From Psammoneis japonica (lineage: Eukaryota), in contig QPGO01000026.1 of NCBI GenBank assembly GCA_008632985.1, positions 124,001-188,000 of the forward strand: 64,000 nt of DNA, in the 5' to 3' direction. Made by a program: the position numbers and the translations under genes. Within the stretch, counting starts at the first letter, position 1. Every line of letters starts with the position of its first letter. Of the stretch, positions 1 through 64,000 are shown in pieces. Under the pieces are notes generated by a model that saw only the letters and a list, made by a program, of their open reading frames with translations, did no database searches and had not been told where the DNA came from.

Positions 1-5
1 AGTTC

Positions 6-1579
6 TTGTCGGAAAAGGAGCGGCGAAATTTCGACAACGCAGTGGAAGCGATCAAGGACGACTTTAGTCGCGAGCTACGAATAGAATGGAAAAGCGAAGA
101 GAAGAAAAAGGTGCTATGGTTTAAGAAGCGATCTGACGGTGCTGAAGGGGAGCTTCCGGATGATTTTTGTCGGATACTCCTTTTCCTTTATAGCCGCAAT
201 TTCTTGAAGCACACAACGCAGGGCTATCGAAAGGATTTCGTCAAACACATGCTAGAGCCGGGACGCATTCGAAAGGCCATCCTGCAAGTCATCAAGTGCA
301 CCGGAGATCGCAATCTTTCTCTCAACGAGAATTTTCGGGCTCATTATGTCCGTGCCTGCTTCACGATCAACCGATACTTTCAACAACCTGAAGCAACTGG
401 CTTTGTTAAGGATATGTCGAGCCTAACGTATTATTTCCGAATGCAAAAGTTTGGTAGTTGCTTCCTTCAAGCAGCGTGTGTTGCCATGTCTTACGCACTT
501 CAAGCGCGCGGCATGCATGTGCCACCTGCAGACGCATCGAGGCTAATCCGTCATCACTTTCGCGACGAACAACTCATCAAGTACATTGACGATAAAGGCG
601 GTGACTCTGTTGGAATCTTCAAGATTCTCGACAAGAAGTTCTTTGTGTGCGAAAAATCCCAACGTGAGCCGATACCGGTCCATTGCAGTGTTTTGGGCAA
701 CCCCGGTTTTCTTGCAGCTACCAAAGAACAGCTTGCACAAGGACCCGGGTTGGTCTCAAAATTCATGGTCCCCGTAAATTTCATGTGCTCGCCACTACTA
801 TCATGCGACTTGAAGCAGACATTTCCCAAGCTTGCTAATTACGAGAGATGGGAAGATGTTCCTGCAAATTTGATCCCACCTGGTGTTGCCCGTTTCACAA
901 CGTGGAATGAACCGGCCGAGTTTATTCCCTTGTGTGCTCCCAGCGATGCTGAATCGAAAGATGAAGAACTTGTTTTGAAAGAAAAATGGGAAGAATTACT
1001 GGATCAACCAGGAGAAGATGATTGGCAATCCACTAAAGTCACTGCTTCAATGTCGCTAGATTCAAGTTCTGGTTTCACTGGTGATGATGGTCTAGGAACA
1101 CCTGGTGAGTTGTCAACCACCAACAGTGCTTCCAGTTTCAAGTTAATGGGAGAAGATTCCAATGGAGAGGATTGGTCCCATCTCTTTGATGATGATGATG
1201 ATTATTATAATAGTTCCAGTGTGTTGTTCGAAGACAGTGAACCTGGAGAAGGAGCTGCGGAGGCAGCATTGCATGCAATGGTCCTTCTTGGTCATCACGA
1301 AGCAGATGGGGTGGGATGTTGGCTTATACAGAACTCTTGGGAAGGCCCACGCAAATCCTTGAAGTCAGCACTGAATATTTGATGAAATCAGGTGCCTATC
1401 TCTACTTCTACCAGGCTGATGTCGGGAGTCTAAAGTCCAAAGATCAATGGGGCAGTGTCGATAGTTCGAGTTTGTTTTGCCCATCACCCGTTGCAGAAAG
1501 TTGCGGACTTGAGCGTAGTGATTGTGAGAATTGGTCAGATCGCCTGGTGATCTCTGAGGATTGGTTTTATGACGATTAG
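6..1579 (+). pseudogene. Papain-like (C1-type) cysteine protease-domain gene, probably 5'-truncated by the window edge, with a frameshift near 1345
   Basis: Q-x-x-G-S-C motif (MQKFGSCFLQA), catalytic His region LHAMVLLG and WLIQNSW. After NSWEG the protein-like text continues in another frame (QILEVSTEYL...WFYDD, stop 1579). Pseudogene or sequencing indel. Confidence 0.6.
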
Positions 1580-3235
1580 ACGGCACACGCGGCTTTGCTT
1601 GGTGCTAGCCTAGTTTGACAGTCTTGGAAGCAGAGTAGATTTTTCGACCTGCATAACTGAGCCGTACAAAATCTATGCCGGTAAATATCAAGATAAAGCA
1701 AGGCTCCCACATGCCTCATTCTTAGCAAGTGACCCCCAGAATCCTGAAAAGAACGACGTCACGACGTCATGTGTGTGCATTGGTGATTGAATCCAGTCCA
1801 GAGCGATTGCTCTGACTCAGCAGACTTGAAAGAGACATTTTTATAAATCTAGAAGTAAAACTAATGCTAAGATGTGCGGGGCATGCGTAGATGGTGATTT
1901 TAAATGCACGGTTGTTGTTTGCCGTTGCATGTTTCCGTTGGTTGGCACTCTTCGAGCGATTCACGACCACAAAATCACACACTTTTTTCTCACTTTTCTC
2001 ACAACACCAAACTTGTGACACCACGTTTGCACCCTCTGCAGAGGACACTTCATGCACAACCATGGCTGCTGTCATTGCTTTTGCTGTCTGTCTAGGAAGG
2101 ACGGGCTTCGCAGCAGGAGCATGCAGCCACCACATCATCGCACAAGGTTTCACCGGCGCATGATTTGCACCAAATGCCATCATCTGACATTGAGGACATG
2201 ATCAAGGGTTTCAGGAAGGATGCCTTGGATGATGATGCTGTCAACTTTTTGCACCTGTCAGTCAGGAAATTCAAGGTCCTGAACACATGGCAGGACTGCC
2301 AGACTGCAAGGGGCTGGCAGCTGCAGGCCCAAGCATTTGCTGGGGACGTTGTCAGGACTTGGGCGGACTGTCTTGCAAAGTTGGACAATGTCTGTGCAGG
2401 CAGGAGTTGGAGGACAATGCCCTCATGGCCACACATCACCAAATGCGGAGCCGCTAAAAGAGTCGACTTGCTCTGGCATTGTGACACGTGAGACAGTGTC
2501 AGGACAGCCTTCACAGTTGCAGCATTGAACGACCTGGATGTCATGTGTACAGACATTCAGAATGCTTGCTTAGATGCCAAGACCAAGGAGCATTGTCAGA
2601 CTGCTGCTGGTCTGGAATTTGGAAAACAGAGCAAGGGACAACCTGTCAAGATTGTCAGGGCATTGCATGGACTCAAGAGCTCAGGTGCTGGATCATGGGA
2701 CCACATGGCAGCCACATCATGCAAGGTGGGCTTTCAATCTAGCAAGGGTGATCTCAATGTGTGGATGTGCAAGGCAATCAAGCCAGATGGCTTCAAGCAT
2801 TGGGATGACTCACCAGTGGCATCTCATGACTTTCAGATGTTTGCAGATCATGTGGTGTCTTGTTGCATTCTCAGGGGAGGAAGTGTGAAGGAGCCAGAAG
2901 AGCATCTTGGCACCCAAATCTGCAAGTGCCAACTGTCCATCCTTGGATCATGTGGCATCTCCTTACATTCTTAAGGAAGCAAGTGTCAAGGAGCCCAGAA
3001 GAGCACCTTGGCACCCAAAGCCAAAAGTGCCAACTGTCTGGCTTGGACAGGAAGACATGTTGGGCATTGTCCTCAGACTTGCACATCAAGAGAGCAATTG
3101 ATGACATTGAACCCAAGCTTGGCCAGGTGGGCTGGAGCCTCAGGACCAAGGCTTCAACCCCGTTGAGCTCAGGATGCAGGTCAGAACTTGACAGTTCCCC
3201 TGAGCTGGATGCCCAGAGGGCAAGTTGCCACCAGG

Positions 3236-5010
3236 TGGACGTGTTCCAGTCCCAGGTGACGCACAAAACGACAATCGGATTTTGAACATAATTTATGCAC
3301 ATTTTAGTGTACAGAGCATTTTAATAAAAATACTTAGACGGATTGACTTTTATGGGCTTCTAGAGTATGAACATTTAAATAGTTTTTTGAGGGGTGTTCA
3401 AATCCTCATGGGATGTGCTGATTGTACATCAGTGGATTTACACTGAGATTTCTTTGTAGGTAGAAAACCTGCCAAGCAGCATCGTAGAAAGACACATTTA
3501 GGTGACATCCAAATAACGGCAACATTTTCGCCGAAAATCATCCGTTGTGTTACGAATCTTTTAACGCAATGAAAAACATAGACAGCACAATGACAATGAC
3601 ATTGCAACACTCACACGAGTCTTGTTAGTGTTGCAAAACATTTGCATTTGTACAACTGAGTCCGCAGCTCATGGCTACGAAGCAAGCACTCTCACGTGTT
3701 CCCACGTGATCGACTCACTCCGCGGCCGCTCCCAGTTCTCATCCGCAGTCCACAAGGACACCATGCGTGAAGTGAAACAAGAAGCAGCCGACCGAAAGGT
3801 TGTGGCTCACGGGGAGACCCTCAAAACGATCCTCAGGACCCCACCCGACCTCCAGGCCAGAGCTGTCAAGCGCAGCACCAAGACAGGCGCGTGGCTCTCA
3901 GCGTGCCCTTCGACACTGAATGGCACGGAACTCTCATGTCAAGAGTTCCGCAACGCGCTCTTCCTGTGGTGTGGCAGTGCTCCACTGGACCTCCCGGAGC
4001 ACTGTGATGGATGTGGATGCAAATTCACAATGAACCACGCCCTTCAGTGCAAGAAGGGCGGCCCAGTCATCTGGCGACACGATGAAGTCCGTGACAACCC
4101 AGGTGACCCAATGGGCAAGGCTTGCAAACCTTCCTGTGTGCGCGACGAACCTCTAATCAACCCTGCTGGTCGCAGCACAGGAAGCTCAAGCACCCCCACT
4201 AGCTCCCCAGGAAACACCAACTCCAACAAGTCCAATGATGGCGATCGCGGCGACCTTCTCGGCATGCAATTCTGGGATGGAAGGACAGACATGGCAACGG
4301 ATGTTCGCATTCCCGACACGGATGCGAAGTCATGCCTGTCCAAAACACCAGAGGATGTCCCAGCAATGCACGAACGGGAGAAAAAGCGCAAGCACCTCAA
4401 GCCCTGTCTCGAGCAACGCCGTCATTTCACGCCCTTCGTAGTGTCATACGACGGACTCTTTGGCAAAGAAGCCAAGGCAATGCTCCGCAAGATGGCCTCA
4501 AGACCATCAGACAAATGGCAAAAGCCACACTCTGAAGCATGTGGCTGCGTCAACGCGAGAATGAGTGTTGCCATGGCCCGGGCGACTCACCGTTGCCTCC
4601 GGGGATCCCGTGTTCCCGCCTCTCACATCAGCTCCAGACGACCCCAGTGGGAAGATGGCACTGGTCTGTCCCTGTGCAGACACCAAATGACCCCACCCAA
4701 CCGACTTGCACCCTTCCAGACAAACACACCAACCGACTGCCCACCCACAACATCGACATCGTGCCTGGAAGCTGGCAAAAACCCACCACCACCCCGAAAA
4801 CGGTGCCACAACTGTTTCAAATTTCGCGCGCACAGCCTGCAATCTTGCGCACGACAACTGCCCCTTGTTCGCACGACTGCATTGATCATGTGGCACCCAC
4901 TTTTCTCTCTGCTTTTGGTGGTGAAAGTTCGATCGTAAGTTGGGGAGCAAAAATCGCGCAAATGTCGTTTTTGTGCACGATTTGGTTCACGTGCGGCTGG
5001 AACACGTCCA
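3236..5010. mobile_element. Non-autonomous TIR DNA element inserted in the copia pol
   Basis: Ends TGGACGTGTTCCAG / CTGGAACACGTCCA (14-bp perfect IR) plus subterminal IR GCACAAAACGACA / TGTCGTTTTTGTGC. Removing the element and one GG copy restores CAC CAG GGA CTC (H-Q-G-L), implying a 2-bp TSD. Confidence 0.8.
3660..4700 (+). mobile_element. 3' fragment of a CRE-type non-LTR retrotransposon (CCHC knuckle plus restriction-like endonuclease)
   Basis: GAWL...EFRNAL, CDGCG...HALQCKKGG...RHDEVRD, RGDL...DVRIPDTDA, EREKKRKH...FTPFVVSYDG, ARATHRCLRGSR. No RT domain, consistent with 5' truncation. Confidence 0.85.
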
Positions 5011-5916
5011 GGGACTCATTGGTGTGTTGTGCTGGACGGTGAAATTGGGCCGGATTGACACTGCAGTTGCCATGTCCCTCATGTCCTTGCACCCAGATGC
5101 GCCAAGAGTTGGTTGCTTGGACAAAGTGCTTCACATCTTTGCACATGTGAAAGCACATGCAAAGTCTGCAATGGGGTGTTTGATGACACCAAACCCACCT
5201 TTGACCCATCTTGCTTCCAGAAGTGCAGCTGATCAGAGCATTGTCCTGGGGCAGCCAAAGCCATGCCAAGGGATGCCCCCCAGGCATGGGGTGACAGCAT
5301 CAACACCACATGTTTTGTCGATGCAGATCATGCGCTGGTTGTCCTGTGACACGATGATGCCATGTGGGGATCATCATCTTTGTGCAACGGGCGCCAATTC
5401 TGTGGTGTGCTGCAAGCTTTGAATGACCGGGATCCCAATCAAGGGACCAGCAAATGTCTTCTGCAATGACAAGGCCATGTTCAAGAACTCAACACGGCCA
5501 ATGTTGCTTGCGTGGTTGGCATCAACAAATGATGCACAGACACCTTGACTTTGAGCCTGATCTGGCTGCTGCATTGTGCGACTTTGATCTAGATGCACCT
5601 GCACTTCTGCCACATTCCTGCCACTGCCATGCATCTTACCTTGCTCTGCTGCCACCAGGGCCACCATCACAACCACCTCCATGCATCCTGTCTCAGGCCT
5701 GAAGAACACAAGCAAGACCACCATTCCAGCACACAGTGCACAGCTGCTCCCATTCCTGAGAGCCAAAGTTGTGAGTTGGGTCAGATGCATTGATGCCATT
5801 CATCATGGTGGTGTGATTGGCACAACTTCATCCATGGCACATGCCATGTTTGCAACCAGACCTGCTGCTGTGACCACCATGATGGCCATGATGAAAGCTT
5901 GCACTTTTGAGCAAGA

Positions 5917-6195
5917 TGACAGGATTTGAACAGGATTTAGGCGCGCGCGACCATTTCGCGCACTATTTAGTTTGCCGCGCACAGTTTTGTGTGCTCTTTA
6001 GTTCCGCGCGTACGCGCGCAATGCAGTTTGCTTTCGAGCCACTCGGCTCACAAGAATGATGACAGAAGCCCAATCACACCGACTTGCACGTCTTTCGGCT
6101 CCTGCAACGGTCTCTGAGCGGAGACTCATCTGCCATTTGGACAGCAGCAAGGAGTTGTTGTTTGAATTCTTGCCATTTGCCTTCAATTTCTGTCA
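5917..6195 (+). repeat. 5' LTR (279 bp)
   Basis: Direct repeat of 10035-10312 with TG...CA inverted ends. Confidence 0.95.
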
Positions 6196-7136
6196 GACCA
6201 ACAGTCTTGCTCATTGTCAACCCATTGAGCAACCGCCCTCGTCGTCGTTGATTTACCGACAACGCTGTTTCAATTCTGCGTGGACCTCCGTACATGTTCT
6301 ACATGCATCGGCAAGTCTACGCGCATTCAATGCCAGGCATCGGCAGGAATTTAACGTCACCGTCAAGTCTCTTTACCGCTGGACATCTGGATTGATTGTG
6401 CCACCTTTCATTGCTGAAGACATGCATTCAACAGTTGCATCCAAGTCTGTCCTTGATCTAGACCCATCCCTTGACACACCCATTCATCAGTTGATGGTCA
6501 AGAACCCCACACATCCAAGGATCTTTGTCGCTGAAGACACACACATGTGCACATCTTCACGGCCAAGGACTTGAACCCATTTTTTGGACTGCGGCTTTGC
6601 TGCCACTCTACAAGCACACCGAGTCTGTTGCACCTGATCTACCCCGGACTGCTGGTGCTCTGCAGTTCCACTAGGTCCACGAGGACGACTGTGAGAGCAA
6701 GCAGCCGTGATTGCAGCCTGCGTTGGGGCGAGGGTGTTTTCCCGCGTTTGTTCGTTTGTCCACAGCGCCTGACGCCTGTGTCAACTGGCCAGCCTGATCG
6801 GGAAATCCAACCGACATAAAATGAGAACGGTTCGGGGGTCTTGTCCACCTCTAGTCAGCTTGCCTGCAGGGGTTTACAACCCGCTGCTCTGCTTGCAAGC
6901 AACCCAAAGCGCTGCTGGCTGCGGGTTCGGACATGCCGGCACAACTCTGCGGACCAGACAGGAAGTTTAGCACTTGACAACGAACGGGATGCCACAGCCC
7001 GGCGACTTCGGATTTTAAGATGGCTCAAGATTTCAAGTCAAGTCTTTTTCAAGCCAAGTTCCAAGTCAAAACTCCGAGTCAAGATCGTGCTCTAGATTGG
7101 CTCCTGTCTTTTGTTTCTACTGCACCGTCCTCCGTC

Positions 7137-9638
7137 ATGGTTCTCACGCGACAGCAACAAACCGAAAGCTTCAAATACATTCTAGGCACTGTGCTCAATC
7201 AAGATGATGACAGCCCTCTTCATTCTGCCCTGTCCATCAACGGGATTGAATCGTGTGAGGAATTGTTCACGTTCTTACCCACCCAAATTGACGCCCTCAC
7301 TTGCAGAGACGGCACCAATGTAGTGCCTTTGCCACGGACCCACAGAAACCTCCTAGCAGCTTTGATCAGCTTCTACTTTGTCAAAGTTTGCAACGGTGAT
7401 GATGTGACCAATGAACCCCAGTTGCTCACACCCGAGGAATTTCACAACTGCCGCCTTGGTCCGGACTACTTGACCTCTCTAGCCACTGGCGCAGCACCCT
7501 CCACACCTGTGCCGAGTCCCTTGCCATCCAAACCAGGTGAACCCAGTGCCATTTTGACACCAGCCTTGCACTGTACCGCCACTCAGGTGTCCCCCACAAG
7601 TGGTGTCAGTCGCGCCCCGCATGTCTTGACCAACCCGCCTGCAAGCAACCTCGGCCCAGTGCAGGATTGCAGCCCTTGCGCAGGCCCGCACTTCGAGACC
7701 AGTTGGGACACTCCACCCATGGCTTCCAAAGCTGCAGCCTTTGCACCCCGCAAACCACGTGCTGCCAACCTCCACGTGTCGACCGCTGTCACCCTTCACA
7801 GCCTTCATTTGGGAAGTGATGGAGATGACAACTTGCTTCTCGCATCTCCTGATGGGGAGCCTCCTTTTCCCATCATTGAATCTGTTCACAACAGTTCAAC
7901 TGGTTCATCAGATGGGGAGTTCAGGACATCCAAGCAGCTTCATTGTCTTTGGATCCCCCAAGTCTTGTACCTCGAGACTGGGCCTCCTGATCGGATGCCT
8001 CAAGTCTCGTGCCTCGAGACTGGGCCTCCTGGTTGGATCCCCCAAGTCTCGCACCTCGAGACTGGGCCTCCTGATCGGATGCCTCAAGTCTCGTACATCG
8101 AGACCAGGCCTCCTGATTGGATGCCTCAAGTCTCGTGCCTCGAGACTGGGCCTCCTGATCGGATGCCTCAAGTCTCGTACATCAAGACCAGGCCTCCTGA
8201 TTGGATCCCCCAAGTCTCGTACCTCGAGACTGGGCCTCCTGATTGGATGCCTCAAGTGTCGTACATCGAGACTGGGCCTCCTGATCGGATGCCTCAAGTC
8301 TCGTACATCGAGATTGGGCCTCCTGATTGGATGCCCCAAGTCTCGTGCCTTGAGACCAGGCCTCCCAACTGGACTCTCCACATGGCTTCCAAAGCTGCAG
8401 CCTTTGCACCCCGCAAACCACGTGCTGCCAACCTCCACGTGTCGACCGCTGTCACCCTTCACAGCCTTCATTTGGGAAGTGATGGAGATGACAACTTGCT
8501 TCTCGCATCTCCTGATGGGGAGCCTCCTTTTCCCATCATTGAATCTGTTCACAACAGTTCAACTGGTTCATCAGATGGGGAGTTCAGGACATCCAAGCAG
8601 CTTCATTGTCTTTGGATCCCCCAAGTCTCGTGCCTCGAGACTGGGCCTCCTGGTTGGATCCCCCAAGTCTCGCACCTCGAGACTGGGCCTCCTGATCGGA
8701 TGCCTCAAGTCTCGTACATCGAGACCAGGCCTCCTGATTGGATGCCTCAAGTCTCGTGCCTCGAGACTGGGCCTCCTGATCGGATGCCTCAAGTCTCGTG
8801 CCTCGAGACTGGGCCTCCTGGTTGGATCCCCCAAGTCTCGTACCTCGAGACCAGGCCTCCTGATTGGATGCCTCAAGTGTCGTACATCGAGACTGGGCCT
8901 CCTGATTGGATGCCTCAAGTCTCGTGCCTCGAGACCAGGCCTCCTGATTGGATGCCGTACATCGAGACTAGGCCTCCTGATTGGATGCCTCAAGTCTCAT
9001 GCCTTGAGACTGGGTCTCCTGATTGGATCCCCCAAGTCTCGTACCTCGAGACTGGGCCTCCTGATCGGATGCCTCAAGTCTCGTACATCGAGATTGGGCC
9101 TCCTGATTGGATGCCCCAAGTCTCGTGCCTTGAGACCAGGCCTCCCAACTGGACTCTCCACATCTCGTGCCTCGAGACCGGGCCTCCCAATTGGATCCTC
9201 TCCATGTCTCGCACCTCAAGACTCGGCCTCCGGATTGGATCCCTCAAGTCTTGCGCCATGAGACTCGGCCTCCTGATTGGATCCCCCAAGTCTCGCACCT
9301 CAAGACTTGGCCTCCTGATTGGATCCCCGAAGACTCGTGTCACAAGACTGGCAAGTCCCTTTGGATTCCAGAAGTCTTGCAGCACGGGACTGGTTGCCCC
9401 AACCAGACATCTGCAGTCTTGCACCACAAGATGTCTTGCTCCAATCCGATCCCCAAAGGCTTGCACCTTGAGACTCGTTTCTCCAATTGGATCAGTCTCT
9501 CAGGAGATGCAGCTGAGCTCGCAATCGGATTGGTGGAACACAGTGCCACCGCTTGTGCCTTTGAACTCATGCTTGCTCTGTTCCCCGAGTCGTGCAAACG
9601 CCATGCCACCCTGCACGAGCACTGCTCTGTTTTTCTAG
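7137..9638 (+). CDS. Gag-like N-terminus fused to a 13-aa tandem repeat (TE ORF, expression unknown)
   Basis: Open frame from ATG 7137 (also open from ATG 7020); repeat QVS[YCH][LI]ET[GR]PPD[WR][MI]P. Confidence 0.5.
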   Translation: MVLTRQQQTESFKYILGTVLNQDDDSPLHSALSINGIESCEELFTFLPTQIDALTCRDGTNVVPLPRTHRNLLAALISFYFVKVCNGDDVTNEPQLLTPEEFHNCRLGPDYLTSLATGAAPSTPVPSPLPSKPGEPSAILTPALHCTATQVSPTSGVSRAPHVLTNPPASNLGPVQDCSPCAGPHFETSWDTPPMASKAAAFAPRKPRAANLHVSTAVTLHSLHLGSDGDDNLLLASPDGEPPFPIIESVHNSSTGSSDGEFRTSKQLHCLWIPQVLYLETGPPDRMPQVSCLETGPPGWIPQVSHLETGPPDRMPQVSYIETRPPDWMPQVSCLETGPPDRMPQVSYIKTRPPDWIPQVSYLETGPPDWMPQVSYIETGPPDRMPQVSYIEIGPPDWMPQVSCLETRPPNWTLHMASKAAAFAPRKPRAANLHVSTAVTLHSLHLGSDGDDNLLLASPDGEPPFPIIESVHNSSTGSSDGEFRTSKQLHCLWIPQVSCLETGPPGWIPQVSHLETGPPDRMPQVSYIETRPPDWMPQVSCLETGPPDRMPQVSCLETGPPGWIPQVSYLETRPPDWMPQVSYIETGPPDWMPQVSCLETRPPDWMPYIETRPPDWMPQVSCLETGSPDWIPQVSYLETGPPDRMPQVSYIEIGPPDWMPQVSCLETRPPNWTLHISCLETGPPNWILSMSRTSRLGLRIGSLKSCAMRLGLLIGSPKSRTSRLGLLIGSPKTRVTRLASPFGFQKSCSTGLVAPTRHLQSCTTRCLAPIRSPKACTLRLVSPIGSVSQEMQLSSQSDWWNTVPPLVPLNSCLLCSPSRANAMPPCTSTALFF
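7950..9340 (+). repeat. 39-bp minisatellite in two blocks, part of a higher-order duplication with 663-bp offset
   Basis: Unit approximately CAAGTCTCGTACCTCGAGACTGGGCCTCCTGATTGGATGCCT; the ~230-bp spacer starting CATGGCTTCCAAAGCTGC occurs at 7718 and 8381. Confidence 0.95.
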
Positions 9639-10034
9639 CAGCAGCCCAGTGTGGCAACCGTTCCAAGAACCAACAGACGGCTGTCAGTCTTTACGACCTT
9701 CACTCAGGAAGTGAAGGCAATGTCAACTTGCCTGCATTGTCCTGCGATGTTGCCCCGCCGTTCAACATTGTCAACCAGACCAAGCTTTGCTCCTTCCATT
9801 GCAAGTGCGGATGTGGAATCCCACAAGATCCCAAGTGTGACTTGAGCTTTGAAAAGCACAACGGCATCTACAATTGGGGAGACGCAGCTCATCTTGACCC
9901 ACTTGGAGAATGCAATGTTGCTCCAGGATCTTGATCCTTGCTTGTCTCCTCATGTTTTGGTGCTTTGACTCCAAAGTTCTTTAGTCAATCCAAAGTCGAA
10001 TCTGTTTCTGTGACTCTTCAAGCAAACTGGGGAG

Positions 10035-10312
10035 TGACAGGATTTGAACAGGATTTAGGTGCGCGCAAAATGTCGCGTGCTGTTTAGTTTGCCGCGCACA
10101 GTTTTGTGTGCTCTTTAGTTCCGCGCGTACGCGCGCGATGTAGTTTGCTTTCGAGCCACTCGGCTCACAAGAATGACAACAGCAGCCCGATTGCACCGAC
10201 TTGCACGTCTTTCGGCTCCTGTGACGGTCTCTGAGCGGAGACTCATCTGCTGTTTAGACAGCAGCAAGGAGTTGTTGTTTGAATTCTTGCCATTTGCCTT
10301 CAATTTCTGTCA
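10035..10312 (+). repeat. 3' LTR (278 bp)
   Basis: Direct repeat of 5917-6195, preceded by a purine tract. Confidence 0.95.
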
Positions 10313-11679
10313 TGAGACACCAGGCTTCCCACTGAGCACATGCATGATGCAGACAAGAGACTTTGGACAAGAAATGTGCACATGCCCCCATGAAGATACG
10401 AGGGGGTGCCAGTTGCCAATTGCACTGCCATCGCTGCTGCCAAGTGGTTGTCATTGGCGCAGATCCCTCCCAACAAAGTTTGCTTCAACCTTCTGCCAAG
10501 CAGATCTGCATTCATTCAGATCCTTGTCCAAAGTGGCAAATGTGCTGCTGGCAAGTTTTCCCACTAACTTTTTGAATGGGAGTGTGCCTTCCTTCTTGTG
10601 GAGTGATGTTTTTTTGATGTTGCAATGTTCAGCCCAAGCCTGAAATGCTTTGTGTCCATTCTCCATCATGTCAAAAGGTTCAGCTCATGCCCTCACCCAG
10701 CCCACATTGTCAATCAAGTGCTCCTTCAACAATGACACACACGGCAATTGTCCTTGTCAAATGCATCTCCAAGGTGGGAGTGGCAGCTGGGGCAGCACAT
10801 GCCTTTCTTGATCATCAGCGAAGGGACCAGGAGGAGGCCCACACTTCACAACATGCTTTGAGCATGCCAGGCTTTTGTGCCAAGAGGCTCTAGAGCACAT
10901 CTTTGCACACATCAAAGTCCTTTTTGACATGCCCACCACTCTTGGCTGTTGCAGTCATTGCTGCATTGTTGAAGCCCGCCACAGCTGAAGGCTGGGTCCT
11001 CTTCAGTTGATCCTGACATCACCACACAATCACTTGAAGGTTCTCAATCTGGACTTTTTTTGTGTTGCAATGATGGGCTCATTGTGTCAGCTGACAAGTC
11101 AGGGTGATTGACCCTGTGTTGCTTCATGTTCATTGGTGCACACTTGGGCACAATGCCCAATGCTGCAGCCCCACCTCCAAGCCCACTGCACATGTGTGGA
11201 GATGGTGACCACAGACCACAATGCGAGCATTTTCCGTTTTGACCATTTTGCAGCTGACAGTTGCAGCATGACATGTGTCAGTGTGCATCAACTTGAACAC
11301 CGACGCATTCGCATCCATGGCGCGGTTGTGAAAAAAAGCATGGGAAACCATGTCATCTGTCTCACACACCCAACACAGACAGATGGACGGCAGAGAACTG
11401 TTTGGAATCGAGCCCATTCTCGAGTTTCGTCAATGGACCAGTTGCCGATTCAAAATGAGTTGCAGAGTAGACTTTTTGTAGTGACAGATTGCCTTGGCTT
11501 TCAAATTCCCAACTTTGGCTCTAGTTTACTCGCTAGCAGGTAAGCACTTCGGGCTAAATCAGACGATGGATCACGGCCGGACACATACAAATACAGACGG
11601 CGCGGTACCCAACGACTCTTTCGTCGGATGTCGATTGCCATTGACGTTGTTCCTCTTCCTATCAATGCATTACGACACC

Positions 11680-12560
11680 ATGATCACTCCGCAAGCAAGC
11701 TCCCGTTACGTGCTACTACGTTATTCTATTGGTAGGTCTGTGCATCTCTATTGTCGTGTTCCCGGCTGTCGACCCACCAATTCCAAGCCATGACGCCCCC
11801 AAAGAAAAGACCGCCGATGAAAAAAACCTCTATTTATTCTCCATACTGGACCCACTAGAACCGGTACAATGATGATTCAAGAATTCGCAAATCTGTACCG
11901 GACGATGCTCTGAGGGGACAATGTCTCCTACCTCGGCAACTCTCACTCGGAAGGAGGTTATTGCACGCACACCTTGGTCAGGTACTGTCGCAACGGAGGC
12001 CAGGAAGAATGCAAGGCTGCTTGGAAAGAATTTGGAGTGCTGCTTGATTGCCATAACGGGCAAAATCATACTGTCTTTGTCTCGGAGAAAAACTTTTCAT
12101 CGTTTAACAGCAACACGGAAGACACCCGTCTATTCAATTACTTGATTCCTCTCCTTGAAAGGTGCAGGGTACAGATCATCTTCACCTTCAGGCGGCACTA
12201 CAAAACCTTGTCGAGTCGGTATTACCAAGTCAATAATTCCGGAAATAAATCGGAGTACAAGACGTGGCCGAGCGAGGGCGGTAAGGTGATTCCACCCTTT
12301 TCACATCTCGTAGAAAATGGGAGGAACAACGCCCTTTCTATGAATCCTTTGCGATTCACACAAGTTGGCAGGAGCGATTCCCCTGCAATAATTTGCGTCT
12401 GCATTCCATAAAGGTCGAGTCGGTGTTGGCGCCCAGTGCTAATTCGAAGTACATTCTTGAGTCTGGAATTCACGGGCATACAAACGCCGGGAAATTGGCG
12501 TCTGTTGATACCGACGCCATAATATATTGCAACACACAAATTCTAGCTGCACGGATCCCC
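11680..12560 (+). pseudogene. Disrupted membrane-anchored sulfotransferase-like (P-loop) gene
   Basis: Hydrophobic anchor YYVILLVGLCISIVVF; frameshift in the A-run near 11820; FILHTGPTRTGTMMIQ resembles the 5'-PSB loop HxGPxKTGT; in-frame TGA near 11911; IIFTFRR...SRYYQ resembles the 3'-PB motif. Confidence 0.5.
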
Positions 12561-12569
12561 ATCGTTTTG

Positions 12570-15053
12570 CTAGTATGACACGGGAAACGTTCCACCAGGC
12601 GGCACTCCCTTTGGCACAGTTACAATCATGTTTTGATGAGTCACCGGATTCTGTACCTGTATCTTCATTCCGGGATAGGCATTTTGTGGAAGTCGAACGT
12701 AAAAAGATGCTTGAGGTGGATTTACCACCGAAGCCTGAACGGGTTGATAAGGTTTGGTGAATGTATAACGAGGCGGCTGCTGAACGGTCGCTGCTGGGTT
12801 GTATGGCGTTGCTCCGGAGGAAGGCGCCGGAGGTGCCGACGGCTGTGGTGGTGGAATCAGTGGCATGTCCGCATACATGCCAAGATTGCCATATTTTGTT
12901 TCATCGTAAATTCCGTCCGTCTCATTGGCCAGGTACATGGAACCTCCATTGCCAACATCCACGGCCAAATCGATATCTTCTTCTGGATTATAGTCGTCTG
13001 GCACCAAACTCATCTTGCTCCCGCTCAGCGCAGGTAGAGGCATGATACCTTTCGAGTAAAAGTAGTCGACGACTTGATCCGGAATCTCATCAAGCGTTGC
13101 TTGTGTTAGAGCAATCTTGTTGTGCTGGTAACGACGAAACTCAACGAATTGACAAATATCCCGAGATCCATCCTGGTTGGCAAAGTCATCGAGGAAACGC
13201 ATACTTGTAAAGTCGGCATTCCCAATACCGACAATAATGATAGACAGTGGGGCTGTGCTGGCGGCTCGAATGGCATTCTTTGTGGCATTCACGTCTGTCA
13301 CAGCGCCATCGGTCAGGATAAGTAAAACGCAATACGCTTGCTGACCGATCCGTTGTGCTTCCTGTTGTTTGGTACGTGCCTGAGACGCAGCCGCTTCAAT
13401 AACTTCTGTAAAGACGGTAGGGCCACTCATTGTGATTGGCGATTTGAAGACTCCTCGATACGCCTCCAAAGCGGCACCCAAACCGCTCGCTTCTTCGTAC
13501 GGGCCCACTTGAAACAAGTGACGAATCATTCCCGAATACTTGGCTCCAAAGCCATAGATTGGGAATTTTTGATCCGAATCGTAGCGCCCCACAATCTCTC
13601 CCACGGCCGTCAAGGCCTTTTCGTAATCGTTCAATTGACCATTGCTGTGAATGTAATGCAGCGTCCCCGGTATTCGTGGATCACCATTGGAACCCGTAAA
13701 ATCGATTGCCACACACATTTGCAATTCACAACCACCCGAAATGTAATCTACAAAATTTGGCTTATTTCCATAATGTGATGGAGCACCACCTACAACAGTT
13801 CCATAAAGAGAAGGGCTGGGTTGCGGGAACTTTGGTAATTGTGTTTCTTGCCTTGATGGTTTTTTTGGGTCGACGTAGGGAGGAGGCATGTTGGCAGCAC
13901 TCGGCAACGTCGTCGGTAAGTTGTAACCAAGAGGCGTGGCATCTGTCGCCGATTCGTGTGGAACTGGAAGTATGGAATCATCAAGTGCTAAACCAAAAGG
14001 AGATGATGAAGCTGCAAAGGCTGTGGAGGTTGCGTAGGAGACGCTGTTGGTATGAGAGGTCCCGAAACTAGCCTGCCCACCTTGATTCATACCACCACCA
14101 CCATCATGGATGGATGCATTTACTACTTCAATCGTTCCATACGACCGCCCTTTTCGTTTGAGCTCAAAGCTTTGTTTCGATGCAGCAGCCTGCAGGAGTC
14201 CATTGACGGACGTTTCAAAAAATCCCATGGGAGTGTGTTTACCACTCTTTTCCCAATCCAACACGGAAACCATGACGGGTTTTGACATGTCTCCTCCACA
14301 CAAACGATTCAGTGAAATGGTAACGGGAGGCCACGATGGATTCAGATTGTTTTTCATTTCCTTGGATCGGTATACAATCTCCCACGAATGACCACCAGGA
14401 CCCGTGATGCGACGGCTGATTTCCAAGAAGGGATCGGATTTACGAAACAAACCATCTACGTTTTTCAATTTGTTTCCCCTCAATGTCAATACAAGGTTCT
14501 TTTCGTCGCTACTTGTTTGTTCGCGTTGGATTCGTGCATAGAGCACTCCGCTCTTGTTGGAAAGTGTCTTGGCACGAATGTTGCCTCTTGTCCCCAACAC
14601 TTGACCAACTTCAAACATGGCCGATCCCATGGGTTTGTTACGACCCGTCTTTCGAACTTCATCGTAAATTCCAACATTGATGCGAGTGGGTTTCCCAAAT
14701 TCATAATCCAACACAAATGCTGTCGTCCAAGCGGGATTCAACGAATTTTTGATTCTAAAAAGTGTGTGTAGCAAAACAAAAAAATAGCAAAGCGTCGTGA
14801 GGCATGCATGTACGAGAATGTACAAAAAAATCACACAGTCACTATTTACTTACACTTCGGTTTTACCCAAAATAGTGGGTCTCTCCTGAGGGTCGGTAGC
14901 CAAGAGTGTCACGACACAGTAAGGATCGGATGTCCCTTTGAAGGCACCCGCAACGTTTTTCAGTCGTCTTGCATAGAGAGTTAATTGTACCTTTATGGTA
15001 CTAGTATGCTCTTGTTGTGACTTTTGTTGCTGTTGTTGATAACAATGAGCCAT
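12570..15053 (-). CDS. Copine (two C2 domains plus copine vWA domain); exons 15053-14854 and 14754-12570
   Basis: C2 motifs SDPYCVV...GKTEV/IKNSLNPAW and KSDPFLE...KNNLNPSW; vWA motifs VAIDFTGSNGDP, LLILTDG, PLSIIIVGIG, RDICQFV. GTAAGT...TTTTAG intron 14853-14755 joins in frame. Confidence 0.95.
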
Positions 15054-15551
15054 GATGCTGAATAACTTTTTGTAGGTGAATAAGTGGAAGCGAGGGCTAA
15101 TGATGCAGATGAGTTCTGGGTTCGCATCGTCGAATCATCATCGCTTGGCATCGCGTCGTTCGTGCATCGGGGGGGCGATTCCCGCTCTTTTTTCTGTAGT
15201 ATTTCGGTACATTTTGTGGTATGTAGAAGTATTACTGATTCCATTCGTAGACGGTCGCCTGACTGACACTGACTGTTGGTGGGCGGGAGTGGGATCGTAA
15301 CGGCCTTCGGATGATGACGTGTACAACGGATGTGACAGGCATCTTCGATTGATACGACTGCATGATCGACGATTTCAGCCAGTACAGTAGAGTATGTCAT
15401 AGTACCGGTAATATTTTTCTGCGCTCGCCATGACCGGCAGCCGCAGAGCACCGTTGTCGTCGTTGCTGCAATCGACACCGCTATAATAAAGCACTGTGCT
15501 TGTTATTCACTGAAAATATAATCTCGACAGAACCGTACACAACATTATATC

Positions 15552-17729
15552 ATGACGGAACGCAGCGGTAATAGCAGCTTCATGATGTCGTCCACCACCA
15601 GAACCGGCATTCCAGCCAATTCCACCAATTTGTTGTTATTGGAAGAAGCCGAAGAAGGTTTGGCACAATCTCTTCTGATTTTTTTGTATGCCGATTTGCG
15701 TTTATTGTCTGCCACGGGTCGCATTCACACCAAATTCGAAACGTTATGCATTGATTCCGACATGGAACCGAAAACGACCGCCGCCACGTTGGCTGCCACA
15801 CAAAAGGAACCCCTCGTGTTTGGTCTCCAAAATCAAGACGAGGGCATGTCTCCGGCACACATCATGGCGGCGCTAATGTTGGAAATCCGTCAAGAAATTG
15901 TCGATCACAAGGAAACACTCGGAAAAATGGAAGAAGGTCTCAAGGAAGATTTTATCTTTTTGCGCAATGCCGGTGATAAGAAAAAGATGGAATTTGAAGA
16001 AAACATGCACTCCTTGTTGCAGGCTTATAATGATATGATTAAAAAAGATCGAAACAAGGAATTCAAGGGTGTCCATAATGCGCATTTTAGAGGAGATGCT
16101 TCTTCTTCGTTGGTCAATAAGACGATTGAAATTCCCAATTCGATTGATGAAGATGAAGAATTTGCGGCTGCGGATGCTACCGATTCCGAAGTGCTGTCGC
16201 CGTCACGAGATCAAGAGGAGGAGCAACAACAACAACAACAACATGATGAGGATGATGATGACGATGATTCCATTTCGGTTCCATCACCACCACAACACCA
16301 TCACAATGAATCATCGACCGCGGAAGACGATAGTGATTTATGGGTCAGTGCCCGACGCCTCTTGTTGGAAAAACGAAAATCCTATGCCGAACGACGTAAG
16401 CAACGACAAGAAGCATTGCGTGCCATGGTACACAAGCAAAGCATGTTGCTCTTGCAGGGCGAAGAAGCCGTGGCACACGAGGAGTTTGAACAATTGGGTA
16501 ATTCTCTCTTTGCCGAAGACTACAATAGTGATGCACAAACGTTGGCACCCGATCAAGTCGTGGCACTCATGGAAAAGGCTGTACGGTCACGGGTGCACGG
16601 ACAATTGTCGTTTTTGGCCGACTTTTTCAAACCCGGGACCGTATCGTATGTCATGGCCAAATCCAAAGCACGCGTCGTTTGGCTCAATGATTGGTATCCC
16701 ATCAAGGATGTCATTTATGCATTGTCGGTCGATACGGAAAAGAAACGTGTCCTGGTTGTCTTTCGTGGTGCCATTACACAAGCCGATTGGCATCATGCGT
16801 TTGATCGAAAAACGATCAAAGTACCCAATCCCGTCATGGATGAGTATACGGGAAGAACCAATCACATGAGAGTCCATTGTGGTTTTTATCGTTATCTCTT
16901 TCGTCGTCGTAAAGACACGGGCGGGACTACCAAGTACGATGAAATTGCCAATGTCGTGCACGCGTACGGTATGCGCAAAATTGGTCCCGATTATACCGTG
17001 GCCATGACGGGATTTTCTCTCGGAGCGGCGCTGGCGACCTTTTTTGGTTTGTACGCGTCCACGGAAGAACGGTTTGTTCAAAACGGACCCGTCAAGCTCA
17101 TTTCGTTTGGGAGTCCCATGATTGGTGGACCGTCCTTTGCGGATGCCTTTCGGCATCAAGAAGAACAAGGGAAATTGCAATATGCGCGATTTTATAATGT
17201 ACGGGATTTAATTTCGCATTTGCCCTTCAACGTACGACCCGGGACGGTAAGAAAACAATGTGAAAATGTGTGTGTGTGTGTGTGTGTGTTTGTAGTGATT
17301 TGTGAACAACTCATTTGTCAATACTACCCTTTTTGTTCACATCTTGTTTCAAAGCGCGGAGCTCAGTATGTGCATGTCGGTCTCGCCATTAAGGTTCCAC
17401 GCAAATTTACCTTTTTCTCTCAGTACCAATCCTATTTGCCAAAGATTTATTACGTCCAAAAAGAGGGAGCCTTGGCCTCGTATTGGAGAGCGTGTCGCAA
17501 GAGCTTCATCTGGAATTCACCGTGGCCGTGGAAGATTTCTCGTGTGCATTCGTTGAACCGACATCAGCGGCGTTTGGAGCGTGCGCGGCTGGCGGCCGAG
17601 CGGGATGATGGCCATTTGGTCAACAAGACCTTGGATGAATTGTATGAGGAATTGGTGTACAAGCCGGCGCGAGCGAGAAACGAGAAGAAAACAGCAAACG
17701 AAAATGGAGAGAGGACGTCGAGTAACTAA
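15552..17729 (+). CDS. Class 3 lipase family protein; probable intron 17247-17354
   Basis: VVFRG, VHCGFY, nucleophile elbow TGFSLGAA (GxSxG), SFGSPMIG, DLISHLP, YVHVG, late His (VHSL). GTAAGA...AAAG phase-0 intron contains a (TG)n run. Confidence 0.9.
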   Translation: MTERSGNSSFMMSSTTRTGIPANSTNLLLLEEAEEGLAQSLLIFLYADLRLLSATGRIHTKFETLCIDSDMEPKTTAATLAATQKEPLVFGLQNQDEGMSPAHIMAALMLEIRQEIVDHKETLGKMEEGLKEDFIFLRNAGDKKKMEFEENMHSLLQAYNDMIKKDRNKEFKGVHNAHFRGDASSSLVNKTIEIPNSIDEDEEFAAADATDSEVLSPSRDQEEEQQQQQQHDEDDDDDDSISVPSPPQHHHNESSTAEDDSDLWVSARRLLLEKRKSYAERRKQRQEALRAMVHKQSMLLLQGEEAVAHEEFEQLGNSLFAEDYNSDAQTLAPDQVVALMEKAVRSRVHGQLSFLADFFKPGTVSYVMAKSKARVVWLNDWYPIKDVIYALSVDTEKKRVLVVFRGAITQADWHHAFDRKTIKVPNPVMDEYTGRTNHMRVHCGFYRYLFRRRKDTGGTTKYDEIANVVHAYGMRKIGPDYTVAMTGFSLGAALATFFGLYASTEERFVQNGPVKLISFGSPMIGGPSFADAFRHQEEQGKLQYARFYNVRDLISHLPFNVRPGTVRKQCENVCVCVCVFVVICEQLICQYYPFCSHLVSKRGAQYVHVGLAIKVPRKFTFFSQYQSYLPKIYYVQKEGALASYWRACRKSFIWNSPWPWKISRVHSLNRHQRRLERARLAAERDDGHLVNKTLDELYEELVYKPARARNEKKTANENGERTSSN

Positions 17730-18460
17730 TGATTGGCTCTGATTCAGAAAGGTGAAGCGATGGGCTTCTAGCTTGAATCAAGAATAACGTTCTTGCAGTC
17801 TGCAGTGAACGTGTCTCGCCACTGCAGACAATGAAACGAACTCATCGCCGCGAATGCTCACAGTGTAGTAGACGAGCAGTGACAATGAAATAGTTTGCTC
17901 ATTTGTACGAAAACTAGCTAGCATCATACCAGTGAAACGACTACTGGTACTATGGGTTCTCAAATCGTTCGCTCTATAGTTAATGCCGGCTCAAATCATT
18001 GTGGGGTGGTAAACAACAAGGATTTTTAAATCCTAGCTCTAGAGATTTGAGGTCGAGGTTGGAGGGAGAAAATCGGCACTGTATCTACCGTACAGTTAGT
18101 CGTGTTATTCACTTGTATCCGCGAACAGTTGGTCCCGTCTGATTTTTTTTTGAAAGCACGACGAAGCACAGAAATCCAACAACACGAATCATCAAACATC
18201 ATCAGACCGATAGCGTTCTCATCTCGCGGAAAGCGTGCCATATTTGCTTTGGATCATCAGTCGCTGCTGCTTAGAAAGACGAGACGCTTCAAAAGCAATA
18301 ATCCACGAAACTCAGTAGCTGGAGTGTATTCTTGTGAAGGAAAATAATTTTGCAGTCGATTCTTCAACTCGAAAAACCGCGACTCAAGACACACCTTCTG
18401 CATACCGGTACGGAACAAGGCGTCATCACACCACCAAAAATACGCAATAGTAGATTCAAG

Positions 18461-20809
18461 ATGGGAATCGTTTCTCGTTGCATCGATACGTCTTCCATTG
18501 TGGTGCTGCTGTGTATGCTAGCAAAGTCGAATGCACAGTGCGATTTGGATTGCAATCCTGACGGAGACGCAACCTTGAAAGACGACAACGGCAGTCTCTT
18601 GTGTGTTCTGGGTGACGCGGACTTTTCGAATCACGTCCTTTCAAACGGACTTGTTCTTCCCTTTCACGTCTTGACGAAAAGTCCGGGGGGATACCACTGT
18701 ATCTGCGGCCCCAAACATACGGGATTGATGTGCGGGCGTAGTTTTGAGGAATGCAACGATGGGAGGAACAATAAGTGCTATCACAATGGAGAGTGTCGTG
18801 ACGATGCTGTGGATGCCTTTGGCAACCCCACACCAATCTGTGATTGCAGCGATGCCGTGACTAAGGCACCGGATAATGTGAGGCATGTCGGACAGTTTTG
18901 CGAACATCCCGTCGAGAAGTGCACCGAGAAGGAACCTCTCGGCAACTTGTATTGCCTGAATGATGGGGCCTGCAAGGTTGATGCGTAAGTAGTGAATCAT
19001 CTTACCGTGGGTTTATACTATGACTAATTGACGATACTCGGCCTCTCTCACACATCATGCCTTCATATTCCTCTCGTTACAATTCTGTTTGCGTAGTGAA
19101 AAGTACGCTGCTGCACCTTGCGAATGCCGAGAGGGTTTCTTTGGACCTCATTGCGAGTTTACCGACGAAGCGCTTTTGTATAGTTATACTCTTGAATGTC
19201 AAAATGGCGGAACGGGTATGCGTGGCTTGAATGACTTTTCTCGAGCACTTTTCATGTTTGGCAAATCTGGTTTTGACGAACAAGATTATCAGTATTGTGA
19301 GTGCCCCGATAATCATGAAGGAAGATTTTGCGAAATATATCTCAATGACAACGGAGGCGAATTGTGCGGCAATGCACCATGTCAGCATGGTGGCGAGTGT
19401 GTCAAAATTGTTAACGACGAGTCCGGAACGACCGAGAGACGCTGCGACTGCTCGGCTGCAAACAACAACAACCTTTTATATGGTGGAAGATACTGTCAAC
19501 ACGCGTCCACGTCCTTTTGCTCTCTTAATAAAGACCAAAACGGGAACTCATTTTGCGTCAACGATGGAGTGTGTAGAAAAGGTGAATCGTATGTATCATA
19601 GAATGAACACACCGAAAGGCATTGTGGATAACATTCTGGACCGATTCTTACCATTTGCTGCTTGCTTGTAGGCATTTGGGTTGCGACTGCCCAGCTGGTT
19701 TTTCGGGGCCAATATGTGACATTGTTTTGGATGGCACAGAGGCAACGTTGAAGGAGGTTGAAGAAGAAGCCAAGTGCGAGCTTGATTGTGGCGACGGTAA
19801 TTGCCGCAAGGGCATCAGGGACTCTAGTCTCCTCTTAAGCTTTGGCGACGAACTTTCCTTTCTTGCTGATGATACCAACCCGAATTTTGAATATTGCGTG
19901 TGCCCTCCGGGCTTCATTGGGCCCAGGTGTGAAGTCAAGATTGAGATTTGTGGCACTGGAGAGCGTTTGTGCTTTCATGGATCCAAGTGTGTCGAATTCG
20001 AGGATAGCAAGGCCTGCGACTGTGACACAACGTTCAACTCTCTCACTCAGTTTGCCGGGGCATTCTGTCAGTTTGAGGCGACTTCATTTTGCACCGAGTC
20101 GGGGCAACCGGCTACCGGTGGTCAAGCCAGTAAAGCATTCTGTGTCAATGGCGGGGATTGCTTAGGCACAATCAGTGATGACGACAGGGACGCCACGTAA
20201 GTGAACAGACTTGTCAGCTCGGTGAGCATTCCACAATACTAACTATACTCAACGTTCTTTGTGTAAAATTCCAGGCACCCGGGTTGCGCTTGCGGAGAGG
20301 GTTTTGAGGGAGACCACTGCGAATATTTGATTGGATCCGAGTTCAACCCAAACAACTCGTCTGTCATAACTTCAAATGTTCCCTCGGGATCCCCGTCATT
20401 CTCCCCTAGTTCAAATGTTCCTTCGGGATCCCCGTCATTCTCCCCTAGCACAACTGTTCCCTCGGGATCCCCCACTATGTCATTCTCCCCTAGCACAAAT
20501 GTTCCCTCGGGATCCCCTACTGCCTCATTCTCTCCTAGCACAAATGTTCCCTCGGGATCTCCAACTGAGTCATTCTCCCCTGGTGCAATCATGTTGGATC
20601 CACCTGTCACGTCAGAACCAATGACCGCTTCAATTTTATCGGACTCGCCATCAGCAGCGCCGTCCAGCAGTGCTGCTCCTAGCGATGTCTTATCATCCGC
20701 TCTTCCGACCGACCTGCCGTCATCAGCTTTCAGCTTTGCGGTCAGCAGAAGCGTCGTTGCGATCTTTGTTAACGCCTTGTGGTCAGTTTGGTGCTGGAAC
20801 TCGTTTTGA
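18461..20809 (+). CDS. Secreted multi-EGF-repeat protein with Ser/Pro stalk and possible GPI signal; exons 18461-18984, 19097-19588, 19672-20196, 20275-20809 (691 aa)
   Basis: Signal peptide ending SNA-Q; many CxNxGxC / CxCxxGFxGxxC EGF motifs; three GT-AG introns (TACTAAC branch site in the third) whose phases sum to 2076 nt; PSGSPxFSPS repeats; hydrophobic C-terminus. Confidence 0.9.
20365..20582 (+). repeat. Coding tandem repeat (33-39 bp, about 5 copies) encoding NVPSGSP(T)xFSPS
   Basis: Repeated GTTCCCTCGGGATCCCC...TCATTCTCCCCTAG. Confidence 0.9.
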
Positions 20810-20929
20810 GATTAATGATGCGTGTCAGTAGGTGACTCCTCATCTTCTGCATTGCTAGCAGTAAATTAGAAATGCCTCGCTACCTGAGCAATGAATAGCA
20901 GAGTTGTCCGATAGCTTCTAGCTGTCGCC

Positions 20930-23900
20930 TAAGTTGGGGTTTCCAAAGGGGGGCTGCTTTTCAAATGACCTTCAACATCGGCACGCTCGCAGTGCTCGTT
21001 CTGCAGGAGGGTTCTGCTTTGTGTGACCATTTGCAATGGTTCCGCAAGAACTGACCCTCTCTGCAAGTCACATTCATATCTGAAGTGCGCCGCCAATGTT
21101 TTCTCTCACTGTGAAAGCACTCTGACGACCCGCCGACATCAACAACCACGCCTCATCAAATGATGACACCTGCATTAGACTGCTCCAGTGAGCAATGCAA
21201 TGCACCATCCAACAAAGTGTCACGTTGCTTTTGCATTGTCATTAGCTGCATAAAGTGGGATGCATTGCCTCAGCAAGACAAGCTGGTTGTGCCATGGTGA
21301 ACAAACAAGAAGCCCCATCATGAGCAATGAGATGACCATTGCAACAATTTTTAGGTGTTCTCTGTTCTGGATGTCACAATGTTGTCAGTTGTTACACCAA
21401 AGCTGTGTGTGTTGATGATCCATGGCAAAAACTGGCAGAGACGCATTGCTTCTTTCCAGATTGACATGCCATCTTGGGACTCCTCCATTTTTTCTCAACA
21501 AAAGTTTCCTGCAAAAAGAGAGATGTGTTGCACTCTAAAGACCTAACTCCCAACAGCAATTTTCCAATTTTCAACTCCACCAAGTGCGCTGATTCTTGCG
21601 CTGTGCATCAACATCCCTTTCATCACACACTGGAACAGAACTGCCTTTTTGGGATGATTGTTTGAGCACTTTGGTCTGCTTTCATTGTCCTGGTGACCAC
21701 AGCATGTGCATCTGTTGTCTGGGCTGTGTCCATCACAAACACAATTGCACCTGAGCAGCCCAACCACAGTTTCTCTCCTTGATCAGCACAAGAGCTGAGT
21801 TGGACAAAAGCCACAGGTTTTGCCACAGCAGAGCTTGAAATGACAAAGCAACACTCCCTCATGCTTGCTTGCATGGGTGTCATTGGCAAGCTCTGGTGTG
21901 TTGTTGGAGTGATTCATTTTGTGCAGAGAAAGGTGGACATGCCTTGCCGTTGACTGTTTGCATGGCAGCTGCCCTTGCACTGCATGTTTTTGGCTTTTTG
22001 GCAGGACAGCAGGACTCGCCAGCTGCACTTCTTGGACTCAAAATGAGACTGATGTCAAAAAGTCCACTCCTTCATGAACTCACACCAACATTTCTCTCCA
22101 TTTTAATCTCAAGACCTGGGCTTGCGGTGCTTTGGCGACCTGGATTCTGGTGTGAGAGACACAAATCAAGCATGAGCATCAGTGACAACAACACAACAAT
22201 TGCAAGACAGAATTGTTCAAAAACCCAGTGGGGCAGCCTCCAACAAATTGAGTGCACATGCAAGACAAAATGACAACATGAACCAAATTTTGTTGGAGGC
22301 AGGCACATCTGCATTGCAGTCACTTGCACCGCCAGAAGATGCCATTGCTGTTGTGATCGGAGAGTCATCAAGATTCCATTTTAGACAGAACCTGCAAGCT
22401 TTTCATCATGCTTTAGACAAGTGATGGAAAGCTTTAGGACAAATCCTTGCCTTTTGCCAGTGGAACATTCACTTGGTTTCACTTCTTGTTGCATGTTTTG
22501 GTTGTTGCCTTTCTGGGTGCCCTGTGTCTGCACTGGTGGGGTGCAACTGTCATCTAAGATTCTGTGATGCAGCTGGGTCAACGAGGACCAAGCCTGCTTC
22601 TGCCTTCCTGTTTGCCCCTTCCTGTGTGAAAGCAGTCCTCTTTGCATTTGGCACAATTTGGCTTCAACGGCAGCAAGTTGTCTCATGGAAGTTGGCCAGA
22701 GATTTGTTGGAAGGAGCAGCTGACGATGTCATTCCCCAACACTGATTTTGTGATGCACTCCCATGTGCAGCCATTGTCATTCATGTTTTTGTGCAAAACA
22801 CTCTTTTGGTGTGCACATTTGTCTGACCCTTGTCCACTTGACCATGCCTCATGTCATGGCCACTTGACCAAGAATGAGGGGCACATGCCCAATGTTTGTG
22901 CTCCCTTTTAATTGTGAGAGTCTGTGGTGTGGCATCAAGTGCCACCAGAAAGATGCCTCAAGAGGGGTCTGTCGCCACTTTTTAGATCATGATTTTCTGC
23001 CAAAAATCATTTTCCCCTTGCTTTTGTCACGACAACCATGACAACAGAAGATGACCCAGGTGAGCAAAAAGCAGCCCTTGGAGGTCACAAACTCTTGATT
23101 GATGTCAGTTCCTCACATGTCAGAGGACTCACATGCATCAAAAGTTTGTGACCTCCCTGTTGCATTTCTGAGAAAAACAGATTCAGGAACAAGCCTCAGC
23201 AGTTTCGATCAAATCATGGCCACAATTTAGATGCAAGAACTTTCAAACACATTGTCCATTTTATTGCACCTGTTGTCAACCATGTCAGCAGTCACTGTGT
23301 CATGGTGAGGTGTTTGAGACAAATCGCAAGCCTTCATCATGGTCGAGTTGACGGGGTGCCTGATTTTTTTGAGTTCTTGACGCGTGGTGCGTCACAAAGA
23401 TGTGCAAGCTGTTTTGGAACAACAAGCTATTTTGGAACAACAAAAGCAGGGGGTGACCCCAAATCAAGACTCAGACATGGTGCTGTGGGATGGGATCCAC
23501 CCCAGCTCAATTCAATTCAATCCTGTGTTTGCAGGATCCACCCCAGCAATGATCCTTTCTGACAAGAGAATGTGGGGTTTTTGTTGTGATCGCAGTGGGA
23601 TTGAATGGGTGGTCATGTGCGATTGGAAAAAGTGTTGGGGGAGGGAAGAAAGTTGCCTGGGGTGGGCTGTGTCATTGATTGACAGCTGTTGAAGCTTGAA
23701 AGGTTGGCGAAATCAAGGTGTTCAAGGGCGGAGAGAAAGGGAGTTGGGTCAAAGGAGGAGTTGTGTGCGGAGAAGGACAACAATGATGAAAATGGTGAAA
23801 ACCGAGGCAACGCGAAGGATGTGCCGCATGAAAAATGGCCAGTGTAGCGGCGGAGGGTCAGGAGGCCATTTCGGGAGGTGCAGCGAAGTGCTGCCGATGC

Positions 23901-24000
23901 TTTGAACTTCGAAAGCACCATCTGGCCAGCGAAGCGTGCAATTTTAGACTGAACTGGTGCATGCTAAATTTTTCTACGTCTGCTCTCGCACCGCACGGAG
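20930..24000. other. TpA-depleted degenerate repeat/TE debris, unclassified
   Basis: TA dinucleotides drop sharply after the EGF gene; no recognisable domain; includes a mutated paralogue (22377-22600) of 29480-29701. Confidence 0.55.
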
Positions 24001-24016
24001 TCGCGGCCATGGCGCT

Positions 24017-26205
24017 GCTGTGGGTGGGGATGCCGTAGAAATCGCGCAGGTGCCATTTTTTTAGTGAAATCAACCTCTCTGCCCAAATGGACCATGGCGG
24101 TCATCGACATCGTGACAAAAAAAAAGTGTCATCATCGCAATTCATGAGGCTCAACGTGTGGTCACAATGCGCAAGGCCGGGCTTCCAACTCCCGCCACAA
24201 CGTTCGCTAAGTGACCACCAAGTCAACCTGCCGTTTCTCACCAAATCGCTTTCGTGCCCTCAGAATCGCTGTTTCAGACAGCCCCTTCAAAGTGTTACAT
24301 CCACCATCATCTCATTGGGTGGAATGCTGCGAGGGGCCATCTCGAACAACGATTTGGTTGAGATGTTAAAAACAATGTCGACACCTGACCAACAAACATG
24401 CCGTTTCGCACCACATCACTTTCGCACCCTCAGGATCAACACAAAAAGATGTGCATTTGATGCCATCATGTCCGCCGTCATCGAATTGGGCGAGGGGCTC
24501 CAAAGTGTAATTTTTAGCGGCAGTTTCATCGAGTGATTTTGAAATGTCTGCGAATGACCTCACATCTCGTCTGAACATCATGCCGTCATCCAAATGGCAC
24601 CTTCACGAGAAATGGTTTCGTCGCATGCTGGAAACAAAGACCACAGAGACTCAATCTATCAGCAAACAACTTGCCATCATGATGAAAGCTCTGAGAAAAG
24701 GATTTTTGGGCTCTCAAACTCTGAGATGTTGAGAGCGATCGATTGCGAGTTCACGACAAGCAACAAGCATTCCAACACTGCGTTTTTGGCCACATCAACA
24801 GGAAGAGCGACACTAAGAGGCACATTGTGGAGAGCAATGGGTGGTTGGACATGGTTGGAGAAACACGGTGCTGCAGCAGTGGTCATGGCGTTTGACGAAC
24901 AAGGACAAGCAGCGACCGAGGAGGACAAGGTTTGGACATGCAAGCGCTCATACGACATTCACGAAATGGGCACATTGTGTGTGATCCCAATGTGTTGACA
25001 ATTGGCACCAGCATGGAGGAACATGCCAACTGCAAGTCGACTTTGTTGACGCAACAAAGACCATCAAGGAACGGTGTCCGCACGCAAAGGTTGTCGGCAG
25101 TGGTTCAAACCTTTCGTTTGGATTCCGAGGAGCAACGAAAATCCGCGAATCAACTCATGCCGTGTTCTTGAATCATGCAATCGTTGAGTCTGGGATGCAC
25201 TTTGGCATCATGAATGCAAAGGAAATGCTTGCTGTCGATGAATTGGATGACAACACGAGGGTGCCATGCGAGAATCTCGCACTCAACAAGACCGAGGATG
25301 AGACAGATGAGATGCTAAAGCAAACAGCGTACAAAAGAGCATGCATTGATGCCAGAAAGAAGGGCTTGCCTCTGCCTTGGAAGCCCCATGGCAAACCTGC
25401 AAACAAGCCACGCCTTGCATTCTCACATGACAAAGTCATCTCCAAACCTGCCATCGAACCGCCTCCACCGATGCCAACGTCAGAAGCTGCAAAGAATCAT
25501 GTCCTGAACAGACAAGCAGAAAGAACAAAATGGCAGAGCTCATTGTGCTTTGAAATGAGAACTTAGTTCCACCGCGAAATGGGCGTGCATTGGCACTCGG
25601 TGGATTTTTACATGGTGAAGCATGGCAAAAGAGAGAAAGATGCCATTGATCGTTCTCTGCAACTGGAGAGACAGCTGAATTTGCAGATGCATTGTTAGAT
25701 GCGTGATTGATTCCACTTTTGATGTCGGTCACTTTTGGCATCATAACAGCCGCAATGTCATTCCAAAACTACAAACGAGACATCAAGGATTTTCAGTCAT
25801 GATTACACAGTGAAGTGCGGCAAAAGCAACAAAAGCACTGTTTCACGTTCTTTCCAACTACGGAGTCAGGTGACTTGGCAGATGCATCATTGGAGATGCG
25901 AGAGCCTCTGCTTTTGACATTGGCCAGTGTCGGCATGACAAAAGTTGCAGTGACATTCCAAAACTACAAATGAGTGACGGCAGGATTTTTGAAAAATCGA
26001 AACATTTTCAGTCGTGACTGCACGGCAAAGCATGGGAAAATGGCGGTCACTTCATCGATCTCGTTAACGATGAATGCAAGGCAATTGAAAAAGTCACCCC
26101 CCCATTTTAAGACCACCGTAACACCCTCTATCGACTGAGGCAACTCTCGTTTCGATCCAAGAAAATTCATCTCTACGTGATTTCTACGGCGTCCCCTCCC
26201 ACAGC
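24017..26205. mobile_element. Non-autonomous TIR element carrying a METH fragment (Pack-type)
   Basis: About 33-bp imperfect TIR GCTGTGGGTGGGGATGCCGTAGAAATCGCGCAG / CTACGTGATTTCTACGGCGTCCCCTCCCACAGC; TSD not resolved. Confidence 0.75.
24855..25500 (+). pseudogene. METH: Captured fragment of cobalamin-dependent methionine synthase (pterin-binding domain)
   Basis: [18 protein letters not shown]...[39 protein letters not shown]...GIMNA across three frames, with internal deletions. Confidence 0.9.
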
Positions 26206-26212
26206 TCTGCTG

Positions 26213-28218
26213 CACAGCAAACGAGACTTCACGGAAATGCATGGAATGAGCCTTTTTTTCTCACATTCCGCTGTGCTGTTCCGCAAACAACAAGGCCATT
26301 TTGCACATTTCGTGGAGGCCTCTTTTAACGGAATGTGCTCCACGTTCCGTTTTCGAGAAGATGCTCAAGGAATGTGAAAAGCATGTTCCGTGTAACCATC
26401 ATTCTCTTTGCATTCCGTGATGACAAACGGAGTGCACTAATGCGAGTTTGAACACTGTCGGCATTCCGTCACATGTGCATCAGCAACAGAATGGGGCATG
26501 GTTGGCAAGAGCACACACATGTGCACTGCTGCACAGCAGAGTGAGACTGCCGCAAGAGAAAAAGAATTGTCTGCATTTTTAATGACACTGCTGATCATTT
26601 TTACCAATCGGCCATCTGGCCGTGCGATGATGGAAGCGACGGCAACGGCGAAGAGACGCACCACCGAGTCTCACCGGCACGCATCTTGTCTCTTCATTCT
26701 CTTGTTTCGCCTCTCTTTGATGCTTTTTCTGTGTTTTCGTTTTGGTCGTGGAAAGTTAATCTGTGATGTCATGTCCGCATGCACACATTCAACGCATGAT
26801 TCAACAATGAAGACAGCAGACGCATTTCGGTTAAACATGTTAAACAAGATTGGAATGAGAAGCAAGTCATCAGTCTGCACATGTCAAGACTCTAGTGCAA
26901 CACAAGGACACATTTAACATTGAGAAATAGAGACTCCTTGTTTGGAAGTGTGGAGAAAACCATCGTGGAATTCTACGTGTTTTTTTGGAATTGGTGGCTT
27001 CTACGCAAAATGACACTGGAGCGAAGTCTTCGCATTGGCGTCTTTTTCCTCTCTGCACTCATCTCAAAAACTCTCTTCACAGTTGAGGCCATCAAACGAA
27101 CGACAACGATGAGGACAACCAGCGTGAAGAAGAGGTGGAGGGGGTGCTCATCCACTCACACTTGATGGCAAGTTAGAGGATGCTGGCTGAGCGATTCATC
27201 ATTCGTTCAAAACTTCTGAACCACCCACAAATGTTGCTTCTCATTTTCATTTTGTGACACAGCCCTTTCACAAATCATGAATGCCGAGCGTGGCTGCGAT
27301 GTTGCTCGGAGCACAGCAGAGTGAGACACTCTATCGCAGCGAACTGCATTCTTTGATGACAGCAGTGTGAGAAGTGCCATTGTCGAATTCGCCGTGTCAC
27401 ACTTCAGAATCATGATTGAGGGTGAGTGCCGAGATTTTTTGGGGTGTTGCTGTGTTGTGTCTCACCACACATTCCCATTTGCTTCACTCACATCGTCTCA
27501 TTCTTCTGCCATTGTTCTTCTTGTAGACTCACAAGCTTGTCTTAAGAAGTGTAGAAAATGCCCAAGCTGCTGCTGGTCCCCGCGGACTCCGTCAAGATCA
27601 TGCAGGTGGACGAGAATTGAACCCCCGAGCAGTGAGAACTCGGCACGTGCAAGGTTCTCTCCATTTGCCCATGTCATTGGACTGTTGCTTTTTAATGGAG
27701 TTTGCTGCGTTTGGTGAATGTAAGACAGCAAAGAGTGACTCCAGAGGCTCGCGAGGGCAGAGCAACTCCGCTCTCGACATGCAGCAGCTAGAGCAGAGCA
27801 GACAAAAGCAGCAGACACCACAACAGTGCCATGTTCCGACAGCTTTCCACACAGTCGATACATTCCAAGCAGCACTCCGTTCTTTTACTTTGGTTGTGAC
27901 ACAGCACATTCTGTGTTGTGCGAAATGTCAATTCCGTTCCTTCCACGGAATGTGTTGAACGGAACACAGCAAACGGATTGGCAATCGGAACACAAGAAAA
28001 AAGGCCCATTTTAGACCTGCGGATTGAGGCCTCGGAACATGCTTGTTCCGTGAAGTGACAGGGAATGAGAACGTACGTTGCAACATGAATTCGGAATGTG
28101 AGCTCCATTTTTCTTCTTGTCCCGTGATGTCATACGGTACGGTATTCCGTGACCCCCTGGTTTGGCCACGGAGTGGCGCGCAAATTCCGCGCATTTCCGT
28201 GAAGTCTCGTTTGCTGTG
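26213..28218. mobile_element. Non-autonomous TIR element, EnSpm/CACTA-like (a Tc1-like reading is also possible)
   Basis: Perfect 28-bp TIR CACAGCAAACGAGACTTCACGGAAATGC; TG on both flanks (2-bp TSD); many subterminal TTCCG/CGGAA motifs at both ends. Confidence 0.9.
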
Positions 28219-28347
28219 TGCTCGCTGCTCACGCACAGCTCACGATCGTCAATCGAGCGCGAGAGGGGAAAAGGGTGCTCTTAAACCGATAACAGCTTAA
28301 TTGAATCGACTTGCTTGAAAGTGCAACGTTCACCTTTGTCAAACACA

Positions 28348-29487
28348 ATGCCCCTTAGTGACGAGTCACCGTCAAACCAGACCGGCGCTTCAACTAACGA
28401 AACTCCGTCCGCCACTTCGTCATCGACTCCTTCAACTGCAACGTCCCCATCGACTCCGTCCACGCCTGCGACTGACAAGACTGCATCGTCTTCGTCATCG
28501 CTCTCCGTTGTCTCATCGGATCCAATGGCTCGTCCTTGCACCGACAAGCACGTATGGGAAGGAATGGGCGGTGGCGGTGGAAACGTTGTGGCTCTTACAG
28601 GGGGCGGAGTTGCGACGTCGCAGGCGCAGGTCATCATGCCACACCCGGTTGTGCGAGCACGAGTTGTTGATTCAATGTCGCGCCCCCGCAAGAAGCACAA
28701 AATGTCAATTGTGGACGCCCTGAACCGGTTCAATTCCATGTCTCGTGAGGAGCAGATCGAGTCCTTGCCGTTTTGTCTCGTAGAATTGACGCTGGAAGAG
28801 TTCCACGCTCAATGTGATGCTCTAGAAGGTGCCGGATGCTCTCGCTGTGAGTTTCGAGACGGTGGAGCCTGGATTTACGAGCTGCCACATGCTGCTCATG
28901 ATCGCGCTGCGCAAGAAGTTATCAGAGAGCTTGATCGGCAGTTGGGCAATCGTAGCAGAGATTTCGCGATTGCGGCAAGCCCAAGATGTGATAACAATGA
29001 TGCCAACTGGTCCTATGAGCCGGATGGATCGCTGACAACCCGACGCTTCCGTCCAGGACGAGACAATGTCGACGCAGCCGACAGCTCGGGAAATCGATGG
29101 CCAAACCTCATTGTTGAAGTAGCATATTCAGAGTCGGAACAGCACGTTCGCGCCAAGGCCTTGGATTGGTTGAACACAGCTCAGAACCCAAACCATGGTG
29201 TTCAGCGGGTGATTGTCATCAAGATCGAATACCCAGGGCTTACTTATGGTCAAAGGACACTGAAAGCTTGGCGGTATGAGCGTGGTGCAGATAACAACCC
29301 AGTGCAGGAAATCGAGTTTAGAAACCACGGTCCAAACAACGGTGCCGCTCAAGCTGGAATTCCCGGGATGCAGCTCCATATCCCGGTTAGGAGTTTATAC
29401 CTCCCACTTCACTCGCCTGATGGTTTGGTTGAATCACTTTCTCTCGACTTATTCTACATTCGGACAATTATCGAGGAGGCATTTTAG
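28348..29487 (+). CDS. Uma2/DUF820-like PD-(D/E)XK endonuclease-fold protein with Ser/Thr-rich N-terminus
   Basis: PHAAHD, YEPDGSL, WPNLIVEVAYSES...KALDWL, VIVIKI; intact single-exon ORF. Confidence 0.75.
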   Translation: MPLSDESPSNQTGASTNETPSATSSSTPSTATSPSTPSTPATDKTASSSSSLSVVSSDPMARPCTDKHVWEGMGGGGGNVVALTGGGVATSQAQVIMPHPVVRARVVDSMSRPRKKHKMSIVDALNRFNSMSREEQIESLPFCLVELTLEEFHAQCDALEGAGCSRCEFRDGGAWIYELPHAAHDRAAQEVIRELDRQLGNRSRDFAIAASPRCDNNDANWSYEPDGSLTTRRFRPGRDNVDAADSSGNRWPNLIVEVAYSESEQHVRAKALDWLNTAQNPNHGVQRVIVIKIEYPGLTYGQRTLKAWRYERGADNNPVQEIEFRNHGPNNGAAQAGIPGMQLHIPVRSLYLPLHSPDGLVESLSLDLFYIRTIIEEAF

Positions 29488-30347
29488 ACAGAACTTGCAA
29501 GCGTTGCATCATGCTTTGGATAACTGATGGCGAGCTTTAGGACAAATCCTTGCTTGTTGCTACGTACAGTAGAGCGTTTATTTGGTTTCACTTCTTGTTG
29601 CGTATTTCGATTATTACCTCTGCCTAGTAGATGCCCTACATCTGCACCGGTAGGGTGCAACTATTATCTAAGATCCTGTCATTAAGGACCAAGCTTGCTT
29701 CGACGAAAACTTGCTCAGGTGCGTAACCTCGGATAAAAGAAACTGACTTTTGAGCCATCCTTGATGCTCAGAGGTGCATAAATCGTCTTGTCGTCCGCGC
29801 GTGTGCTTCCTTGCGCGCAATCAACGCGCGAACGACAAAACGATGAGGTGGCTCACGGACGTGGATCTGCTACGAAAGCCTCTGTCACGACGACGTGCTA
29901 TCCCCCATGAACAAATCCGTCTGTTTTCCGACCGATGGTGCCGCACACGGCACCATAATCGCCACCGTAGAACAATGCTGAATTTGCCGTAGAGAATCTT
30001 TCCGTTGGAACAATTTTCGATCGCTAAAACTGCCTCCGACAATTCACCTCCGAAGATGAGGTGATGCCTTCAGACATGCCCGAAAGCTGTGTCAATGAAG
30101 AACACTGTGTGCACGTTAGTTGCTCAGCTTCTGAGGAATGAATGCTGAATCAATTTTGAGCGGGGCGTTCTGTTTCGCCTGTCAAGGGAGACGAGTTCAG
30201 CGGTCTCGATTTCCGATCGCTTGCACTCGGCGTCTTGTGTCTTGCTCCGAGTGCCAAGCACCAAGTTGCATTTGGAACACAGAACAACAACAACAAGACA
30301 AGCCATTGCATCAAGGTTTTTGAAATCGCGAGTGCCTGAGTGTTGCC

Positions 30348-32000
30348 ATGAATGGATTGTCAGTTGATTTCATTCCTTCGTTGGAGTCAGATTGGTTGCA
30401 TTGCTACGAGGAGAAAACGGATGTTGCTTTTTCCAAAGAAGATCTTCATTTGTTTCTTGATTCCATGCAGGACAAGTGCTTGACGGAATCGACACAGAAC
30501 CGTCCAACGTGGCATGCAGATGATGACTTTGGGAAAGATGTGAAGATGCCATTTGGCGAGGCCCGTGCAGAGGTGTGGAAAGCAGCAAAAGATGAGACAA
30601 AGGGGTGCAGAGCGCGGGTGCAGAAAATGATTGGGAAAAGTTTTGACGAAGTCGACGATCCTGTTGAAGATCTTCTTCTCTTGGATGTGGGAAAGTCAAG
30701 TCCATTGATGCAGTTGCTGCAGTCAGAATGTGCTTTGTCTTTTGAAGAGACCGCATCTTTCATGTCTGCACATTGCATGCAAAAAGCACACGGATTCTCG
30801 GTTGATCGACTGTGCGACGGCAAGTGCGACAGACTCGACAGGTCTGGGTTGATGGATGAAGAGAAGCACAAGGCAGATTGGAAAATGATTGGCAAATCAC
30901 CTTCAGAAATGGCGGCACGTAAAAAGACAGCTTTCTGGGAGAAATTCCAAGATCGGTTCAATGAGTTGTGTCAAAATGTTAATGTGAGTGACAGTTTGAA
31001 TTTGATTGTGTCTCTTGACGATGACAAGAAGAAAGCTGCGGTTGACAATGGTGCAGACATGCAGGGTTTAAAGCAAGTCGTCCACACTGACAAACGCAAA
31101 GGAATCATGGGCCACACCGCAGTGTCTCCCGCCACACTTCTTACTTGCGGTGTTTGTTGGGAGCAAGAGGGCGACACTGCACACGACTGCTGCGCAAAGC
31201 TTGTCAAAAGAATTTTTGGCAATAAACCTGTGCTTGACAGGGGTGCTTTTTGTTCTGACCGTGGCCATTGGACACTTAAGTTGCTTGTCTGTCTGTTGGA
31301 GAACGGGGCTGAAGTTCATGGTGCGGTGTGTCATCAACATTGGCATCAGTTTGCCTGCGATCAAGATTTGAAGACAGGTGATCCACGGACATTGATTGAC
31401 AAAGTTGGGCCATCGACTCTTTACACTGGCACAGGGAAGGTTGCAGATTGGGACATTTGTCTGAATGCATGTCGAAATGGCACAAATGGTGACAGCAAGG
31501 GGATGGGAACAGTGCAAGAGCACCTGCTGACAGGCCAATGGTGACTCCAGCCAGGCCTTCAGAAGCAAGACAGTGGCTGAGAGGCTCGATTGAGCAAGAG
31601 GACACCGCCACAATTGCAAAGGAGTCCGGCAAGTCCCCCAAACGCGGCATTTTACCCGCTCTGACAAACCAACCAAACACTCTTGAAAAAGCACATCCCC
31701 ACAAGCACTTCAAGCATTGTAAAGGCATGCCATTGCCTGGAGCATGCCCTGACACAGGGAACGATGCTGGATCCGGAGGCTTGGGTCATTGCATTCTTTG
31801 CAAGAGAAAGACCCACTTTTTTTGCTCTGACTGCAGGAACTGGTTTTGCCATGACAAGTCACGTCCTGACGACACCGGAGCTCCACATTTTCGAGATGCT
31901 GCAACACATCAAAATGGAAATAATCAAATCACTGGCAAGCACACGTGCTTTGTGCAGTGCCATCAGACGACATTGTCTGACTTGGAAAAAAGACATGCAC
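30348..32000 (+). pseudogene. Divergent DDE/DDD transposase (piggyBac-like), internally deleted and hypermutated
   Basis: VSLDDDK, CSDRGHW (DRGY with Y to H), VHGAV, and C-terminal Cys cluster CILCKRKTHFFCSDCRNWFC resembling the piggyBac cysteine-rich domain. Confidence 0.6.
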
Positions 32001-32784
32001 CAGAACAAGCAACGACACTGTTCACACCCCATTGTTCTCGGCACTCACCTTGGTCAATCTTTCAACACGAAAGAGGCGGCATGGACACCGGTGCGAGTGG
32101 TGCGGAGGTGAAAACACACACTCCGTAGTGTCGTTCCTGAACATCCTTCGTGTCCTGCCGTTGTCAACAAAACCATTCGTGCCCCATCATTGTCAACAAT
32201 GTCAAGTGCACTGCATCATTCGAGACACAAAAGGCGATTGTCAGATGGTGGGCAATGTTGGGGGAAAGAGGCATTTGGCACAAGGAAACAACATTCATCA
32301 ACTGTGGCAATGACAAGCTGCGATTTGCAAGTCGGTTTTCGCCATTTTTTGTTCTTGGCATGCACCTCACTCATTCTTTCAAAACACACACTTGTTGACC
32401 ATGCAAAGACTTTTACAAAATGTCCCTGCATGTCTCTGGGTGTGGCTTGGTTGACAAGAAGGGCAACCAAGAGGCACAGCAGCAAGAGTGATGTGGAGGT
32501 GTTGCAAACAAAAAAAGTGAAAAAAAAGCTGTGTAAAACACCAGTGCATGTCCTACGAGGGTGTTCATGGTGCCGTGTGCGCGCGGCACCATAATTTTCG
32601 ATGGTGCCGCATGCGGCACCGTGCGCACATGCGGGCTACACGCGAGAGAATTTTCATGGGGCGAAGTTCCAAATTTTTCCAAATTCGTCGCGACACAACG
32701 CGTGCCAAACGACAAGTTTGCGTCCACATTCTGCCATGCCCATCAGCACAATCACTCATGCTGACATCATTTGCTCCACACAAC

Positions 32785-34075
32785 ATGCCAAGGTCACAGT
32801 TGCTGGCATGTGATCTGTGCCAGTGCAATTGGAGCGAATGCAAAAAGTGCTGTGCCGACATTGCGAAGTGCTGCATTGACACACAAAACACCGCATCCGT
32901 TGTTGGGTCATTGTCGTGTTCCAGATGGGACGAAGAAATCTACTGTTGCATTGAGAGCATCATTTGTTCGTCTGCTTGGGGGAGGGTTCAAAGGAAAAGG
33001 TGAAATGGTCATTGCAAGGCATCATTTTTACCTCAAATTGATGGAGAGGACAGGAACAGGCAGTCCATGTGCCTCAGCACGGATGACGGAGGGCATGTTC
33101 AGTTGGATCCTTTGCCTGGTGCTGGAGGGACGTTTGGCAACATCACTGCTCCCATGGATGCAGATGCTGCCCATGGCATGGGCATTGTGCATGATTCTGA
33201 ACGCATCATTGTGGAGGAAAATGCTGCTTCCGACAACAAGTGTGGACACACACAAGCGCCGTTGGCATCAAGGAAGGATGTCCAAGGCATCATTGATTCA
33301 TTCACTTCAGAAAGGACAGCTTGGGACATCATAAGATCATCAGCAGCAGTGGACAATGAAGGAGACAATGCAAGTGCCGAGGAGGAGGTTGTTCCAGAAT
33401 GGACCGGTCCGTTGGTGCCATCTGTCGTGCAACCAGTCAACAAATTGAGTGGTCTGCACATGCACACATTGAACCAAACTGATGTGTTGGATGACAAGAA
33501 GGAGAGGGAGTTCAGGTGCCACCCAGAAACTGCTGCTATTTTGAAACTGCATTGCAAGCATTACGACAAAGCGGACATTTTCCCTCTTGGACGCAACAAC
33601 CACAATGTGCAAGTGCACTTGCGTCCGTGTCAGCATTGTGCTCAAGGCGATCACTCGACTGCGTGTGCCATGTTTTCCATTGTCCAAAAAAGGAGAACAG
33701 ACCATGGACACTGTGAGGGCTGCGATTTGCACAACCGATCTGTGAAACGTCGCAAGACCATGGAGTCCAAGTCTCTAGATGAGATTCACCCATCAACCCT
33801 GCTGTTCTCGTGAAAATCTTGAGAACAAAATGTCAAGAGTGTCAAACAATTTGAGGAAGGCAAGGGGCAGGCTGAAGTCATTGCAGAAACTCTTAAATTC
33901 TGACAAGGACCGGCTCTATCTTGGTGACAATGACGACAGTTTGCGAGACCTGCTGTTTGACACCTCCAACTGCTGCAAAGAGAATGAGACTGCAGTTCAC
34001 AAAAAAATCCTGGAGTGCATTGTCCTGCACCTTGTAGAAGCAGAGGGTGATGGTGGTTCAATGTCAGAGCAGGGG
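32785..34075 (+). pseudogene. Second, truncated ORF remnant of the 29769-35427 element (Cys-rich segments plus coiled coil)
   Basis: Consecutive frameshifted + strand ORFs from MPRSQLL to NLENKMSRVSNNLRKARGRLKSLQKLL; ends at the tandem array. Confidence 0.4.
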
Positions 34076-34079
34076 GTGA

Positions 34080-34935
34080 CATGTGGCAGTCCAAACCATG
34101 CCAAAGCACATCCACAAAAACAGCAGAATGATGCTGACACCAATTCATGACGCAAGCAAGACTGCCTGTTCCGCTTCAAACAGGTCCCTTGACATTTCCT
34201 GTTGGCAATGGCACAAGCAGCAAACAAAAGAGTCCGTGAGAGCCTTTCTTTCATGTGCAGCTGGCTGTCCAAGCCATGCACGGTAAACAGCAGATAAGAT
34301 GAGCTCACAAATGTGTGCCATTTTGCTTCGATCAAACAACAGATGCAACCAAGCCACTTCAGAATAGATCAACTAACAGATGCTTCCTGTGGCAATGGCA
34401 CAAGAAACAGACAACAGAGTCCGTGAGTGCATGTCTTCAACATGTGGCTGTCCAAGCCACAAACTGTAAAAAGCAGAGAATGCGAGCTCACAAGACATGC
34501 GCACCGTTTTTTGAATCACCAGAACAACCGATGCAACCCAAGCAATTCAGATTGAATGAACCAGCAGATGCTTCCTGTGGCAATGGCACAACAAATAGAC
34601 AATGGAGCCCATGAGAGTGCAATGATTCTTTGACATGTGGCCATCCAAGCCATGAACCGCAAAAAGCAGAGAGTGCGAGCGCACGAGAACTGAGCACCAT
34701 TTTGCTTCGCCCAAACAACAATTGAAACCAACCCAATTCAGACCCATCAACTGACAGATGCTTCCTGTGGCAATGGTGCAACAAATAGAAAATAGAGTCC
34801 GTGAGAGCATTGCTTTGATTTGCCCAAACCATGAACTGCAACAACAGGAAAAAACGAGCTTGCAAGAACTGCGCGCCGTTTTGCATCACCCAAACAAGAC
34901 ATGCAACCAAACCCACTCGGATTCGATCAACCTGC
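34080..34935 (+). repeat. About 189-bp tandem repeat, roughly 4.5 diverged copies
   Basis: TTCCTGT(T)GGCAATGG recurs at about 34196, 34384, 34572 and 34762 with colinear downstream sequence. Confidence 0.9.
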
Positions 34936-35780
34936 AGTTATGATGCTGCTGGACCCCTTTGACATGTTGTAACTTGGGAGATGTTTGATGCCGGGAAGGC
35001 ACAATTGCCGGGCAAAATTCACCCTGAGAGAAGCCAATGACGAAACACCTGACGGCAACAACAAAGAAAAAAACACTGAGGTCGTAAGTCTAAATTGCAC
35101 ATTTTCTCCACAACCAACAGTCCTGCTGCACTTTACTTGCCATCACAAATGAATCAGATGTCATAGATTCAGAAGGAAGCAGTGAGTCGAGGTGCCACAG
35201 CTCTGCTTTCGAAAGAGAGCTGCGTGATGTGTTGATGATGCGTCGTGTTGTTGTGTGAGATTTTGGCGATCAGACCGCTTTTCGCCCCATAAAAATTCTC
35301 TCAGGTGCGGCACGTCGTGACAGCGAAACATGCCAGCGTGAGCCACCTCATCGTTTTGACGTTCGTGCGCGCGCTGAGTGTGCGAGTGCGCGTGTGCGAA
35401 CGACAACAGACGATTTGTGCACCTCTGTTGATGCTCCTCTTTATCTCATTGAGAGTGTTTGTTTCCACAATCATGAGTTCACCAAGAATGAACCTAACTG
35501 CTTGATTCCGTTTCCTCCACTTGTCCACTTTGCACGACTCTCAATGCGTTCAACTTCTGCGGGCAATTTGAAATTCCCGGAAACAGATGCTCATGATGAT
35601 CTACAGGATCGGACAAAAAATATTGATTAAATTCTTTTATAAAGCCTTGAAGGTATTTTATGCAGCCTTAAATGTTTCGAAAAATGAGAACCCTTCTTCA
35701 CTTTTCTTCTCGAGATCAACATCGCTTCTGTTACTGTGTCAACAGCTTTGGTCAAAGAGGAACGCTGGTCCACCTCAGCA

Positions 35781-37760
35781 ATGCCTACCGTACAGCAAGA
35801 AACTGGTCGAAGCATCATGCCCGCTGTCGGAAAGAAGCGTCCACAACAGCGACCACCAAGAGCTTTGTTGGTAGTGGCATCTGTTGTTCTGGGTTCAATG
35901 ACACTGGGGCAGCTCTCAATAATTGTCGCTACTGTCTCTTCGAATTATTCAAATGAAGAAAATGACTCGAATGGTGTTTCGACGAATGAACCATGGCAGG
36001 CCAATTCAGGTGCAGATGACAGACCCAACAACGTGGTGCGGCGGCTGAAAATGTATGATCAAAAACAGGTCGAAGAATCGCAGCAGCATGGTAGGAAACT
36101 CGACATTTCCATGGAGTGGAAACGGGTTGGGGGAGACGTCTTGGACAGAGAAGACTTGAGGCTGAGTCAAGTTTCAAAAGACGGAAAGCGCCTGTTTGGT
36201 TCCATCAGAACCACTTACCATAGCGAGGATAAAGGCGCAGCCTTTGAACGTGCCTTTGAACTTAGAGATGGAGTCTTTGGTACGCTTTTCTGGTTTAAAA
36301 TGGAAGACCGGTTTGGAAAACACGCGGGTTACGCTGGGAGCTTTGAATCCGTATCTGCGGATGGGTCGCGTCTCGCCGTGGGCCATCCCAAGACCAAGCG
36401 TGAATGCAGTATCTGTGAGGACGATGATCGTTACCCACAATGGGATGATGATGGAGATGACGGAGATGACGATTACAACTGTTTTGACCAATGTAAAGAC
36501 TTTGGCTTGGTCAACATTCACGATTGGAACGGGCGACAGTGGAATGTCCAGGCGACCTTTAATGGTACTTATGTAGGCGAAGAAGTAGGACGCCAAGTGT
36601 CCTTGTCCGACAATGGCCGTCGCATCATGATTCTTACCGATACGCATGCAAAAATATATGACAATGTTGGAAGTTCATGGGAGCTAATTGGATCTATTGG
36701 TCATTCTATTGAATTTACAACAAGTTGGTATACAGAAGGAGTAAGGTTGTCGAGAAACGGCGAAAGTGTCGTTGTCAGTACGAGGCTGAACACTCGGTTT
36801 GCTGAGTTCTGGGGAAATTCGAAGGTTGAAGTTTATCGGCAGAGGAAATCGTCTTCTTGGACTCGTAGAGGAAGCAAGATCAATGGAACACTGCTGTCCA
36901 TGTCAGTTGACGCGAATAGATTGGCTATTGGCCCTCCAACCGCCAGCAGTGATCCGAAGTACATTCGAATCTATGACTGGAAAGCATCATCATGGCAAGA
37001 GACAACTTCGCTTAGGATCCTCGACGAGTGTGGCGGGCCACAAGTCAGCATGTCTGATGACGGTACTCGTCTACTGCTTGCATGCTCGATCAGTCGCGAC
37101 AAGAATGTAGCTCAAATGTTCAACCTTGTCGATTCGAATTGGATTCAGGAAGGCACCGACTTGGTACACGAGGGAGGAATCCAAGTATTCCATGGAGCAT
37201 TTGCTCTTATTAATTTGGTTGACAAGTATCCTTTTCGCTACACCCTTTTCAAATTTGAAAGCAGCACAAAGACGGATCCCTTACCGCCCAAGTTATACAA
37301 GGTCAATTGTGCCTACACGTCGTGCCTTGACAGATTGCTGAAGAAGTATTATTCGGATAGCACCGAACTGGCTGGGAAAAACAAAATCGCATATGACAAA
37401 ATCATCTTCTCTCGTCGTATTATGTCGAACCGTGGACAGGTCGTCCATTCTCTGTTTCGGCTCATGGAAGCCGCAAAGAATCTCGTAGACCTACAAAAGA
37501 CCAATTCCCGCTTTACCGAGATTGGAAGGGTCGCAAGCACTTGTTCCGTCAATCTCCTTCGAGATTTCATCAAGCGTATGAGAGGTAAGGGAATCATTGA
37601 AGAAAGTTTTCTCGACGAAATGGAAACCACATGGCTGACATGGGCCAAAGAGCAACGAGCTGCCAAAGAATTTAAGAAAAGTATCTCTAGAGTGCGACGT
37701 GCGTTTCGGCCAATGATGAAGAAACTAAAGAAAGATGCACTCCCGCTTTGCCCCAGTTAG
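35781..37760 (+). CDS. Type II membrane protein with beta-propeller-like (FG-GAP-like) repeats
   Basis: N-terminal TM ALLVVASVVLGSMTLG; repeats VSADGSRLAVG, VSLSDNGRRI, LSRNGESVVV, MSVDANRLAIG, VSMSDDGTRL; normal Tyr and TA content. Confidence 0.8.
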   Translation: MPTVQQETGRSIMPAVGKKRPQQRPPRALLVVASVVLGSMTLGQLSIIVATVSSNYSNEENDSNGVSTNEPWQANSGADDRPNNVVRRLKMYDQKQVEESQQHGRKLDISMEWKRVGGDVLDREDLRLSQVSKDGKRLFGSIRTTYHSEDKGAAFERAFELRDGVFGTLFWFKMEDRFGKHAGYAGSFESVSADGSRLAVGHPKTKRECSICEDDDRYPQWDDDGDDGDDDYNCFDQCKDFGLVNIHDWNGRQWNVQATFNGTYVGEEVGRQVSLSDNGRRIMILTDTHAKIYDNVGSSWELIGSIGHSIEFTTSWYTEGVRLSRNGESVVVSTRLNTRFAEFWGNSKVEVYRQRKSSSWTRRGSKINGTLLSMSVDANRLAIGPPTASSDPKYIRIYDWKASSWQETTSLRILDECGGPQVSMSDDGTRLLLACSISRDKNVAQMFNLVDSNWIQEGTDLVHEGGIQVFHGAFALINLVDKYPFRYTLFKFESSTKTDPLPPKLYKVNCAYTSCLDRLLKKYYSDSTELAGKNKIAYDKIIFSRRIMSNRGQVVHSLFRLMEAAKNLVDLQKTNSRFTEIGRVASTCSVNLLRDFIKRMRGKGIIEESFLDEMETTWLTWAKEQRAAKEFKKSISRVRRAFRPMMKKLKKDALPLCPS

Positions 37761-38551
37761 GGCGCAACTGTTTTAACCGATATAATTTATAATTTGCTTC
37801 TATCATCAAATTGTTTGTTCTTGAAATATCCATACCAAACGGCATCTGTCAACTAAACGTTTAATCCTGGAATGATCTCTGTTGCTTCATTACTTCAGAT
37901 TTACGTAACGTAAGACCGTGTATGAAAGAGCACAAATTGTGGGTCCGACCATGGACCCCTCCTTTATCAAGCTTTTCAAGGGACACCAAAAAACCAAGCC
38001 ATCAATTTGACAAATGAAGGCGTGAAGGTGTTCTTGGCGATGATCACGGAATTGGAGTTGGCGCTGATTGAAGATGGTGCGACCGCCTCAATAAAGCCAA
38101 GAAGGAGGAAGAAACTATGAGCGCACTGCTCGTCGAGCTTGCTTCTCAGCACCCCCCATGACACCCAACACCATGGCAGAGAGTATCCCTAACATTGAAC
38201 ATGACAACACCCGGCACCACACCAGTTCCACAAGAAACGGCTGACTTCCGGTTCGTCGTCTTCCACAGTAAATATCTCAAGACACCTACAGGGCCTTCCG
38301 CTTCTCTTGTCTGATCGAATATCGGTAGCGTCTTTTCGAATGCACAGTGTGGTGGACTTGTTACCATGATCATCAGCTACATTCAAACATGCCATACCGC
38401 TCTGGTCACATTGAATCGTCTCGTCAAATGTTTATGTCTCTTTTTTAAGCAAAAAGGAATCAAATTATTTGGTTTTAATCGTCCACTTGCAAGATACCTA
38501 GTAGTTGGGCAGAAACATGGCCCTACTCAAGCACATATGGCGTACTCCGTT

Positions 38552-39031
38552 TTATCCATGATGCGTCAAGGAGGTGTCGATTCCTTTCTTCTTGAAGGCC
38601 TCTTCAATGGCCTCCTGAAGAGCTGCATCTCCGCTGTTTGGTCGACAATTATTCGAGGGGGCCTGAGTGGCCGCAGACGTGAGACGCCGCAATTGAGGAA
38701 CGTCTGGATGATACAGACACGGAGAATTTGAATGTGCATCTGGAGGCTGCGGAGCAGAAAGCTCTTGCGACAATGCAGTTTTCAGATCTTTTTGTTCTTG
38801 AGCATTGCTCGCAATAGGATATGAAATCAAGGGGAGAATTGACAAAGATTGAATTACTCTCCTTCGTGTCTCGTCGATATCAAGGTTGCTTTGTCGTTCT
38901 GCAGAGAGTCTGCTGCAGCCGCAGCTGCGGTGGGAATCACCGTTGTGAAACACCATCCATGCCCTTGTTTCAGTCACCAACAAGAATATCCATAGACTCA
39001 TCCTACACAAACAATCGGTCAAAGAAGCCAT
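38552..39031 (-). CDS. Small putative thylakoid-lumen protein of unknown function
   Basis: Signal peptide ending TRA-W (ASAFAP-type cleavage), Ser/Arg transit region, twin-Arg TRRRVIQSL plus hydrophobic stretch plus ASNA cleavage site. Confidence 0.65.
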   Translation of the reverse strand: MASLTDCLCRMSLWIFLLVTETRAWMVFHNGDSHRSCGCSRLSAERQSNLDIDETRRRVIQSLSILPLISYPIASNAQEQKDLKTALSQELSAPQPPDAHSNSPCLYHPDVPQLRRLTSAATQAPSNNCRPNSGDAALQEAIEEAFKKKGIDTSLTHHG

Positions 39032-39190
39032 GTTCACCGTTCGTGTCAATGGGGGCTAAAGCAGAAGCACACTCTTCAACGACAGCGGTCAGTAACATTG
39101 TGACATGATGGCACAATAAACCCTTTCAGTTTTCAGAAAAAAGGCCAAACCACAGCATGCCGTACATAAAATACGTAGAATTCTACGTTT

Positions 39191-39398
39191 TGGGGGAAGT
39201 CTCCAGCCAGCTGCTGGCTGAAAAAAGTCTGCTCGTCAGTGCGTTCGGGGGTTTTGCCAGTACAATTTTTATGTACGAAAAAGACGTCGAGTCTGTCCAG
39301 CGCTCGCCAAAACCCCCTAACGCACAGATTGACAGACTTTTTCGGCACAAATTCTACACAAGATTCTTCAGCCAGCAGCTGGCTGGAGACTTCCCCCA
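39191..39398. mobile_element. 208-bp foldback MITE
   Basis: Perfect IR of about 32 bp TGGGGGAAGTCTCCAGCCAGCTGCTGGCTGAA, inner IRs AAAAAGTCTG and GCGTTCGGGGGTTTTG; GTTT on both flanks (4-bp TSD). Confidence 0.88.
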
Positions 39399-40630
39399 GT
39401 TTACACTTTACCGTCTTGTAAATCAAAATCACGTGGTGAAAGCATGGTGAAAAGTTTGAGGGGTGGAGAACGTCCACATGAGCAATGCATGCAAAGGTCA
39501 TGTAACTCGAAACTTTCGCTGGACAGAGTGGAGATGTCAAGGGGGGTCATCCCCGCGTTTGTCCTAAAATTGCCGTTGCATGCAGACCAACAACAATGAC
39601 ACAGCTGTTCAGGGGAAGACGCGTTCCAGCCCCAGGTGGGACTCCGTGTGACATTGGGCCCGTAGAATTCTACGTGCGAGCTCCGTAGTACGAGAATTTA
39701 ATTAATGGATATATTTATCTTCAACATCAAATAAACGGCCAAGTTTGTGGTACAATTATGCCTCTTACCACTCGACGTTTTTGCAAATGCACCTGCCCTA
39801 CGCGATTCTTAAGACATTATAGAATCGCGCTGTAACAAAAAATGTCAAAAGTTGTTGGACGGATCGCTCAATAAGTGTACCGTAAAATGGCACAAAATGT
39901 CAAAAAAATCACGTAGAAATCTACGTGCGCGACATACGACGTGATTCAAAAAACTATCGATGTCACAGTTCAGCAGTACGAGGTCCCACCTAGACCTGGA
40001 ACGCGTCGGAAAACTGTTCCTCAAATGACTGCCCAGGATCCTGAAGAGCACGTTGTCCAATGAAAGGATCACAAGTGCGCAGTGCTCTTCAGAGCACTGC
40101 TTGGCCAACTGTGCCATGCAACACCCCTCCCCCCAAGCATTTTCCAGCCCAAATTCCTGTCATTGAAAAATGTCAGCTCTGACATTTTCAACCCACACAC
40201 AGCAAAATGTGCTCTCTGGTGCAGCGGCGCCATTGTGAGCCACCTTTTTTCTTCACACCACCTGCCCGCTGGGCTCAAAAGAAGGCTGATCCAAGCTGAT
40301 TTGGCTCTGCACATTGTTTTTGCTTGCAGCACAGTTTTGCTGCAAAGCAACAGCCTCAAAGTCTTTTGAGAATGGAGTTGAGCCTCCTTGGCTGTGTCTG
40401 TTCCTGCACTGCACTGGGAAGGTGAGGCCACTGGCGCTGAAGGGAGAGTGTTTTTTTAAACTTTTGCCAGTGCTTCTCCATTTTTTGTTCTCATTGCATC
40501 AGTCTTTTGTTGCCTCATGTGTGCTGCAAGGCAACAAGAGACTGACGACAAAGTGCTCATGTTTAAAAAATGATGCAACGGTGGAGATTTTGTCATGGTG
40601 CAAAAAATGCTCCCTGTGCTTTGCGGCGAA

Positions 40631-40865
40631 AGTCATGACTCAATGTCATTCTGGTCACATCTCATGACTGCAACCCAGACTCAGCTTTTCTCCTCGAATC
40701 ATTTGGCTCAGCTCACAATCTGATTCAAAACCAAACCAATGACTTTCGTCACAATCTTTGGACAACAACTTTCAACCAGTGTCTGTTTGCTCTGCAGCCA
40801 TTCTCATTGCCACCAACCTCCAAGGTCTCATCCATCCTGCTGCGCTGCAGGACTGCATCTTGACT
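40631..40865 (+). repeat. 5' LTR (AGTCA...TGACT)
   Basis: Direct repeat of 47605-47839. Confidence 0.93.
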
Positions 40866-43800
40866 GGTTGTAGAGACCAAGCATTGCGAGTTGACGAGAG
40901 CTCCTGACCAAGTCATCATCACGGATGTGTTCAGTTTGATTTTGAAGCAAACCCGGGAAATTGCTTGAGCTTGCTTGCTTCTCCTGTCTTCATGCCAACA
41001 AGAACCTCCCATGCCACTCTCTCCACCAATGACAATGCCATGGCGCCAACGCTGCTGCCAGCGTTCCTCCACCTCCAACCAAGCCGTCACGTGGTGGCAC
41101 TCACCAAACCCACGGGGTTTGCATTGGTGGTTCCCAACTCAATGATGCGTGCGACCAAACCAACAACAGAACCCACCAACTCGCCTCTCAGCGCCATCAT
41201 CCCAAGGCTCTTGACTCAACAGAACAATCCCTCCGAGATCAACAAGCTTCTGCAATGACTTCCAAGTTCAACGGTCGACTTGAGATTTTGGACGGTTCCA
41301 TCAACGAGCTTGACAAGGACCACTTCGTCAAGACTGTTCGAGATCCAGCAGAAGCCCACGGTCAGCAGATGTTTTACCATGTCAAGAACAGCGACAACCA
41401 GGTTCAATGTTTCTTCGATCATCTGCACGAGTTCACTGTGACCGATCTCGTGAACAAGTGCAAGACCAGGAAAGCAGCCACCGATGACACCAAGTGCGAC
41501 AAGATCGAGCTTGACGATGTTGGGCTCTCTCAACTCCTCATTCAATTGAGAATCTCCAATGCCTTTTGCAAGAAAATCGAGACCAAGTTCAACCATCCCA
41601 AGGACTGCCACGACTGCCCAGGATCTGCCATGGTCATGATGGCTCTTGACACTTGCAATGCTGGCACTCTTGTGGATGTTGAGACAACTGAGAAGCAGCC
41701 AGAAGACCTTAGTTTGGTCAACTGTCCCGGCAAGGATTGCACGGACTTTGCTGCCGAGCTCTTTGCATCATGAAGATCATGCAGACCGACTGCACGCTTC
41801 CGGCAAACACAAGCTCCAAGCTGCTCCACAAGATTTCCAAGACGTCCTCTGAGTGCTTCAATCGGAAAGTCCACGGCAAGCTCAACGACATTAAAGCTGT
41901 GGAACGCAAGTGCCATCTCAAGAATCCTGCCGAAATCAAGTCTGACAGCGACCACAGCATGCTCGGACCGGTTGGCATCATCGCATGGATTCAAGAGCAA
42001 CACAACGAGCTCGTGAAGGATGGTGAGTGGCCTGCATTGGTTGCCAAGCTACCTGAGAGCAACCTTTCAACTGCAGAAAACCCTGGAAAGACGAGGCATT
42101 GTTTTGGCTGCGGTCTTGAGGGGTGTGCCAAGAAGACGTGCCCGAAGTGCAACGCCAAACCGCCGAGCGATGATCCTCCTCCAAATCCGCCACCTGCAGC
42201 CGACCCTTCCAAGAAGAAGCGGAGACCCGCCGCTGCCTGGCGCACTAAATTTGACGGAGAAACGAAGAAGGATGAGAATGGCAAGGAATGGAAGTGGTGT
42301 GCCACATGCATGGCAAAGGGTGCCAACAAACCTGGATTCTGCCAACGTCACTCCACCGCGGAACACACCGAGAACTTCAAAAGCACTCCCAAGGAAACTC
42401 CAGCGGGGAATTTGTCTTCCGTCACTGATCCGGATGGTGGTGTGCCCATGGGTCCGCCAGCTCAGACTGCCAAGGAACCAGAGGGAGACGAGTCCAATCT
42501 GGATGAGTTGGTTTTCACGGGAGTGTGGTGCGCGGCTACGGACGCCGTCACCGACCCGGATTTCTTCCCCAACCCTGTCACTGCGGCAATCATTGTTGCT
42601 CCGGCTTCTTTGGCCGAGAGGGAGAGCAACACAGTCGTTGGTGCTGAGGTGCTCTGCAACGAATCGAGCCCACCTGTGCTCACCTCAGTCGTGGCTCCAG
42701 TTGTGTCTCCCATCGTGGTTGAGACCATCACTCCCGAAGACGCCGATGACTTCTACAAACACTCCAACGCTTTATCTGCATTTGAAAACGAACCACCAAC
42801 TGTTGAGTTGTTTCTGGCCTTGAAGCTGCACTCTGTCAAGCATCCAGATGAGTTCTTTGACGCTCCCGCCAATTTGACGGACATGCTGTCAGACGACACC
42901 AAGTTAGACCTCATTCTTGAACACGAAGTACACTTTGAAGACGCTTGCCACAACTTGCCTCCGTGCGTTACACATCGTGGCTTCGACTTCTACGATCCAG
43001 AGACCCTGGATGCGGATGATTGTCACGAGGACGTCGAAGAAGGCCACACTTCGCATTGATCGTTTTTGGGACGGGTCAAGCTCTTCATCTTCTGGCTTGC
43101 TGCCATGTTTTGGGAAACGGCGCTGCATTTTTGTTTTGCTCCGATCCCTGGCATCCCTCGAGCTCTATGCCGCCAGTGCAAACTTCCAACCTTGCACGGG
43201 TTTCCAGCCTCCTGGATGGTCCTTTCCATTGCAGTCATGGTGTGGTCAGCAGTTTGCGCCGGTCACCAGCCCGAGTGTCCATTCTCGAACGTACCAAGCC
43301 GTTTTTCGACCGCTGGCTCTCAAGTCTACCATGTTGTGGAAGAGCCAGATGACCGGATAGTGTTGGATGTGGGGTCGCTGTTTGAACATCACAGGATCAA
43401 GGGAACGCAAGTGCTCACCGAGTTTGTTGTGCGCCATCCGTCACATGCACTGAGCACTCGTCTCAAGGCCTGCTGGGACACCCTAGAAGCAGTTGAACGG
43501 TCTGATGCGATAGACGAATCAGCCTTCTACGACACCCACGAGGAATTGGAACCTCTTGACGACCAGAAGCACTTCTTCGACGCTCTCGAGGATTTCAGCC
43601 CTGATTTCTTCCGGTTCGACGAGCTCTGTCTGCCCAACCACGTCGTGGACACTGCCCATTTTCAGGATCCTGTGGAACTGTTGGAAGACGCACGTGTTAG
43701 ACCAGTTGTCTACAACACCTCCACCATCCAACTGCTCACTGGACAATCTCAAGCCAACCTTCTTGCATCTGATCCGCAGGCACTCATTGGTCTGTCGGAC

Positions 43801-46800
43801 GGGGCCCTCACGGTCATCATGGACACTGGTGCAATGCCAGCTGTGACCCCTGACAAAGATGATTTCACGGGACCTGTGACTGTTCCCAAGAAACCCTTAC
43901 AGACAAATGGGATTGCCAACGGTCTTGCCATTCAAGGCACCGGTCCGGTTGTGTGGGTGTTCACAATGCCAAGCAGTGCCACCATCCAACTAAACACCAT
44001 GGTGCACCACGTCCCTGGAGCCCGTCAACGCCCACTTTCGCCTCAACGCCTCTTTGACAAAGAGAAGGGTGTGCGTGGGAAGTGTGAGGGCGATGAACGA
44101 ACTTTCTGTTCACACATTGACGGGACAGGCAAGTTGGTTGTGCCACATCACCAATCAAGCCACTCACCCATTGCGTCAATGACCAAGGGTGCATGGGAAG
44201 CTCCTCAAGTGAATCCACAAATCCTCAACAAGGAGAACCAGAATCTCACGGCAGGTCAGAAGCTTCTTAGCAAAATGCACGCCCATTTTGGTCATTTCAA
44301 CTTTGGCCGCGTCCAAGCACTTCTCCACGCAGCTCCGTTCCTGTCGAATTGTTTCAAGTCCGCAGCAAAGTGTGACCACCCAAGATGTGAAGCGTGCGAA
44401 TGTGCCAAAGGACATGGACGCTCTCTTGGATCTACCCACAAGTCGACAGTCCCTGAATGTGATGGGGCCCTTCGAGCTGACCATCTTCGACTGGGTCAGG
44501 CTGTCAGCGTTGATCATTTTGAGTCACGTCTTTTAGGCCGAACCTTTGACTCATGTGGTGAAGCCACGTCCAAGCAATTCAAGGGCAGCTGCATCTTTGT
44601 CAACCACGCCTCTGGCTGCATCCAGGTCAAGCATCAACTGGGTTTCTCCGCTGTTGAGATGACACAAGCAAAGCAAGTGTGTGAGAAACATGCTTTGGAC
44701 CACGGTGTCATTGTCCAAGAATTTCTTGCCGATGGTGGCGCTTTCAAGGCCAACGCTTTTGCACAACATGTCTGAGAGCATGAACAACATCTCCACTTTT
44801 GTGGAACTGACGCCCATCATCAGAACGGCATTGCAGAGTGGGGCATCCGAAGCATCTCCAACATGGCGAGAGCAGTGTTGCTTCATGTGTCAATCCACTG
44901 GAAGGGTGGGATTGACAGCTCCCTGTGGCCCATGGCTATTTCTCATGCCACGCACATCTGCAATGTCACCCCAAATTCCAAGGGACATTGCCCAGCGGAC
45001 ACATTCACCGGCTCGACAGTGCCTCAACATCGCTTGCGGGACATTCACACATGGGGATGCCCAGCGTGCGTGCTTGATCCGAAACTTGCCTCTGGCAAGA
45101 AACTCCCACGTTGGGAACCACGCACTTGTCGTGCTTTGTTTGTGGGACTCAGTGACATCCATTCCAGTGAGGTTCCTTTGGTCCTCAATCTTCAAACTGG
45201 AAGCGTTGCTCCTCAGTGTCATGTGGTCTTTGACAATCTCTTCACTGCGCACCATCAATCAAGAGGGAGACGGATCCACCTGATCACTGGGAACACTCAT
45301 GTCTCAACCAATCAACATGCATCCCTCTGGAGAAGGACCAGACCGCCCACCTGCACAATGAGTGGCTCACCCCTCCAGAGCGTCAATGCAAAGAGTGAGA
45401 ACTGGCCAGAGAGACACGCATTCAAGGCCATTTTGAGCCCACTCCATCAATTGCTGTGCCGGATCCACCCATTTCTCGCGACAACGTTTCCAATCAAGAC
45501 ATGCCTGCGACTCAACAACCAATGCCACCAGTCCCACCCATGACTCAAATCCCCACAGACTCTGCAGATTTCACGCCAATTCAGCCACCTGAACCTCAAG
45601 ACAGTGACGAACTTCCGCCACCCGAAGCGCCAACGGAACCACCAGCTCCTCCCCCAGTCAAGACACCTCCTGTGACAAATCCAGAGGGAGCATCAGGGCT
45701 GCGATGGTCTTCAAGGTCAACCAAAGGACAGTTCAACTCTGCGAACTTCATTGATGAAGTCCACCTTAGCTCCGTTGAGGAAACACCCATGCCGATCGGA
45801 CACCAAGCTCAGCCAGCTCATCTGGCGACTCTTGAGACGGATTTGGACAGTGGTGCCATCAATGTTGATGATCCCTGAGCCTGCACAGCTAGCAAGAAGA
45901 CCAAGGACCCTGACATGCCTTTGCTGCACAATGCTCTGAAAGGTCCAGACGCCAAAGAATGGATTGAGGCGATGAAAATTGAAGTCAACGCACTCATGCA
46001 TCGTCGAGCCTGGAAAGCAGTCAAGCGTCAGCCGCACATGAATGTACTTCCAGGTGCATGGGCACTTAAACTCAAGAGACTCCCCCATGGAACCCCTCTG
46101 AAGTGCAAGGCCCGACACTGCGTCTGCGGTGATTTGCAGAAAGAGGGAGTGGATCATTTTGAAACCCACGCACCGGTCGTGCAATGGTCCAGCACCCGAC
46201 TCATGCTCACTGCAGCATTGAAGGAAGGATGAACTGCACGTCAGGTGGACTGCACCACAGCCTTCTGCCAAGCTGATGTCGCCGAGGAAGTTCACATGAC
46301 ACCGCCGAAGGGTTTTGCGCCAAGGTCGGGACTCAATGCGGTCCTCAAACTTTTGAAAGGACTGCACAGCCCAAAGCAGTCTCCAAAGGGCTTCTACGAG
46401 AAGTTACGAGCTGGTTTAGTTGAGCGCGGATGGGTGCCTTCAGCTGTAGACCCCTGTTTGCATTTCAAAGAGGGTGTGATGTGTGTGGTGCACGTCGACG
46501 ACACAGCATTTGCTGGAGCTTCAGCTGAAGCTCTAGAAGAAGAAATTCGCAAGTTAGGAGTCTCCGACGACGAGCATTGACACGCATTTGAACTCAAAGA
46601 CGAAGGAGAAGTCGGCAACTTTCTCGGCATCAAGATCAAAAAGCTCTCTGAGGGTTGATTCCTGCTCACTCAACCTGATCTAATTGACAAGGTCCTGCGC
46701 ACCGCACAGATGCAGGATTGCAATGGAGCATCTGCTCCAGCTCTACCTGTGGCTGTTGGTGCCGACACGGATGGCCTGCTGCCTTTTGATGAACCCTGCG

Positions 46801-47604
46801 ATTGTTGCTCAGTTGTTGGAATGTTGATGTGCTTGGCAGCGAACAGCCGGCCAGACATTGCGCATGCTACACATCAAGTGGCTCGATTTTTGTTTGCACC
46901 CCGAGCATCCCACGCTGCTGCAGTGAAGCGGATGCTCCAATGCCTCAAAGCTGCTGCTGCTGAAGGTCTCATTCTCAAGCCTGCGCAAGATCATCGAGTT
47001 GATTGTTGCGTCGATTCTGACTTCGCGGGGTTGTTTGGTGTGGAAGATGGTCAGGACCCAGTTTCTGTCAAGTCCAGGACTGGATGCCTTGTCTGCTGCG
47101 CCGGCTGCCCGCTTGTCTGGGTGTCCAAGCTGCAGACTCTTGTGGCATTGTCGACTGTGGAAGCGAAATGTGTCGCACTTTCTCAAGCCATGCGCGATCT
47201 CATCCCCATTTGTGAAGTTCTCAAGGAGCTCAACCACCAGGCACTCGGAAGTCTGACCACCAAAACCTTGTCACGACTCACACCAAGGCTTTTGAGCTTG
47301 CAAACCAAGGCACCGATGATTCGCCTGTTGAGCAGAATGTCCCACCTGTGTCCATTGTGTGCAAAGATAACTCTGCGTGCCTCAAGTTTGCACGCATGCC
47401 CAAATTGTCTCCGTGAACCAAGCACACTGGTGTTCCGCACCATTGGTTTAGGACCAAAGTCGAACAATTGGAGATCAACATCCAACCTGTCAGCACACTG
47501 GAGCAACTGGCCAATCAATTCATGAAGGGACTACGGACCGATGCATTCTGTGCAGCTGGGCTGGCTCTTGTGGGCTGGCAAGCTCTCTCAGTGTTGAGAG
47601 GGAG

Positions 47605-47839
47605 AGTCATGACTCAACGTCATTCTGGTTGCATCTCACGACTGCAACCCAGACTCAGCTTTTCTTCTCAAATTGTTTGGCTCAGCTCACAATCCAATTC
47701 AAAACCAAACCAACGACTTTCGTCACAATCTTTAGACAACGACTTTCAACCAGCGTCTGTTCACTCTGTTGCCATTCTTGTTGCTGCCAACCTCCGAGGT
47801 CTCATCCATCCCACTGCACTGCAGGACTGCATCTCGACT
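47605..47839 (+). repeat. 3' LTR (AGTCA...CGACT)
   Basis: Direct repeat of 40631-40865, immediately after the PPT. Confidence 0.93.
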
Positions 47840-48450
47840 GCAAAGCGTTGGCTTGACAGATTTTGCAGATTGGTTGAGGGTTGCACATCAATTGCACGCA
47901 CTTTCAGACCATGTGTGTCCAATTTCACACAAAAGGCAGGGCCACAAATGTCCAGCCAAAAGGAAGAGGCATGCGGAATGACCATTGATGTGACAGCTTT
48001 AGCAAGTGCTTTTCTGTTTTCACAGACAGTCTCACATCTCACAAAGTTTGTGCAAGAAGAAAGAAAAGAAAAGCAATTGCAACACAACTTTGCCATGAAA
48101 ATGCTGCCGCACATGACAGCAGCAATGGCTGGCACTCCTGCGTGCATGTCTCTGCCACCGTGACAACAAAGTGGGATTGGCTTCACTGGCAGCACAATGA
48201 GGAAAAGCAACAAAGAGAACAACCCCATGAAAGCCAGCCTCCACCACCACACCAAGTCAGATGCTGCTGCCCAGAACCAACAAAATGGCTCATTTTCCTG
48301 AGAGTGCTCCAGGATTGCCGGCAGCAGATGAAGCAGTTGGGGAAGGTGGAGAAGGAGAAGGAATCATGGCTGCATGTTTTTCTGCATGCAAGCGGTGTGT
48401 TTGTTTGACACATCTCACTGTGGGACGCTGCATTTCTCTGTTTTATTTAG

Positions 48451-48845
48451 TTGCAATTTGCGTGTGCCCATTGAATGCCAAGGAATCCACACTGGAGAGC
48501 GCCACATCAAATGCAGCCAGTCGCACATGGGAAGCTCTTTGCAGTGCAACCGGGTTGCTCAAATTGCCAACAACACAGAGTCTTTGCCAGAACAAGCTGC
48601 TGGCCAAAGCTTTTTCAGCTTTGACAAAACCTTTGGAGAAGAATCTACAACACAGCAGGTTTGTGATGGTGCAGCCAAGCCCATTGTCCAGGGAGCAGTT
48701 TCAGGAATCAATGCAGCCATCTTTGCATGCGGACAAGCCTCTGGTGGTGAGACCCACATGATGCAGGATTCCAGGCCCATTGAAGAAGGCTGCAACTTGA
48801 CTGGTGGAGGAATTGCACATGTGGCCAGCAAGCTGGTTTTCGATT
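48451..48845 (+). pseudogene. Captured N-terminal kinesin motor fragment (kinesin-7/CENP-E-like)
   Basis: VAICVCPLN (cf. VxxRxRPLN), FSFDKTFGEESTTQQVCD, GINAAIFACGQASGGETHMM (cf. P-loop IFAYGQTxSGKTYTM), GGIAH. Confidence 0.85.
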
Positions 48846-48992
48846 TTCAGGTGTTGCAATGCTGATGTTTATTCACCCTTTTTTCTTGACAACATTCATG
48901 CAGTTGCCAATGCGTTTGAGCATTTGGAACAACACTGACACCAACAATTCAAGTTGAGTCATCTGGCTGTAAATCAGAAATGCACAAGTGGC

Positions 48993-50400
48993 ATGATGAG
49001 TGCCATGTTGAATTTTGACAACTCCTTGGAATCAGACTGGCTGCACTGTTGTGAGCAAAAGGAGGAAGCTGGGTTTTCTGAAGAGGATCTTCATTTGTTT
49101 CTTGATTCCATGTGTGAAAGTGTTCTTCTGAATTGACACAGAACTGTCCAAACTGGAGAGTGAATGAGGATTTTGGGAGGCCCGCGTCAAGGTGTGCACA
49201 GAAGAGCTTCCACACAATGGATCCCATTGAAGACATTACGTTGCTGCACATGGGGAAATCAAGTCTGATGATGCTTTTGCTGAAGTCAGAACTGTCCATG
49301 GATTTCAACAAAGTGGCAGCTTTCTTTGCTGCACATTGCACACAAAAAGCACACTGTGCTGTCTTTTGCCAGAAGATTTGCACAATGATGGCAATGAGAC
49401 GAGACTTGACAATTCTGGCTTGATGGACAGAGAAAAACACAAAGCCACATGGAAAATTGTTGGCAAATCTCCTTCATCATTGGTGGTGTGCAAAAACACA
49501 CCTTTTGGGAGAAGTTCCAAGAGCGGTTCAACAAGGTGTGTTAAAACACAAATGTCAGTGACACGACATTGTTGACAGTGTCTCTGGATGACAACAAGAA
49601 GGCTGCTGCCAACAATGGTGCTGACATGCAAGGACCAAACCAAGTCATGCACACTGACAAACAAAAAGGGACAGTCAGCCACCCAGAAGTGTCTCCAGCT
49701 GCACTTCTTGCTCATGGTGTTTGTTGGGAGCAAGAGGAAGATTGAACATGTGAGTGCCACATGAAGCTGGTGAAAACAATTTTTGGAAACAAACTGGTGC
49801 TCAACAGGGTCACATTTTGTTCTGATCATGGACACTGGATTCTTGAGCTCCCAGTTTGCTTGTTGGAGAATGAAGCAGAAAAGCACATGGCACAGTGTGG
49901 CACCAACATTGGCATCAATTTACATGTGATCAAGAGTTGAAAGAGGGTGATCCTTGAACTCTGATCAACAAGGTGGGTCCCAAAACTCCACACACTGGCA
50001 ATGGCAAGGTTGCAGAATGTGACATTTGTGTCAATGCACAACAAAACAGTGCCAACAGTGTGGTGCTGACAATGTCATTGATTGTTCATGGTGCGCATTG
50101 GGATTGTGCAGCACATGAAGAAAACAAGTCTCCAGTCAAATCCTGTTGGTGTGCAGCTCAGAGTGGCATCAAGCTTCAACTTTTCACCCATTTTTTGTTG
50201 ACAGGAACAGTGCTGTTGAGGATGAAGTGCTGTTGGAATTGAGCAAGTTAGCCACAGATCACATTGTTGAGCATCAAGGACATGTTGAGTGGTTCTGTGG
50301 CCAACTTTTGCTGTTCAGACTGCAAGGAGAATTGCAGTGGCGGTCTGCATGTGCAACAGTGTCCACAGATGTTTTGCACTGTCATCCATCCCTGCCACCT
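48993..50400 (+). pseudogene. Second, more decayed copy of the transposase at 30348
   Basis: SLESDWLHCCEQKEEAGFSEEDLHLFLDSM versus SLESDWLHCYEEKTDVAFSKEDLHLFLDSM; colinear through SLDD and SDxGHW; retains sequence missing from the first copy after about 31490. Confidence 0.85.
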
Positions 50401-50639
50401 CCAGCCCAAACCTGACCAGCCCGATCAAAATTGGATCAGGCTGGAGGTGGTGGGGATGGACAACAGCACAAAACATGTGCAGAAACCACCATGCAGACAG
50501 ACTGCCACTGCAACTCTCCTTGCAAGTGGCAATGCCCAGCTTGTTGTTTGTGTGAGCTTGAATTTGCAGCCAAACAACCACAAAGTCATGAACTCCAATT
50601 GCACAAATTTGCACTCACACAGCACCAACATTTGATCAG

Positions 50640-53600
50640 TGTGACAGAGATCCCAATCTAAGTGGGAATGACCTTCTCCACTGACACCCCCCCCCCCCCC
50701 CCCACACTGGGAGAATCAAAAGCCTGGTAAAAACAGGGTTGAAGATCTGCCAGTGCAAAAGAGAAGTGGTGAGAGTCATGACTGCCAGACAGACAGACAG
50801 CAAGGTGGAAACAATGCATCCGTTTCTGCGCCCGACACCATGCAATCGTCCACTCATTAAACCAATCCATTGAATCACCAACAATTGACAGACCGGGAGA
50901 TTGCTCTGAGCATGAGCAGGATGGCAAACTGGGAGGTCTTCCAGGATGACACCAGAGTGCACTGTTGGGAGGCCGTCCAGACCTGGTCCAATCCAAGAGG
51001 AAATCAGGTGGGCAGCCAGAGTGGTGCCAATTTGGCAGCAGCAAGTCACCAGGGATTGGCCAAGGCAACAACTGACAACAACTCCAAGCAGTGCAACCCC
51101 CCCCACAATGGGAGGCTTGCAACATTGGCAAGGTTGGGGTGAGGAGAATCCGAGACAATTGACTTCCCAGAAAAGACAATGGATTCATTTGCCTCTTTCA
51201 CGGTGTGCAGAGGAGCTGTCAGCATGCAGTGCTCAGATGGAAGCTTGTGCCATGCAATGTGTTGACGAGCATCAAGGGAGTGTGTTTTGATTGAACCAAT
51301 TGCCTCGTTCACAATGCACACTGTTGCTGCTCGGTCAGCAGCAACACCAGCTTTCTTGTGCTCAATTGGCTTGCCAAGTTTGTCCAAAGCAATCTTAAAA
51401 ATGGCCAATGGGTCAGTCTTGACATTCACAGAAAAAGAACAAGGGTCAACTGGTGGGGTGGTTGCCGATGGAGTGGCAGCATGGTTGGGGGCAACAACTC
51501 GGCATGAGAAATTCTGGGCCCACGTACGTCCGCAGCAAAACAAGGTGGTGGCAGCCTTCTTGGGAGCAGCAGAGGCATTGGAGGCTGGAACATGGTTGAG
51601 TTCCAGGTCAATGGTGGTGGTTGCAGCAGATGGAGTTGTCACTGTTGGACGCAACTCAATGACAGGGCGAGTTGCATCGCGTGCAGCAGCAAACTCGGTG
51701 GATGGAGCAGAGATGGCGCTGAGGGTCCATGTGGGGTGTCGGTTGCAGTTGCAATTGGCAAATTGCCATCTTGAGCCGGTGCCTGGGACAGAGCGGCCCA
51801 CATTGACAACGATTTTTCTCGCCAGAACAATGCCGTCCTCAAACGGGTGCCATTCGCAGCGGCCATTGTAATGTTCTGTTGCACTCAAAGAAATCAACGG
51901 TGCATGGGGCAGTTGACATTGGATCTTTGATGGTGCACCTCACATGGGATCGCTGCGCAAGTAGAGTGCACACCACGCCACACGCAAAACGTTGGCTGAT
52001 GATGCTGACAAAAGCAATGAGATGAACAACAATGAACACGCCATTTGTGTCGACAGAGCAAAGGTGTTTACATTGAAAATGCTCACCGCCGGTGTCAACA
52101 ACAACGTGCTGAAGGTGTTTTGTTGTTTCGCGGTGTGGCATGGCCCCCCCTTGCACCAAGCAAAAGCAAGGCTCACAACCTGACAGAGATCCCAATCTAA
52201 GTAGGAATGACCCTCTCCACCAACACAGTGTGCACTCACATTTGTTCTTCATTGTTGTGACCCAAAATCTTCATCATTGGAGAATGTGACAAATTACATC
52301 ATGCGTTCGACATTTTCTTTTGTTTGCAAAGTGCTCTGCATCAAAAAGAAGCTGCGCTCTCAGCACGGTGCACACAGATCCCAAACCCACCAGTGTCAAA
52401 CAAGAGGGCTGATGCCAAGAAAGGAAGAAACTGCTCCAGCTCCAGTGCTTCGCACACTTTGGCAGCAGTGCCCAGGATGCAATCCAGTCTTCACAAAATG
52501 GAGCCTGATCACAGCAGACACGCAGCTTGGTCCAACCTTGTCAATTCATCCAACCCAAATGTCTTTGTCATTGGCTCTTTTGATTTTTAGAGGCCCCCCC
52601 AAACACCCCTGCTGACTGGAAGCAAAGCTGAGAAACAACTCCCAAGAAAATCTGGTCCAAGCTGGCCTCTGTCTTGGTGCACACCAAGCTCAACCTTCCT
52701 CCTCTGTCATTTGCCAGCCCTGGTCAAAACACAAACACCAGCAAGCAATGATGCACATGGCAGCCCCACCCAGACAAAGAGAAAGCTGCACAACTCACCT
52801 TGTGGCACCATCTGGCATCATGCTCATTTTGCACAAGCTGCAGCACTCATTTTGGCTCCTGAAGAAGCTGTGCTCATCTCAGCACAAGTTGTGGTGTGCA
52901 TTTTGGCACATGAGCTGCACTCATTTTCTGTGCAAGTTGTGGTGCTCATTCAAAGTGAGTCAAATGTGGACAAAAAAAATGCAAAACAAACAGAGCCAAA
53001 AACAAGAAACACAACCACCAGATGCCAGCACAGGTCATGGTGCTCATTCAGTGCCTGAGTTGCACTTGTTCAGCACAAACTGTGATGCTCATTGCAGCAC
53101 CTGAGTTGTGCTCAATGTGACACACAAAATGCACTCAATTGATGTCTGCATTGTGCTTGTTTCAGCACATGTTGCAGTGCTTGGTTGGCACCTGAGTTGC
53201 ACTCATTTGGCAAAAGTTGTTGTGAACATCTAAAGAAAGAACCAACAACTGAAATGATGGAATGCACAACAGAGATGCACAACACACAATGACATTGGGT
53301 TGATCTCTCAATGACTGCAAAACTTGAAACCAAATGGTGTGCCCCACACTTTTCCAAAAAAATCCATGAAGACATGCTGTCAAGAAACAACAAAAACAAA
53401 ACACAAAGAAGAAAAGAGAGCAATGTGCCACAAATGCCATCTGTTGACCCTGCACAAGAACAGACTGTGTGCAGATGACAGTCAAATGATTTTTAGATGG
53501 TTGAGTTGATCTCTCTGAGATCTTCTTCTCACTCTTTCTTGCCAGCACACAGTTGCCAGTTTGCAGGGAGCTCTTGAGCTTGTTGCTCATGCCATCAGTG

Positions 53601-56600
53601 CTCTGACAGGTTGTGGCCTTGTTGAGCAATTGTCTCTCTGGCCTGCTCAAAACCAGTGCACACGTCATCAACCACACTGCATTTGACCTCCAAGAAGCCT
53701 GTTTGTGACATGATTGAAAAGATCTCTGTTGTTTTCATGCAACACACTCAAAACACCATGAAGTTTCCAAACACATCAACAGCCTTTGTGGTGGTGTCAC
53801 CACAGATCATTGCTCTGGATCAATTTTTTGATGGTTTCAAGCATGTGAAGGCCAAGGAAGACATCACTGATCTGCTTCAGGGGTGCATCCTTCAAGAGCT
53901 TTTGTCCTCCCAGAAACCCCTGACCCTGCTGACACCACCCCGTTGTGTCACTCTTCAGAAAACATTGCTCAAGAAGGTTGCCAGTCCTGCATCATTCTCT
54001 GACCAAGCACCTCATTTTTCCTGACAGATGACAGACCACAAAATTCTTGAAGAAGCTCTTCAGGCTTGTCACACCATTTGGTTGTCACTGTCAACATCTC
54101 ATGTCTCTGCTTTGCCCCAGACATGCAACACATGTTCAGGAACTGGAGCAAGTCTTCTGATGCCACATGCTCTCCAGTTTGTGCTCCCAAAACTCCAGCA
54201 GCATTGTCTGCTGCTTCAGGCCCTCTTGACATCTCTGATTTGATGGATGCACTGAAGAAAAACTGTGCTGCATCAAAGACACCCTCGTCTGGAGTTTCTG
54301 GCAGCTCTAAGACCCCTGCCACATCTTTGTCATCAACATTTCCATTCAATCTGGATGCTCCAACCAAGGATGTGCATGCATGTTTTGACCACAAGGCTGC
54401 AGAAAAGGTGATTCTTGCACGGTGCTCCAGTGGATCCATGCATCATCTGAATGGCACTGACCACCTTGTCCCACCTGATGGTTCCCTGTTTGTCATGGGC
54501 ATGACTCCCAATCACAAGGCTCTGTTCTGGGAACCAAGTGTGTGTCATGATGACTCTTGTCATGCTGGTGATTGTGAATGCTGTGGGCAACCGTTGTGGT
54601 GTTGTTTTTAACAAAACCATGGCAAAAACAAACATTTTGCCATCCAAAATGGCCCTGATGATGACCTCTCACAACAAATGCACACCCATTGTCTTGGAGC
54701 CTTGCACACTCTACACAAGCTCCTTTTGCACTCCAACATTTTCCCCAAGAACAGCAGGCTGCACTGTGTTGTTGCCTCTTGCTGCATGGCAGTGGTTGCA
54801 AAATGTTGAAGCAGAAGCAGGGGTTCAGTGGAGTCACACCCCAAACAAGGAAACCCACCCATCAAGAACCACTTTGCACTCTTCAAGGATTTTTTTACAG
54901 CCAGCTGTGCACATTCATTTTTGACACTGACTCATCTTTGGACAGGTGGCCTTGAGATTGCTGTCTTTGTCAACAAGAGTGCCAAGCACTCAAAGCACCT
55001 GGCAAGAGTGCCAAGCATGAGCTCATCTTGTCAGCTCACTTGTGCAAGTGCACCAAGAAACAGATTGTTGAGACGCTCTGCATGTGTTTGAGCCAGGCAG
55101 ACAGTCTGGCACACAGAGGTGCCTCTTCCAACTGAATTTGGTGGAACCCCCACCACCAGCATGAGCATTGTGATGATCCTTTGTCTTGCACTTCTCTTGG
55201 CATCAGTGCTGTGGATGTTGCCAATTTGCCAACTGTTGATGGCCTTCCCCTGAGTGGGATTTTCAATGAGATGTGCTTGCACATGATGACATGGTTGTTC
55301 CGTGAGATGACACCTTTGATGGCCTTTGCAACAAGTTGCACTCTCTGGGCATTTCAACGACAGACAATGATTGCCTTTTGCGTCATGCTTGCTCAGCACT
55401 GGTGTTCAAACTCAAGGTTGATCCCAAACAAGGCCACCAAGCATCTGCACCCAATGCACACTGGCAAACAACTTTTTGAAGATTGTCCTGTCCTTAAGAA
55501 CAGCCCCTGTGTCAAGGTTTTTCCCACTTGCTTCTGCCAGTTTTTGAAGCAAGAAGCTGTTCAACATGCACAGCTGTCTTTGCTGGCACTCAAGGAAACT
55601 TGAGACATCTGGACAGAATGGAGAACAAGTTCTTCTGTCTGCCAATTTTCTGCCATTGGATTTTTAGTTGGGTGTCATTGCAGCAAGCTTTGGATCTATG
55701 ATGCAGCCCATTTTCTCCCCTCCAAGCCCGTGCAGATGATGGCAAGGCAGCTGTGAAAGAGGGGCTTGCTGTTCTGTTGCCTTTCACTTCAAAACCACTT
55801 TCTTCAGATGTCACGAGTCTCCCCGATGACAATCCATTGGCACGCAATGCAGATCAGGGAGGGATCAAGATCAGGGGAGGGCACAGAAGACACCATTGAG
55901 CAATGGCTGGCACTTTTTCACCTTGAACACTCTGATGCTTTTGACAAAGCTGGTTTTCAGCTGTCAGCTCCATTCAAATCTCTGCCATTGAACCATCTTG
56001 AGCATCTTTGCCTGCTGTGGTTAAAAAGGAACATGCAGCTTTTGAGGTGAATGCAGTGCTGGCAACATGAATCTGCTCCATTGATGCCAAGCTTTTGCAC
56101 CATCCAACCCATGTCCCCTCAAGGTTCACCCAGCCCTTGGCAAAGGTGTCATTCCCCACAGATGTGGACACTTGTGTGTTCCAGCAGAGATGAAGGAAGG
56201 TCATGTTGGCATCTGCACTTGCCATTGTCCACAGCTTCAGTCTGCTCTCATTGACAAATGTGCAGTCCACACCTGCAGTGGTGGTCGCAAGAAAGATTTT
56301 GTGGTTGATTGCCTGCCAAAATTCCATGACTGTGGCACCTGCATGTTGCAAAACACAGTCTCTGCTCCAGTTAAGACATCATCATCCATGGCCAGTTGAT
56401 TGGTGGGAAGTGTTTTGCCTGCCCCTTGGTGCTCCCAGAGCTGGATGAGGTGCTCAAAAAATCCATGCATGACCTCAAGGATGACAACCCCAATTTTGCT
56501 GAAGAGCACAATGCAGCCATTGTGCCCATGATTGACACCTGCAAGAAGAGCCAAAACAAGGTGCTCAAGGATGAAATGAAGTTGATTCCACACTGCTGCA

Positions 56601-57250
56601 AAGACATGTCATTTGAATTTCACCTCAAGGAAAAGGCTCCTGTGTGGGCTCTTAAAGCACAGATGCTGAGTGCCCTCTGTGACACCAACTTCTTGCCCAC
56701 CCCAGCCAGTGACCACTGCCAGCATGATGCTCACAGGCACATTGGCGACATCCCCAAGCTTGCTCTCATGGTGCTTCTCCAATGGACACTTGCCCCACAT
56801 GCGTTCACATGAAGCAGGCCAAAAACCTGGCCGGCCCCAACTCTGCTTGAATCACTGCCCAACCAGCAGGTCCAGGCTCAACTGTGGATTTTACTTTCTC
56901 TGGTTTGAAGTCCAAAATTGAGGACCATGTGGTGGACTGTGCAGGTCCCAAATGGTGAGACTTGTTGGGTTGCTGTCAGCAGCGATCATCACACCTGACA
57001 TCTCCTTGGCCCTGCACAATTGCCAAACTGTGTCCTGAAAAAGCGTCAGAGTGCACGGTGTCATAATGTCTGCGTGCATGATGAAATTACATTGCTGTGT
57101 TATAAAATTTGCTTGTCTGCACATGACGGTTTTTGTCATTTGGTTGATTGTCAATCTCATGCTGTTCTTCATGTTCAAACACAGATGCTTTTTAATTTTT
57201 ATGCTCTGCCTTTTTCACAACAACTGATGATCTTTAACGACAAGCCAAAC
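50640..57250. other. Heavily decayed TE-like coding remnants lacking both TpA and CpG, unclassified
   Basis: Near absence of TA and CG; chains of broken + strand ORFs at 53.6-56.8 kb with no motif I can assign. Confidence 0.5.
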
Positions 57251-57320
57251 ATTGCAATTGCATGCATTTCAATTTTCATCATGTAAAGCGTGCACCAATT
57301 GTTTGATCAACAACTGTGCT

Positions 57321-59390
57321 TCAACCAGCCTGGTCATCCGCATCGTCCTCCTCATTCCACATGTCTTGTCCGCTCTCTTGCAAGAATTTCAAACATGCCG
57401 CTGCCGCGTTGGATGTTTCCTTGTCACCGTTCCAAAAAAGCCACACTGCATGTCTTGCATTTGGGTGAACATCATCGAGAGGAAGAGGTCCCTCGAAATG
57501 CTGAATCGCATCACTGCTCCCCTCTTGACGCATTGTCGTCGGCTTCTTTCTCTCTTTCTTCATTTTGCCTGTCCCATTTTTCTCTTCCTTCCTCGTCTTG
57601 GCGCTGCCTGTTTTCACCGTCTCTGGCGTCTTTCCATCCGAATCCTTCTTTTTCATCGATCTCGTCTCCGTCGCCTTCATCTCTTGTTGTTGTTGTTGTT
57701 GTTGTTTTTTCTGTTGGGTGTCACTTTGTTTTGGATCCATGTTTCTGACTTCTCTCTTTGCTATCTCCATTTCCAAATGTTTCTTTGTGATTGTTCGCAT
57801 GCGTCAGTTGAAGGCACCCACGTGCTTTTCACGCACCTTAACGCGCATGTAGAAATCCATGTTGTTTTCCAGCACATACACCCTTTCTTGATGCTGTTCC
57901 GCACAACATTTTCTTCCATCAATTCTACACTCCGCATTGCCCTTTCCCGGCATAATCTCACGCAGGATTTCCCTGGGAGAAGTTGCACACGCGTCTGGCA
58001 GGTTTTTGTGTTTAAAACTCCAAATCGCACCAGGCGCGCATGTAACTTCTCCCACACACCACTCTGGTGTGTTTCCACAGAAACCAGATTTTTTGGTGTT
58101 GGAACAGCAACCATGGCGCCGCGTGACCTGTCGGTCGCCTCTCTGTCGTCGTGCCACAGCCGTGCAAGTCACTTTCAGTTACACCATGGCTTCCATTGTC
58201 CAAAACGACACGTTGCGGGCACGCTGGCCTGATGACTGCTGGAGGAAACTGGCCGAGGTGGAGAGCAAAGGAAAAGAATCAAAAGAGGAAAAGATTTTGG
58301 CGGACTGCCGCGCAGCTAAAAAAGAGCTGGGTCACTGGTTGGGCACCGGGAGGAAGGAACCATCCAAGAACCCCTGCTTGCGAAGAGACTGCATGGACAT
58401 GTGTCATTTAATCTGCTCTTGCAGCAAAGTCACACGTGGTGACTTGGGCGTAGAGACCGCAGATGTGAAGAAATTTGGGAGATTCATTTGACGATCATGG
58501 AAAGAGATGAACAGACCATCAAGGAGAAATGGAAGGAACTGTCGGAAACCAAATACAAAATCATGAGCCGGGTCCATGAGAACATGCATGAATGGAGCAG
58601 GGAAGTGAGGGAATGCATGCACGCTGCACAGGCCATGTTCTCCATTCACGACAAGGACGAGCGTTCAAGTTGGATCATCAAGCGAGCGAGGAATGCTCAC
58701 AAAACACGCCAGCATTGGAACTTGCTGGCAATGCACCTGGAGAGGCAGGGAGAACAGTGTGCGGCAAACGGTTGGTCAAACAAACCAAGCAATGAGCTGA
58801 TTGATGAGTTTGCAGCTGGATCAAGGGAGGGCGAGTTTTGTCTGGCGATTGACAAGCAAGATGTTGATTCATTGAGCAGGGATTCAACCATCAGCTTGCC
58901 CACATGTGGGATGGACAACAGCGGGAATTGCGGGCCACTCGCATTGGACAATGGTTCAGGAGATGTGTGCAAACTGGTTGTGGACCGAAAGGGCGTCGTG
59001 TTTGATGCAAGGAAGCTGGCGAATTTGTTCGAGCGACAAGCGGAGTGAGACGCACCTTGCAGGTTGTGGTGGTGTGACGAATTGGAGTTCTTTGAATTAA
59101 CACCGAGGAAGGTTAACGGTTGGATCTTGGAAATAATCGAGAAAAGGAGGGACTTGGGTCGGGGGTCCTTTCCTTTTCATTGGGACGATGAAAAGGACAG
59201 GAAACTGCGGAGACAACATCTAAAAACAATGCAGGAAATGACTCGTCGTAATTACGTTGAGCGTTTTGTCGGGTGTGTCAGTGAGGCAACCTGCGCGTTT
59301 GATCGCATGACTGATTGCTCATGTGAGGGGAGGTACAGCAATTTTGTCATTGTCCCTTTAGAGGAGGATGCAATGGAAGAATTGGATTAG
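57321..59390. other. Two divergent hypermutated ORF remnants (minus 58114-57321, plus 58187-59390), probably TE accessory genes
   Basis: Protein-like charged composition, in-frame TGA interruptions, TpA depletion; adjacent to the Plavaka transposase. Confidence 0.4.
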
Positions 59391-59599
59391 AGTTCGTTTT
59401 CGGCGCGAAGTGTCAGAACGAAAGCAACGGAAGGCACTCGCACCGCACTGCTTCACGTGCACCACAAAGACTTTGCAATTCTGAAAGGAACAAATTCATC
59501 ATGTTTTCACGAAACAGTTGGGAAATCACTGTGAGTGAATGACAGATTGGTGCACGCATCTGACCAACACTTCCTTCTGTCCTGTGCAGCCCAAACAAA

Positions 59600-62500
59600 T
59601 CGGGCCTTTTCTTGTGCTTCTGCCACTCCTGGACATTCTTCATAAACCAAAACATTGTCCCCAATTGCTTCGACAGGGACAACACGTAACTTGGGTGAGC
59701 ACAGAGTCTTCTCAGGCGTTGAAAGCCAGTTGTTTCATTTGTGATCAAGCTGCCAGCGACTGGCCAAGTCTGTGTGCTGACACCGTTGCCTCACAGTTCT
59801 CTGGTCAGCTTGACAAGCAGTTGGATGGACCACTGCCCAAATCGATCCTGTGGCTTCCTGTTTGAAGAAACACAGCAAACGGGAGGGAAGCTGTTGATCG
59901 CCGTTTCGTGTGCCGAAGGTCACACAGGCAAAGTCACACCATGGTCCTTCGCTTTTGTGGTCGGGGTGCGCACGGCATGCATCCCTCCCGTTTGCATTGT
60001 AAAACTCTGTCTTGCAAGTCAGGTGTGTGTTTTCACCATCTTCACCAACACAATCCTCCCACTTTTCCGACATGAAGTTTGGCAACACAGGATGAACTTG
60101 GCAACAAGCATGCAAGCTGTTCCACTCAAACGTCACAGCGCCGATCCCTCGGTTGTAGGTGAGAGTGAACGCACTTCCTCCCACCGTGTGATTGTCTGTC
60201 CTGACTCTTGATGATTCCTTTTTCCCAGTTGGCAAAATCCAACTGTCAGCTGAAATTGCGGCGTTGAGCCTCATTTGGTCCTCCATGCGCGACACCACTT
60301 GCTTGAGAAAACTGTCGAGGTTGCGTTGTTGTGCGGCAGATGACGGCAGCTTGAAAAAGTCTTTCAAGAGACATTCCCCCAACCCTGCGTCAAAGTTCAT
60401 CGCATGTCGGTGACAATGAAGAAACGCCATGAGATGGAGTGTTTCATGAAGCTTTTGAAGCTTCCACCCGCATCCTTCTGTTTGCGGGACGAGTTGCACC
60501 ATCCGGTCAATGAGGAGACGGATTTTCTTGTTCATTTTCTGAACAGATGAACTGGGAGCAACGCTTGTGATGGGTGGATCGCCCAGCCTGCACCATGCGT
60601 GGAAGACAAGAAGGTCCTCGAGCAATTGAATGAATTGCCGGACTCTGCAGTCAAGTCTTTTTCCCTTGTGTTTTTTCTTTTTTTGGTTGTCGTCACCATC
60701 CTCAGCCTCACTCTCCTCTTTCTCATCCTCATTTTTGTCCCAGCCACCCTCTTCGGAATCCTCCGACCTTTCATCGTCAGAGTCCAAGTGCTCACTGGGT
60801 TGGCAGTGACTCTCAAAGTTAACTTTGGGTGTCTTGTGATTCTCTGGAACAATGGGTTCGTCTGCGTCCTCGTCAAGGAAGCATGACTCACATGCGTTTC
60901 GTCCCTCGCTTGTCAACAGGAGAAGGCAGAAAACAAAAGCCATTCCAGCCCAGTGGTGAGAGTTGAGGAAGGTGAGCAACGTTGCTCCTCCTTTGAAGTT
61001 TGTTTGCAAAAAGGATTCTTTGCAAGTTGACCGGTGATTGCTGAAAATCCTTTCCACTGTGCTGTCCACCTCACTTGCGACCACAGGTGTCATGCTGTCT
61101 ACAAATGAATTGATCACCCTTTTCAAGGTGCCATTTTCAAAGAGATGCATCATGTTGCTGGCTGTCGCAAGGGCAACGCCGCATGGTTGTGCGCCAAAGT
61201 CTGCCTCAAAAAGACAGTTGGCAGGCACGTTGTGTTGCTTGGGGCAATGCAAGATGCCCAACCAGTGCTTCCTTTCTTTGTCTGATCTGTCATCGTCGTT
61301 GGCCTCAGTTTGCACTTGGTGGAGATCCAGTCCTCGGACAAACTCGCATTCAATCCATGGGTCGTCCAGTTTGTTGAAGCCAGTGAGGCAAAAACGACAG
61401 CAACGTTGACCACAGTTGTGACCTCCGCATCTCGTCCAACGAGACAGTCGCCGCTTTTTGCATCTCCTGTGATCAGAACGATCAGTGGGATTGCGTGCAG
61501 GTGTGCATCTCATCCCCTCATCACACGCATGTTTTCATGCCTCCTTTTCTCATGACTTCCAAAAGTGGCTCCAAAATGACATGCAAGCAAGTGTGGCAGT
61601 CTCTTGACGAGCATCCCTTCTCTGCCTTGCGATTGTTTGAGAGATTCTTTGCCGCAGATGACGACATCTTTTCCAAATCCGGGAGATGACCAAGTGGTTT
61701 CCAGACACTCTTGTCCGACCATTTGTTGAAGGCAACATGCGCAGAGGTCATGATCACTGGTTCTCCGCAATGTGATCCCATCCCTTGTGTCCTGCCAGTC
61801 TTGTCGAGGTAAATGACATTGCACTCGAGAAATTGTTTCTCCGGGTCAGTCATCCGTTCTTCGCAACTGTGCCTGCACCACTCACCCGCCAAAAGGCACT
61901 TGTCATCTGGTCCTTCACTTTGTACTTCCCAAAAGGATTGTCTGGATCGGCCACATTCTCTCGGCTGCACCACAGGTGAGGATCGAGCAAAAACTGTTCC
62001 CAAACCTTTGTGAAATCCCATCTTGGCACTGACACTCGTTTTGGCAAACCGGTTTTGCAATTTTTGGTTTCTAGAGTGACAGGAATAGACTCGCTGGGTG
62101 GAAGAGGGAAATGATTAGTTAAGGCACGCATCAACTCTTTTCTCCTTGGCAGAACTGTGCCAAGCTCAATGTTGCTGTTGCCAGTGTGCCTCTCAATGAA
62201 ATCAACAATGCAATCGCACAATTCCAGGGGAGCACCACGTGTGTCCATGATCTTCTTGCACAACTCTACGCAAGCTCCGTTGAGATTTGTCAAAGAGGGA
62301 GTAGAAGCCAAGGCCTCTTCTGCAGGAGCGTCGTGCCTTGTCCCCAAACGTTGATCCTCATCGTGAATGTCCTCTTCCTCCTCCATTGTCACGTCCAACA
62401 CTGCAGCAAAGGATTGACCGCCGCCAACATCCAAATCATTCATTGCCAAAAGTTCAACTCCATGCATGCTGTGGTTTGATGAAATGGAGGACATGTCGTC

Positions 62501-62821
62501 CATTCCGCATGGCGCGTCATCCTGGGAGGGGAACAAGGGGCTGCTGCTCGGATCACTTGTTGAAGATCTTGGGAATCGGCTGCAAGTGGATCGCCTCGGA
62601 TGGGATTCGTCATCATCAGAGGACAAAGAGGAAGAACTGCCGCTTTCTTTGGGTGCCCCCTCTATTGTGGCAGGAATGTCGCTTTGATCTGGGACCAGAT
62701 CTTGGGTTTGCAACTCTTGGGCAACTGAGCAACACGTCGGTGAGCATCTCCAATGGCAGGCTGTTCGCAAAAAACTTTGGCCACAACCGGGACAGAGAAG
62801 AGGGTTTCCGCCCATTGTCAA
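59600..62821 (-). mobile_element. Plavaka-type (CMC-related) transposase pseudogene
   Basis: FLLDPHL...DNPFGKY, GEWC, VIYLDKT, EPVIMT, WKPLGHLPDL, RDCHTCL, NMMHLFENG, GWKLQKLHETLH, NFDAGLGE, HPDHKSEGPWCDF; frameshifts and a deletion. Confidence 0.8.
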
Positions 62822-63270
62822 TCAGACAACATTGACAGGGCCTTCATCAAGACTCATGCTCATCGTCCTTGTCTTGTGGATGGGAGGGAAAAGAAGAACA
62901 ACACGCAAAAAAATGGCGGGAAATTGGCAAACATTGCATTTCTTCCAGATTTGGATGATTCTTGTGGGCATGACGTGTCTGCATTTTGATTTTTTATCTG
63001 GCATTCACCATGAATGTTGCACTTTTTATTTGCTGTCAAAATGCGAAATGTTGTCTGCATTGAAACGCAATGACAGCCACACGAAAAAGTGGGTTGGACC
63101 ATTCGTTGTTATGTGCAAACACATTTTCAAATTTCAGTGTTGCTGACAATAATTTGTGCAATGTCACAGAGAAAAATAGAGTGCCTGGCTGTCTCAACAC
63201 GACCCAATCGACGGTTGCACTGTCGAACAGTGCCACTCCTCTCATTGTTGCTGTGAAAAGATCAAGCAAG

Positions 63271-64000
63271 ATGTCGTCTCCAGCACCACCGGCAAAGAAG
63301 AGAAAGAAAAATGAGACTGTCAAGCAAATGAGCCCGAGACTTCAGGCAGTGTTGAAGAGAACAGGTGCGCAGGCAGCGCATGGTGCTTTGAAATCAGAAG
63401 CAGAGAAGGTGGCCAGAAATGATCTCTTTCCACAGCTGAAGTTTCTCAGTCCGTCAGAATTGGCAAGCAATGGGAGCGTCTCAATGTTTGTCAAGAAACA
63501 GATTGCTGGTGGCAACATGGACACTTCAAATTGGTCAGGAACTTGGGAGGAATGGGCAAAAAAGGCGGTAAAAAGGCAAATTAACAATCGCAGAAACACG
63601 GTGTGTTCGGCTGTTGGGGTGGAGGCAATGGCCCGTAAGTTGAGTGACCAATGTGTGTGATTCGAGAGTTGCGTGCATCTCACAAGAATGTGACGGTGAT
63701 GCTTTGTCTGTGCAGCCGTTGTCACCAAGGAAGAGGGAAAGGAAAAAGAAAAGAAACTCAAGGCGGCAGTCAGGAGGAAAAAGCAAAACAGGAAAAAGTC
63801 AAGCCGTGACATCAATGAAGAGAATGACATCCCGTTTGTGCCGACATGGGATCCGTTTGGCCTGGACACCATCACAAGCAAGAAACGAAGGAACAAGCAG
63901 GCACACAAGTGGTTCTGTGATCACATCCTGCCTCAAACCAAGCAAAAGCAGGCATGGAGTCGCACCATCAAAACTGGGAACGCACAGGTCTCACAGTTGT
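63271..64000 (+). pseudogene. Divergently oriented accessory ORF of the Plavaka-type element (intron from 63635), running off the window
   Basis: NLS-like PAKKRKK, NDLFPQLKFL, INNRRNTV, GTAAGT donor, downstream AHKWFCDHIL; same TpA depletion. Confidence 0.5.

Follow-up and report, generated by a model that had tools for sequence, protein, structure and literature searches.

The window, a stretch of 64,000 nucleotides from one assembly of the diatom Psammoneis japonica, contains gene islands of normal TA content and transposon-rich blocks from which the dinucleotide TA has largely disappeared. The features referred to below, with strand where one is assigned, are:

2100..3235: TA-depleted block with a Copia-like reverse transcriptase (RT) remnant (ALHGLK at 2660, NACL at 2561; weak RVT_2 match, E 0.29)
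3236..5010: TIR-bounded element, arms 3236-3259 and 4987-5010, with an ORF at 3565-4935 carrying KRKH and KPHS
5917..10312, + strand: LTR element, LTRs 5917-6195 and 10035-10312, 92.5% alike
7949..9338, + strand: tandem array of a 42-bp unit, with 33.5 units counted by TRF and 27 in the alignment
12573..20930: gene island of ordinary TA content (o/e 0.49-0.65)
12573-14849, - strand: copine/C2 gene in this island
15522-17726, + strand: class-3 lipase gene in this island
21000..27850: TA-depleted block with internal TIR pairs, including a mutated repeat copy at 22377-22568
29480..29682, + strand: unmutated copy of the 22377-22568 repeat, roughly 200 bp, in TA-normal DNA
29825..35369: TIR-bounded DNA element, arms 29825-29857 and 35337-35369, its interior being the depleted block 30000-35280; DRGH at 31257
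39618..40007: TA-rich MITE with 30-nt TIRs, adjoining the depleted block that starts at 40008
40008..64000: largest TA-depleted block, per-kb TA o/e 0.03-0.21 and CG o/e 0.04-0.83
40628..47840, + strand: degenerate Copia (CoDi-like) LTR retrotransposon, LTRs 40628-40866 and 47602-47840, 88% alike
45909..47441, + strand: its RT/RNase H frame, interrupted by three in-frame TGA and with HVDD in place of YVDD at 46491
48332..48862, + strand: fragment of a kinesin motor-domain pseudogene, in single-copy DNA poor in TA and CG
59738..62821, - strand: Plavaka/KDZ-like DNA transposon remnant, ORF 59738-61534

Over the whole window the observed/expected ratios (o/e) are 0.25 for TA, 0.65 for CG, 1.51 for TG and 1.48 for CA, and TA o/e is at or below 0.30 in 44 of the 64 one-kb windows. 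Five depleted blocks, delimited by hand on the TA map (2100-3235, 3700-11460, 21000-27850, 30000-35280 and 40008-64000; 45,022 bp), were compared with 16,830 bp of gene islands. The blocks hold 316 TA, where base composition predicts 2,827 and the TA o/e of the islands 1,555. Their o/e values are 0.11 for TA, 0.51 for CG and 1.62 for both TG and CA, compared with 0.55, 1.00 and 1.19 in the islands. The TA that remains is about 10-20% of the gene-island level, that is, near saturation, and the edges are sharp, the final TA before the largest block lying at 39991 and the next one at 40457. A first-pass annotation of this DNA had described the transposon blocks as poor in TA and rich in TG/CA beside normal gene islands, and had proposed sliding-window ratios as a check; both the loss and the rise are seen. 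Its statement that every such block is affected has two exceptions: the MITE at 39618-40007 and, despite lying within a depleted block, the stretch 3260-3690 keep their TA.

Compared with the gene islands, the depleted blocks have 0.70% instead of 3.77% of their dinucleotides as TA, 3.20% instead of 5.65% as CG, and 10.12% instead of 7.45% as each of TG and CA; the combined loss of TA and CG is 55.1 per 1000 and the gain of TG and CA 53.4 per 1000. The gain had been ascribed at first pass to TA alone; the TA loss is real, but CpG decay contributes roughly 45% of the TG/CA gain. This decay proceeds in the same blocks more slowly, with TA loss saturated while CG o/e spans 0.04 to 0.92 (correlation of the two ratios r = 0.55 in the 44 depleted windows). 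GC is slightly higher in the blocks (0.499 against 0.475), AA o/e is unaffected (1.20 against 1.17) and TC is not depleted (6.70% against 6.99%). Both strands are affected, as had been proposed, with 4,402 TG and 4,709 CA in the blocks, and there is no strand coordination, neighbouring sites being of the same type at a frequency of 0.487 where 0.501 is expected.

With the gene islands taken as a proxy for the ancestral composition of the transposons, TA is nearly eliminated from ATAT (survival 0.011), ATAC/GTAT and ATAA/TTAT, while TTAA and TTAG/CTAA are fairly resistant, more so than any other context. ADAR prefers a 3' G, and the 3' T preference at the mutated TA, which matches neither ADAR nor the natural substrates of ADAT, is a point against the mutator favoured below.

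Miscalling of a modified base at TA in heterochromatin, during sequencing or assembly, is a highly unlikely source of this composition. Contigs rebuilt from the public read set X1 at a depth of about 55-65 differ from the TA-poor single-copy segments 47786-48649, 48624-50257, 52178-53536 and 53522-56000 by 0, 0, 0 and 1 letters, respectively, and X1 unitigs of up to 3.6 kb at about 60-fold word depth with 0-1 differences need accurate reads. X1 may, however, be the very data behind the assembly; no library type is recorded for it, and it shares a sample series with the likely source. Although the signature is limited to DNA that is probably modified, a one-strand miscall would give mixed calls rather than 3% TA plus low CG, and TA, TG and CA coexist within the tandem array. 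The signature also occurs in contigs from other records: three of the 80 metagenome loci that carry related Copia genes have TA o/e values of 0.04, 0.07 and 0.18, and no other lies below 0.37. Many of the remaining 77 are CpG-poor with normal TA, as in the diatom Copia locus L040 (CG o/e 0.03, TA o/e 0.47). Two loci, L048 and L077, have identical Cys and His at two tyrosine sites.

The effect on coding sequence is most evident in the RT/RNase H frame of the Copia element, which exceeds its flanks 30- to 80-fold in summed k-mer depth. Compared with 120 homologues, none of its 13 conserved tyrosines is kept, their places being taken by seven Cys, four His, one Trp and one Ala, and tyrosine columns are changed far more often than other conserved columns (13/13 against 57/248; Fisher p = 1.5e-8). 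Tyrosine makes up 0.2% of its residues, where the homologues average 3.5% and none falls below 1.9%; complete loss of conserved tyrosine was found in 0 of 240 homologues (median retention 0.92, lowest 2/7 in P0346). Among its 70 changed conserved columns, TA to TG/CA alone accounts for 23 and CG decay alone for 4. The Plavaka-like ORF has two tyrosines in 599 residues and retains none of four conserved ones (two Cys, one His and one Arg). The replacement of conserved tyrosine by Cys or His, noticed at first pass, is thus confirmed against homologues in two classes, but not as the exclusive outcome, applying to 11 of the 13 Copia sites and three of the four Plavaka-like sites. All 11 of the motifs cited for it were located, those not given above being ETHAP (46161), DCCVD (47001), CKCGC (9800), KRKH (4384), KPHS (4522) and, on the minus strand, LGHLP (61694) and PWCDF (59944). 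The change of TAY to TGY or CAY erases tyrosine codons and kills the proteins of these elements. In the kinesin fragment VY has become VC and FAYGQTGSGKT has become FACGQASGGET, so that tyrosine is replaced by cysteine twice and the P-loop is broken; k-mer depth around it is about 62-77, equal to single-copy flanks. The class labels 'CRE' for ORF 3565-4935 and 'transposase' for the DRGH-containing ORF 30324-31541 were not confirmed, neither ORF having a Pfam family even at E <= 1.

Several comparisons bear on the direction and timing of the change. The LTRs of the element at 5917..10312 differ by five CA/TG doublets, four CG singles, three TA singles and two transversions; 19 CG are common to both, and about 0.1 CpG double hits are estimated against the five doublets seen. 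Because two LTRs of one element differ by such doublets, the change occurred at the DNA level and after insertion. The Copia LTR pair (40628/47602) is ambiguous, with seven doublets, nine CG singles and only about one shared CG, since the heavy CpG loss that this implies could have produced the doublets by CpG double hits. Among the units of the tandem array a GTAC site varies as TA, TG and CA. The two copies of the repeat at 22 and 29 kb differ at 15 sites that are TA at 29 kb and TG or CA at 22 kb, and at one in reverse. Together with the tyrosine losses this supports a direction from TA to TG/CA, in which TA is destroyed rather than made, as the first-pass annotation had proposed in calling it opposite to RIP; its claim that unrelated element classes are hit at the DNA level also stands, from the Copia and Plavaka-like elements and the LTR doublets. 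A list of the 34 best-supported differences between the Copia element and other copies in X1, in which densely variable sites are under-represented, has about 17 cases of CG against TG/CA, three CA/TG doublets and only one case of TG against TA, which is a point against independent TA loss in each copy. All of this is deduced from end states, for a single 64-kb window in a single assembly, with no mutation seen happening.

The mutation had been thought restricted to repeats. Transposon blocks are hit and gene islands are not, but the MITE at 39618-40007 is spared (27 TA in 390 bp) at a summed k-mer depth of 137,069 against about 55-77 in single-copy flanks, the gene-island repeat copy at 29480-29682 keeps its TAs, and the kinesin fragment, at single-copy depth, is mutated. 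As location or chromatin fits the spared MITE and the mutated fragment better than copy number does, targeting would seem to be by place or chromatin state and not by copy number or homology. Within the element at 3236-5010 the first ~440 bp are TA-rich (26 TA, 3289-3676) and the remainder is TA-poor (5 TA). TA-rich MITE DNA lies both inside and next to depleted blocks, which counts against an ongoing, purely regional process; such a process would have to be blind to younger inserts, or the MITEs would have to be very recent.

These observations are best accounted for by a DNA-level, locally targeted mutator of TpA to TpG/CpA in the nuclear genome of P. japonica, a reading held with good confidence as to the process and not the enzyme. 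It would act only at TA, changing A:T to G:C, in chromatin that is rich in transposons and probably methylated and silenced, with gene islands exempt, and would work after insertion on each copy independently, hitting either strand without strand-coordinated clusters. In the chemistry tentatively put first, a deaminase-fold enzyme brought to silenced chromatin would deaminate the adenine of TpA, giving hypoxanthine, though this falls somewhat short of an even chance. Since TA is its own reverse complement the chemical step is ambiguous, and the A to G change proposed at first pass fits the data but T to C is equally compatible. On the latter route, about half as probable, a TET/JBP-type oxygenase or other modifier would mark the T in TpA of silenced DNA (as 5hmU, 5fU or a derivative) and the modified T would mispair with G, so that one strand would show TA to CA and its complement TA to TG. 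Such a route is favoured by the A:T to G:C transitions that 5-formyluracil and 5-bromouracil induce and by the enrichment of dinoflagellate 5hmU at TpA and TpC, whereas TC is not depleted here; among the literature matches listed for 5-hydroxymethyluracil and diatoms none concerned diatom DNA, their titles being of dinoflagellate work.

Other explanations appear less probable than either route. Heterochromatin-specific error-prone repair or a repair bias, through Pol-eta-like WA errors or biased mismatch correction, might slowly convert TA to TG/CA with no dedicated enzyme; the scattered, strand-uncoordinated hits are as expected of many independent events, and the coincidence with CpG decay would mean frequent base-excision repair in the same DNA. 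This is nevertheless improbable. The WA motif of Pol-eta also covers AA, which is unchanged, making the Pol-eta idea of the first-pass annotation a poor fit; specificity for one dinucleotide with near-complete loss at ATAT is hard to obtain from polymerase error; and the CpG-poor, TA-normal Copia loci such as L040 indicate that methylation-linked repair alone is insufficient. That the elements were already TA-poor, through a mutated master, horizontal arrival from a TA-poor donor or anti-UpA selection in RNA, agrees with the scarcity of TA against TG/CA differences between Copia copies and with the residues shared by L048 and L077, which suggest that some mutations were inherited between copies. 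It is rendered very improbable by the loss of catalytic and structural tyrosines and the stops, which mark dead copies, by the LTR doublets and the polymorphic tandem units, by the repeat whose gene-island copy is rich in TA and whose block copy is poor in it, and by the same state in unrelated classes and a host-type kinesin fragment. Least credible, on a par with a base-calling artefact, is ADAR-like A-to-I editing of element transcripts fixed by reverse transcription. The strongest case here is a retrotransposon, and the 5' T/U neighbour agrees with the preference of ADAR (general background, and the portion available of bioRxiv 10.64898/2026.01.13.699255). The data on DNA transposons and LTRs already contradict this explanation, as the Plavaka-like element, the TIR element at 29825-35369, the pseudogene and non-coding tandem repeats are affected too and the two LTRs of one element differ; in addition both strands are equally hit and the 3' preference is for T, not G.

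The targeted TpA mutator favoured here resembles repeat-induced point mutation (RIP) of Neurospora and other ascomycetes in the irreversible inactivation of mobile DNA by dinucleotide-specific transitions that leave a repeat-marking footprint. RIP, however, is a C to T change (CpA to TpA) set off by duplication that creates TA and lowers GC, whereas here TA is destroyed, GC is slightly raised, a high-copy MITE is spared and sequence at single-copy depth is hit. Deamination of 5-methylcytosine likewise yields TG/CA, marks silenced DNA and occurs in these blocks too (CG o/e 0.51, as low as 0.04), but it is unable to remove TA, and other diatom Copia loci decay at CpG without TA loss. APOBEC and ADAR of animals provide deaminase hypermutation as a defence against mobile nucleic acids, ADAR preferring a 5' U, and act on cDNA or RNA during element replication, giving strand-coordinated clusters only in elements that pass through that intermediate; in P. 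japonica integrated DNA of all classes is affected, on both strands and without clusters. In the transposon-filled, presumably silenced DNA of this diatom nearly every TA step is now TG or CA, the apparent footprint of a targeted mutator. The first-pass annotation knew of no description of this in diatoms, and no report of TpA hypermutation in diatoms was found in the literature searched, but going by the available parts of a 2026 preprint such a footprint has so far been reported once before, in Bigelowiella natans, an alga unrelated to diatoms (Mettrop et al., bioRxiv 10.64898/2026.01.13.699255). According to those parts, TpA to TpG/CpA hypermutation was measured there in viral and other foreign DNA that had integrated, long-term TpA depletion with CpA and TpG enrichment occurs in clusters, low-TpA genes are enriched in RT and DDE domains, and an ADAT2 homologue is proposed as the agent. 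The change is the same and likewise confined to foreign or mobile DNA, and the process in the diatom is probably of the same kind. The host there is a chlorarachniophyte (rhizarian) and here a stramenopile, and the hypermutation was measured there where the present data are end-state sequence. In P. japonica the depletion is far deeper (0.03-0.2 against 0.45 in B. natans for its NCLDV region), the targets are several transposon classes and a pseudogene in large blocks with accompanying CpG decay, and two features that the available passages on B. natans do not mention are seen: spared MITEs and a flanking-base ranking in which ATAT is the most sensitive and TTAA/TTAG the most resistant.

Over the whole window the observed/expected ratio (o/e) of TA is 0.25, with CG at 0.65, TG at 1.51 and CA at 1.48. 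TA o/e is 0.30 or less in 44 of the 64 one-kb windows and 0.34–0.66 in the remaining windows. A map of every TA showed that the loss has sharp borders, and five depleted blocks, 45,022 bp in total, were drawn from it (2100–3235, 3700–11460, 21000–27850, 30000–35280 and 40008–64000) and compared with four normal stretches (16,830 bp together). The number of TA in the blocks is 316, against 2,827 predicted by base composition and 1,555 predicted by the gene islands' own o/e. In the blocks o/e is 0.11 for TA, 0.51 for CG and 1.62 for both TG and CA, compared with 0.55, 1.00 and 1.19, respectively, in the normal stretches, bearing out the TA depletion noticed in the first-pass annotation. AA is at 1.20 in the blocks and 1.17 in the gene islands, and the other dinucleotides are also nearly alike. 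From islands to blocks the frequency of TA falls about five-fold, from 3.77% to 0.70%, and that of CG from 5.65% to 3.20%, while the figure for both TG and CA increases from 7.45% to 10.12%; GC is not lowered. The loss of TA and CG (55.1 per thousand) balances the gain of TG and CA (53.4 per thousand), so that two processes, each ending in TG/CA, account for the composition. This balance rests on dinucleotide totals only; the same calculation for tetranucleotides gave no useful correlation and was unusable, because the gene islands are an unsuitable baseline at that level. The gain of TG/CA, attributed in the first-pass annotation to TpA, is therefore its product in part, with CpG decay supplying nearly half.

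The normal stretches carry ordinary genes, namely a copine, a class-3 lipase and a Uma2-family ORF. Every organism-named sequence among the best relatives of the copine/C2 gene is from a diatom and, judged by its sequence, the host of the window DNA is a diatom. The features needed below are as follows.

5917–10312: second LTR element, which includes a 42-bp tandem array
12573–14849, minus strand: copine/C2 gene; best relatives about 45–53% identical over 83–99% of the length (higher over partial matches)
29825–35369: TIR-bounded element, framing the depleted block 30000–35280
39618–40007: MITE with 27 TA in 390 bp, adjoining a block without TA for the next 466 bp
40628–47840: Copia element with 239-bp LTRs
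45909–47441: Copia RT/RNase H, a single frame with three TGA stops
48332–48862, plus strand: fragment of a kinesin motor domain, its P-loop destroyed, at single-copy depth and in TA- and CG-poor DNA
59738–62821, minus strand: Plavaka/KDZ-like DNA transposon remnant

The relatives of the Copia element are CoDi-like elements of Fragilaria and many metagenome contigs. The kinesin fragment derives either from a host gene, as a pseudogene, or from capture. The Uma2 domain (PF05685, putative restriction endonuclease; E 2.9e-9) lies in a 400-aa ORF at 28285–29484 on the plus strand, on a small island that has a transposon block on either side, in a kilobase with TA o/e 0.34 and CG o/e 1.17. The Uma2 family is mainly cyanobacterial and hence would be unusual in a diatom nuclear genome. 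The window holds 153 ORFs of at least 120 aa, and an 886-aa frame spans the 42-bp array. With TAA and TAG gone, many long false ORFs arise on both strands of the blocks, affecting the region 6978–9635 and all the depleted blocks, and gene finders would over-call genes there. All 11 of the motif strings quoted in the first-pass annotation were found in place, including those of the two ORFs it called 'CRE' and 'DRGH transposase', but these class labels lack Pfam confirmation, no family being found for either ORF even at E ≤ 1.

The direction of change was read mainly from conserved tyrosines. The Copia RT/RNase H was aligned with 120 homologues and the 261 columns with at least 70% agreement were examined. 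None of the 13 conserved tyrosines is kept (7 Cys, 4 His, 1 Trp and 1 Ala, with HVDD in place of the YVDD box), whereas 57 of the 248 other conserved columns are changed (Fisher p = 1.5e-8). Tyrosine makes up 0.2% of the residues, compared with a mean of 3.5% and a minimum of 1.9% in the homologues. TA to TG/CA changes alone explain 23 of the 70 changed columns, among them changes across codon borders (T·ACN to T·GCN, Thr to Ala; T·ATN to T·GTN, Ile to Val), and CpG decay alone explains 4 of the 70. In the Plavaka-like ORF (599 residues, 2 Tyr), aligned with 134 homologues, none of the four conserved tyrosines remains (2 Cys, 1 His and 1 Arg). For the Copia frame, in a wider comparison with 240 homologues, all the conserved tyrosines are missing in the query only. 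In the kinesin fragment VY has become VC, and FAYGQTGSGKT has become FACGQASGGET. A repeat of about 200 bp has one copy in a block (22377–22568) and one TA-normal copy in a gene island (29480–29682); TA in the normal copy is matched by TG or CA in the block copy at 15 sites, with the reverse at 1. Alone this pair could also be read in the RIP direction, and it is the tyrosine data that set the polarity. Indirectly, from these end states, the substitutions would be transitions at TpA, from A:T to G:C, with TpG or CpA as the outcome, and the claim that the signature is opposite to RIP, destroying TA, is upheld by the loss of tyrosine together with the TA o/e.

Other comparisons were less useful. 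No copies from the same genome were found in the protein collection, where the best identities were 58% and 63%. The pair 30688–31469 and 49251–50038 (72% alike) was discarded as evidence of direction, being too diverged (9 CA/TG doublets, 23 other doublets and 39 transversions), as was the uninformative pair 34196–34751 and 34384–34931, where only the common overlap aligned, with 0 mismatches. Differences between Copia copies, taken from contigs of a public read set (X1), serve as a caveat only, being the best-supported 40 of 209 places in unitigs that break at dense variants.

The LTRs of one element are identical at integration. Those at 5917 and 10035 now differ by five adjacent CA/TG doublets and three single differences of TA versus TG/CA; such a doublet marks one ancestral dinucleotide resolved two ways in the two copies. 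These LTRs have 19 CG in common and differ at 4 CG sites, and from these counts about 0.1 CpG double hits were estimated. The Copia LTRs show 7 CA/TG doublets, but with 9 CG singles and about 1 common CG the doublets are ambiguous because of the heavy CpG loss there. In the 42-bp array one site is GTAC, GTGC or GCAC depending on the unit. TG (4,402) and CA (4,709) are equally common in the blocks, and strand-coordinated clusters were not found, neighbouring TG/CA steps in the depleted blocks being of the same type at a rate of 0.487 compared with 0.501 by chance. Hits therefore fall on either strand and singly rather than in strand-coordinated runs.

X1 holds 64% of sampled words of 36001–46000. 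Its contigs (word depth about 55–65) show 0, 0, 0 and 1 differing letters against the TA-poor single-copy stretches 47786–48649, 48624–50257, 52178–53536 and 53522–56000, respectively, X1 being not a second chemistry but possibly the assembly's own data, with its library type not on record. Since exact unitigs of kilobase length require accurate reads, assembler error is excluded and base-calling error is unlikely. One X1 contig links 47746, in the 3' LTR region, back to 40782, just past the 5' LTR (a return of 6965), as expected either of tandem copies with a common LTR or of another arrangement of another copy.

Eighty metagenome loci encoding relatives of the Copia RT/RNase H were also compared; their nucleotide similarity to the window reached at most about 81%, in short stretches. 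Three of them (L048, L077 and L047) have TA o/e of 0.04, 0.07 and 0.18 with TG/CA of 1.6–1.9, and the remaining 77 range from 0.37 to 0.90. L077 has Cys or His at all six aligned conserved tyrosines, and L048 and L077 have the same Cys and His at two common sites, so partly mutated copies went on being copied. These low-TA loci lend independent support against an artefact. The Copia homologue P0346 is likewise an environmental related gene with TA loss and Tyr to Cys/His changes. Many related Copia loci, such as L040, L045 and L049, combine CG o/e of 0.03–0.2 with normal TA of 0.44–0.51 (CG 0.03 and TA 0.47 for L040), so CpG decay is common in these elements and TA loss is limited to some lineages. 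CpG decay through deamination of 5mC would turn CG into TG/CA and leave TA unaffected. Loss of CG is a second process in the blocks (CG o/e 0.51) but cannot account for the TA loss, and the CpG-poor loci with normal TA indicate that it is insufficient alone for the signature.

The bases flanking TA strongly affect its survival in the blocks.

Survival of TA in each NTAN context, blocks relative to gene islands; the islands stand proxy for ancestral TE composition, so the ranking is approximate
ATAT: 0.011
ATAC/GTAT: 0.022
ATAA/TTAT: 0.083
ATAG/CTAT: 0.14
GTAC: 0.18
GTAA/TTAC: 0.23
GTAG/CTAC: 0.24
CTAG: 0.24
TTAA: 0.56
TTAG/CTAA: 0.58

The most sensitive sites have A before the T (which, read from the other strand, is a T following the A), and the surviving TAs of the LTRs, the 200-bp repeat pair, L048 and L077 are mostly of the resistant kinds. 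The two LTR pairs have only 2–3 differences outside TA and CG sites per 239–278 bp, which indicates that the elements are young, and yet nearly all their sensitive TA sites have changed. As a rough ratio, TA turnover would exceed background by at least two orders of magnitude.

TA loss is confined to mobile DNA (o/e 0.11 in the blocks versus 0.55 in the gene islands), the exceptions being spared MITEs and the mutated kinesin pseudogene. In X1 the word depth summed over the bin 39336–40002, which covers most of the MITE at 39618, is 137,069, compared with 55–77 for single-copy DNA, and the MITE family is extremely abundant. A TA-rich stretch of the same TIR type (3260–3690, 26 TA) is located inside a block, and the 200-bp repeat is intact where it lies in a gene island. 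The DNA at 48–50 kb and 52–56 kb, kinesin fragment included, has the k-mer depth of its single-copy flanks and is fully depleted. The pattern is therefore better explained by location in a silenced block than by copy number or homology, and the repeat-restricted targeting proposed in the first-pass annotation holds insofar as unrelated transposon classes are mutated, but not strictly by repetition. The spared repeats may have escaped through their short length (200–390 bp), given a length threshold, or through recent insertion. Block CG o/e spans 0.04–0.92 and correlates with TA o/e over the 44 depleted windows (r = 0.55), which suggests that the blocks are methylated chromatin. The MITEs at 39618–40007 and 39191–39398 have TIRs of 30–35 nt. 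A TIR pair of the 39618 type at 3236–5010 encloses 440 bp of TA-rich DNA on the left and, on the right, TA-poor DNA carrying a 457-aa ORF without a known family, and represents either two nested elements of unequal age or one partly targeted element.

The process is thus TA-specific, operates on DNA and on both strands through scattered events, is bounded in place and saturates. As TA is self-complementary, the sequence is the same whether the A or the T is attacked; the A to G mutator of the first-pass annotation stands as a TA to TG/CA change, with A to G and T to C inseparable. The explanation ranked first, at somewhat less than an even chance, is that the adenine of TpA would be deaminated enzymatically to hypoxanthine and read as G. 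A deaminase gives strict neighbour specificity, and the tRNA adenosine deaminases target A34, which always follows U33. Against adenine deamination, the 3' T preference in the blocks agrees neither with that of ADAR nor with the natural ADAT substrates. A preprint on Bigelowiella natans describes an ADAT2 homologue with residues linked to DNA activity in that organism (bioRxiv 10.64898/2026.01.13.699255). A modified thymine mispairing with G is ranked second and seems rather unlikely. Errors of a repair polymerase are a less likely cause, since AA has not been touched: the WA signature of Pol-eta in somatic hypermutation, a candidate in the first-pass annotation, mutates AA too and fits badly with blocks in which AA is not depleted. 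ADAR-type editing fixed by retrotransposition does not fit either. It concerns elements with an RNA intermediate, leaves LTRs identical at insertion and favours a 3' G, whereas here DNA transposons and a pseudogene are mutated, so that no RNA intermediate is needed, the LTRs carry doublets and the preference is for a 3' T.

Beyond the choice of enzyme, it is possible, if doubtful, that a dedicated chromatin-guided DNA editor, present in diatoms generally or at any rate in this lineage and in the sources of L048 and L077, rewrites TpA in silenced mobile DNA, with a preference for ATA/TAT, and is one ancient defence held in common with the rhizarian Bigelowiella. If so, TpA editing would be a heritable genome defence spread over the SAR supergroup and the functional mirror image of fungal RIP, carried out by an adenine (or thymine) modifying enzyme that might serve as a natural TA-specific base editor. 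Such an A:T to G:C editor of DNA would interest genome engineers and, as some diatoms are transformable, a comparison of lineages that have the signature with those that lack it could reveal the enzyme. A mechanism common to both cases would also give the system a long history and a wide distribution among major marine primary producers, whose genome composition it would shape through raised GC, erased TAA and TAG stops and long false ORFs, and it would bias the annotation and dating of TEs.

Irreversible genome defence by mutation was long regarded as a fungal speciality. RIP changes C to T at CpA, makes TpA and AT-enriches repeats, the opposite of the window, where TA is lost and GC is not lowered. 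RIP is also triggered by duplication and affects all copies above a length threshold, whereas here a high-depth MITE and an island repeat copy are spared and a kinesin fragment of single-copy depth is mutated. APOBEC/ADAR editing of replicating elements is likewise distinct from the window signature. The first-pass annotation, largely right with five corrections, knew of no earlier description. The literature search turned up neither loss of TpA nor A:T to G:C hypermutation for repeats of diatoms, and the only description of the signature that it found comes from another lineage, the chlorarachniophyte B. natans, in a single 2026 preprint (bioRxiv 10.64898/2026.01.13.699255), in whose searched text the word 'diatom' is absent. 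In mutation-accumulation lines of that species, two viral regions integrated in the genome have a mutation rate about 1000 times that of the remainder, almost only from TpA to TpG/CpA, and low-TpA genes are enriched in RT and DDE domains (bioRxiv 10.64898/2026.01.13.699255). By the compositional criteria of that paper, 31 of the 64 one-kb windows qualify, in runs. The same footprint is now seen in a diatom, over LTR retrotransposons, DNA transposons and a pseudogene. The window matches the B. natans type in its TpA to TpG/CpA change and in its confinement to foreign or mobile DNA with host genes spared. It differs in a much deeper depletion, in its diatom host and in the added detail of context and targeting: a ranking of flanking bases, evidence for location rather than copy number, and related diatom elements elsewhere that mostly lack the signature.

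Follow-up and report, generated by a model that had tools for sequence, protein, structure and literature searches.

The locus considered here, a 4.4-kb LTR element (element 1) at positions 5912-10317 of the window, the 64-kb stretch of DNA that was analysed as a whole, raises the question of whether differences between paired LTRs, and between the short flanks that border them, record mutations of integrated chromosomal DNA on both strands, and which dinucleotides are hit. Based on this one window from one strain, we consider it probable that CpG and TpA, both self-complementary, are converted to CpA/TpG on both strands after integration into repeat-rich DNA. The observation made in the preliminary description of the locus was confirmed, and its interpretation is partly to largely supported.

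The interval of element 1 runs from flank to flank, because the 5-base flanks directly border both LTRs (Table 1). Its ends are TG..CA with short terminal inverted repeats, in agreement with the structural definition of an LTR retrotransposon, and a short purine run, GGGGAG, lies immediately 5' of the 3' LTR. The two flanks share three of their five bases and otherwise differ by one CA/TG doublet at the first two; among the listed matches to contigs of run X1, no joint or loose end indicative of the empty-site allele was seen at 5916/5917. The element contains an open frame at 6978-9638 (first Met at 7017; 1.3-1.7% Tyr) and, at about 7951-9362, a 42-bp (14-aa) tandem array that includes a 663-bp higher-order duplication. 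One column pair of this array reads TA 11, TG 11, CA 4 and CG 1 times, and another TG 17, CA 7 and CG 1 times; the array was kept out of the polarisation because its copies are not independent. Pfam returned no family for the 886-aa frame or for the other internal frames tested, and both RVT_2 and integrase, which define Ty1/copia membership, were absent from the internal region in this search. The frame also showed no similarity to the gag region of element 2 (best E = 2.2). Because it lacks a Pfam reverse transcriptase or integrase match and similarity to the element 2 gag, element 1 is filed as a putative non-autonomous LTR retrotransposon of unassigned superfamily, located in repeat-rich DNA of a diatom-like nuclear genome. 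Referring to element 2 as the "second copia", as had been done before, implies a copia identity for element 1, which these searches do not support. A search of metagenomes with a degenerate 24-letter LTR pattern yielded three loci, whose similarity to the LTR is limited to about 27 shared bases, and no family copies.

Element 2 has 51 homologues, the best named one being from Fragilaria crotonensis. As judged from its predicted domains, RVT_2 with an integrase-associated domain upstream, it is a degenerate member of Ty1/copia.

Table 1. Coordinates of the features discussed in the text (positions within the window).
Feature	Position	Strand	Basis or remarks
Left flank copy, putative 5-bp TSD	5912..5916	.	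CAAGA, read directly
5' LTR, element 1	5917..6195	+	279 bp; TGACAG start, CTGTCA end; 92.5% identity with 10035-10312
Internal region, element 1	6196..10034	+	without reverse transcriptase or integrase match
3' LTR, element 1	10035..10312	+	direct repeat of 5' LTR
Right flank copy, putative TSD	10313..10317	.	TGAGA, read directly
CA/TG doublets, pair 1	5961-2, 6060-1, 6075-6, 6105-6, 6134-5	.	LTR alignment
Repeat copy in TA/CG-depleted block	22377..22568	+	alignment to paralogue
Paralogue of 22377-22568 in block of normal composition	29480..29682	+	alignment
Left LTR, element 2, as aligned	40628..40866	+	88% identity with 47602-47840
Internal region, element 2, degenerate Ty1/copia	40867..47601	+	Pfam domains, homologues
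Gag-integrase frame, element 2	41713-45543	+	2 in-frame stops; SH3_retrovirus E = 2.4e-4, below curated cut-off
RT-containing frame, element 2	45501-47600	+	6 stops; RVT_2 E = 1.5e-29
Right LTR, element 2, as aligned	47602..47840	+	LTR alignment
Kinesin motor-domain fragment in strongly depleted block	48332..48862	+	Pfam Kinesin E = 1.1e-13

The LTRs of element 1 (pair 1) show 20 mismatches over 278 aligned positions, 17 transitions and 3 transversions, and all 17 transitions fall into Y-R dinucleotides, which cover 148 of the 278 positions (binomial P = 2e-5). Sorted by dinucleotide, the two LTRs differ by CA/TG (5), CA/CG (3), CG/TG (1), TA/TG (2) and CA/TA (1). The LTRs of element 2 (pair 2) carry 27 transitions and one transversion over 239 aligned positions; 25 of the 27 transitions lie in Y-R dinucleotides (P = 5e-7), and the differing dinucleotides comprise seven CA/TG doublets, five CG/TG, four CA/CG and one TA/TG. 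When the transitions of a pair were placed randomly on Y-R positions (for pair 1, n = 17 and 20,000 simulations), the simulated mean number of doublets was 0.96 versus 5 observed in pair 1 (P = 0.0003) and 2.8 versus 7 in pair 2 (P = 0.003). Thus, differences at Y-R dinucleotides with about five reciprocal CA/TG sites in the first pair, including both examples quoted in the preliminary description, and about seven in the second, had been reported correctly. The TA that survive in the LTR of element 1 lie in TTTAG (4) and GTAC (1), and a fifth TTTAG (6139) is retained only in the right LTR.

The direction of these changes was derived from a family majority, based on 4210 contigs of run X1 over positions 5400-7700 and on the 40 listed of 93 variable places. 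Short contigs enter this majority weighted by their depth, their run may stem from the same sample as the window, and the majority is possibly biased if most family copies have decayed. The window copy departs from the majority letter at 34 places: CG changed to TG at seven and to CA at six (13 of 105 CG lost), and TA to TG at five and to CA at two (7 of 35 TA lost). Other changes comprise two to TA, one CA to CG, one TG to CA and five transversions. Non-YR transitions occurred at 4 of about 898 positions, and the losses of both TA (Fisher P = 2e-6) and CG (P = 3e-7) exceed this rate. Only one of the three single TA differences of pair 1 represents a TA loss, namely 6139, which is TA in the family (98%) and in the right LTR and TG in the left LTR. 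The other two, which are among a few cases of C-to-T at CpA, polarise as TA gains: 5965 because 98% of the family carries G, and 6024 only by inference from its absence among the 40 listed of 93 variable places.

Comparisons with homologues and paralogues point in the same direction. In the RT-containing frame of element 2, none of the 17 Tyr columns conserved among 33 homologues is kept (8 are now Cys, 5 His and 4 other residues), and 15 of the 23 conserved Arg columns of this frame are kept; HVDD stands in place of the YVDD of the homologue consensus. Among the homologues, 11-17 of the 17 Tyr are retained, and their overall Tyr content is 2.7-4.5%, versus 0.3% in the window copy. In a repeat copy located in a depleted block, TG/CA is found where the paralogue from a normal block has TA at a ratio of 13:1 (P = 0.002), and where it has CG at 6:0. 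The kinesin fragment contains FACGQ versus FAYGQ and VC versus VY in the aligned kinesins, which are outgroup-polarised Tyr to Cys changes. Both products occur, with 8 TG versus 5 CA at the copia Tyr codons and 9 versus 4 in the paralogue comparison, and therefore both strands are affected. The four polarised tests agree on the loss of TA to TG/CA on both strands, which takes place far above background. The outcome that the preliminary description had named as refuting its reading, with all reciprocal sites derived from CG and TA differences at background level, was not observed. The conversion of TpA to TpG/CpA shows the preferred context A-T-A / T-A-T and is accompanied by conversion of CpG to TpG/CpA. 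Because the changes depend on chromosomal location, they act on integrated DNA; the LTR pair and its flanks carry post-integration changes, and both-strand changes, differing LTRs and flank copies, and block-dependent paralogue decay all sustain this part of the earlier interpretation.

The composition of the window varies strongly between blocks. In repeat-like blocks, the TpA o/e is 0.03-0.3 and the CpG o/e 0.1-0.8, and in gene blocks these values are about 0.45-0.66 and 0.9-1.25, respectively. The TA o/e is below 0.35 in 46 of the 64 one-kb blocks, where the dinucleotide shares are 0.77% TA, 3.35% CG, 10.32% CA and 9.73% TG (sum 24.2%). The copine and lipase genes lie among the remaining 18 blocks, where the shares are 3.71, 5.49, 7.51 and 7.73% (sum 24.4%). 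Only repeat-like blocks show the decay, and the loss of TA and CG equals the gain of CA and TG. Across blocks, TA correlates positively with CG (Spearman 0.77) and negatively with CA/TG (-0.81), and the GC content is 49.8% in decayed blocks versus 47.4% in the others. The flank upstream of element 1 has a TA o/e of 0.10, and TTAG/CTAA is the class most enriched among surviving TA throughout the window. Six frames from depleted blocks, i.e., the two copia frames, the ORFs 3565-4935, 30324-31541 and 59738-61534, and the kinesin fragment, contain 0-0.5% Tyr, 3.6-5.9% His and 3.8-6.8% Cys, and four frames from host blocks contain 2.0-4.6% Tyr, 1.4-3.5% His and 1.1-1.8% Cys. The window contains 127 frames of at least 130 aa; a Pfam match was obtained for only 2 of the 94 that were scanned, and an Rfam scan of the window gave no match. 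A dinoflagellate origin, which the low TpA might suggest, was rejected: a spliced-leader motif had 7 matches at up to 3 mismatches versus 4.08 expected, a number reached in 14 of 100 shuffles, and the homologues of the copine point to diatoms.

The origin of the reciprocal CA/TG sites was considered separately. Their assignment to TA or CG ancestors by family consensus, as envisaged in the preliminary description, succeeded in pair 1 for only one of the five sites: at 5961-2, the left LTR reads CA, the right LTR TG and the family CG (99% G at 5962, together with a loose-end consensus). The remaining four show no departure from the left LTR among the 40 listed of 93 variable places, and the family majority therefore appears to be CA or TG rather than TA/CG. 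Read in this way, the right LTR would have undergone three CA-to-TG changes and one TG-to-CA change, as expected if the CA of one copy were turned into TG, or TG into CA, in a single event, e.g., by a deaminase acting on both the C and the A of CpA. Such tandem events would also account for the doublet excess over the uniform Y-R model in both pairs and for the CA versus TG difference of the flanks, and uniform independent double hits predict only about 0.11 reciprocal sites in pair 1, where 5 are observed. Nevertheless, we consider them unlikely. The heavily mutated copia shows no CA/TG flips (His/Cys, Gln/Trp) at any of 35 conserved His, Cys, Gln or Trp columns, the only traceable site has a CG ancestor, and the four-site reading depends on the 40 listed of 93 variable places. 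Moreover, CA, TG and TA are mixed among contigs at family positions 6959-60 and 7021-2, as a decaying TA would produce. The enrichment of TTAG/CTAA among survivors argues that differences in TA mutability between sites are real, and these could rescue the double-hit model. With CG ancestors, this model predicts 7.0 reciprocal sites in pair 2, where 7 were counted; it thus fits pair 2, while pair 1 needs strong mutability differences between sites. Most likely, the reciprocal sites descend from a hypermutable CG or TA ancestor that was mutated in both copies on opposite strands.

The success of a CG-only model for pair 2, the CG ancestor at 5961-2 and the clear CpG loss, both in the family comparison and in the repeat blocks, could be taken to mean that methylated-CpG decay and neutral drift suffice, with TA differences as background and low TpA as a property of element composition. 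This is highly improbable and is already contradicted by the excess of TA loss over non-YR transitions, by the replacement of all 17 conserved Tyr codons (13 of them by Cys or His), by the 13:1 paralogue asymmetry, by the normal Tyr content of copia homologues elsewhere and by the CA/TG gain that matches the TA deficit. Alternatively, the changes might have arisen before or during integration, if RNA were edited or if single-stranded cDNA or a gapped intermediate were deaminated, so that LTRs and flanks would differ once repaired. In the retroviral gapped integration intermediate, the left flank is single-stranded on the bottom strand and the right flank on the top strand, and its deamination would give CA on the left and TG on the right, as read here (with a prior chance of 50%). 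The polarised single C:G to T:A changes of pair 1 are likewise strand-coherent, with four G-to-A in the left and three C-to-T in the right LTR (Fisher P = 0.03), but such coherence was not seen in pair 2, and we treat these seven changes as an observation only. An origin before or during integration is very unlikely, as RNA editing is one-stranded and both products are found here, the kinesin fragment shows similar decay, paralogue decay follows its block, and contiguous decay blocks reach past single elements into the depleted upstream flank of element 1. In addition, a copia without any conserved Tyr, and with HVDD in place of YVDD, was hardly the active source. The pattern described here is motif-specific and limited to repeats, two properties that basecalling errors at modified bases can also have. 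Systematic miscalls or assembly errors are still an extremely improbable cause, because codon-level changes reach saturation and a single site can read TA, TG or CA in different contigs of the family. Furthermore, a 1005-nt contig of run X1 with single-copy depth (61), which takes in the left flank and 69 bases at the start of the left LTR, is identical to the window at 586 of 586 positions (5400-5985), and 831 of the 4210 contigs are at least 99% alike, although this agreement is non-independent support because run X1 may be the window's own sample.

Among known systems, the TpA signature most resembles, and by analogy would be the same as, TpA hypermutation in Bigelowiella natans. The available part of a preprint on this alga (10.64898/2026.01.13.699255) describes changes of TpA to TpG/CpA at integrated viral DNA and transposon-related coding sequences, an almost purely A/T to G/C spectrum, a TpA o/e of 0.45 in an NCLDV region, and, for mutation-accumulation lines, a de novo mutation rate of about 1e-7 per site per generation. 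As far as this account goes, both cases share conversion on both strands, confinement to foreign or repeat-like regions and depletion of transposon coding sequences. In contrast to the chlorarachniophyte B. natans, the host here is a diatom-like stramenopile, as judged by homology, LTR retrotransposons and a fragment of a host gene are among the targets, the depletion is deeper (o/e down to 0.03-0.1), CpG loss accompanies TpA loss (13 CG versus 7 TA changes), and the evidence is historical, whereas de novo mutations are described in B. natans. In the literature searched, we found no diatom report of TpA hypermutation.

Fungal RIP also introduces repeat-directed transitions on both strands, inactivates transposons and leaves a dinucleotide footprint, and the window resembles it in these features. 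However, RIP converts CpA/TpG to TpA and lowers the GC content, as stated in the available part of PMC2621366, while here TpA is lost, CpA/TpG are gained and GC is slightly raised. The TpA excess and AT-rich repeats typical for RIP are not observed, as the repeat-like blocks combine the TpA depletion given above with 49.8% GC. The frames stay open because, unlike RIP, TA loss creates no new stop codon. The DNMT4 enzymes encoded by diatoms are relatives of fungal RID (PMC9998398). Editing by ADAR or APOBEC shares transition hypermutation of retroelements with the present case, but acts on RNA or single-stranded cDNA and thus on one strand, whereas the changes described here affect both strands and extend to the flanks and to non-transposon DNA of the same blocks. 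The Tyr codons of copia do not follow a sense-strand-only RNA editing pattern, since eight Tyr to Cys changes (A to G) stand beside five Tyr to His changes (T to C), and the LTRs likewise contain both products. For ADAR, a preference for U on the 5' side of the edited A is cited in 10.64898/2026.01.13.699255.

The CpG deficit with TpG/CpA excess in repeats is that of methylated-CpG decay, as known from silenced transposons of vertebrates, with which the window shares CpG to TpG/CpA changes on both strands, a low CpG o/e in repeats and a value of about 1 in gene blocks, and a reciprocal TG/CA site from one CG ancestor (5961-2). Diatom transposons are CpG-methylated, according to the available part of PMC9998398, and deamination of 5-methylcytosine in transposons presumed to be methylated may produce the CpG component. 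Such decay leaves TpA untouched and therefore accounts neither for the lost Tyr codons nor for the 13:1 asymmetry. The TpA component would reflect a distinct, targeted process that turns A:T into G:C in chromosomal DNA, most likely proceeding via deamination of adenine to inosine, or alternatively via a thymine modification that mispairs. Tentatively, and at less than even probability, we propose that diatoms, or at least this one, possess a dedicated genome defence that marks repeats and foreign DNA in the chromosome and, in addition to methyl-CpG decay, edits adenine into guanine at TpA on both strands. Under such a defence, Tyr codons and catalytic motifs would be lost, but reading frames would stay open. 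If it were the same system as in B. natans, it would be old and widespread in SAR lineages.

The process has consequences for the dating of elements. Raw LTR divergence amounts to 7.2% in pair 1 and 11.7% in pair 2, versus 0 of 130 and 2 of 128 differing non-YR positions, which bears out the earlier warning that dates based on LTR divergence would be inflated. LTR-identity dating has been carried out in diatoms at a single constant rate (bioRxiv 10.1101/2025.10.24.684338), and the words deamination, dinucleotide and methylation are absent from the available part of this text. Here, constant-rate dating would overestimate ages several-fold, and elements look far older than they are. Gene prediction will likewise be confronted with numerous long frames that lack stops but belong to dead repeats.

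LTR pairs, flanks and paralogues in different compartments would provide a natural clock, showing that the process acts on integrated DNA. In the literature searched, TpA hypermutation of foreign DNA is described for one alga only, in a 2026 preprint, and a stramenopile case would suggest that this type of defence is widespread.

Transitions at CpG and TpA have altered both DNA strands after integration, and they are confined to the repeat-like blocks of the single 64-kb window to which all results apply. The composition of the window is uneven, with overall observed/expected (o/e) ratios of 0.25 for TA, 0.65 for CG, 1.48 for CA and 1.51 for TG. Host-gene blocks (those at about 11-21 kb, containing copine and lipase, at 29-30 kb and at 36-40 kb) show TA ratios of 0.45-0.66 and CG ratios of about 0.9-1.25, and the repeat-like remainder shows 0.03-0.3 for TA, 0.1-0.8 for CG and 1.4-2.1 for CA/TG. 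Across one-kb blocks, TA correlates with CG (Spearman 0.77) and inversely with CA/TG (-0.81), as does CG (-0.86). The pyrimidine-purine (Y-R) dinucleotides CA, TG, TA and CG add up to the same share in both block types (24.2% vs 24.4%), with losses of 2.9 points for TA and 2.1 for CG and gains of 2.8 for CA and 2.0 for TG. Such a balance is what conversion of Y-R dinucleotides into one another leaves behind.

Features of the window and their positions
Feature	Position	Description
Element 1, LTRs	5917-6195 and 10035-10312	direct repeats bounding 5912-10317; ends TGACAG..CTGTCA
Element 1, flanks	5 bases outside LTRs	left CAAGA, right TGAGA; read directly
Element 1, tandem array	7951-9362	42-bp unit (14 aa) repeated about 27 times; consensus resembles PQVSxLETGPPDWM
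Copine gene	12.6-14.8 kb	best named matches from diatoms, 45-57% identity
Uma2 (putative restriction endonuclease) domain frame	28285-29484	400 codons; E = 2.9e-9
Element 2, LTRs	40628-40866 / 47602-47840	degenerate Ty1/copia; RVT_2 E = 1.5e-29
Kinesin motor-domain fragment	48332-48862	Pfam Kinesin E = 1.1e-13; block TA o/e 0.06, CG 0.18, among the most depleted
Plavaka transposase, weak match	61524-62114, minus strand	E = 2.9e-4, below curated cut-off; depleted block

Element 1 lies downstream of a depleted block (TA o/e 0.10) and contains an 886-codon open frame with the tandem array, in which a higher-order duplication of 663 bp is present (7710-8372 copied at 8373-9035, 97% identity). A Pfam scan of its internal frames, including the array, returned no reverse transcriptase, integrase or any other Pfam family, and sequence comparison detected no similarity between its frame and the gag region of element 2. 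Element 1 is therefore an LTR-bounded non-autonomous element, and it cannot be called a copia, as the wording "second copia" for element 2 in the preliminary description had implied. Its family is very abundant in X1, the one public sequencing run found to contain it: 4210 contigs align on 5400-7700, and the summed word depth rises to about 7e5 in the LTR (6093-6169), compared with roughly 60 for the unique flank. Within the LTR, depth is several times higher in the 3' part than elsewhere. In element 2, the best named match of the copia originates from Fragilaria crotonensis. Judged by homology of the copine gene and this copia, the host is a diatom or closely related to diatoms.

Differences within the LTR pairs of element 1 (pair 1) and element 2 (pair 2)
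Property	Pair 1	Pair 2
Positions in alignment	278	239
Transitions / transversions	17 / 3	27 / 1
Transitions in Y-R steps	17/17, P = 2e-5	25/27, P = 5e-7
CA/TG doublets, observed (mean and P for random placement)	5 (0.96, P = 0.0003)	7 (2.8, P = 0.003)
Raw divergence	7.2%	11.7%
Divergence outside Y-R steps	0/130	2/128

The preliminary description had proposed that paired LTRs differ at Y-R steps, including reciprocal doublets with CA in one LTR and TG in the other, and that LTR dating is inflated as a consequence. Both pairs bear out the first claim, and the gap between raw and non-YR divergence shows that dating is strongly inflated, in line with the second. The flanks of element 1 differ by one doublet of the same kind, which supports their interpretation as a real 5-bp duplication, ancestrally TAAGA or CGAGA on this reading, that was altered after insertion.

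The direction of change was read from the family majority, i.e. from the X1 contigs aligned on 5400-7700, which possibly derive from the window's own sample and for which 40 of the 93 variable places are listed. At 34 of these, the window copy does not carry the majority letter. Losses of CG amount to 13 out of 105 (seven to TG, six to CA) and losses of TA to 7 out of 35 (five to TG, two to CA); the other differences at the listed places comprise two changes to TA, one CA to CG, one TG to CA, five transversions and, in about 898 positions, four non-YR transitions. Per site and for the places listed, loss of TA is no less frequent than loss of CG, and each exceeds the other transitions about 15-25x. 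Context matters for TA: among the places listed, loss within element 1 affected 4/6 sites in A-T-A / T-A-T and 3/29 others (P = 0.009), and the TA surviving in decayed blocks across the window is enriched 2.8-fold for TTAG/CTAA and TTAA and depleted 5- to 9-fold for ATAC and ATAT.

Protein-level comparisons show the same direction. In an alignment with 33 homologues, the reverse transcriptase-containing frame of element 2 has lost all 17 conserved Tyr residues, eight being replaced by Cys (TA to TG) and five by His (TA to CA), whereas the homologues retain 11-17 of them; the consensus YVDD reads HVDD. Conserved Arg was kept at 15/23 positions, and the replacements include two Cys, one Trp, one Gln and one stop, as CpG decay would produce. 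The kinesin fragment, either a pseudogene or a captured piece of a gene, contains no Tyr; the kinesin motifs FAYGQ and VY appear in it as FACGQ and VC. Finally, a 200-bp repeat has one copy in a depleted block (22.4 kb) and one in a normal block (29.5 kb); the depleted copy has TG/CA where the normal copy has TA at 13 sites, against 1 in the opposite direction, and where the normal copy has CG at 6, against 0. Both products are present throughout and thus both strands were mutated, as previously claimed.

At individual sites of pair 1, position 6139 is a post-insertion TA loss (TA in 98% of the family and in the right LTR, TG in the left), and the family majority places CG losses in the left LTR at 6020 and 6072; a right-LTR loss at 5942 is deduced from its absence among the variable places listed. 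The family carries CG at 5961-2, as seen from 99% G at 5962 and from 15 contigs in a loose-end consensus, with CA in the left LTR and TG in the right; this reciprocal site had a CG ancestor mutated on opposite strands, which substantiates that part of the preliminary description. Its reading of the pair 1 TA differences as TA decay holds for 6139, but 5965 is a TA gain in the left LTR (family 98% G), as is apparently 6024 in the right LTR, judged only by its absence among the places listed. Thus, C-to-T changes at CpA also happen. The polarised single C:G to T:A changes of pair 1 comprise four G-to-A, all in the left LTR, and three C-to-T, all in the right; four of five doublets and the flanks have CA on the left and TG on the right, and pair 2 lacks such coherence.

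The reciprocal sites as a set are only partly explained. For pair 2, with one shared CG, seven left-only and two right-only losses, a model with about 24 ancestral CG predicts 7.0 reciprocal sites vs 7 observed. The discrepancy is in pair 1 (19 shared CG, 4 shared TA, single losses of four CG and one TA), for which about 0.11 sites are predicted vs 5 observed. Positions 6060-1, 6075-6, 6105-6 and 6134-5 do not appear among the 40/93 variable places listed, and over roughly 59% of family depth therefore seems to agree with the left LTR in carrying CA or TG. We moderately favour double hits at TA in mutable contexts that was lost in nearly all copies, with the minor products among the 53/93 places beyond those listed. 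Family frequencies at 6959-60 (CA about 31, TG 59, TA 10%) and at 7021-2 (CA 45, TA 44, TG 11%) look exactly like decaying mutable TA, and the TA surviving in the LTRs is found four times in TTTAG (plus 6139, right LTR only) and once in GTAC. Single-event flips between CA and TG are a less favoured reading, since the element 2 copia shows no flip at any of 35 columns with conserved His, Cys, Gln or Trp. Conversion from another copy is unlikely because the CG between the reciprocal sites are intact.

Concerning the mechanism, RIP is ruled out, since TpA disappears instead of being created and GC is not lowered. Sense-strand RNA editing is likewise rejected, in agreement with the earlier argument against editing before reverse transcription. 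Two observations would suit editing of single-stranded intermediates at integration, namely which flank carries CA and which TG, and the weakly coherent strands of pair 1 (P = 0.03); the block structure, the decayed kinesin fragment, the 22.4-kb / 29.5-kb paralogues and pair 2 do not fit it. For post-integration mutation, the CpG part would correspond to deamination of 5-methylcytosine; one study describes CpG methylation on diatom transposons and diatom DNMT4 enzymes related to fungal RID (PMC9998398). The TpA part may reflect a distinct process that turns A:T into G:C at targeted sites. In print we found only one counterpart, in Bigelowiella natans, where integrated viral DNA is hypermutated from TpA to TpG/CpA; the authors of that preprint suggest that an ADAT2-like adenine deaminase is responsible (bioRxiv 10.64898/2026.01.13.699255). 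The literature searched contained no report of a TpA/CpG decay signature in diatoms, and a recent diatom transposon preprint dates LTR elements by one constant rate, with no mention of methylation or dinucleotides (bioRxiv 10.1101/2025.10.24.684338).

Elsewhere in the window, the Uma2 frame occupies a small block of normal composition with a depleted block on each side. A dispersed repeat pair (30378-31469 / 49023-50038, about 72% identical), both copies of which lie in depleted blocks, shows 24 CA/TG doublets; the copies share just 2 CG and not a single TA. The window contains 127 stop-free frames of at least 130 aa, and only 2 of the 94 frames scanned had a Pfam match. TAA and TAG stops are few because TA is so scarce, and such stop-free frames could be mistaken for genes.

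Follow-up and report, generated by a model that had tools for sequence, protein, structure and literature searches.

Much of the 64-kb stretch of DNA analysed here (the window) appears to have lost its TpA dinucleotides through a fast mutational process: transposon-rich, presumably silenced blocks would be mutated after insertion, TpA becoming TpG or CpA as the A on one strand or the other undergoes an A:T to G:C transition, and gene units with their non-coding flanks would be exempt. Judged from sequence comparisons, we give this reading (its direction, regional limits, timing after duplication, action on both strands, dependence on the flanking base, and speed relative to other substitutions) a probability of about 0.7. 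Under it, one copy of a 240-base repeat (the 22-kb copy) would be a piece of a Uma2-like gene's 3′ end, purged inside a block, and the other (the 29.5-kb copy) would have kept its TAs by lying within a protected gene unit.

TA odds near 0.1 (0.03–0.15) extend across some two thirds of the window. Purged blocks spanning 42.4 kb have TA odds of 0.11 and TG/CA odds of 1.62–1.66, against TA odds of 0.56 in gene islands spanning 16.7 kb (table 1); gene units including their non-coding DNA range from 0.44 to 0.91, and the non-coding pieces of the islands (0.57–0.91) equal or exceed the coding DNA. The block edges are resolved to between tens and a few hundred bases, as where a final TA at 39991 is followed by the next at 40457. 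The best matches of the copine are all from diatoms (43–67% identity), and the Uma2-like protein has homologs with up to 64% identity in metagenomes and up to 46% in Seminavis robusta. Judged by depth, the source genome would carry 3–6 paralogous copies of the Uma2-like gene; a tblastn search of the window found no second copy of the protein inside it.

Table 1. Features of the window, with dinucleotide odds or domain matches where available.
Feature	Position	Strand	Remarks
Unit bounded by 279-bp direct repeats, partly purged	5917..10312	+	
Tandem array, 42-bp unit	7949..9338	+	
TA-normal gene island (copine, class 3 lipase, Cys-rich ORFs)	11401..21000	.	non-coding TA odds 0.57–0.91
Purged block with 22-kb copy	21001..28000	.	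TA odds 0.15
TA-purged copy of repeat	22357..22600	+	TA odds 0.24, CG odds 0.15
TA-normal island (gene unit), flanked by two purged blocks	28000..29900	.	TA odds 0.42–0.79, CG odds 1.06–1.24
Uma2-like gene	28315..29487	+	Pfam Uma2, E 2.7e-9
TA-normal copy of repeat	29460..29701	+	19 TA, TA odds 1.01
Purged block	30001..35600	.	TA odds 0.07–0.30
TA-normal gene island, sharp end at 39991/40457	35601..40000	.	
Purged block, CpG loss variable	40001..64000	.	TA odds 0.09
Degenerate copia-type LTR retrotransposon	40628..47840	+	TA odds 0.11
Kinesin motor fragment (pseudogene) inside purged block	48332..48862	+	

The purged DNA to which a name can be given comprises the copia-type element, an ORF of a Plavaka-like DNA transposon, the kinesin fragment, and a gene-flank fragment; a Pfam match is missing for 104 of its 106 ORFs, and no viral genes were recognised in the purged DNA of the 64-kb window. 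Because part of this DNA is single-copy or unannotated, a foreign origin is established for some blocks only. In the kinesin fragment, two conserved tyrosines have become cysteine, and the P-loop lysine has become glutamate through a TA>TG change spanning a codon boundary. The block with the 22-kb copy includes a high-copy repeat (24043–26283) as well as TA-poor DNA (22549–23544) whose depth of 58.9 in the best run corresponds to a single copy (run X1, 80% likeness; contigs can hide diverged copies), and the process therefore seems to need no duplication.

A self-blastn of the whole window aligns 22377–22568 with 29480–29682 at 78% identity (E 6.7e-41), bearing out the pairing of 22377–22600 with 29480–29701 in the first-pass annotation. 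In a more sensitive blastn run the homology reaches 22357–22568 and 29460–29682 (E 6.8e-43), with no further alignable sequence in the flanks beyond; a 21-mer from the 240-bp repeat had no matches in the metagenome contigs. The 29.5-kb copy covers the end of the Uma2-like gene, its stop codon, and its 3′ flank: It is essentially non-coding, as it starts only about nine codons ahead of the stop of the ORF (28315–29487), and stop codons close all six of its frames, in keeping with the earlier statement that protein selection is not the cause of the change. Outside TA, TG, CA, and CG sites the copies disagree at 17 of 119 positions (14%); they are old cousins and not a clean before and after of a single molecule.

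Alignment of the pair with MAFFT (211 aligned columns) gave 37 mismatches, comprising 30 transitions and 7 transversions. TAs of the 29.5-kb copy are matched by TG at eight sites of the 22-kb copy, by CA at three, and by CG at one; the opposite case, TA in the 22-kb copy and TG in the 29.5-kb copy, occurs at a single site. The first-pass annotation, whose two example strings are both present in the sequence, had counted by eye ten TpA sites replaced by TG or CA and one reverse, for which the alignment gives 11 versus 1 (sign test, P = 0.006; for 12 versus 1, P = 0.003). CG in the 29.5-kb copy corresponds to TG or CA in the 22-kb copy at four sites and never the reverse, and the two copies contain 18 and 4 TAs and 7 and 1 CGs, respectively. 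All four TAs left in the 22-kb copy belong to the TTAG/CTAA class, the same one that persists across the TA-poor blocks; the conserved TAs of the pair are of this class in three of three cases, and none of the 11 lost TAs stood in TTAG, CTAA, or TTAA (Fisher P = 0.003).

The first-pass annotation took the pair to polarise the change. By itself, without an outgroup, the pair is insufficient for this; the direction it proposed, with TA ancestral and TG or CA derived in the 22-kb copy, is nevertheless supported by independent comparisons, since TAY codons conserved among copia homologs now read TGY or CAY in the copia-type element of a similar block, since relatives of this element elsewhere are TA-normal, since repeat pairs identical at duplication have TG in one copy and CA in the other at the same site, and since the TAs left in the 22-kb copy are of the class spared across the blocks. 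The open pieces of the copia-type element (41713–47525, between LTRs at 40628–40866 and 47602–47840) are in the order gag, PR-IN, RT, RNase H. Tyrosine is found at none of its 15 conserved Tyr columns, defined by Tyr in at least half of up to 147 copia homologs after exclusion of three Tyr-poor hits: Seven hold Cys (TGY), six His (CAY), and two Phe; 326 of the 455 remaining conserved columns are retained. The matched part of the element contains no Tyr in 328 amino acids at TA odds of 0.09; 20 full-length related metagenome loci have 2.4–5.2% Tyr and TA odds of 0.33–1.02, and all 33 related metagenome copia loci are TA-normal (whole-locus TA odds 0.46–0.89). As Tyr>Cys and Tyr>His changes number 7 and 6, and the TG and CA odds of the element are 1.57 and 1.45, both strands are mutated about equally.

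Of the 28 mismatches between the two LTRs, 24 fall on sites reading TA, TG, CA, or CG in both copies, with seven TG-versus-CA doublets among them; elsewhere, 4 of 131 positions differ. The direct repeats at 5917–6195 and 10035–10312 (92% identical) place 17 of their 20 mismatches at such sites, with five TG-versus-CA doublets, three half-converted TA sites, and four TAs retained; because 19 of their 23 CG sites are intact, yet most TA is lost, the doublets derive from TA and not from CG. An indirect hand calculation from this one repeat pair, in which 13 of 24 visible TA site-copies are lost versus 3 mismatches in 136 other positions, would make TA loss roughly 35–70-fold faster than other substitutions. 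Repeat pairs with 2–3% divergence at other positions have already lost most of their TA. One site of the tandem array, followed over 27 units, reads TA in 12, TG in 10, CA in 4, and CG in 1, and other genomic copies of the high-copy repeat have TA where the window has TG (five sites) or CA (five sites), the reverse being seen at 3 of the 40 listed sites.

A four-parameter model based on the nucleotide that follows the A (T 2.07 > C 1.26 > G 0.57 > A 0.25) accounts for 90% of the variance over ten site classes, with gene-island DNA, which does not represent the true ancestors of the blocks, as its baseline. TAY (TA followed by a pyrimidine) would be lost quickest, TTAG/CTAA and TTAA being largely spared. 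Decay of CpG to TpG or CpA in the same blocks is slower and separate: CG odds are 0.04–0.23 at 48–57 kb, and blocks at 57–64 kb combine CG odds of 0.58–0.83 with TA odds of 0.03–0.20; since the latter blocks and the 5917/10035 pair keep CG and lose TA, the two processes are decoupled.

A neutral bias against TpA acting genome-wide, with genes and flanks keeping their TA by selection and nothing being targeted, would accord with TA being below expectation even in the gene islands and with purged DNA being largely unannotated and partly single-copy. We consider it unlikely, as the non-coding DNA of the islands is no poorer in TA than the coding DNA, block edges are abrupt, the 29.5-kb copy retains 19 TAs despite its 14% divergence elsewhere, and repeat pairs only 2–3% diverged elsewhere have been largely stripped of TA. 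The first-pass annotation had named the converse history, with TG and CA ancestral and TA gained in the 29.5-kb copy, as one that would refute its reading. In a RIP-like form of this history, C>T change at CpA/TpG made the TAs of the 29.5-kb copy: It would give identical aligned differences, and the TpA/ApT ratio of this copy (1.06) is above the usual RIP cut-off of 0.89. However, the copy has no CA/TG deficit, its (CpA+TpG)/(ApC+GpT) index being 1.28 versus 1.22–1.25 in the islands; CG would have to be gained at four of its sites; the tyrosine test and the composition of the relatives show TA loss within blocks; and the survivors in the 22-kb copy obey the block-wide context rule, making such an origin extremely unlikely. 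Some gain of TA at individual sites of the 29.5-kb copy may have occurred, because its TA odds exceed the island mean of 0.56. The escape of one partner, which the earlier annotation contrasted with RIP, agrees with the position of the spared copy within a TA-normal gene unit and is probably owed to place, not chance.

Much of the named purged DNA is retrotransposon, and ADAR usually favours U before the edited A according to the discussion of a preprint on Bigelowiella natans (10.64898/2026.01.13.699255), so that an RNA route could be envisaged, in which retroelement transcripts undergo ADAR-like A-to-I editing and reverse transcription then fixes the changes ahead of integration. This route is very unlikely given the near equality of the two strands in the copia-type element, the different resolution of the same sites in its two LTRs, and the purging of DNA that is no retroelement (the kinesin fragment, the 22-kb gene-flank copy, and the Plavaka-like ORF). 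That modified bases of silent DNA were misread and the TAs are truly present has next to no probability in our view: The run records carry no read-level or platform information, but contigs from two runs of one sample differ by 0–3 per 600–1800 bases in single-copy parts, each site is fixed as either TG or CA, converted sites vary among repeat copies, and the coding consequences match dead elements.

Compared with described systems, the window appears to show a process of the kind seen in the chlorarachniophyte B. natans, near saturation and in a diatom-like genome. In B. natans, A>G/T>C hypermutation confined to TpA was measured directly in integrated viral regions (Mettrop et al., bioRxiv 10.64898/2026.01.13.699255); bursts at de novo rates orders of magnitude above that of the genome and an ADAT2-like candidate deaminase also characterise this type. 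Shared features are the change of TpA to TpG or CpA according to strand, discrete regions beside a normal genome (TA odds 0.11 vs. 0.56 in this one 64-kb window), and a bias towards GC, opposite to RIP; the B. natans regions are of foreign origin, a single-copy region can be affected, and what the process leaves over the long term are clusters poor in TpA and rich in CpA+TpG, with an excess of reverse transcriptase and DDE domains. The two cases differ in lineage, in degree (Rho 0.45 in the reported NCLDV region vs. TA odds of 0.03–0.15 here), in the window's targets (an LTR retrotransposon, a gene-flank fragment, and a kinesin pseudogene), and in that rates inferred here from repeat pairs were measured directly there; the window adds a flanking-base rule and separate CpG decay, and the word "context" is absent from the preprint's main text.

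RIP likewise kills transposons after insertion by fast, context-specific transitions with sharp limits, but its C>T change at CpA creates TpA and lowers GC, whereas TpA is destroyed in the window and GC is higher in the purged blocks (0.495) than in the islands (0.471); it also needs duplication and mutates both copies, whereas here the 29.5-kb copy is spared and DNA of single-copy depth is purged. Diatoms carry RID-related DNMT4 genes, described as of unknown function (PMC9998398). Decay of 5-methylcytosine at CpG matches the CG>TG/CA change in the same blocks, strongest at 48–57 kb, but cannot remove TA and varies independently of TA loss. APOBEC3 (on cDNA) and ADAR (on RNA) also hypermutate selfish elements with a dinucleotide preference; APOBEC alters C, in contrast to the A:T pairs altered here, and ADAR acts on RNA, one strand of the copied molecule, in contrast to both DNA strands, after integration and also outside retroelements.

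A deaminase acting on adenine in DNA may carry out the change, for instance an ADAT2/TadA-like enzyme directed to foreign or silenced chromatin in defence of the genome; we propose the DNA adenine deaminase step tentatively, as a candidate that falls short of being favoured. The term targeted would here reflect composition and the comparison of repeats within a single 64-kb window.

The single earlier report of foreign DNA being hypermutated specifically at TpA is the 2026 preprint on one chlorarachniophyte, whose main text makes no mention of diatoms; a literature search found no published description of TpA-erasing hypermutation in diatoms. For annotation, many long false ORFs are to be expected in TA-free DNA because TAA and TAG stops are absent, and the real genes it contains are dead, their Tyr codons having become Cys or His codons. 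For work on the mechanism, the saturated signature provides sharp block edges to set against chromatin marks, repeat pairs that time the loss, and a flanking-base rule, with TAY lost fastest and TTAG/TTAA spared, to which any candidate enzyme would have to conform. The process would not be confined to one species, and may be widespread in the stramenopile–alveolate–rhizarian group or have arisen multiple times. It is conceivable, if somewhat doubtful, that diatom-like algae and chlorarachniophytes possess a chromatin- or RNA-guided DNA adenine deaminase with a TAY preference, shared or evolved twice, that erases TpA from invaders after insertion; if so, the system would parallel RIP while raising GC and needing no duplication, and its enzyme would be a natural adenine base editor on double-stranded chromosomal DNA.

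The 29.5-kb copy, a TA-normal stretch comprising the end and 3′ flank of a Uma2-like gene, and the TA-poor 22-kb copy had been described in the first-pass annotation as homologous, with an excess of TA sites replaced by TG or CA in the latter. By blastn the two align at 76–78% identity (E 6.7e-41 to 6.8e-43), with no further alignable sequence in their flanks, and a MAFFT alignment over the coordinates of that annotation gives 37 mismatches in 211 aligned columns, 30 of the 37 being transitions. Where the 29.5-kb copy has TA, the 22-kb copy has TG at eight sites, CA at three, CG at one and a gap at three, with three TAs common to both; the reverse, TG facing a TA of the 22-kb copy, occurs once. 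The annotated excess is thus borne out, 11 versus 1 for the TA/TG/CA sites (sign test, p = 0.006). Four CGs of the 29.5-kb copy read TG or CA in the 22-kb copy, and none the other way. The location of the change in non-coding DNA also holds: the start of the 29.5-kb copy lies some nine codons 5′ of the stop of the Uma2-like ORF, and the copy has stops in all six frames. A coding exon is thereby ruled out for the 240-bp repeat, and a 101-aa ORF across the 22-kb copy is a by-product of TAA/TAG stop loss. At positions outside TA/TG/CA/CG sites, 17 of 119 also differ (14%); the two copies are old relatives, rather than a single molecule before and after the change.

The Uma2-like protein has one named relative, from the diatom Seminavis robusta (46%), and the best 120 named relatives of the copine are all diatom proteins at 43–67% identity, none closer; the source is therefore classed as a diatom-like eukaryote. 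Contig depth over the Uma2-like gene (28276–29520) is 156–392 against a single-copy depth of 59 (at least 80% likeness), which suggests that the source genome has 3–6 paralogs; past 29520 the 3′ flank is at single-copy depth. The 22-kb fragment may originate not from the 29.5-kb copy but from one of these paralogs. Over 22300–22548 an extra contig raises the depth to 100. In a marine sediment metagenome run (X3), a 251-base contig equals 29451–29701 with one difference, an extent close to that of the repeat, and other X3 pieces on 22300–29750 are 39–145 bases long and far less similar; this may be the chance placement of a single fragment, or the repeat may be independently present elsewhere. 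The window contains no tRNA or tmRNA genes according to ARAGORN and no RNA families at the Rfam gathering score.

Features of the window and their properties (odds, observed/expected dinucleotide frequencies)
Feature	Position (strand)	Properties
Gene islands (TA-normal gene units with their non-coding DNA)	1-2000, 11401-21000, 29201-29900, 35601-40000	16.7 kb; TA 0.56, CG 1.01, TG/CA 1.19/1.18 (odds)
Purged blocks (TA-poor stretches)	2001-3200, 3801-6000, 9001-11400, 21001-28000, 30001-35600, 40001-64000	42.4 kb; TA 0.11, CG 0.51, TG/CA 1.66/1.62 (odds)
Copine with C2 domain	ORF 12570-14834	In gene island
Class 3 lipase	ORF 15552-17729	In gene island
Uma2-like gene	ORF 28315-29487	
29.5-kb copy	29460-29701	
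22-kb copy	22357-22600	
Direct repeats, 279 bp	5917-6195 / 10035-10312	Mismatches: 17/20 at TA/TG/CA/CG sites, 3/136 positions elsewhere; TG-vs-CA 5, half-converted TA 3, TA kept 4, CG kept 19, CG lost 4
886-aa open frame	6978-9635 (+)	No Pfam match
42-bp tandem array	7949-9338	
High-copy repeat	24043-26283	
Inverted repeat, about 90 bases	29769-29857 (+) / 35337-35427 (-)	CG-rich; 78% identity, E 1.4e-11
Copia-type element	40628-47840 (+)	In block 40-48 kb
Copia LTRs	40628-40866 / 47602-47840	Mismatches: 24/28 at TA/TG/CA/CG sites, 4/131 positions elsewhere; TG-vs-CA 7, CG-vs-TG/CA 9, TA-vs-TG 1
Kinesin motor fragment	48332-48862 (+)	Pfam E 1e-13; inside purged block; aligned to solved kinesins
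Long open frames, 599, 197 and 323 aa	59738-62821 (-)	Nearly Tyr-free

Within this one 64-kb window, the scope of the regional comparison, TA loss is confined to purged blocks, in individual kilobases of which the TA odds fall as low as 0.03. Non-coding pieces of the gene islands have TA odds of 0.57–0.91, equal to or above those of the adjoining coding DNA (0.44–0.54). Edges are sharp: the last TA before one block is at 39991 and the following one at 40457; TAs end at 20930 and are sparse beyond; and a TA-free gap from 10891 closes at 11468. The Uma2-like gene and its flanks (about 28000–29900) form a TA-normal unit with purged blocks on both sides. The CG-rich inverted repeat flanks the block at 30.0–35.6 kb; a 5.7-kb element with this repeat as its terminal inverted repeats may have inserted immediately past the 29.5-kb copy.

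That the pair by itself polarises the change, as the first-pass annotation had proposed, could not be upheld without an outgroup: a 21-base block kept in both copies has no exact match among the metagenome contigs. The TA odds of the 29.5-kb copy are 1.01, somewhat above the mean gene island, and it may have gained a few TAs. The proposed direction nevertheless stands on other grounds. One is the degenerate copia-type LTR retrotransposon, which shows Pfam traces of gag_pre-integrs, SH3_retrovirus and RVT_2 (a single piece, of RVT_2, exceeds its curated cut-off). A search with ORF 43060–44775 against 1.84 billion representatives returned 1834 relatives, the best 150 of which were aligned to the open pieces of the element after dropping three with <1% Tyr. 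At the 15 columns where Tyr is common to at least half of the homologs, the element never has Tyr; it has Cys (TGY) at seven, His (CAY) at six and Phe at two, and it keeps 326 of the 455 other columns conserved by this definition. All 33 related copia loci on metagenome contigs have whole-locus TA odds of 0.46–0.89; 20 full-length-matching loci have 2.4–5.2% Tyr and TA odds of 0.33–1.02, whereas the matched part of the window element, 328 residues long, lacks Tyr altogether and has TA odds of 0.09. The kinesin fragment, a dead piece of a host-type gene, has Cys for conserved Tyr at two positions and, in its P-loop, Glu for Lys via GGT-GAG, giving GGET where GKT is expected. Since the conserved Tyr columns of the element are lost, its relatives are TA-normal and the kinesin fragment has changed likewise, TA is the ancestral and TG/CA the derived state in purged blocks. 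The three dropped relatives (P0142, P0195 and P0262, from public collections) resemble the window element in having more Cys and His; the TA-loss process may be active in other sampled organisms.

Repeat pairs provide the timing. The LTRs of an integrating LTR retrotransposon are identical at insertion, and those of the copia element now differ predominantly at TA/TG/CA/CG sites, as do the 279-bp direct repeats. In the latter CG is almost untouched, so their TG-vs-CA doublets must derive from TA that was resolved independently in each copy. At the 12 recognisable TA sites of this pair, loss has reached 13 of the 24 site-copies, against about 1% change per copy elsewhere: by hand calculation, TA loss exceeds change at other positions ~35–70 fold, a lower bound because sites converted alike in both copies are invisible. 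TA loss is therefore post-insertion and, on this estimate, fast. Two other comparisons point the same way. At one site of the 42-bp tandem array, 27 units cut out (TRF counts 33.5) read TA in 12, TG in 10, CA in 4 and CG in 1, the units not being independent, as the array holds higher-order duplications. Among the best-supported 40 variant rows for the high-copy repeat, beyond which lie 891 further rows, TA in other genomic copies stands opposite a window TG at five sites and a window CA at five, with three in reverse. The 886-aa open frame, enclosed by the direct repeats and consisting mostly of the tandem array (14 aa per unit), may be a genuine gene or may be open simply because stop codons were lost.

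In the 29.5-kb copy 19 TAs persist despite 14% divergence elsewhere, in agreement with the annotated escape of one partner, unlike in RIP. As repeat pairs at 2–3% lost most TA, this survival probably reflects protection rather than recent origin. Nor does the process seem to be set off by duplication, because the purged stretch 22549–23544 has single-copy depth (58.9 in the best run, 80% likeness). RIP, which requires duplication, also has the opposite polarity.

The extent of loss depends on the flanking bases. Relative to gene-island DNA, which serves as baseline in place of the purged blocks' own ancestors, the purged/gene-island ratio is 0.00–0.08 for RTAY (ATAT, GTAT/ATAC, GTAC), 0.07–0.27 for the mixed classes RTAR/YTAY, 0.17 for CTAG, 0.53 for TTAA and 0.36 and 1.03 for CTAA and TTAG. 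A model in which the 3′ neighbour sets the loss rate of each strand's A explains 90% of the variance over ten site classes, with fitted values of 2.07 for T, 1.26 for C, 0.57 for G and 0.25 for A, pointing to 5′-TAY as the preferred target. Surviving TAs of the purged blocks are found in TTTA/TAAA; the pair follows the same rule, its three conserved TAs lying in TTAG, TTAG and CTAA, compared with 0 of 11 lost TAs in TTAG/CTAA/TTAA (Fisher p = 0.003), and the 22-kb copy's single "gained" TA falls in TTAG too. Both strands are about equally affected, as seen from the seven Cys versus six His and from TG and CA odds of 1.57 and 1.45 in the element. A runs test gave no sign of long one-strand TG or CA tracts in purged blocks, alternation being slightly above chance (z = +2.4), and neither did overdispersion in 300-bp windows, which was 1.08 in purged blocks versus 1.65 in gene islands.

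CpG decay is a separate, slower layer: CG odds vary among TA-purged neighbours, from 0.04 to ~0.9 in blocks with TA odds <0.2. The direct repeats lost most TA and only 4 of 23 CGs. Over 48001–57000 the TA odds are 0.03–0.07 and the CG odds 0.04–0.46 (0.04–0.23 in all kilobases but one), with TG and CA odds reaching 2.0–2.2; in the adjoining purged 57–64 kb the CG odds are 0.58–0.83.

These sequence comparisons show that A:T>G:C change strikes TpA on both strands of chromosomal DNA and is post-insertion, fast, block-limited and biased towards TAY. The putative enzyme would deaminate adenine, the resulting hypoxanthine being read as G on copying, and would be steered to silenced or foreign chromatin, with gene units shielded. 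TadA naturally acts on the UACG anticodon loop, and the early base editors derived from it favoured YAC, which would fit the TAY rule. Alternatively, the T of TpA could be modified and then mispair with G; the two chemistries are indistinguishable by sequence because the same duplex change results.

The closest known case is TpA hypermutation in Bigelowiella natans, where two integrated viral regions, the larger of them single-copy, mutate ~1000x faster than the remaining genome in mutation-accumulation lines: 230 of 231 changes are A>G or T>C, and every GC-biased change lies at TpA, yielding TpG or CpA (10.64898/2026.01.13.699255). Its genome has 124 TpA-poor, CpA+TpG-rich clusters in which reverse transcriptase and DDE domains are over-represented, and an ADAT2-like deaminase has been proposed (10.64898/2026.01.13.699255). 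The two cases share their chemistry and regional limits and may also share the sort of DNA that is hit; they differ in that the window's lineage is diatom-like and its loss near saturation, and the window adds post-insertion timing, the flanking-base rule and the CpG layer. The words "diatom", "stramenopile" and "context" are absent from the preprint's main text (10.64898/2026.01.13.699255), and full-text literature searches turned up no account of repeats in diatoms losing TpA. Diatom DNMT4 genes are related to RID and their function is not known (PMC9998398); they could bear on the CpG layer, with no bearing on TA loss.

Since TAA/TAG stops are nearly gone from the purged blocks, all six frames are full of overlapping ORFs of 80–600 aa. 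Pfam matched two of the 106 scanned ORFs (of 112 long ones; the six left out overlap the tandem array), the kinesin fragment and a Plavaka-like ORF, and none of the other 104. The Plavaka-like ORF, one of the long, nearly Tyr-free frames at 59738–62821, matches the Plavaka transposase weakly (E 2.9e-4, under the curated cut-off), and these frames may constitute a purged DNA transposon. TA-purged DNA is a trap for gene callers.

Follow-up and report, generated by a model that had tools for sequence, protein, structure and literature searches.

What removes TpA from parts of this Psammoneis japonica contig, and why do a few TpA escape? The question is posed by positions 52600–57000, flagged in an initial annotation that proposed that surviving TpA are mostly YTAR and that such a flanking-base preference could be a fingerprint of a mutator. 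We addressed it by counts over the window, i.e. the whole stretch of 64,000 nucleotides that was analysed; all window counts below refer to this one 64-kb window.

The flagged stretch and its surviving TpA

Exact counting gave 13 TpA in 52600–57000, the same 13 lying within 53100–56900. Their tetramers were TTAA (5), CTAA (2), TTAG (2), TTAC (2), CTAC (1) and CTAT (1), that is, nine YTAR, four YTAY and none preceded by a purine. The initial annotation, which had found by eye about 13 TA in 53.1–56.9 kb, about nine YTAR, the rest YTAY and none after a purine, was thus accurate. TpA O/E was 0.03–0.07 and TG/CA O/E about 2. Relative to the stretch's own TG/CA steps, TA stood at 13/547 after a pyrimidine versus 0/500 after a purine (Fisher p 2.6e-4), and at 9/262 in Y_R steps versus 4/785 in other contexts (p 9e-4). 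Measured against the NTAN mix of TA-normal window DNA, the occurrence of all 13 TA after a pyrimidine had p 1.5e-5, and that of at least 9 of 13 as YTAR had p 1.9e-5. The stretch is also almost without CpG (CG O/E 0.04–0.14), a feature absent from the initial annotation.

Homology at the 3' end identifies a putative copia-type polyprotein remnant, with a frameshift near 56.8 kb. Five library matches were found (E 7e-6 to 1.8e-4), four of them carrying PF13976 gag_pre-integrase, and pairwise alignments to P0147 gave E of 6e-12 and 2e-13. Where P0147 has Tyr, the remnant has F, C or H. Pfam searches of six read-through frames of 52600–57000 gave zero matches, and among the domains not found in this way were reverse transcriptase and the integrase core. 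Window self-comparisons revealed no flanking repeat that could represent LTRs, and self-alignment of the window in the purine/pyrimidine alphabet revealed no further copy of the stretch. At about 57.1 kb its homology enters a different high-copy repeat. In run X1 the stretch is single-copy at ≥80% likeness, with word depth of 64–120 versus about 60–70 for unique DNA. Judged by homology, the stretch would be a Ty1/copia remnant rather than a complete element, the transposon call being supported for the 3' end only.

TpA loss across the window and between repeat copies

The TpA deficit is not peculiar to the flagged stretch. Six depleted blocks, totaling 44.0 kb, had TA O/E of 0.09–0.19 and TG/CA O/E of 1.4–2.0 (Table 1); at finer scale the ranges across these 44.0 kb were 0.03–0.2 and 1.4–2.2. 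AA/TT O/E was unchanged in this DNA, and TC/GA steps were not depleted. Several blocks had lost TpA and mostly kept CpG, for example 30001–31000 (TA O/E 0.07, CG O/E 0.85) and 4001–5000 (0.10 and 0.81). Within the depleted blocks lie repeats, copia-like elements and a transposase resembling Plavaka; the copine and lipase blocks are normal. Also depleted are a kinesin fragment, tandem arrays and a DNA-transposase-like ORF. No domain could be recognised in most of the depleted DNA: Pfam returned nothing beyond the kinesin fragment for 37 ORFs of 48–57.3 kb, and a weak Plavaka match was the sole one for 54 more ORFs in depleted DNA. Annotation tools miss such elements because Tyr turns into His or Cys, stops vanish, and long false frames appear in all six frames.

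Table 1. Coordinates of repeats, transposon parts, genes and composition blocks in the window
Feature	Position	Strand	Basis or remark
TpA- and CpG-exhausted DNA, 13 TA all after pyrimidine	52600–57000		counts, O/E, Fisher tests
Putative copia-type polyprotein remnant (Gag-pre-integrase to integrase N-terminus)	56375–56950	+	library matches, pairwise alignment
5' LTR of high-copy copia-like retrotransposon	40628–40866	+	repeat alignment to 47602–47840; 0 TA
gag-pol frame of copia-like element; one frame, two stops, Tyr-poor	41713–45543	+	SH3_retrovirus, homologues
3' LTR of same copia-like element, purine tract before it	47602–47840	+	repeat alignment
Short-repeat copy, TA-depleted	22351–22568	+	aligned to 29454–29682
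TA-normal partner of 22.4-kb copy, in host-type DNA	29454–29682	+	alignment
1.1-kb repeat copy, TA-depleted, CpG kept	30378–31491	+	repeat alignment
Partner of 1.1-kb repeat, TA- and CpG-depleted	49023–50060	+	repeat alignment
Direct repeat, CpG-rich, retains three TTAG and GTAC	5913–6195	+	partner 10031–10312
Partner of 5.9-kb direct repeat	10031–10312	+	repeat alignment
42-bp tandem array, single TA site variable between units	7949–9338	+	unit alignment
Largest TA-depleted block, nested transposon DNA	39901–64000		TA O/E, TG/CA O/E
Other TA-depleted blocks	1901–3000, 3601–6500, 7401–11200, 20901–27500, 29801–35300		TA O/E, TG/CA O/E
TA-normal host block	11201–20900		TA O/E 0.50–0.61, CG O/E ~1
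Copine gene, TA-normal block	12570–14849	-	
Class-3 lipase gene, TA-normal block	15522–17729	+	
Other TA-normal blocks	1–1900, 28701–29800, 35901–39900		TA O/E 0.50–0.61, CG O/E ~1

The LTRs of the high-copy copia-like element at 40.7–48 kb, whose family numbers roughly 40–50 copies, place the loss in time. They are 88% identical in the full alphabet and 99.6% identical in the purine/pyrimidine alphabet. Their 28 mismatches comprise seven TG↔CA swaps, one TA/TG site, nine CpG-type differences, three other transitions and one transversion; the two LTRs now hold 0 and 1 TA, and 3 and 8 CG. That they differ mainly by TG↔CA swaps indicates that TA sites mutated independently in each, after integration and at the DNA level. 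Fifteen of 16 visible TA lineages had changed, versus 4/239 differences at other positions, and CpG lineages had changed in 9/20. From these numbers we infer, rather than measure, a TA rate roughly a hundred-fold or more above background. The gag-pol frame between the LTRs has a word depth of about 2500–5500 in X1 and 22 homologues with gag_pre-integrase, Pol_BBD and RVT_2, and its Tyr content is 0.5% versus 1.5–3.9%. Selection for Tyr codons as the source of the YTAY excess on the sense strand was unsupported, Tyr codons making up just 5 of the 25 TA in this frame.

Eleven repeat pairs together yielded 64 TG↔CA swaps, 38 sites with TA in one copy and TG or CA in the other, and only 11 shared TA. 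The 1.1-kb repeat pair shows 27 TG↔CA swaps. The 22.4-kb copy keeps TTAG three times and CTAA once. It has lost 13 TA present in its partner: four TTAT, three GTAG, two CTAC, and one each of ATAA, GTAT, TTAC and CTAT. Alignment thereby confirmed what the initial annotation had read from this copy, namely retention of TTAG and CTAA alone and the same lost tetramers. Identity of the 5.9-kb direct repeat pair was 92.5%, or 98.6% in the purine/pyrimidine alphabet. Among 23 matched units of the 42-bp array, the variable site reads GTAC in nine, GTGC in nine, GCAC in four and ATGC in one.

Flank dependence of TpA survival

Survival of TpA depends on its flanks. TA in depleted DNA divides into YTAR/mixed/RTAY as 125/156/33 (n=314), versus 98/353/185 (n=636) in host DNA (chi-square p 1.9e-19 to 2.7e-19). 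As a further baseline we took related, unmutated copia loci: an alignment-based scan of metagenome contigs gave 80 loci (336 kb), none of which was TA-depleted (TA O/E 0.40–0.89); a single-protein scan of metagenome contigs had found no relative. Their division was 3331/8679/5159 (n=17169; p 1.9e-23), and odds ratios against it ran from 0.005 (ATAT) to 0.29 (TTAA, CTAA/TTAG). Copy pairs gave a third comparison, in which TA survived at 18/38 YTAR, 19/89 mixed and 2/38 RTAY sites (p 6.7e-5). With the flagged stretch excluded, depleted DNA still had odds ratios of 1.97 for Y_R (p 5.7e-8) and 0.37 for R_Y (p 2.8e-9). Y_R exceeded R_Y in eight of nine segments; segment 7401–11200 opposes the trend because GTAC persists in its tandem array.

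The initial annotation had taken uniform NTAN survival, after correction for ancestral composition, as the outcome that would count against a flanking-base preference. Survival was non-uniform under all three corrections (host DNA, copia loci, copy pairs), so the preference holds. Its YTAR rule stands as an approximation; the absence of a purine before TA does not extend beyond the flagged stretch, since 99 of the 314 TA in depleted DNA follow a purine.

A model of ten strand-symmetric tetramers fitted survival far better than one of R/Y classes (LRT p 5e-10). ATAT, ATAC and GTAT are nearly erased, while TTAA, TTAG and CTAA survive best. A directly 5' of T (equivalently T directly 3' of A) makes a site hot; T at -1 and -2 makes it cold. 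The footprint in depleted DNA covers positions -1 (p 2.4e-9), -2 (p 2.0e-12) and -3 (p 6.8e-3), with no effect at -4 (p 0.9); host DNA showed an effect at -1 (p 4.5e-4) and none at -2 to -4. Fitted P(TA) spans 0.2% to 18%. TA/(TA+TG+CA) was 0.026–0.061 for xTAG versus 0.002–0.026 for xTAT. Survivors may in part be TA re-created from TG or CA; survival is then better worded as an equilibrium, with flank dependence unaffected. Strand asymmetry was also noted (p 0.0014 for 16 tetramer classes against 10).

Mechanism, alternatives and related systems

The process acts specifically on the TpA dinucleotide, on DNA after integration, within repeat blocks and at a rate that depends on the flanks. The reading that we consider probable is A:T→G:C hypermutation specific to TpA in integrated transposon and repeat DNA, the 13 TpA of the flagged stretch being its slow-reacting residue. 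TA would become TG or CA by a change on either strand, with nearby host genes spared and a rate set by about three bases per side. The fastest sites would be those with A before T or T after A (ATAT, ATAC/GTAT), with other mixed contexts intermediate; the slowest would be TA with T-rich sequence on its 5' side and A-rich sequence on its 3' side (T-Y-TA-R-A; TTAA, TTAG/CTAA). Such protected contexts alone would persist in old, saturated DNA like the copia-like remnant in 52600–57000, from which a second, slower process, CpG decay as in methylated DNA, may have removed the CpGs too. The agent could be an enzyme that is drawn to silenced chromatin and flips out or exposes the base, which would presumably be easier where purines and pyrimidines alternate than at a TA flanked by a T-tract and an A-tract. 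As to the chemistry, our best guess is that adenine is deaminated within DNA, the route proposed for Bigelowiella natans.

Direction in the repeat pairs was 18:10 in favor of TAY→TGY. A hand tally at Tyr positions gave about four His to four Cys (three His and one Cys from the gag-pol homologue comparison, the rest read by eye from pairwise alignments of 56375–56950 to P0147). Trinucleotide mass balance against host DNA assigned 64% to RTA→RCA and 78% to YTA→YTG; these strand figures were set aside because the balance fails to close once tetramers are considered. No CDA-fold deaminase gene (HxE...PCxxC) was found among the ORFs scanned in the 64-kb window.

If the modified base were instead thymine, TET/JBP-type oxidation at TpA to 5-hydroxymethyluracil (5hmU) or a derivative would mark silenced transposons, and mispairing or repair would turn T into C; the hot context would in that case be R-T-A, A-T-A above all. 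TA is palindromic, so T→C on one strand is A→G on the other, and the TG:CA tallies above do not consistently favor one direction. There is precedent in dinoflagellates: according to PMC11572971, T gives way to 5hmU mainly at TA and TC, and the modified base both marks transposons and silences them. Here TC/GA is not depleted, and no sign of such a base or enzyme appeared in the present analysis. 5hmU opposite A is also only weakly mutagenic, and we regard thymine oxidation as improbable. Still less probable is Pol eta-like error-prone repair in methylated DNA, in which deaminated 5-methylcytosine leaves T:G, and long-patch repair mutates nearby A:T. It would explain why CpG decay and TA loss share blocks. 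The Pol eta hotspot is WA, transversions included; here AA/TT O/E is unchanged and TA sites change by transitions only. TA loss is moreover near-complete where CpG is largely kept (30001–31000; 4001–5000), and in the LTR pair TA lineages changed more often than CpG lineages.

ADAR-like A-to-I editing of transposon transcripts, fixed via reverse transcription, fits the retrotransposon nature of several affected elements and the A→G change with 5' U, an ADAR-type neighbour preference (5'UAG in the consulted Table 1 of PMC10661471). Against it, the two LTRs of a single element came to differ at TA after integration, tandem arrays, the kinesin fragment and the DNA-transposase-like ORF are depleted too, and the relatively good survival of xTAG, with TAT worst, is the opposite of a 3' G preference. 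ADARs are not known outside animals, and such editing is very unlikely to be the cause. We give just as little credence to the absence of any mutator, i.e. to selection or codon usage that keeps TA rare, or to a YTAR pattern arising from small numbers or composition. A mild TpA deficit does occur everywhere (0.5–0.6 in host blocks and the range given above in copia loci), and YTAR, which has stop triplets on both strands, is scarcer in coding DNA. But O/E of 0.03–0.1 is far under that of all 80 related loci, the inter-copy TG↔CA swaps reveal mutation in place, the flank effect persists against both baselines, in pairs and outside the flagged stretch, and Tyr codons hold few of the TA in the copia frame. 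That modified bases misled sequencing or assembly, for which nothing specific speaks, is the least probable of all. Logan contigs, assembled independently from run X1, share 0.98 of sampled words with the stretch, and a 3611-base contig piece over 53522–57132 differs at one letter; X1 is possibly the source data, so this agreement is read support rather than independent confirmation. The comparison with TadA and Pol eta spectra suggested in the initial annotation yields a partial answer: the fingerprint speaks against a Pol eta-like (and an ADAR-like) process and leaves a TadA/ADAT-like deaminase neither favored nor disfavored.

Our search of the literature on diatoms, the TpA/TA dinucleotide, hypermutation and retrotransposons found, within these terms, no report of TpA hypermutation in diatoms; the terms hypermutation, dinucleotide and deamination do not occur in PMC2806351 and 10.1101/2025.10.24.684338 as searched. 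Both the occurrence in a diatom and the flank fingerprint appear new, and TpA-only hypermutation itself appears known once, from a 2026 preprint on a chlorarachniophyte.

Known systems share parts of this pattern. Fungal RIP is likewise a repeat-confined, dinucleotide-specific burst of transitions; it disables transposon genes and remains visible as a scar in base composition. By contrast, RIP changes C:G→T:A at CpA and so creates TpA, whereas here TpA is nearly gone and CpA/TpG doubled. RIP also hits both duplicates; here the 22.4-kb copy was mutated and its 29.5-kb partner in host DNA was not, although a 220-bp repeat may be too short for this comparison. Methylated transposons also undergo CpG decay, which is seen in the TA-depleted blocks too (CG O/E as low as 0.04) and adds to their TG/CA excess, but TpA loss is separate and faster here, several blocks having lost TA and kept most CpG. 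ADAR hyper-editing and APOBEC3 produce neighbour-dependent, deaminase-type transition clusters in repeats and are viewed as defence; APOBEC3, however, alters C, not A. ADAR acts on dsRNA and, in the consulted table of PMC10661471, prefers 5'UAG; here TAG survives well and changes are post-integration. Dinoflagellate 5hmU likewise favors TpA (and TpC) in the transposon DNA of a different lineage of SAR, but it is an epigenetic mark, and TA→CA decay is not reported in the available part of PMC11572971.

TadA/ADAT2 deaminases target an A preceded by U/T (U33-A34), and the restriction of the changes to TA fits a T directly 5' of the target A, as it also fits other models. Position 32 of tRNA is usually a pyrimidine, whereas here a pyrimidine two bases before A's partner T protects. 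The TadA/ADAT2 context listed in Table 1 of PMC10661471, as consulted, is 5'ACG; here TAT is hotter than TAC.

The closest likeness is to B. natans, for which the available text of Mettrop et al. (bioRxiv 10.64898/2026.01.13.699255) describes de novo TpA→TpG/CpA changes in a subset of mutation-accumulation lines, at a rate far above background, and names TadA/ADAT2 as the candidate family. There as here, changes are almost solely A:T→G:C at TpA giving TpG or CpA, TpA-poor blocks rich in CpA and TpG are clustered, and host genes are spared; reverse-transcriptase and DDE-transposase genes are enriched among its TpA-poor genes. The terms flank, context and trinucleotide do not occur in the main text as available. 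Unlike this diatom (Stramenopiles), with its LTR retrotransposons and repeats, B. natans is a chlorarachniophyte (Rhizaria) whose proven targets are giant-virus and virophage inserts. It is possible, though we hold it doubtful, that a dedicated TpA-directed DNA mutator acts against mobile DNA in Rhizaria as well as Stramenopiles, which would make it old in SAR, with a footprint of about eight bp, hot at A-TA-T/alternating purine-pyrimidine and cold at T-Y-TA-R-A. On that reading the fingerprint could serve to pick out the enzyme by biochemistry, and the TA contexts retained could date or classify transposon insertions. The flank signature is quantitative, with odds that range about 60-fold, and can be compared with the 231 Bigelowiella de novo mutations and with candidate deaminases and thymine-modifying enzymes in vitro. 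Depletion is deeper here (O/E 0.03–0.1) than in the B. natans viral insert (Rho 0.45, in the preprint text available), and the same scar, far deeper, in diatom transposons suggests a defence that extends beyond one alga.

Two kinds of DNA and their contents

Two sharply separate kinds of DNA, TA-normal and TA-depleted, make up the window (table). The TA-normal blocks carry a class-3 lipase gene and a copine gene, the latter an intronless frame whose best matches are diatom proteins at 44–53% identity (including those of Thalassiosira rotula, Synedropsis, Seminavis, Nitzschia and Cyclotella); no near-identical protein was among the matches listed. These matches place the window in the nuclear DNA of a diatom. 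AA and TT are unaltered in the depleted blocks, which hold tandem arrays and a copia-like element; gag_pre-integrase, Pol_BBD, RVT_2 and SH3_retrovirus domains occur among the element's 22 homologues, 17 of which were aligned. A kinesin motor-domain fragment, possibly a duplicate or taken up by a transposon, sits in DNA with TA O/E 0.07 and CG O/E 0.23; hypermutation has thus also reached part of an ordinary cellular gene family. A weak match to a Plavaka-type (KDZ-type) transposase, inside long minus-strand frames, marks a possible DNA transposon amid hypermutated DNA. The Uma2 family (putative restriction endonucleases), known mostly from cyanobacteria, is represented in a frame bordering host-type DNA.

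Pfam searches gave no match for most of the remaining depleted DNA, as expected if Tyr codons became His or Cys codons and other TA-containing codons were altered. Throughout depleted DNA, 52600–57000 included, change of TA to TG or CA erases TAA and TAG and cannot make a new in-frame stop. The result is long false open frames in all six frames, with almost no Tyr and an excess of His and Cys; in hypermutated blocks ORF length is no evidence for a gene.

Features of the window, with positions in the window
Feature	Position	Strand	Remarks
TA-normal blocks	1-1900, 11201-20900, 28701-29800, 35901-39900		total 16.7 kb; TA O/E 0.50-0.61, CG O/E about 1
TA-depleted blocks	1901-3000, 3601-6500, 7401-11200, 20901-27500, 29801-35300, 39901-64000		total 44.0 kb; TA O/E 0.09-0.19, TG/CA O/E 1.4-2.0
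280-bp CpG-rich direct repeats	5913-6195, 10031-10312		flank the 886-residue frame; keep three TTTAG and one GTAC
886-residue open frame	6978-9638	+	mostly 42-bp (14-residue) tandem repeat; possible repeat-protein gene or non-autonomous element
42-bp tandem array	7949-9338		within the 886-residue frame
Copine gene	12570-14849	-	759 residues
220-bp repeat copies	22351-22568, 29454-29682		first mutated; second, in host-type DNA, unmutated
Uma2 (PF05685) frame	28285-29487	+	400 residues; E 2.9e-9; the 22.4-kb repeat has its unmutated partner at the 3' end of this frame
1.1-kb repeat copies	30378-31491, 49023-50060		both TA-depleted; CG per kb 45 and 6
Copia-like LTR retrotransposon	40628-47840		239-bp LTRs and gag-pol frame; depleted DNA
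Copia frame	41713-45543	+	in the copia-like element
Kinesin motor-domain fragment	48332-48862	+	Pfam E 1e-13; depleted DNA
Palindrome	50320-50525		206 bp, near-perfect (94%) in the purine/pyrimidine alphabet, just 71% in the full alphabet
Copia-type remnant frame	55136-56809	+	matches P0147 at 56375-56809 (E 6e-12)
Next remnant frame	56794-56950	+	matches P0147 (E 2e-13)
Very high-copy repeat	57343-58009		AT skew -0.31
Long minus-strand frames	59738-62821	-	
Plavaka-type transposase, weak match	61524-62114	-	E 2.9e-4

Self-comparison of the window found no second copy of 52600–57000, and its depth in sequencing run X1 was 64–120, against about 60–70 for unique DNA, making it roughly single-copy. 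Logan contigs from X1 reproduce it (one 3611-base piece differs at 1 letter), so the sequence has read support, though X1 may itself be the source data. Translated in all six frames with X in place of stops, the stretch gave no Pfam match. By exhaustive profile search the frame at its 3' end matched five proteins (E 7e-6 to 1.8e-4), four of them with a GAG-pre-integrase domain; Tyr positions of library protein P0147 correspond to F, C, H and C in the window. These matches identify the 3' end as a plus-strand copia-type polyprotein remnant. The remnant ends at about 57.1 kb, truncated by a different, very high-copy repeat. The repeat that breaks into it has a word depth of about 14,700 in X1, as against about 60–70 for unique DNA.

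Flanking bases of surviving TpA

Between 53.1 and 56.9 kb the initial annotation had counted by eye about 13 TA, about nine of them YTAR, the rest YTAY and none after a purine. Exact recounting over 52600–57000 gave the same figures: 13 TpA (TTAA 5, CTAA 2, TTAG 2, TTAC 2, CTAC 1, CTAT 1), nine YTAR and four YTAY. Per-kb O/E was 0.03–0.07 for TA, 0.04–0.14 for CG and 1.7–2.2 for TG and CA. When TG and CA steps in the stretch served as the set of possible sites, TA accounted for 13/547 steps after a pyrimidine versus 0/500 after a purine (Fisher p 2.6e-4), and 9/262 in Y_R contexts versus 4/785 elsewhere (p 9e-4), a pattern beyond chance even in these 4.4 kb alone.

The preference, which might have reflected ancestral composition, held after correction with host DNA and related copia DNA as baselines and in repeat pairs, each significant; after correction, NTAN survival in depleted DNA is non-uniform and the rule stands. 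Depleted DNA (314 TA) has YTAR 125, YTAY 90, RTAR 66 and RTAY 33, and normal DNA (636 TA) 98, 172, 181 and 185 (chi2 89.6, p 2.7e-19). An alignment-based scan of metagenome contigs supplied 80 related copia loci (335,893 bases; 17,169 TA), with YTAR, mixed (YTAY and RTAR) and RTAY at 3331, 8679 and 5159, compared with 125, 156 and 33 in depleted DNA (chi2 104.7, p 1.9e-23). TA O/E in these loci is 0.40–0.89, so none is hypermutated; many are CpG-poor (CG O/E down to 0.10). CpG decay is common in such copia elements; the TpA process is host-specific. For the pair-based estimate we used ten repeat pairs, leaving out the 34.38/34.57 pair so that no unit was counted twice, taking just the depleted member of the 22.4/29.5 pair, and removing sites whose flank class differs between copies. 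Inferred ancestral TA lineages survived in 18/38 YTAR, 19/89 mixed and 2/38 RTAY cases (chi2 p 6.7e-5; YTAR vs RTAY, Fisher p 4.6e-5).

The same preference recurs in depleted DNA outside 52600–57000 (Y_R OR 1.97, p 5.7e-8; R_Y OR 0.37, p 2.8e-9), where A before or T after TA has an OR of 0.31 (p 7e-18). Y_R exceeds R_Y in 8/9 depleted segments, the exception being 7401–11200, where GTAC persists in a tandem array. The absence of a preceding purine does not generalize: 99/314 TA in depleted DNA follow one.

Flank dependence is thus real, and its purine/pyrimidine wording is a first approximation: a model with ten strand-symmetric tetramers is far superior to one with three R/Y classes (LRT p 5e-10). 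Odds ratios for TA versus TG+CA, depleted DNA against the copia loci, were 0.005 for ATAT, 0.013 for ATAC/GTAT, 0.069 for ATAA/TTAT, 0.075 for GTAC, 0.079 for ATAG/CTAT, 0.12 for CTAC/GTAG, 0.13 for GTAA/TTAC, 0.15 for CTAG, and 0.29 for both CTAA/TTAG and TTAA. Uncorrected TA/(TA+TG+CA) was 0.002 for ATAT, 0.005 for ATAC/GTAT, 0.020–0.026 for other ATA/TAT contexts and 0.038–0.061 for all the rest; the largest single effect is therefore A just before T, equivalently T just after A.

With the tandem-array block excluded, surviving TA showed a 1.8-fold enrichment for T at -2, the second base before the T (by symmetry of the strands, also A at the second base after the A; p 2.0e-12); there was an effect at -3 (p 6.8e-3) and none at -4 (p 0.9), and the identical test in host DNA gave no effect at -2 to -4. 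The 13 survivors in 52600–57000 fit this extended footprint: T stands at -2 in eight of them and A in none. In a strand-symmetric logistic fit (reference base G), odds multipliers for A, C and T were 0.65, 1.67 and 1.80 at -1; 1.01, 1.34 and 2.35 at -2; and 1.79, 1.24 and 1.55 at -3, with a predicted TA share from 0.2% (GGA-TA-TCC) to 18% (TTT-TA-AAA). Some survivors may be TA re-made from TG or CA; the fingerprint stands even so, since equilibrium TA abundance would still be inversely related to context-specific loss rate.

Mutation of integrated DNA

Identity between the LTRs of the copia-like element is 88% when all four bases are distinguished and 99.6% when only purine and pyrimidine are. 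Their 28 mismatched positions comprise seven TG<->CA double swaps, one TA vs TG, nine CpG vs TG/CA, three other transitions and one transversion. A swap marks an ancestral TA that turned into CA in one copy and TG in the other. Because an element integrates with identical LTRs, the differences arose in place; RNA editing followed by reverse transcription is excluded as their origin. At present the two LTRs have 0 and 1 TA, and 3 and 8 CG. Of 16 visible TA lineages 15 changed, while non-TA, non-CpG positions differ at 4/239, from which the TA rate would be some hundred-fold or more over background and TA change quicker than CpG decay. With at least 8 TA per 239 bp at insertion, the source copy was not TA-poor.

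Eleven repeat pairs together show 64 TG<->CA swaps, 22 TA/TG, 16 TA/CA, 11 shared TA and 63 CpG-type differences, along with 149 other transitions and 244 transversions that come mostly from old pairs. The single TA site of the 42-bp array reads GTAC 9, GTGC 9, GCAC 4 and ATGC 1 in 23 matched units. CpG was lost in only the 49-kb copy of the TA-poor 1.1-kb repeat, and TA loss and CpG loss are thus separable. The short 220-bp copies hint, weakly, that the target is a chromatin domain and not sequence duplication as in RIP. The palindrome looks like an inverted repeat blurred by TA-type transitions.

Candidate chemistry and relation to Bigelowiella natans

Mutation here is strictly TpA-specific, consists of transitions only, acts on integrated DNA, and is confined to repeat blocks beside untouched genes, with a flank footprint reaching about three bases on each side. 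We infer that an enzyme is brought to silenced DNA and has to flip the base out, a step for which alternating purine-pyrimidine sequence would be more permissive than a site flanked by a T-tract and an A-tract. Adenine deamination is the likeliest chemistry, though we propose it tentatively. Among known spectra suggested for comparison, that of Pol eta does not match: its motif is WA, and AA is untouched in depleted DNA. The fingerprint also speaks against ADAR-like editing, as ADAR prefers 5'UAG (PMC10661471, Table 1) and here TAG contexts survive and TAT fares worst. The main alternative to deamination is thymine modification, for which dinoflagellate 5hmU, described as preferring TA and TC and silencing transposons (PMC11572971), offers a precedent.

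TA being self-complementary, A->G on one strand is indistinguishable from T->C on the other. Where one copy of a pair kept TA, YTAY->YTGY plus RTAR->RCAR outnumbered the opposite outcomes 18 to 10 in a tally by hand (not significant). Tyr positions of homologues read about 4 His and 4 Cys in the window (3 His and 1 Cys from seven conserved Tyr columns, the rest by eye from P0147 alignments). Modest strand asymmetry was seen (p 0.0014), with higher survival of YTAY than of RTAR on the sense strand of the two plus-strand copia elements; retention of Tyr codons does not account for the YTAY excess, as just 5/25 TA in the copia frame lie in such codons. Mass balance against host DNA was set aside as strand evidence because it does not close at the tetramer level. 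In the copia frame all five remaining Tyr codons are TAC preceded by C (CTAC), and Phe stands at 2/7 conserved Tyr columns, a replacement requiring a transversion.

No report of TpA hypermutation in diatoms was found, for the terms used, in the literature library searched. In B. natans, a preprint (10.64898/2026.01.13.699255) describes 231 de novo mutations; every one is at TpA, and a single one is not A:T->G:C. They fall in an integrated giant virus and a virophage, where the rate is some 1000-fold that of the background. Reverse transcriptase and DDE transposase are over-represented among TpA-poor genes there, and the authors propose an ADAT2-like DNA adenine deaminase. The main text of the preprint makes no mention of flank, context, trinucleotide, tetranucleotide or neighbour. 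The scar is of the same kind, but the diatom belongs to a different supergroup branch and its scar is much deeper. The diatom case belongs with this very recently described kind of TpA hypermutation, to which the flank fingerprint is a new element.
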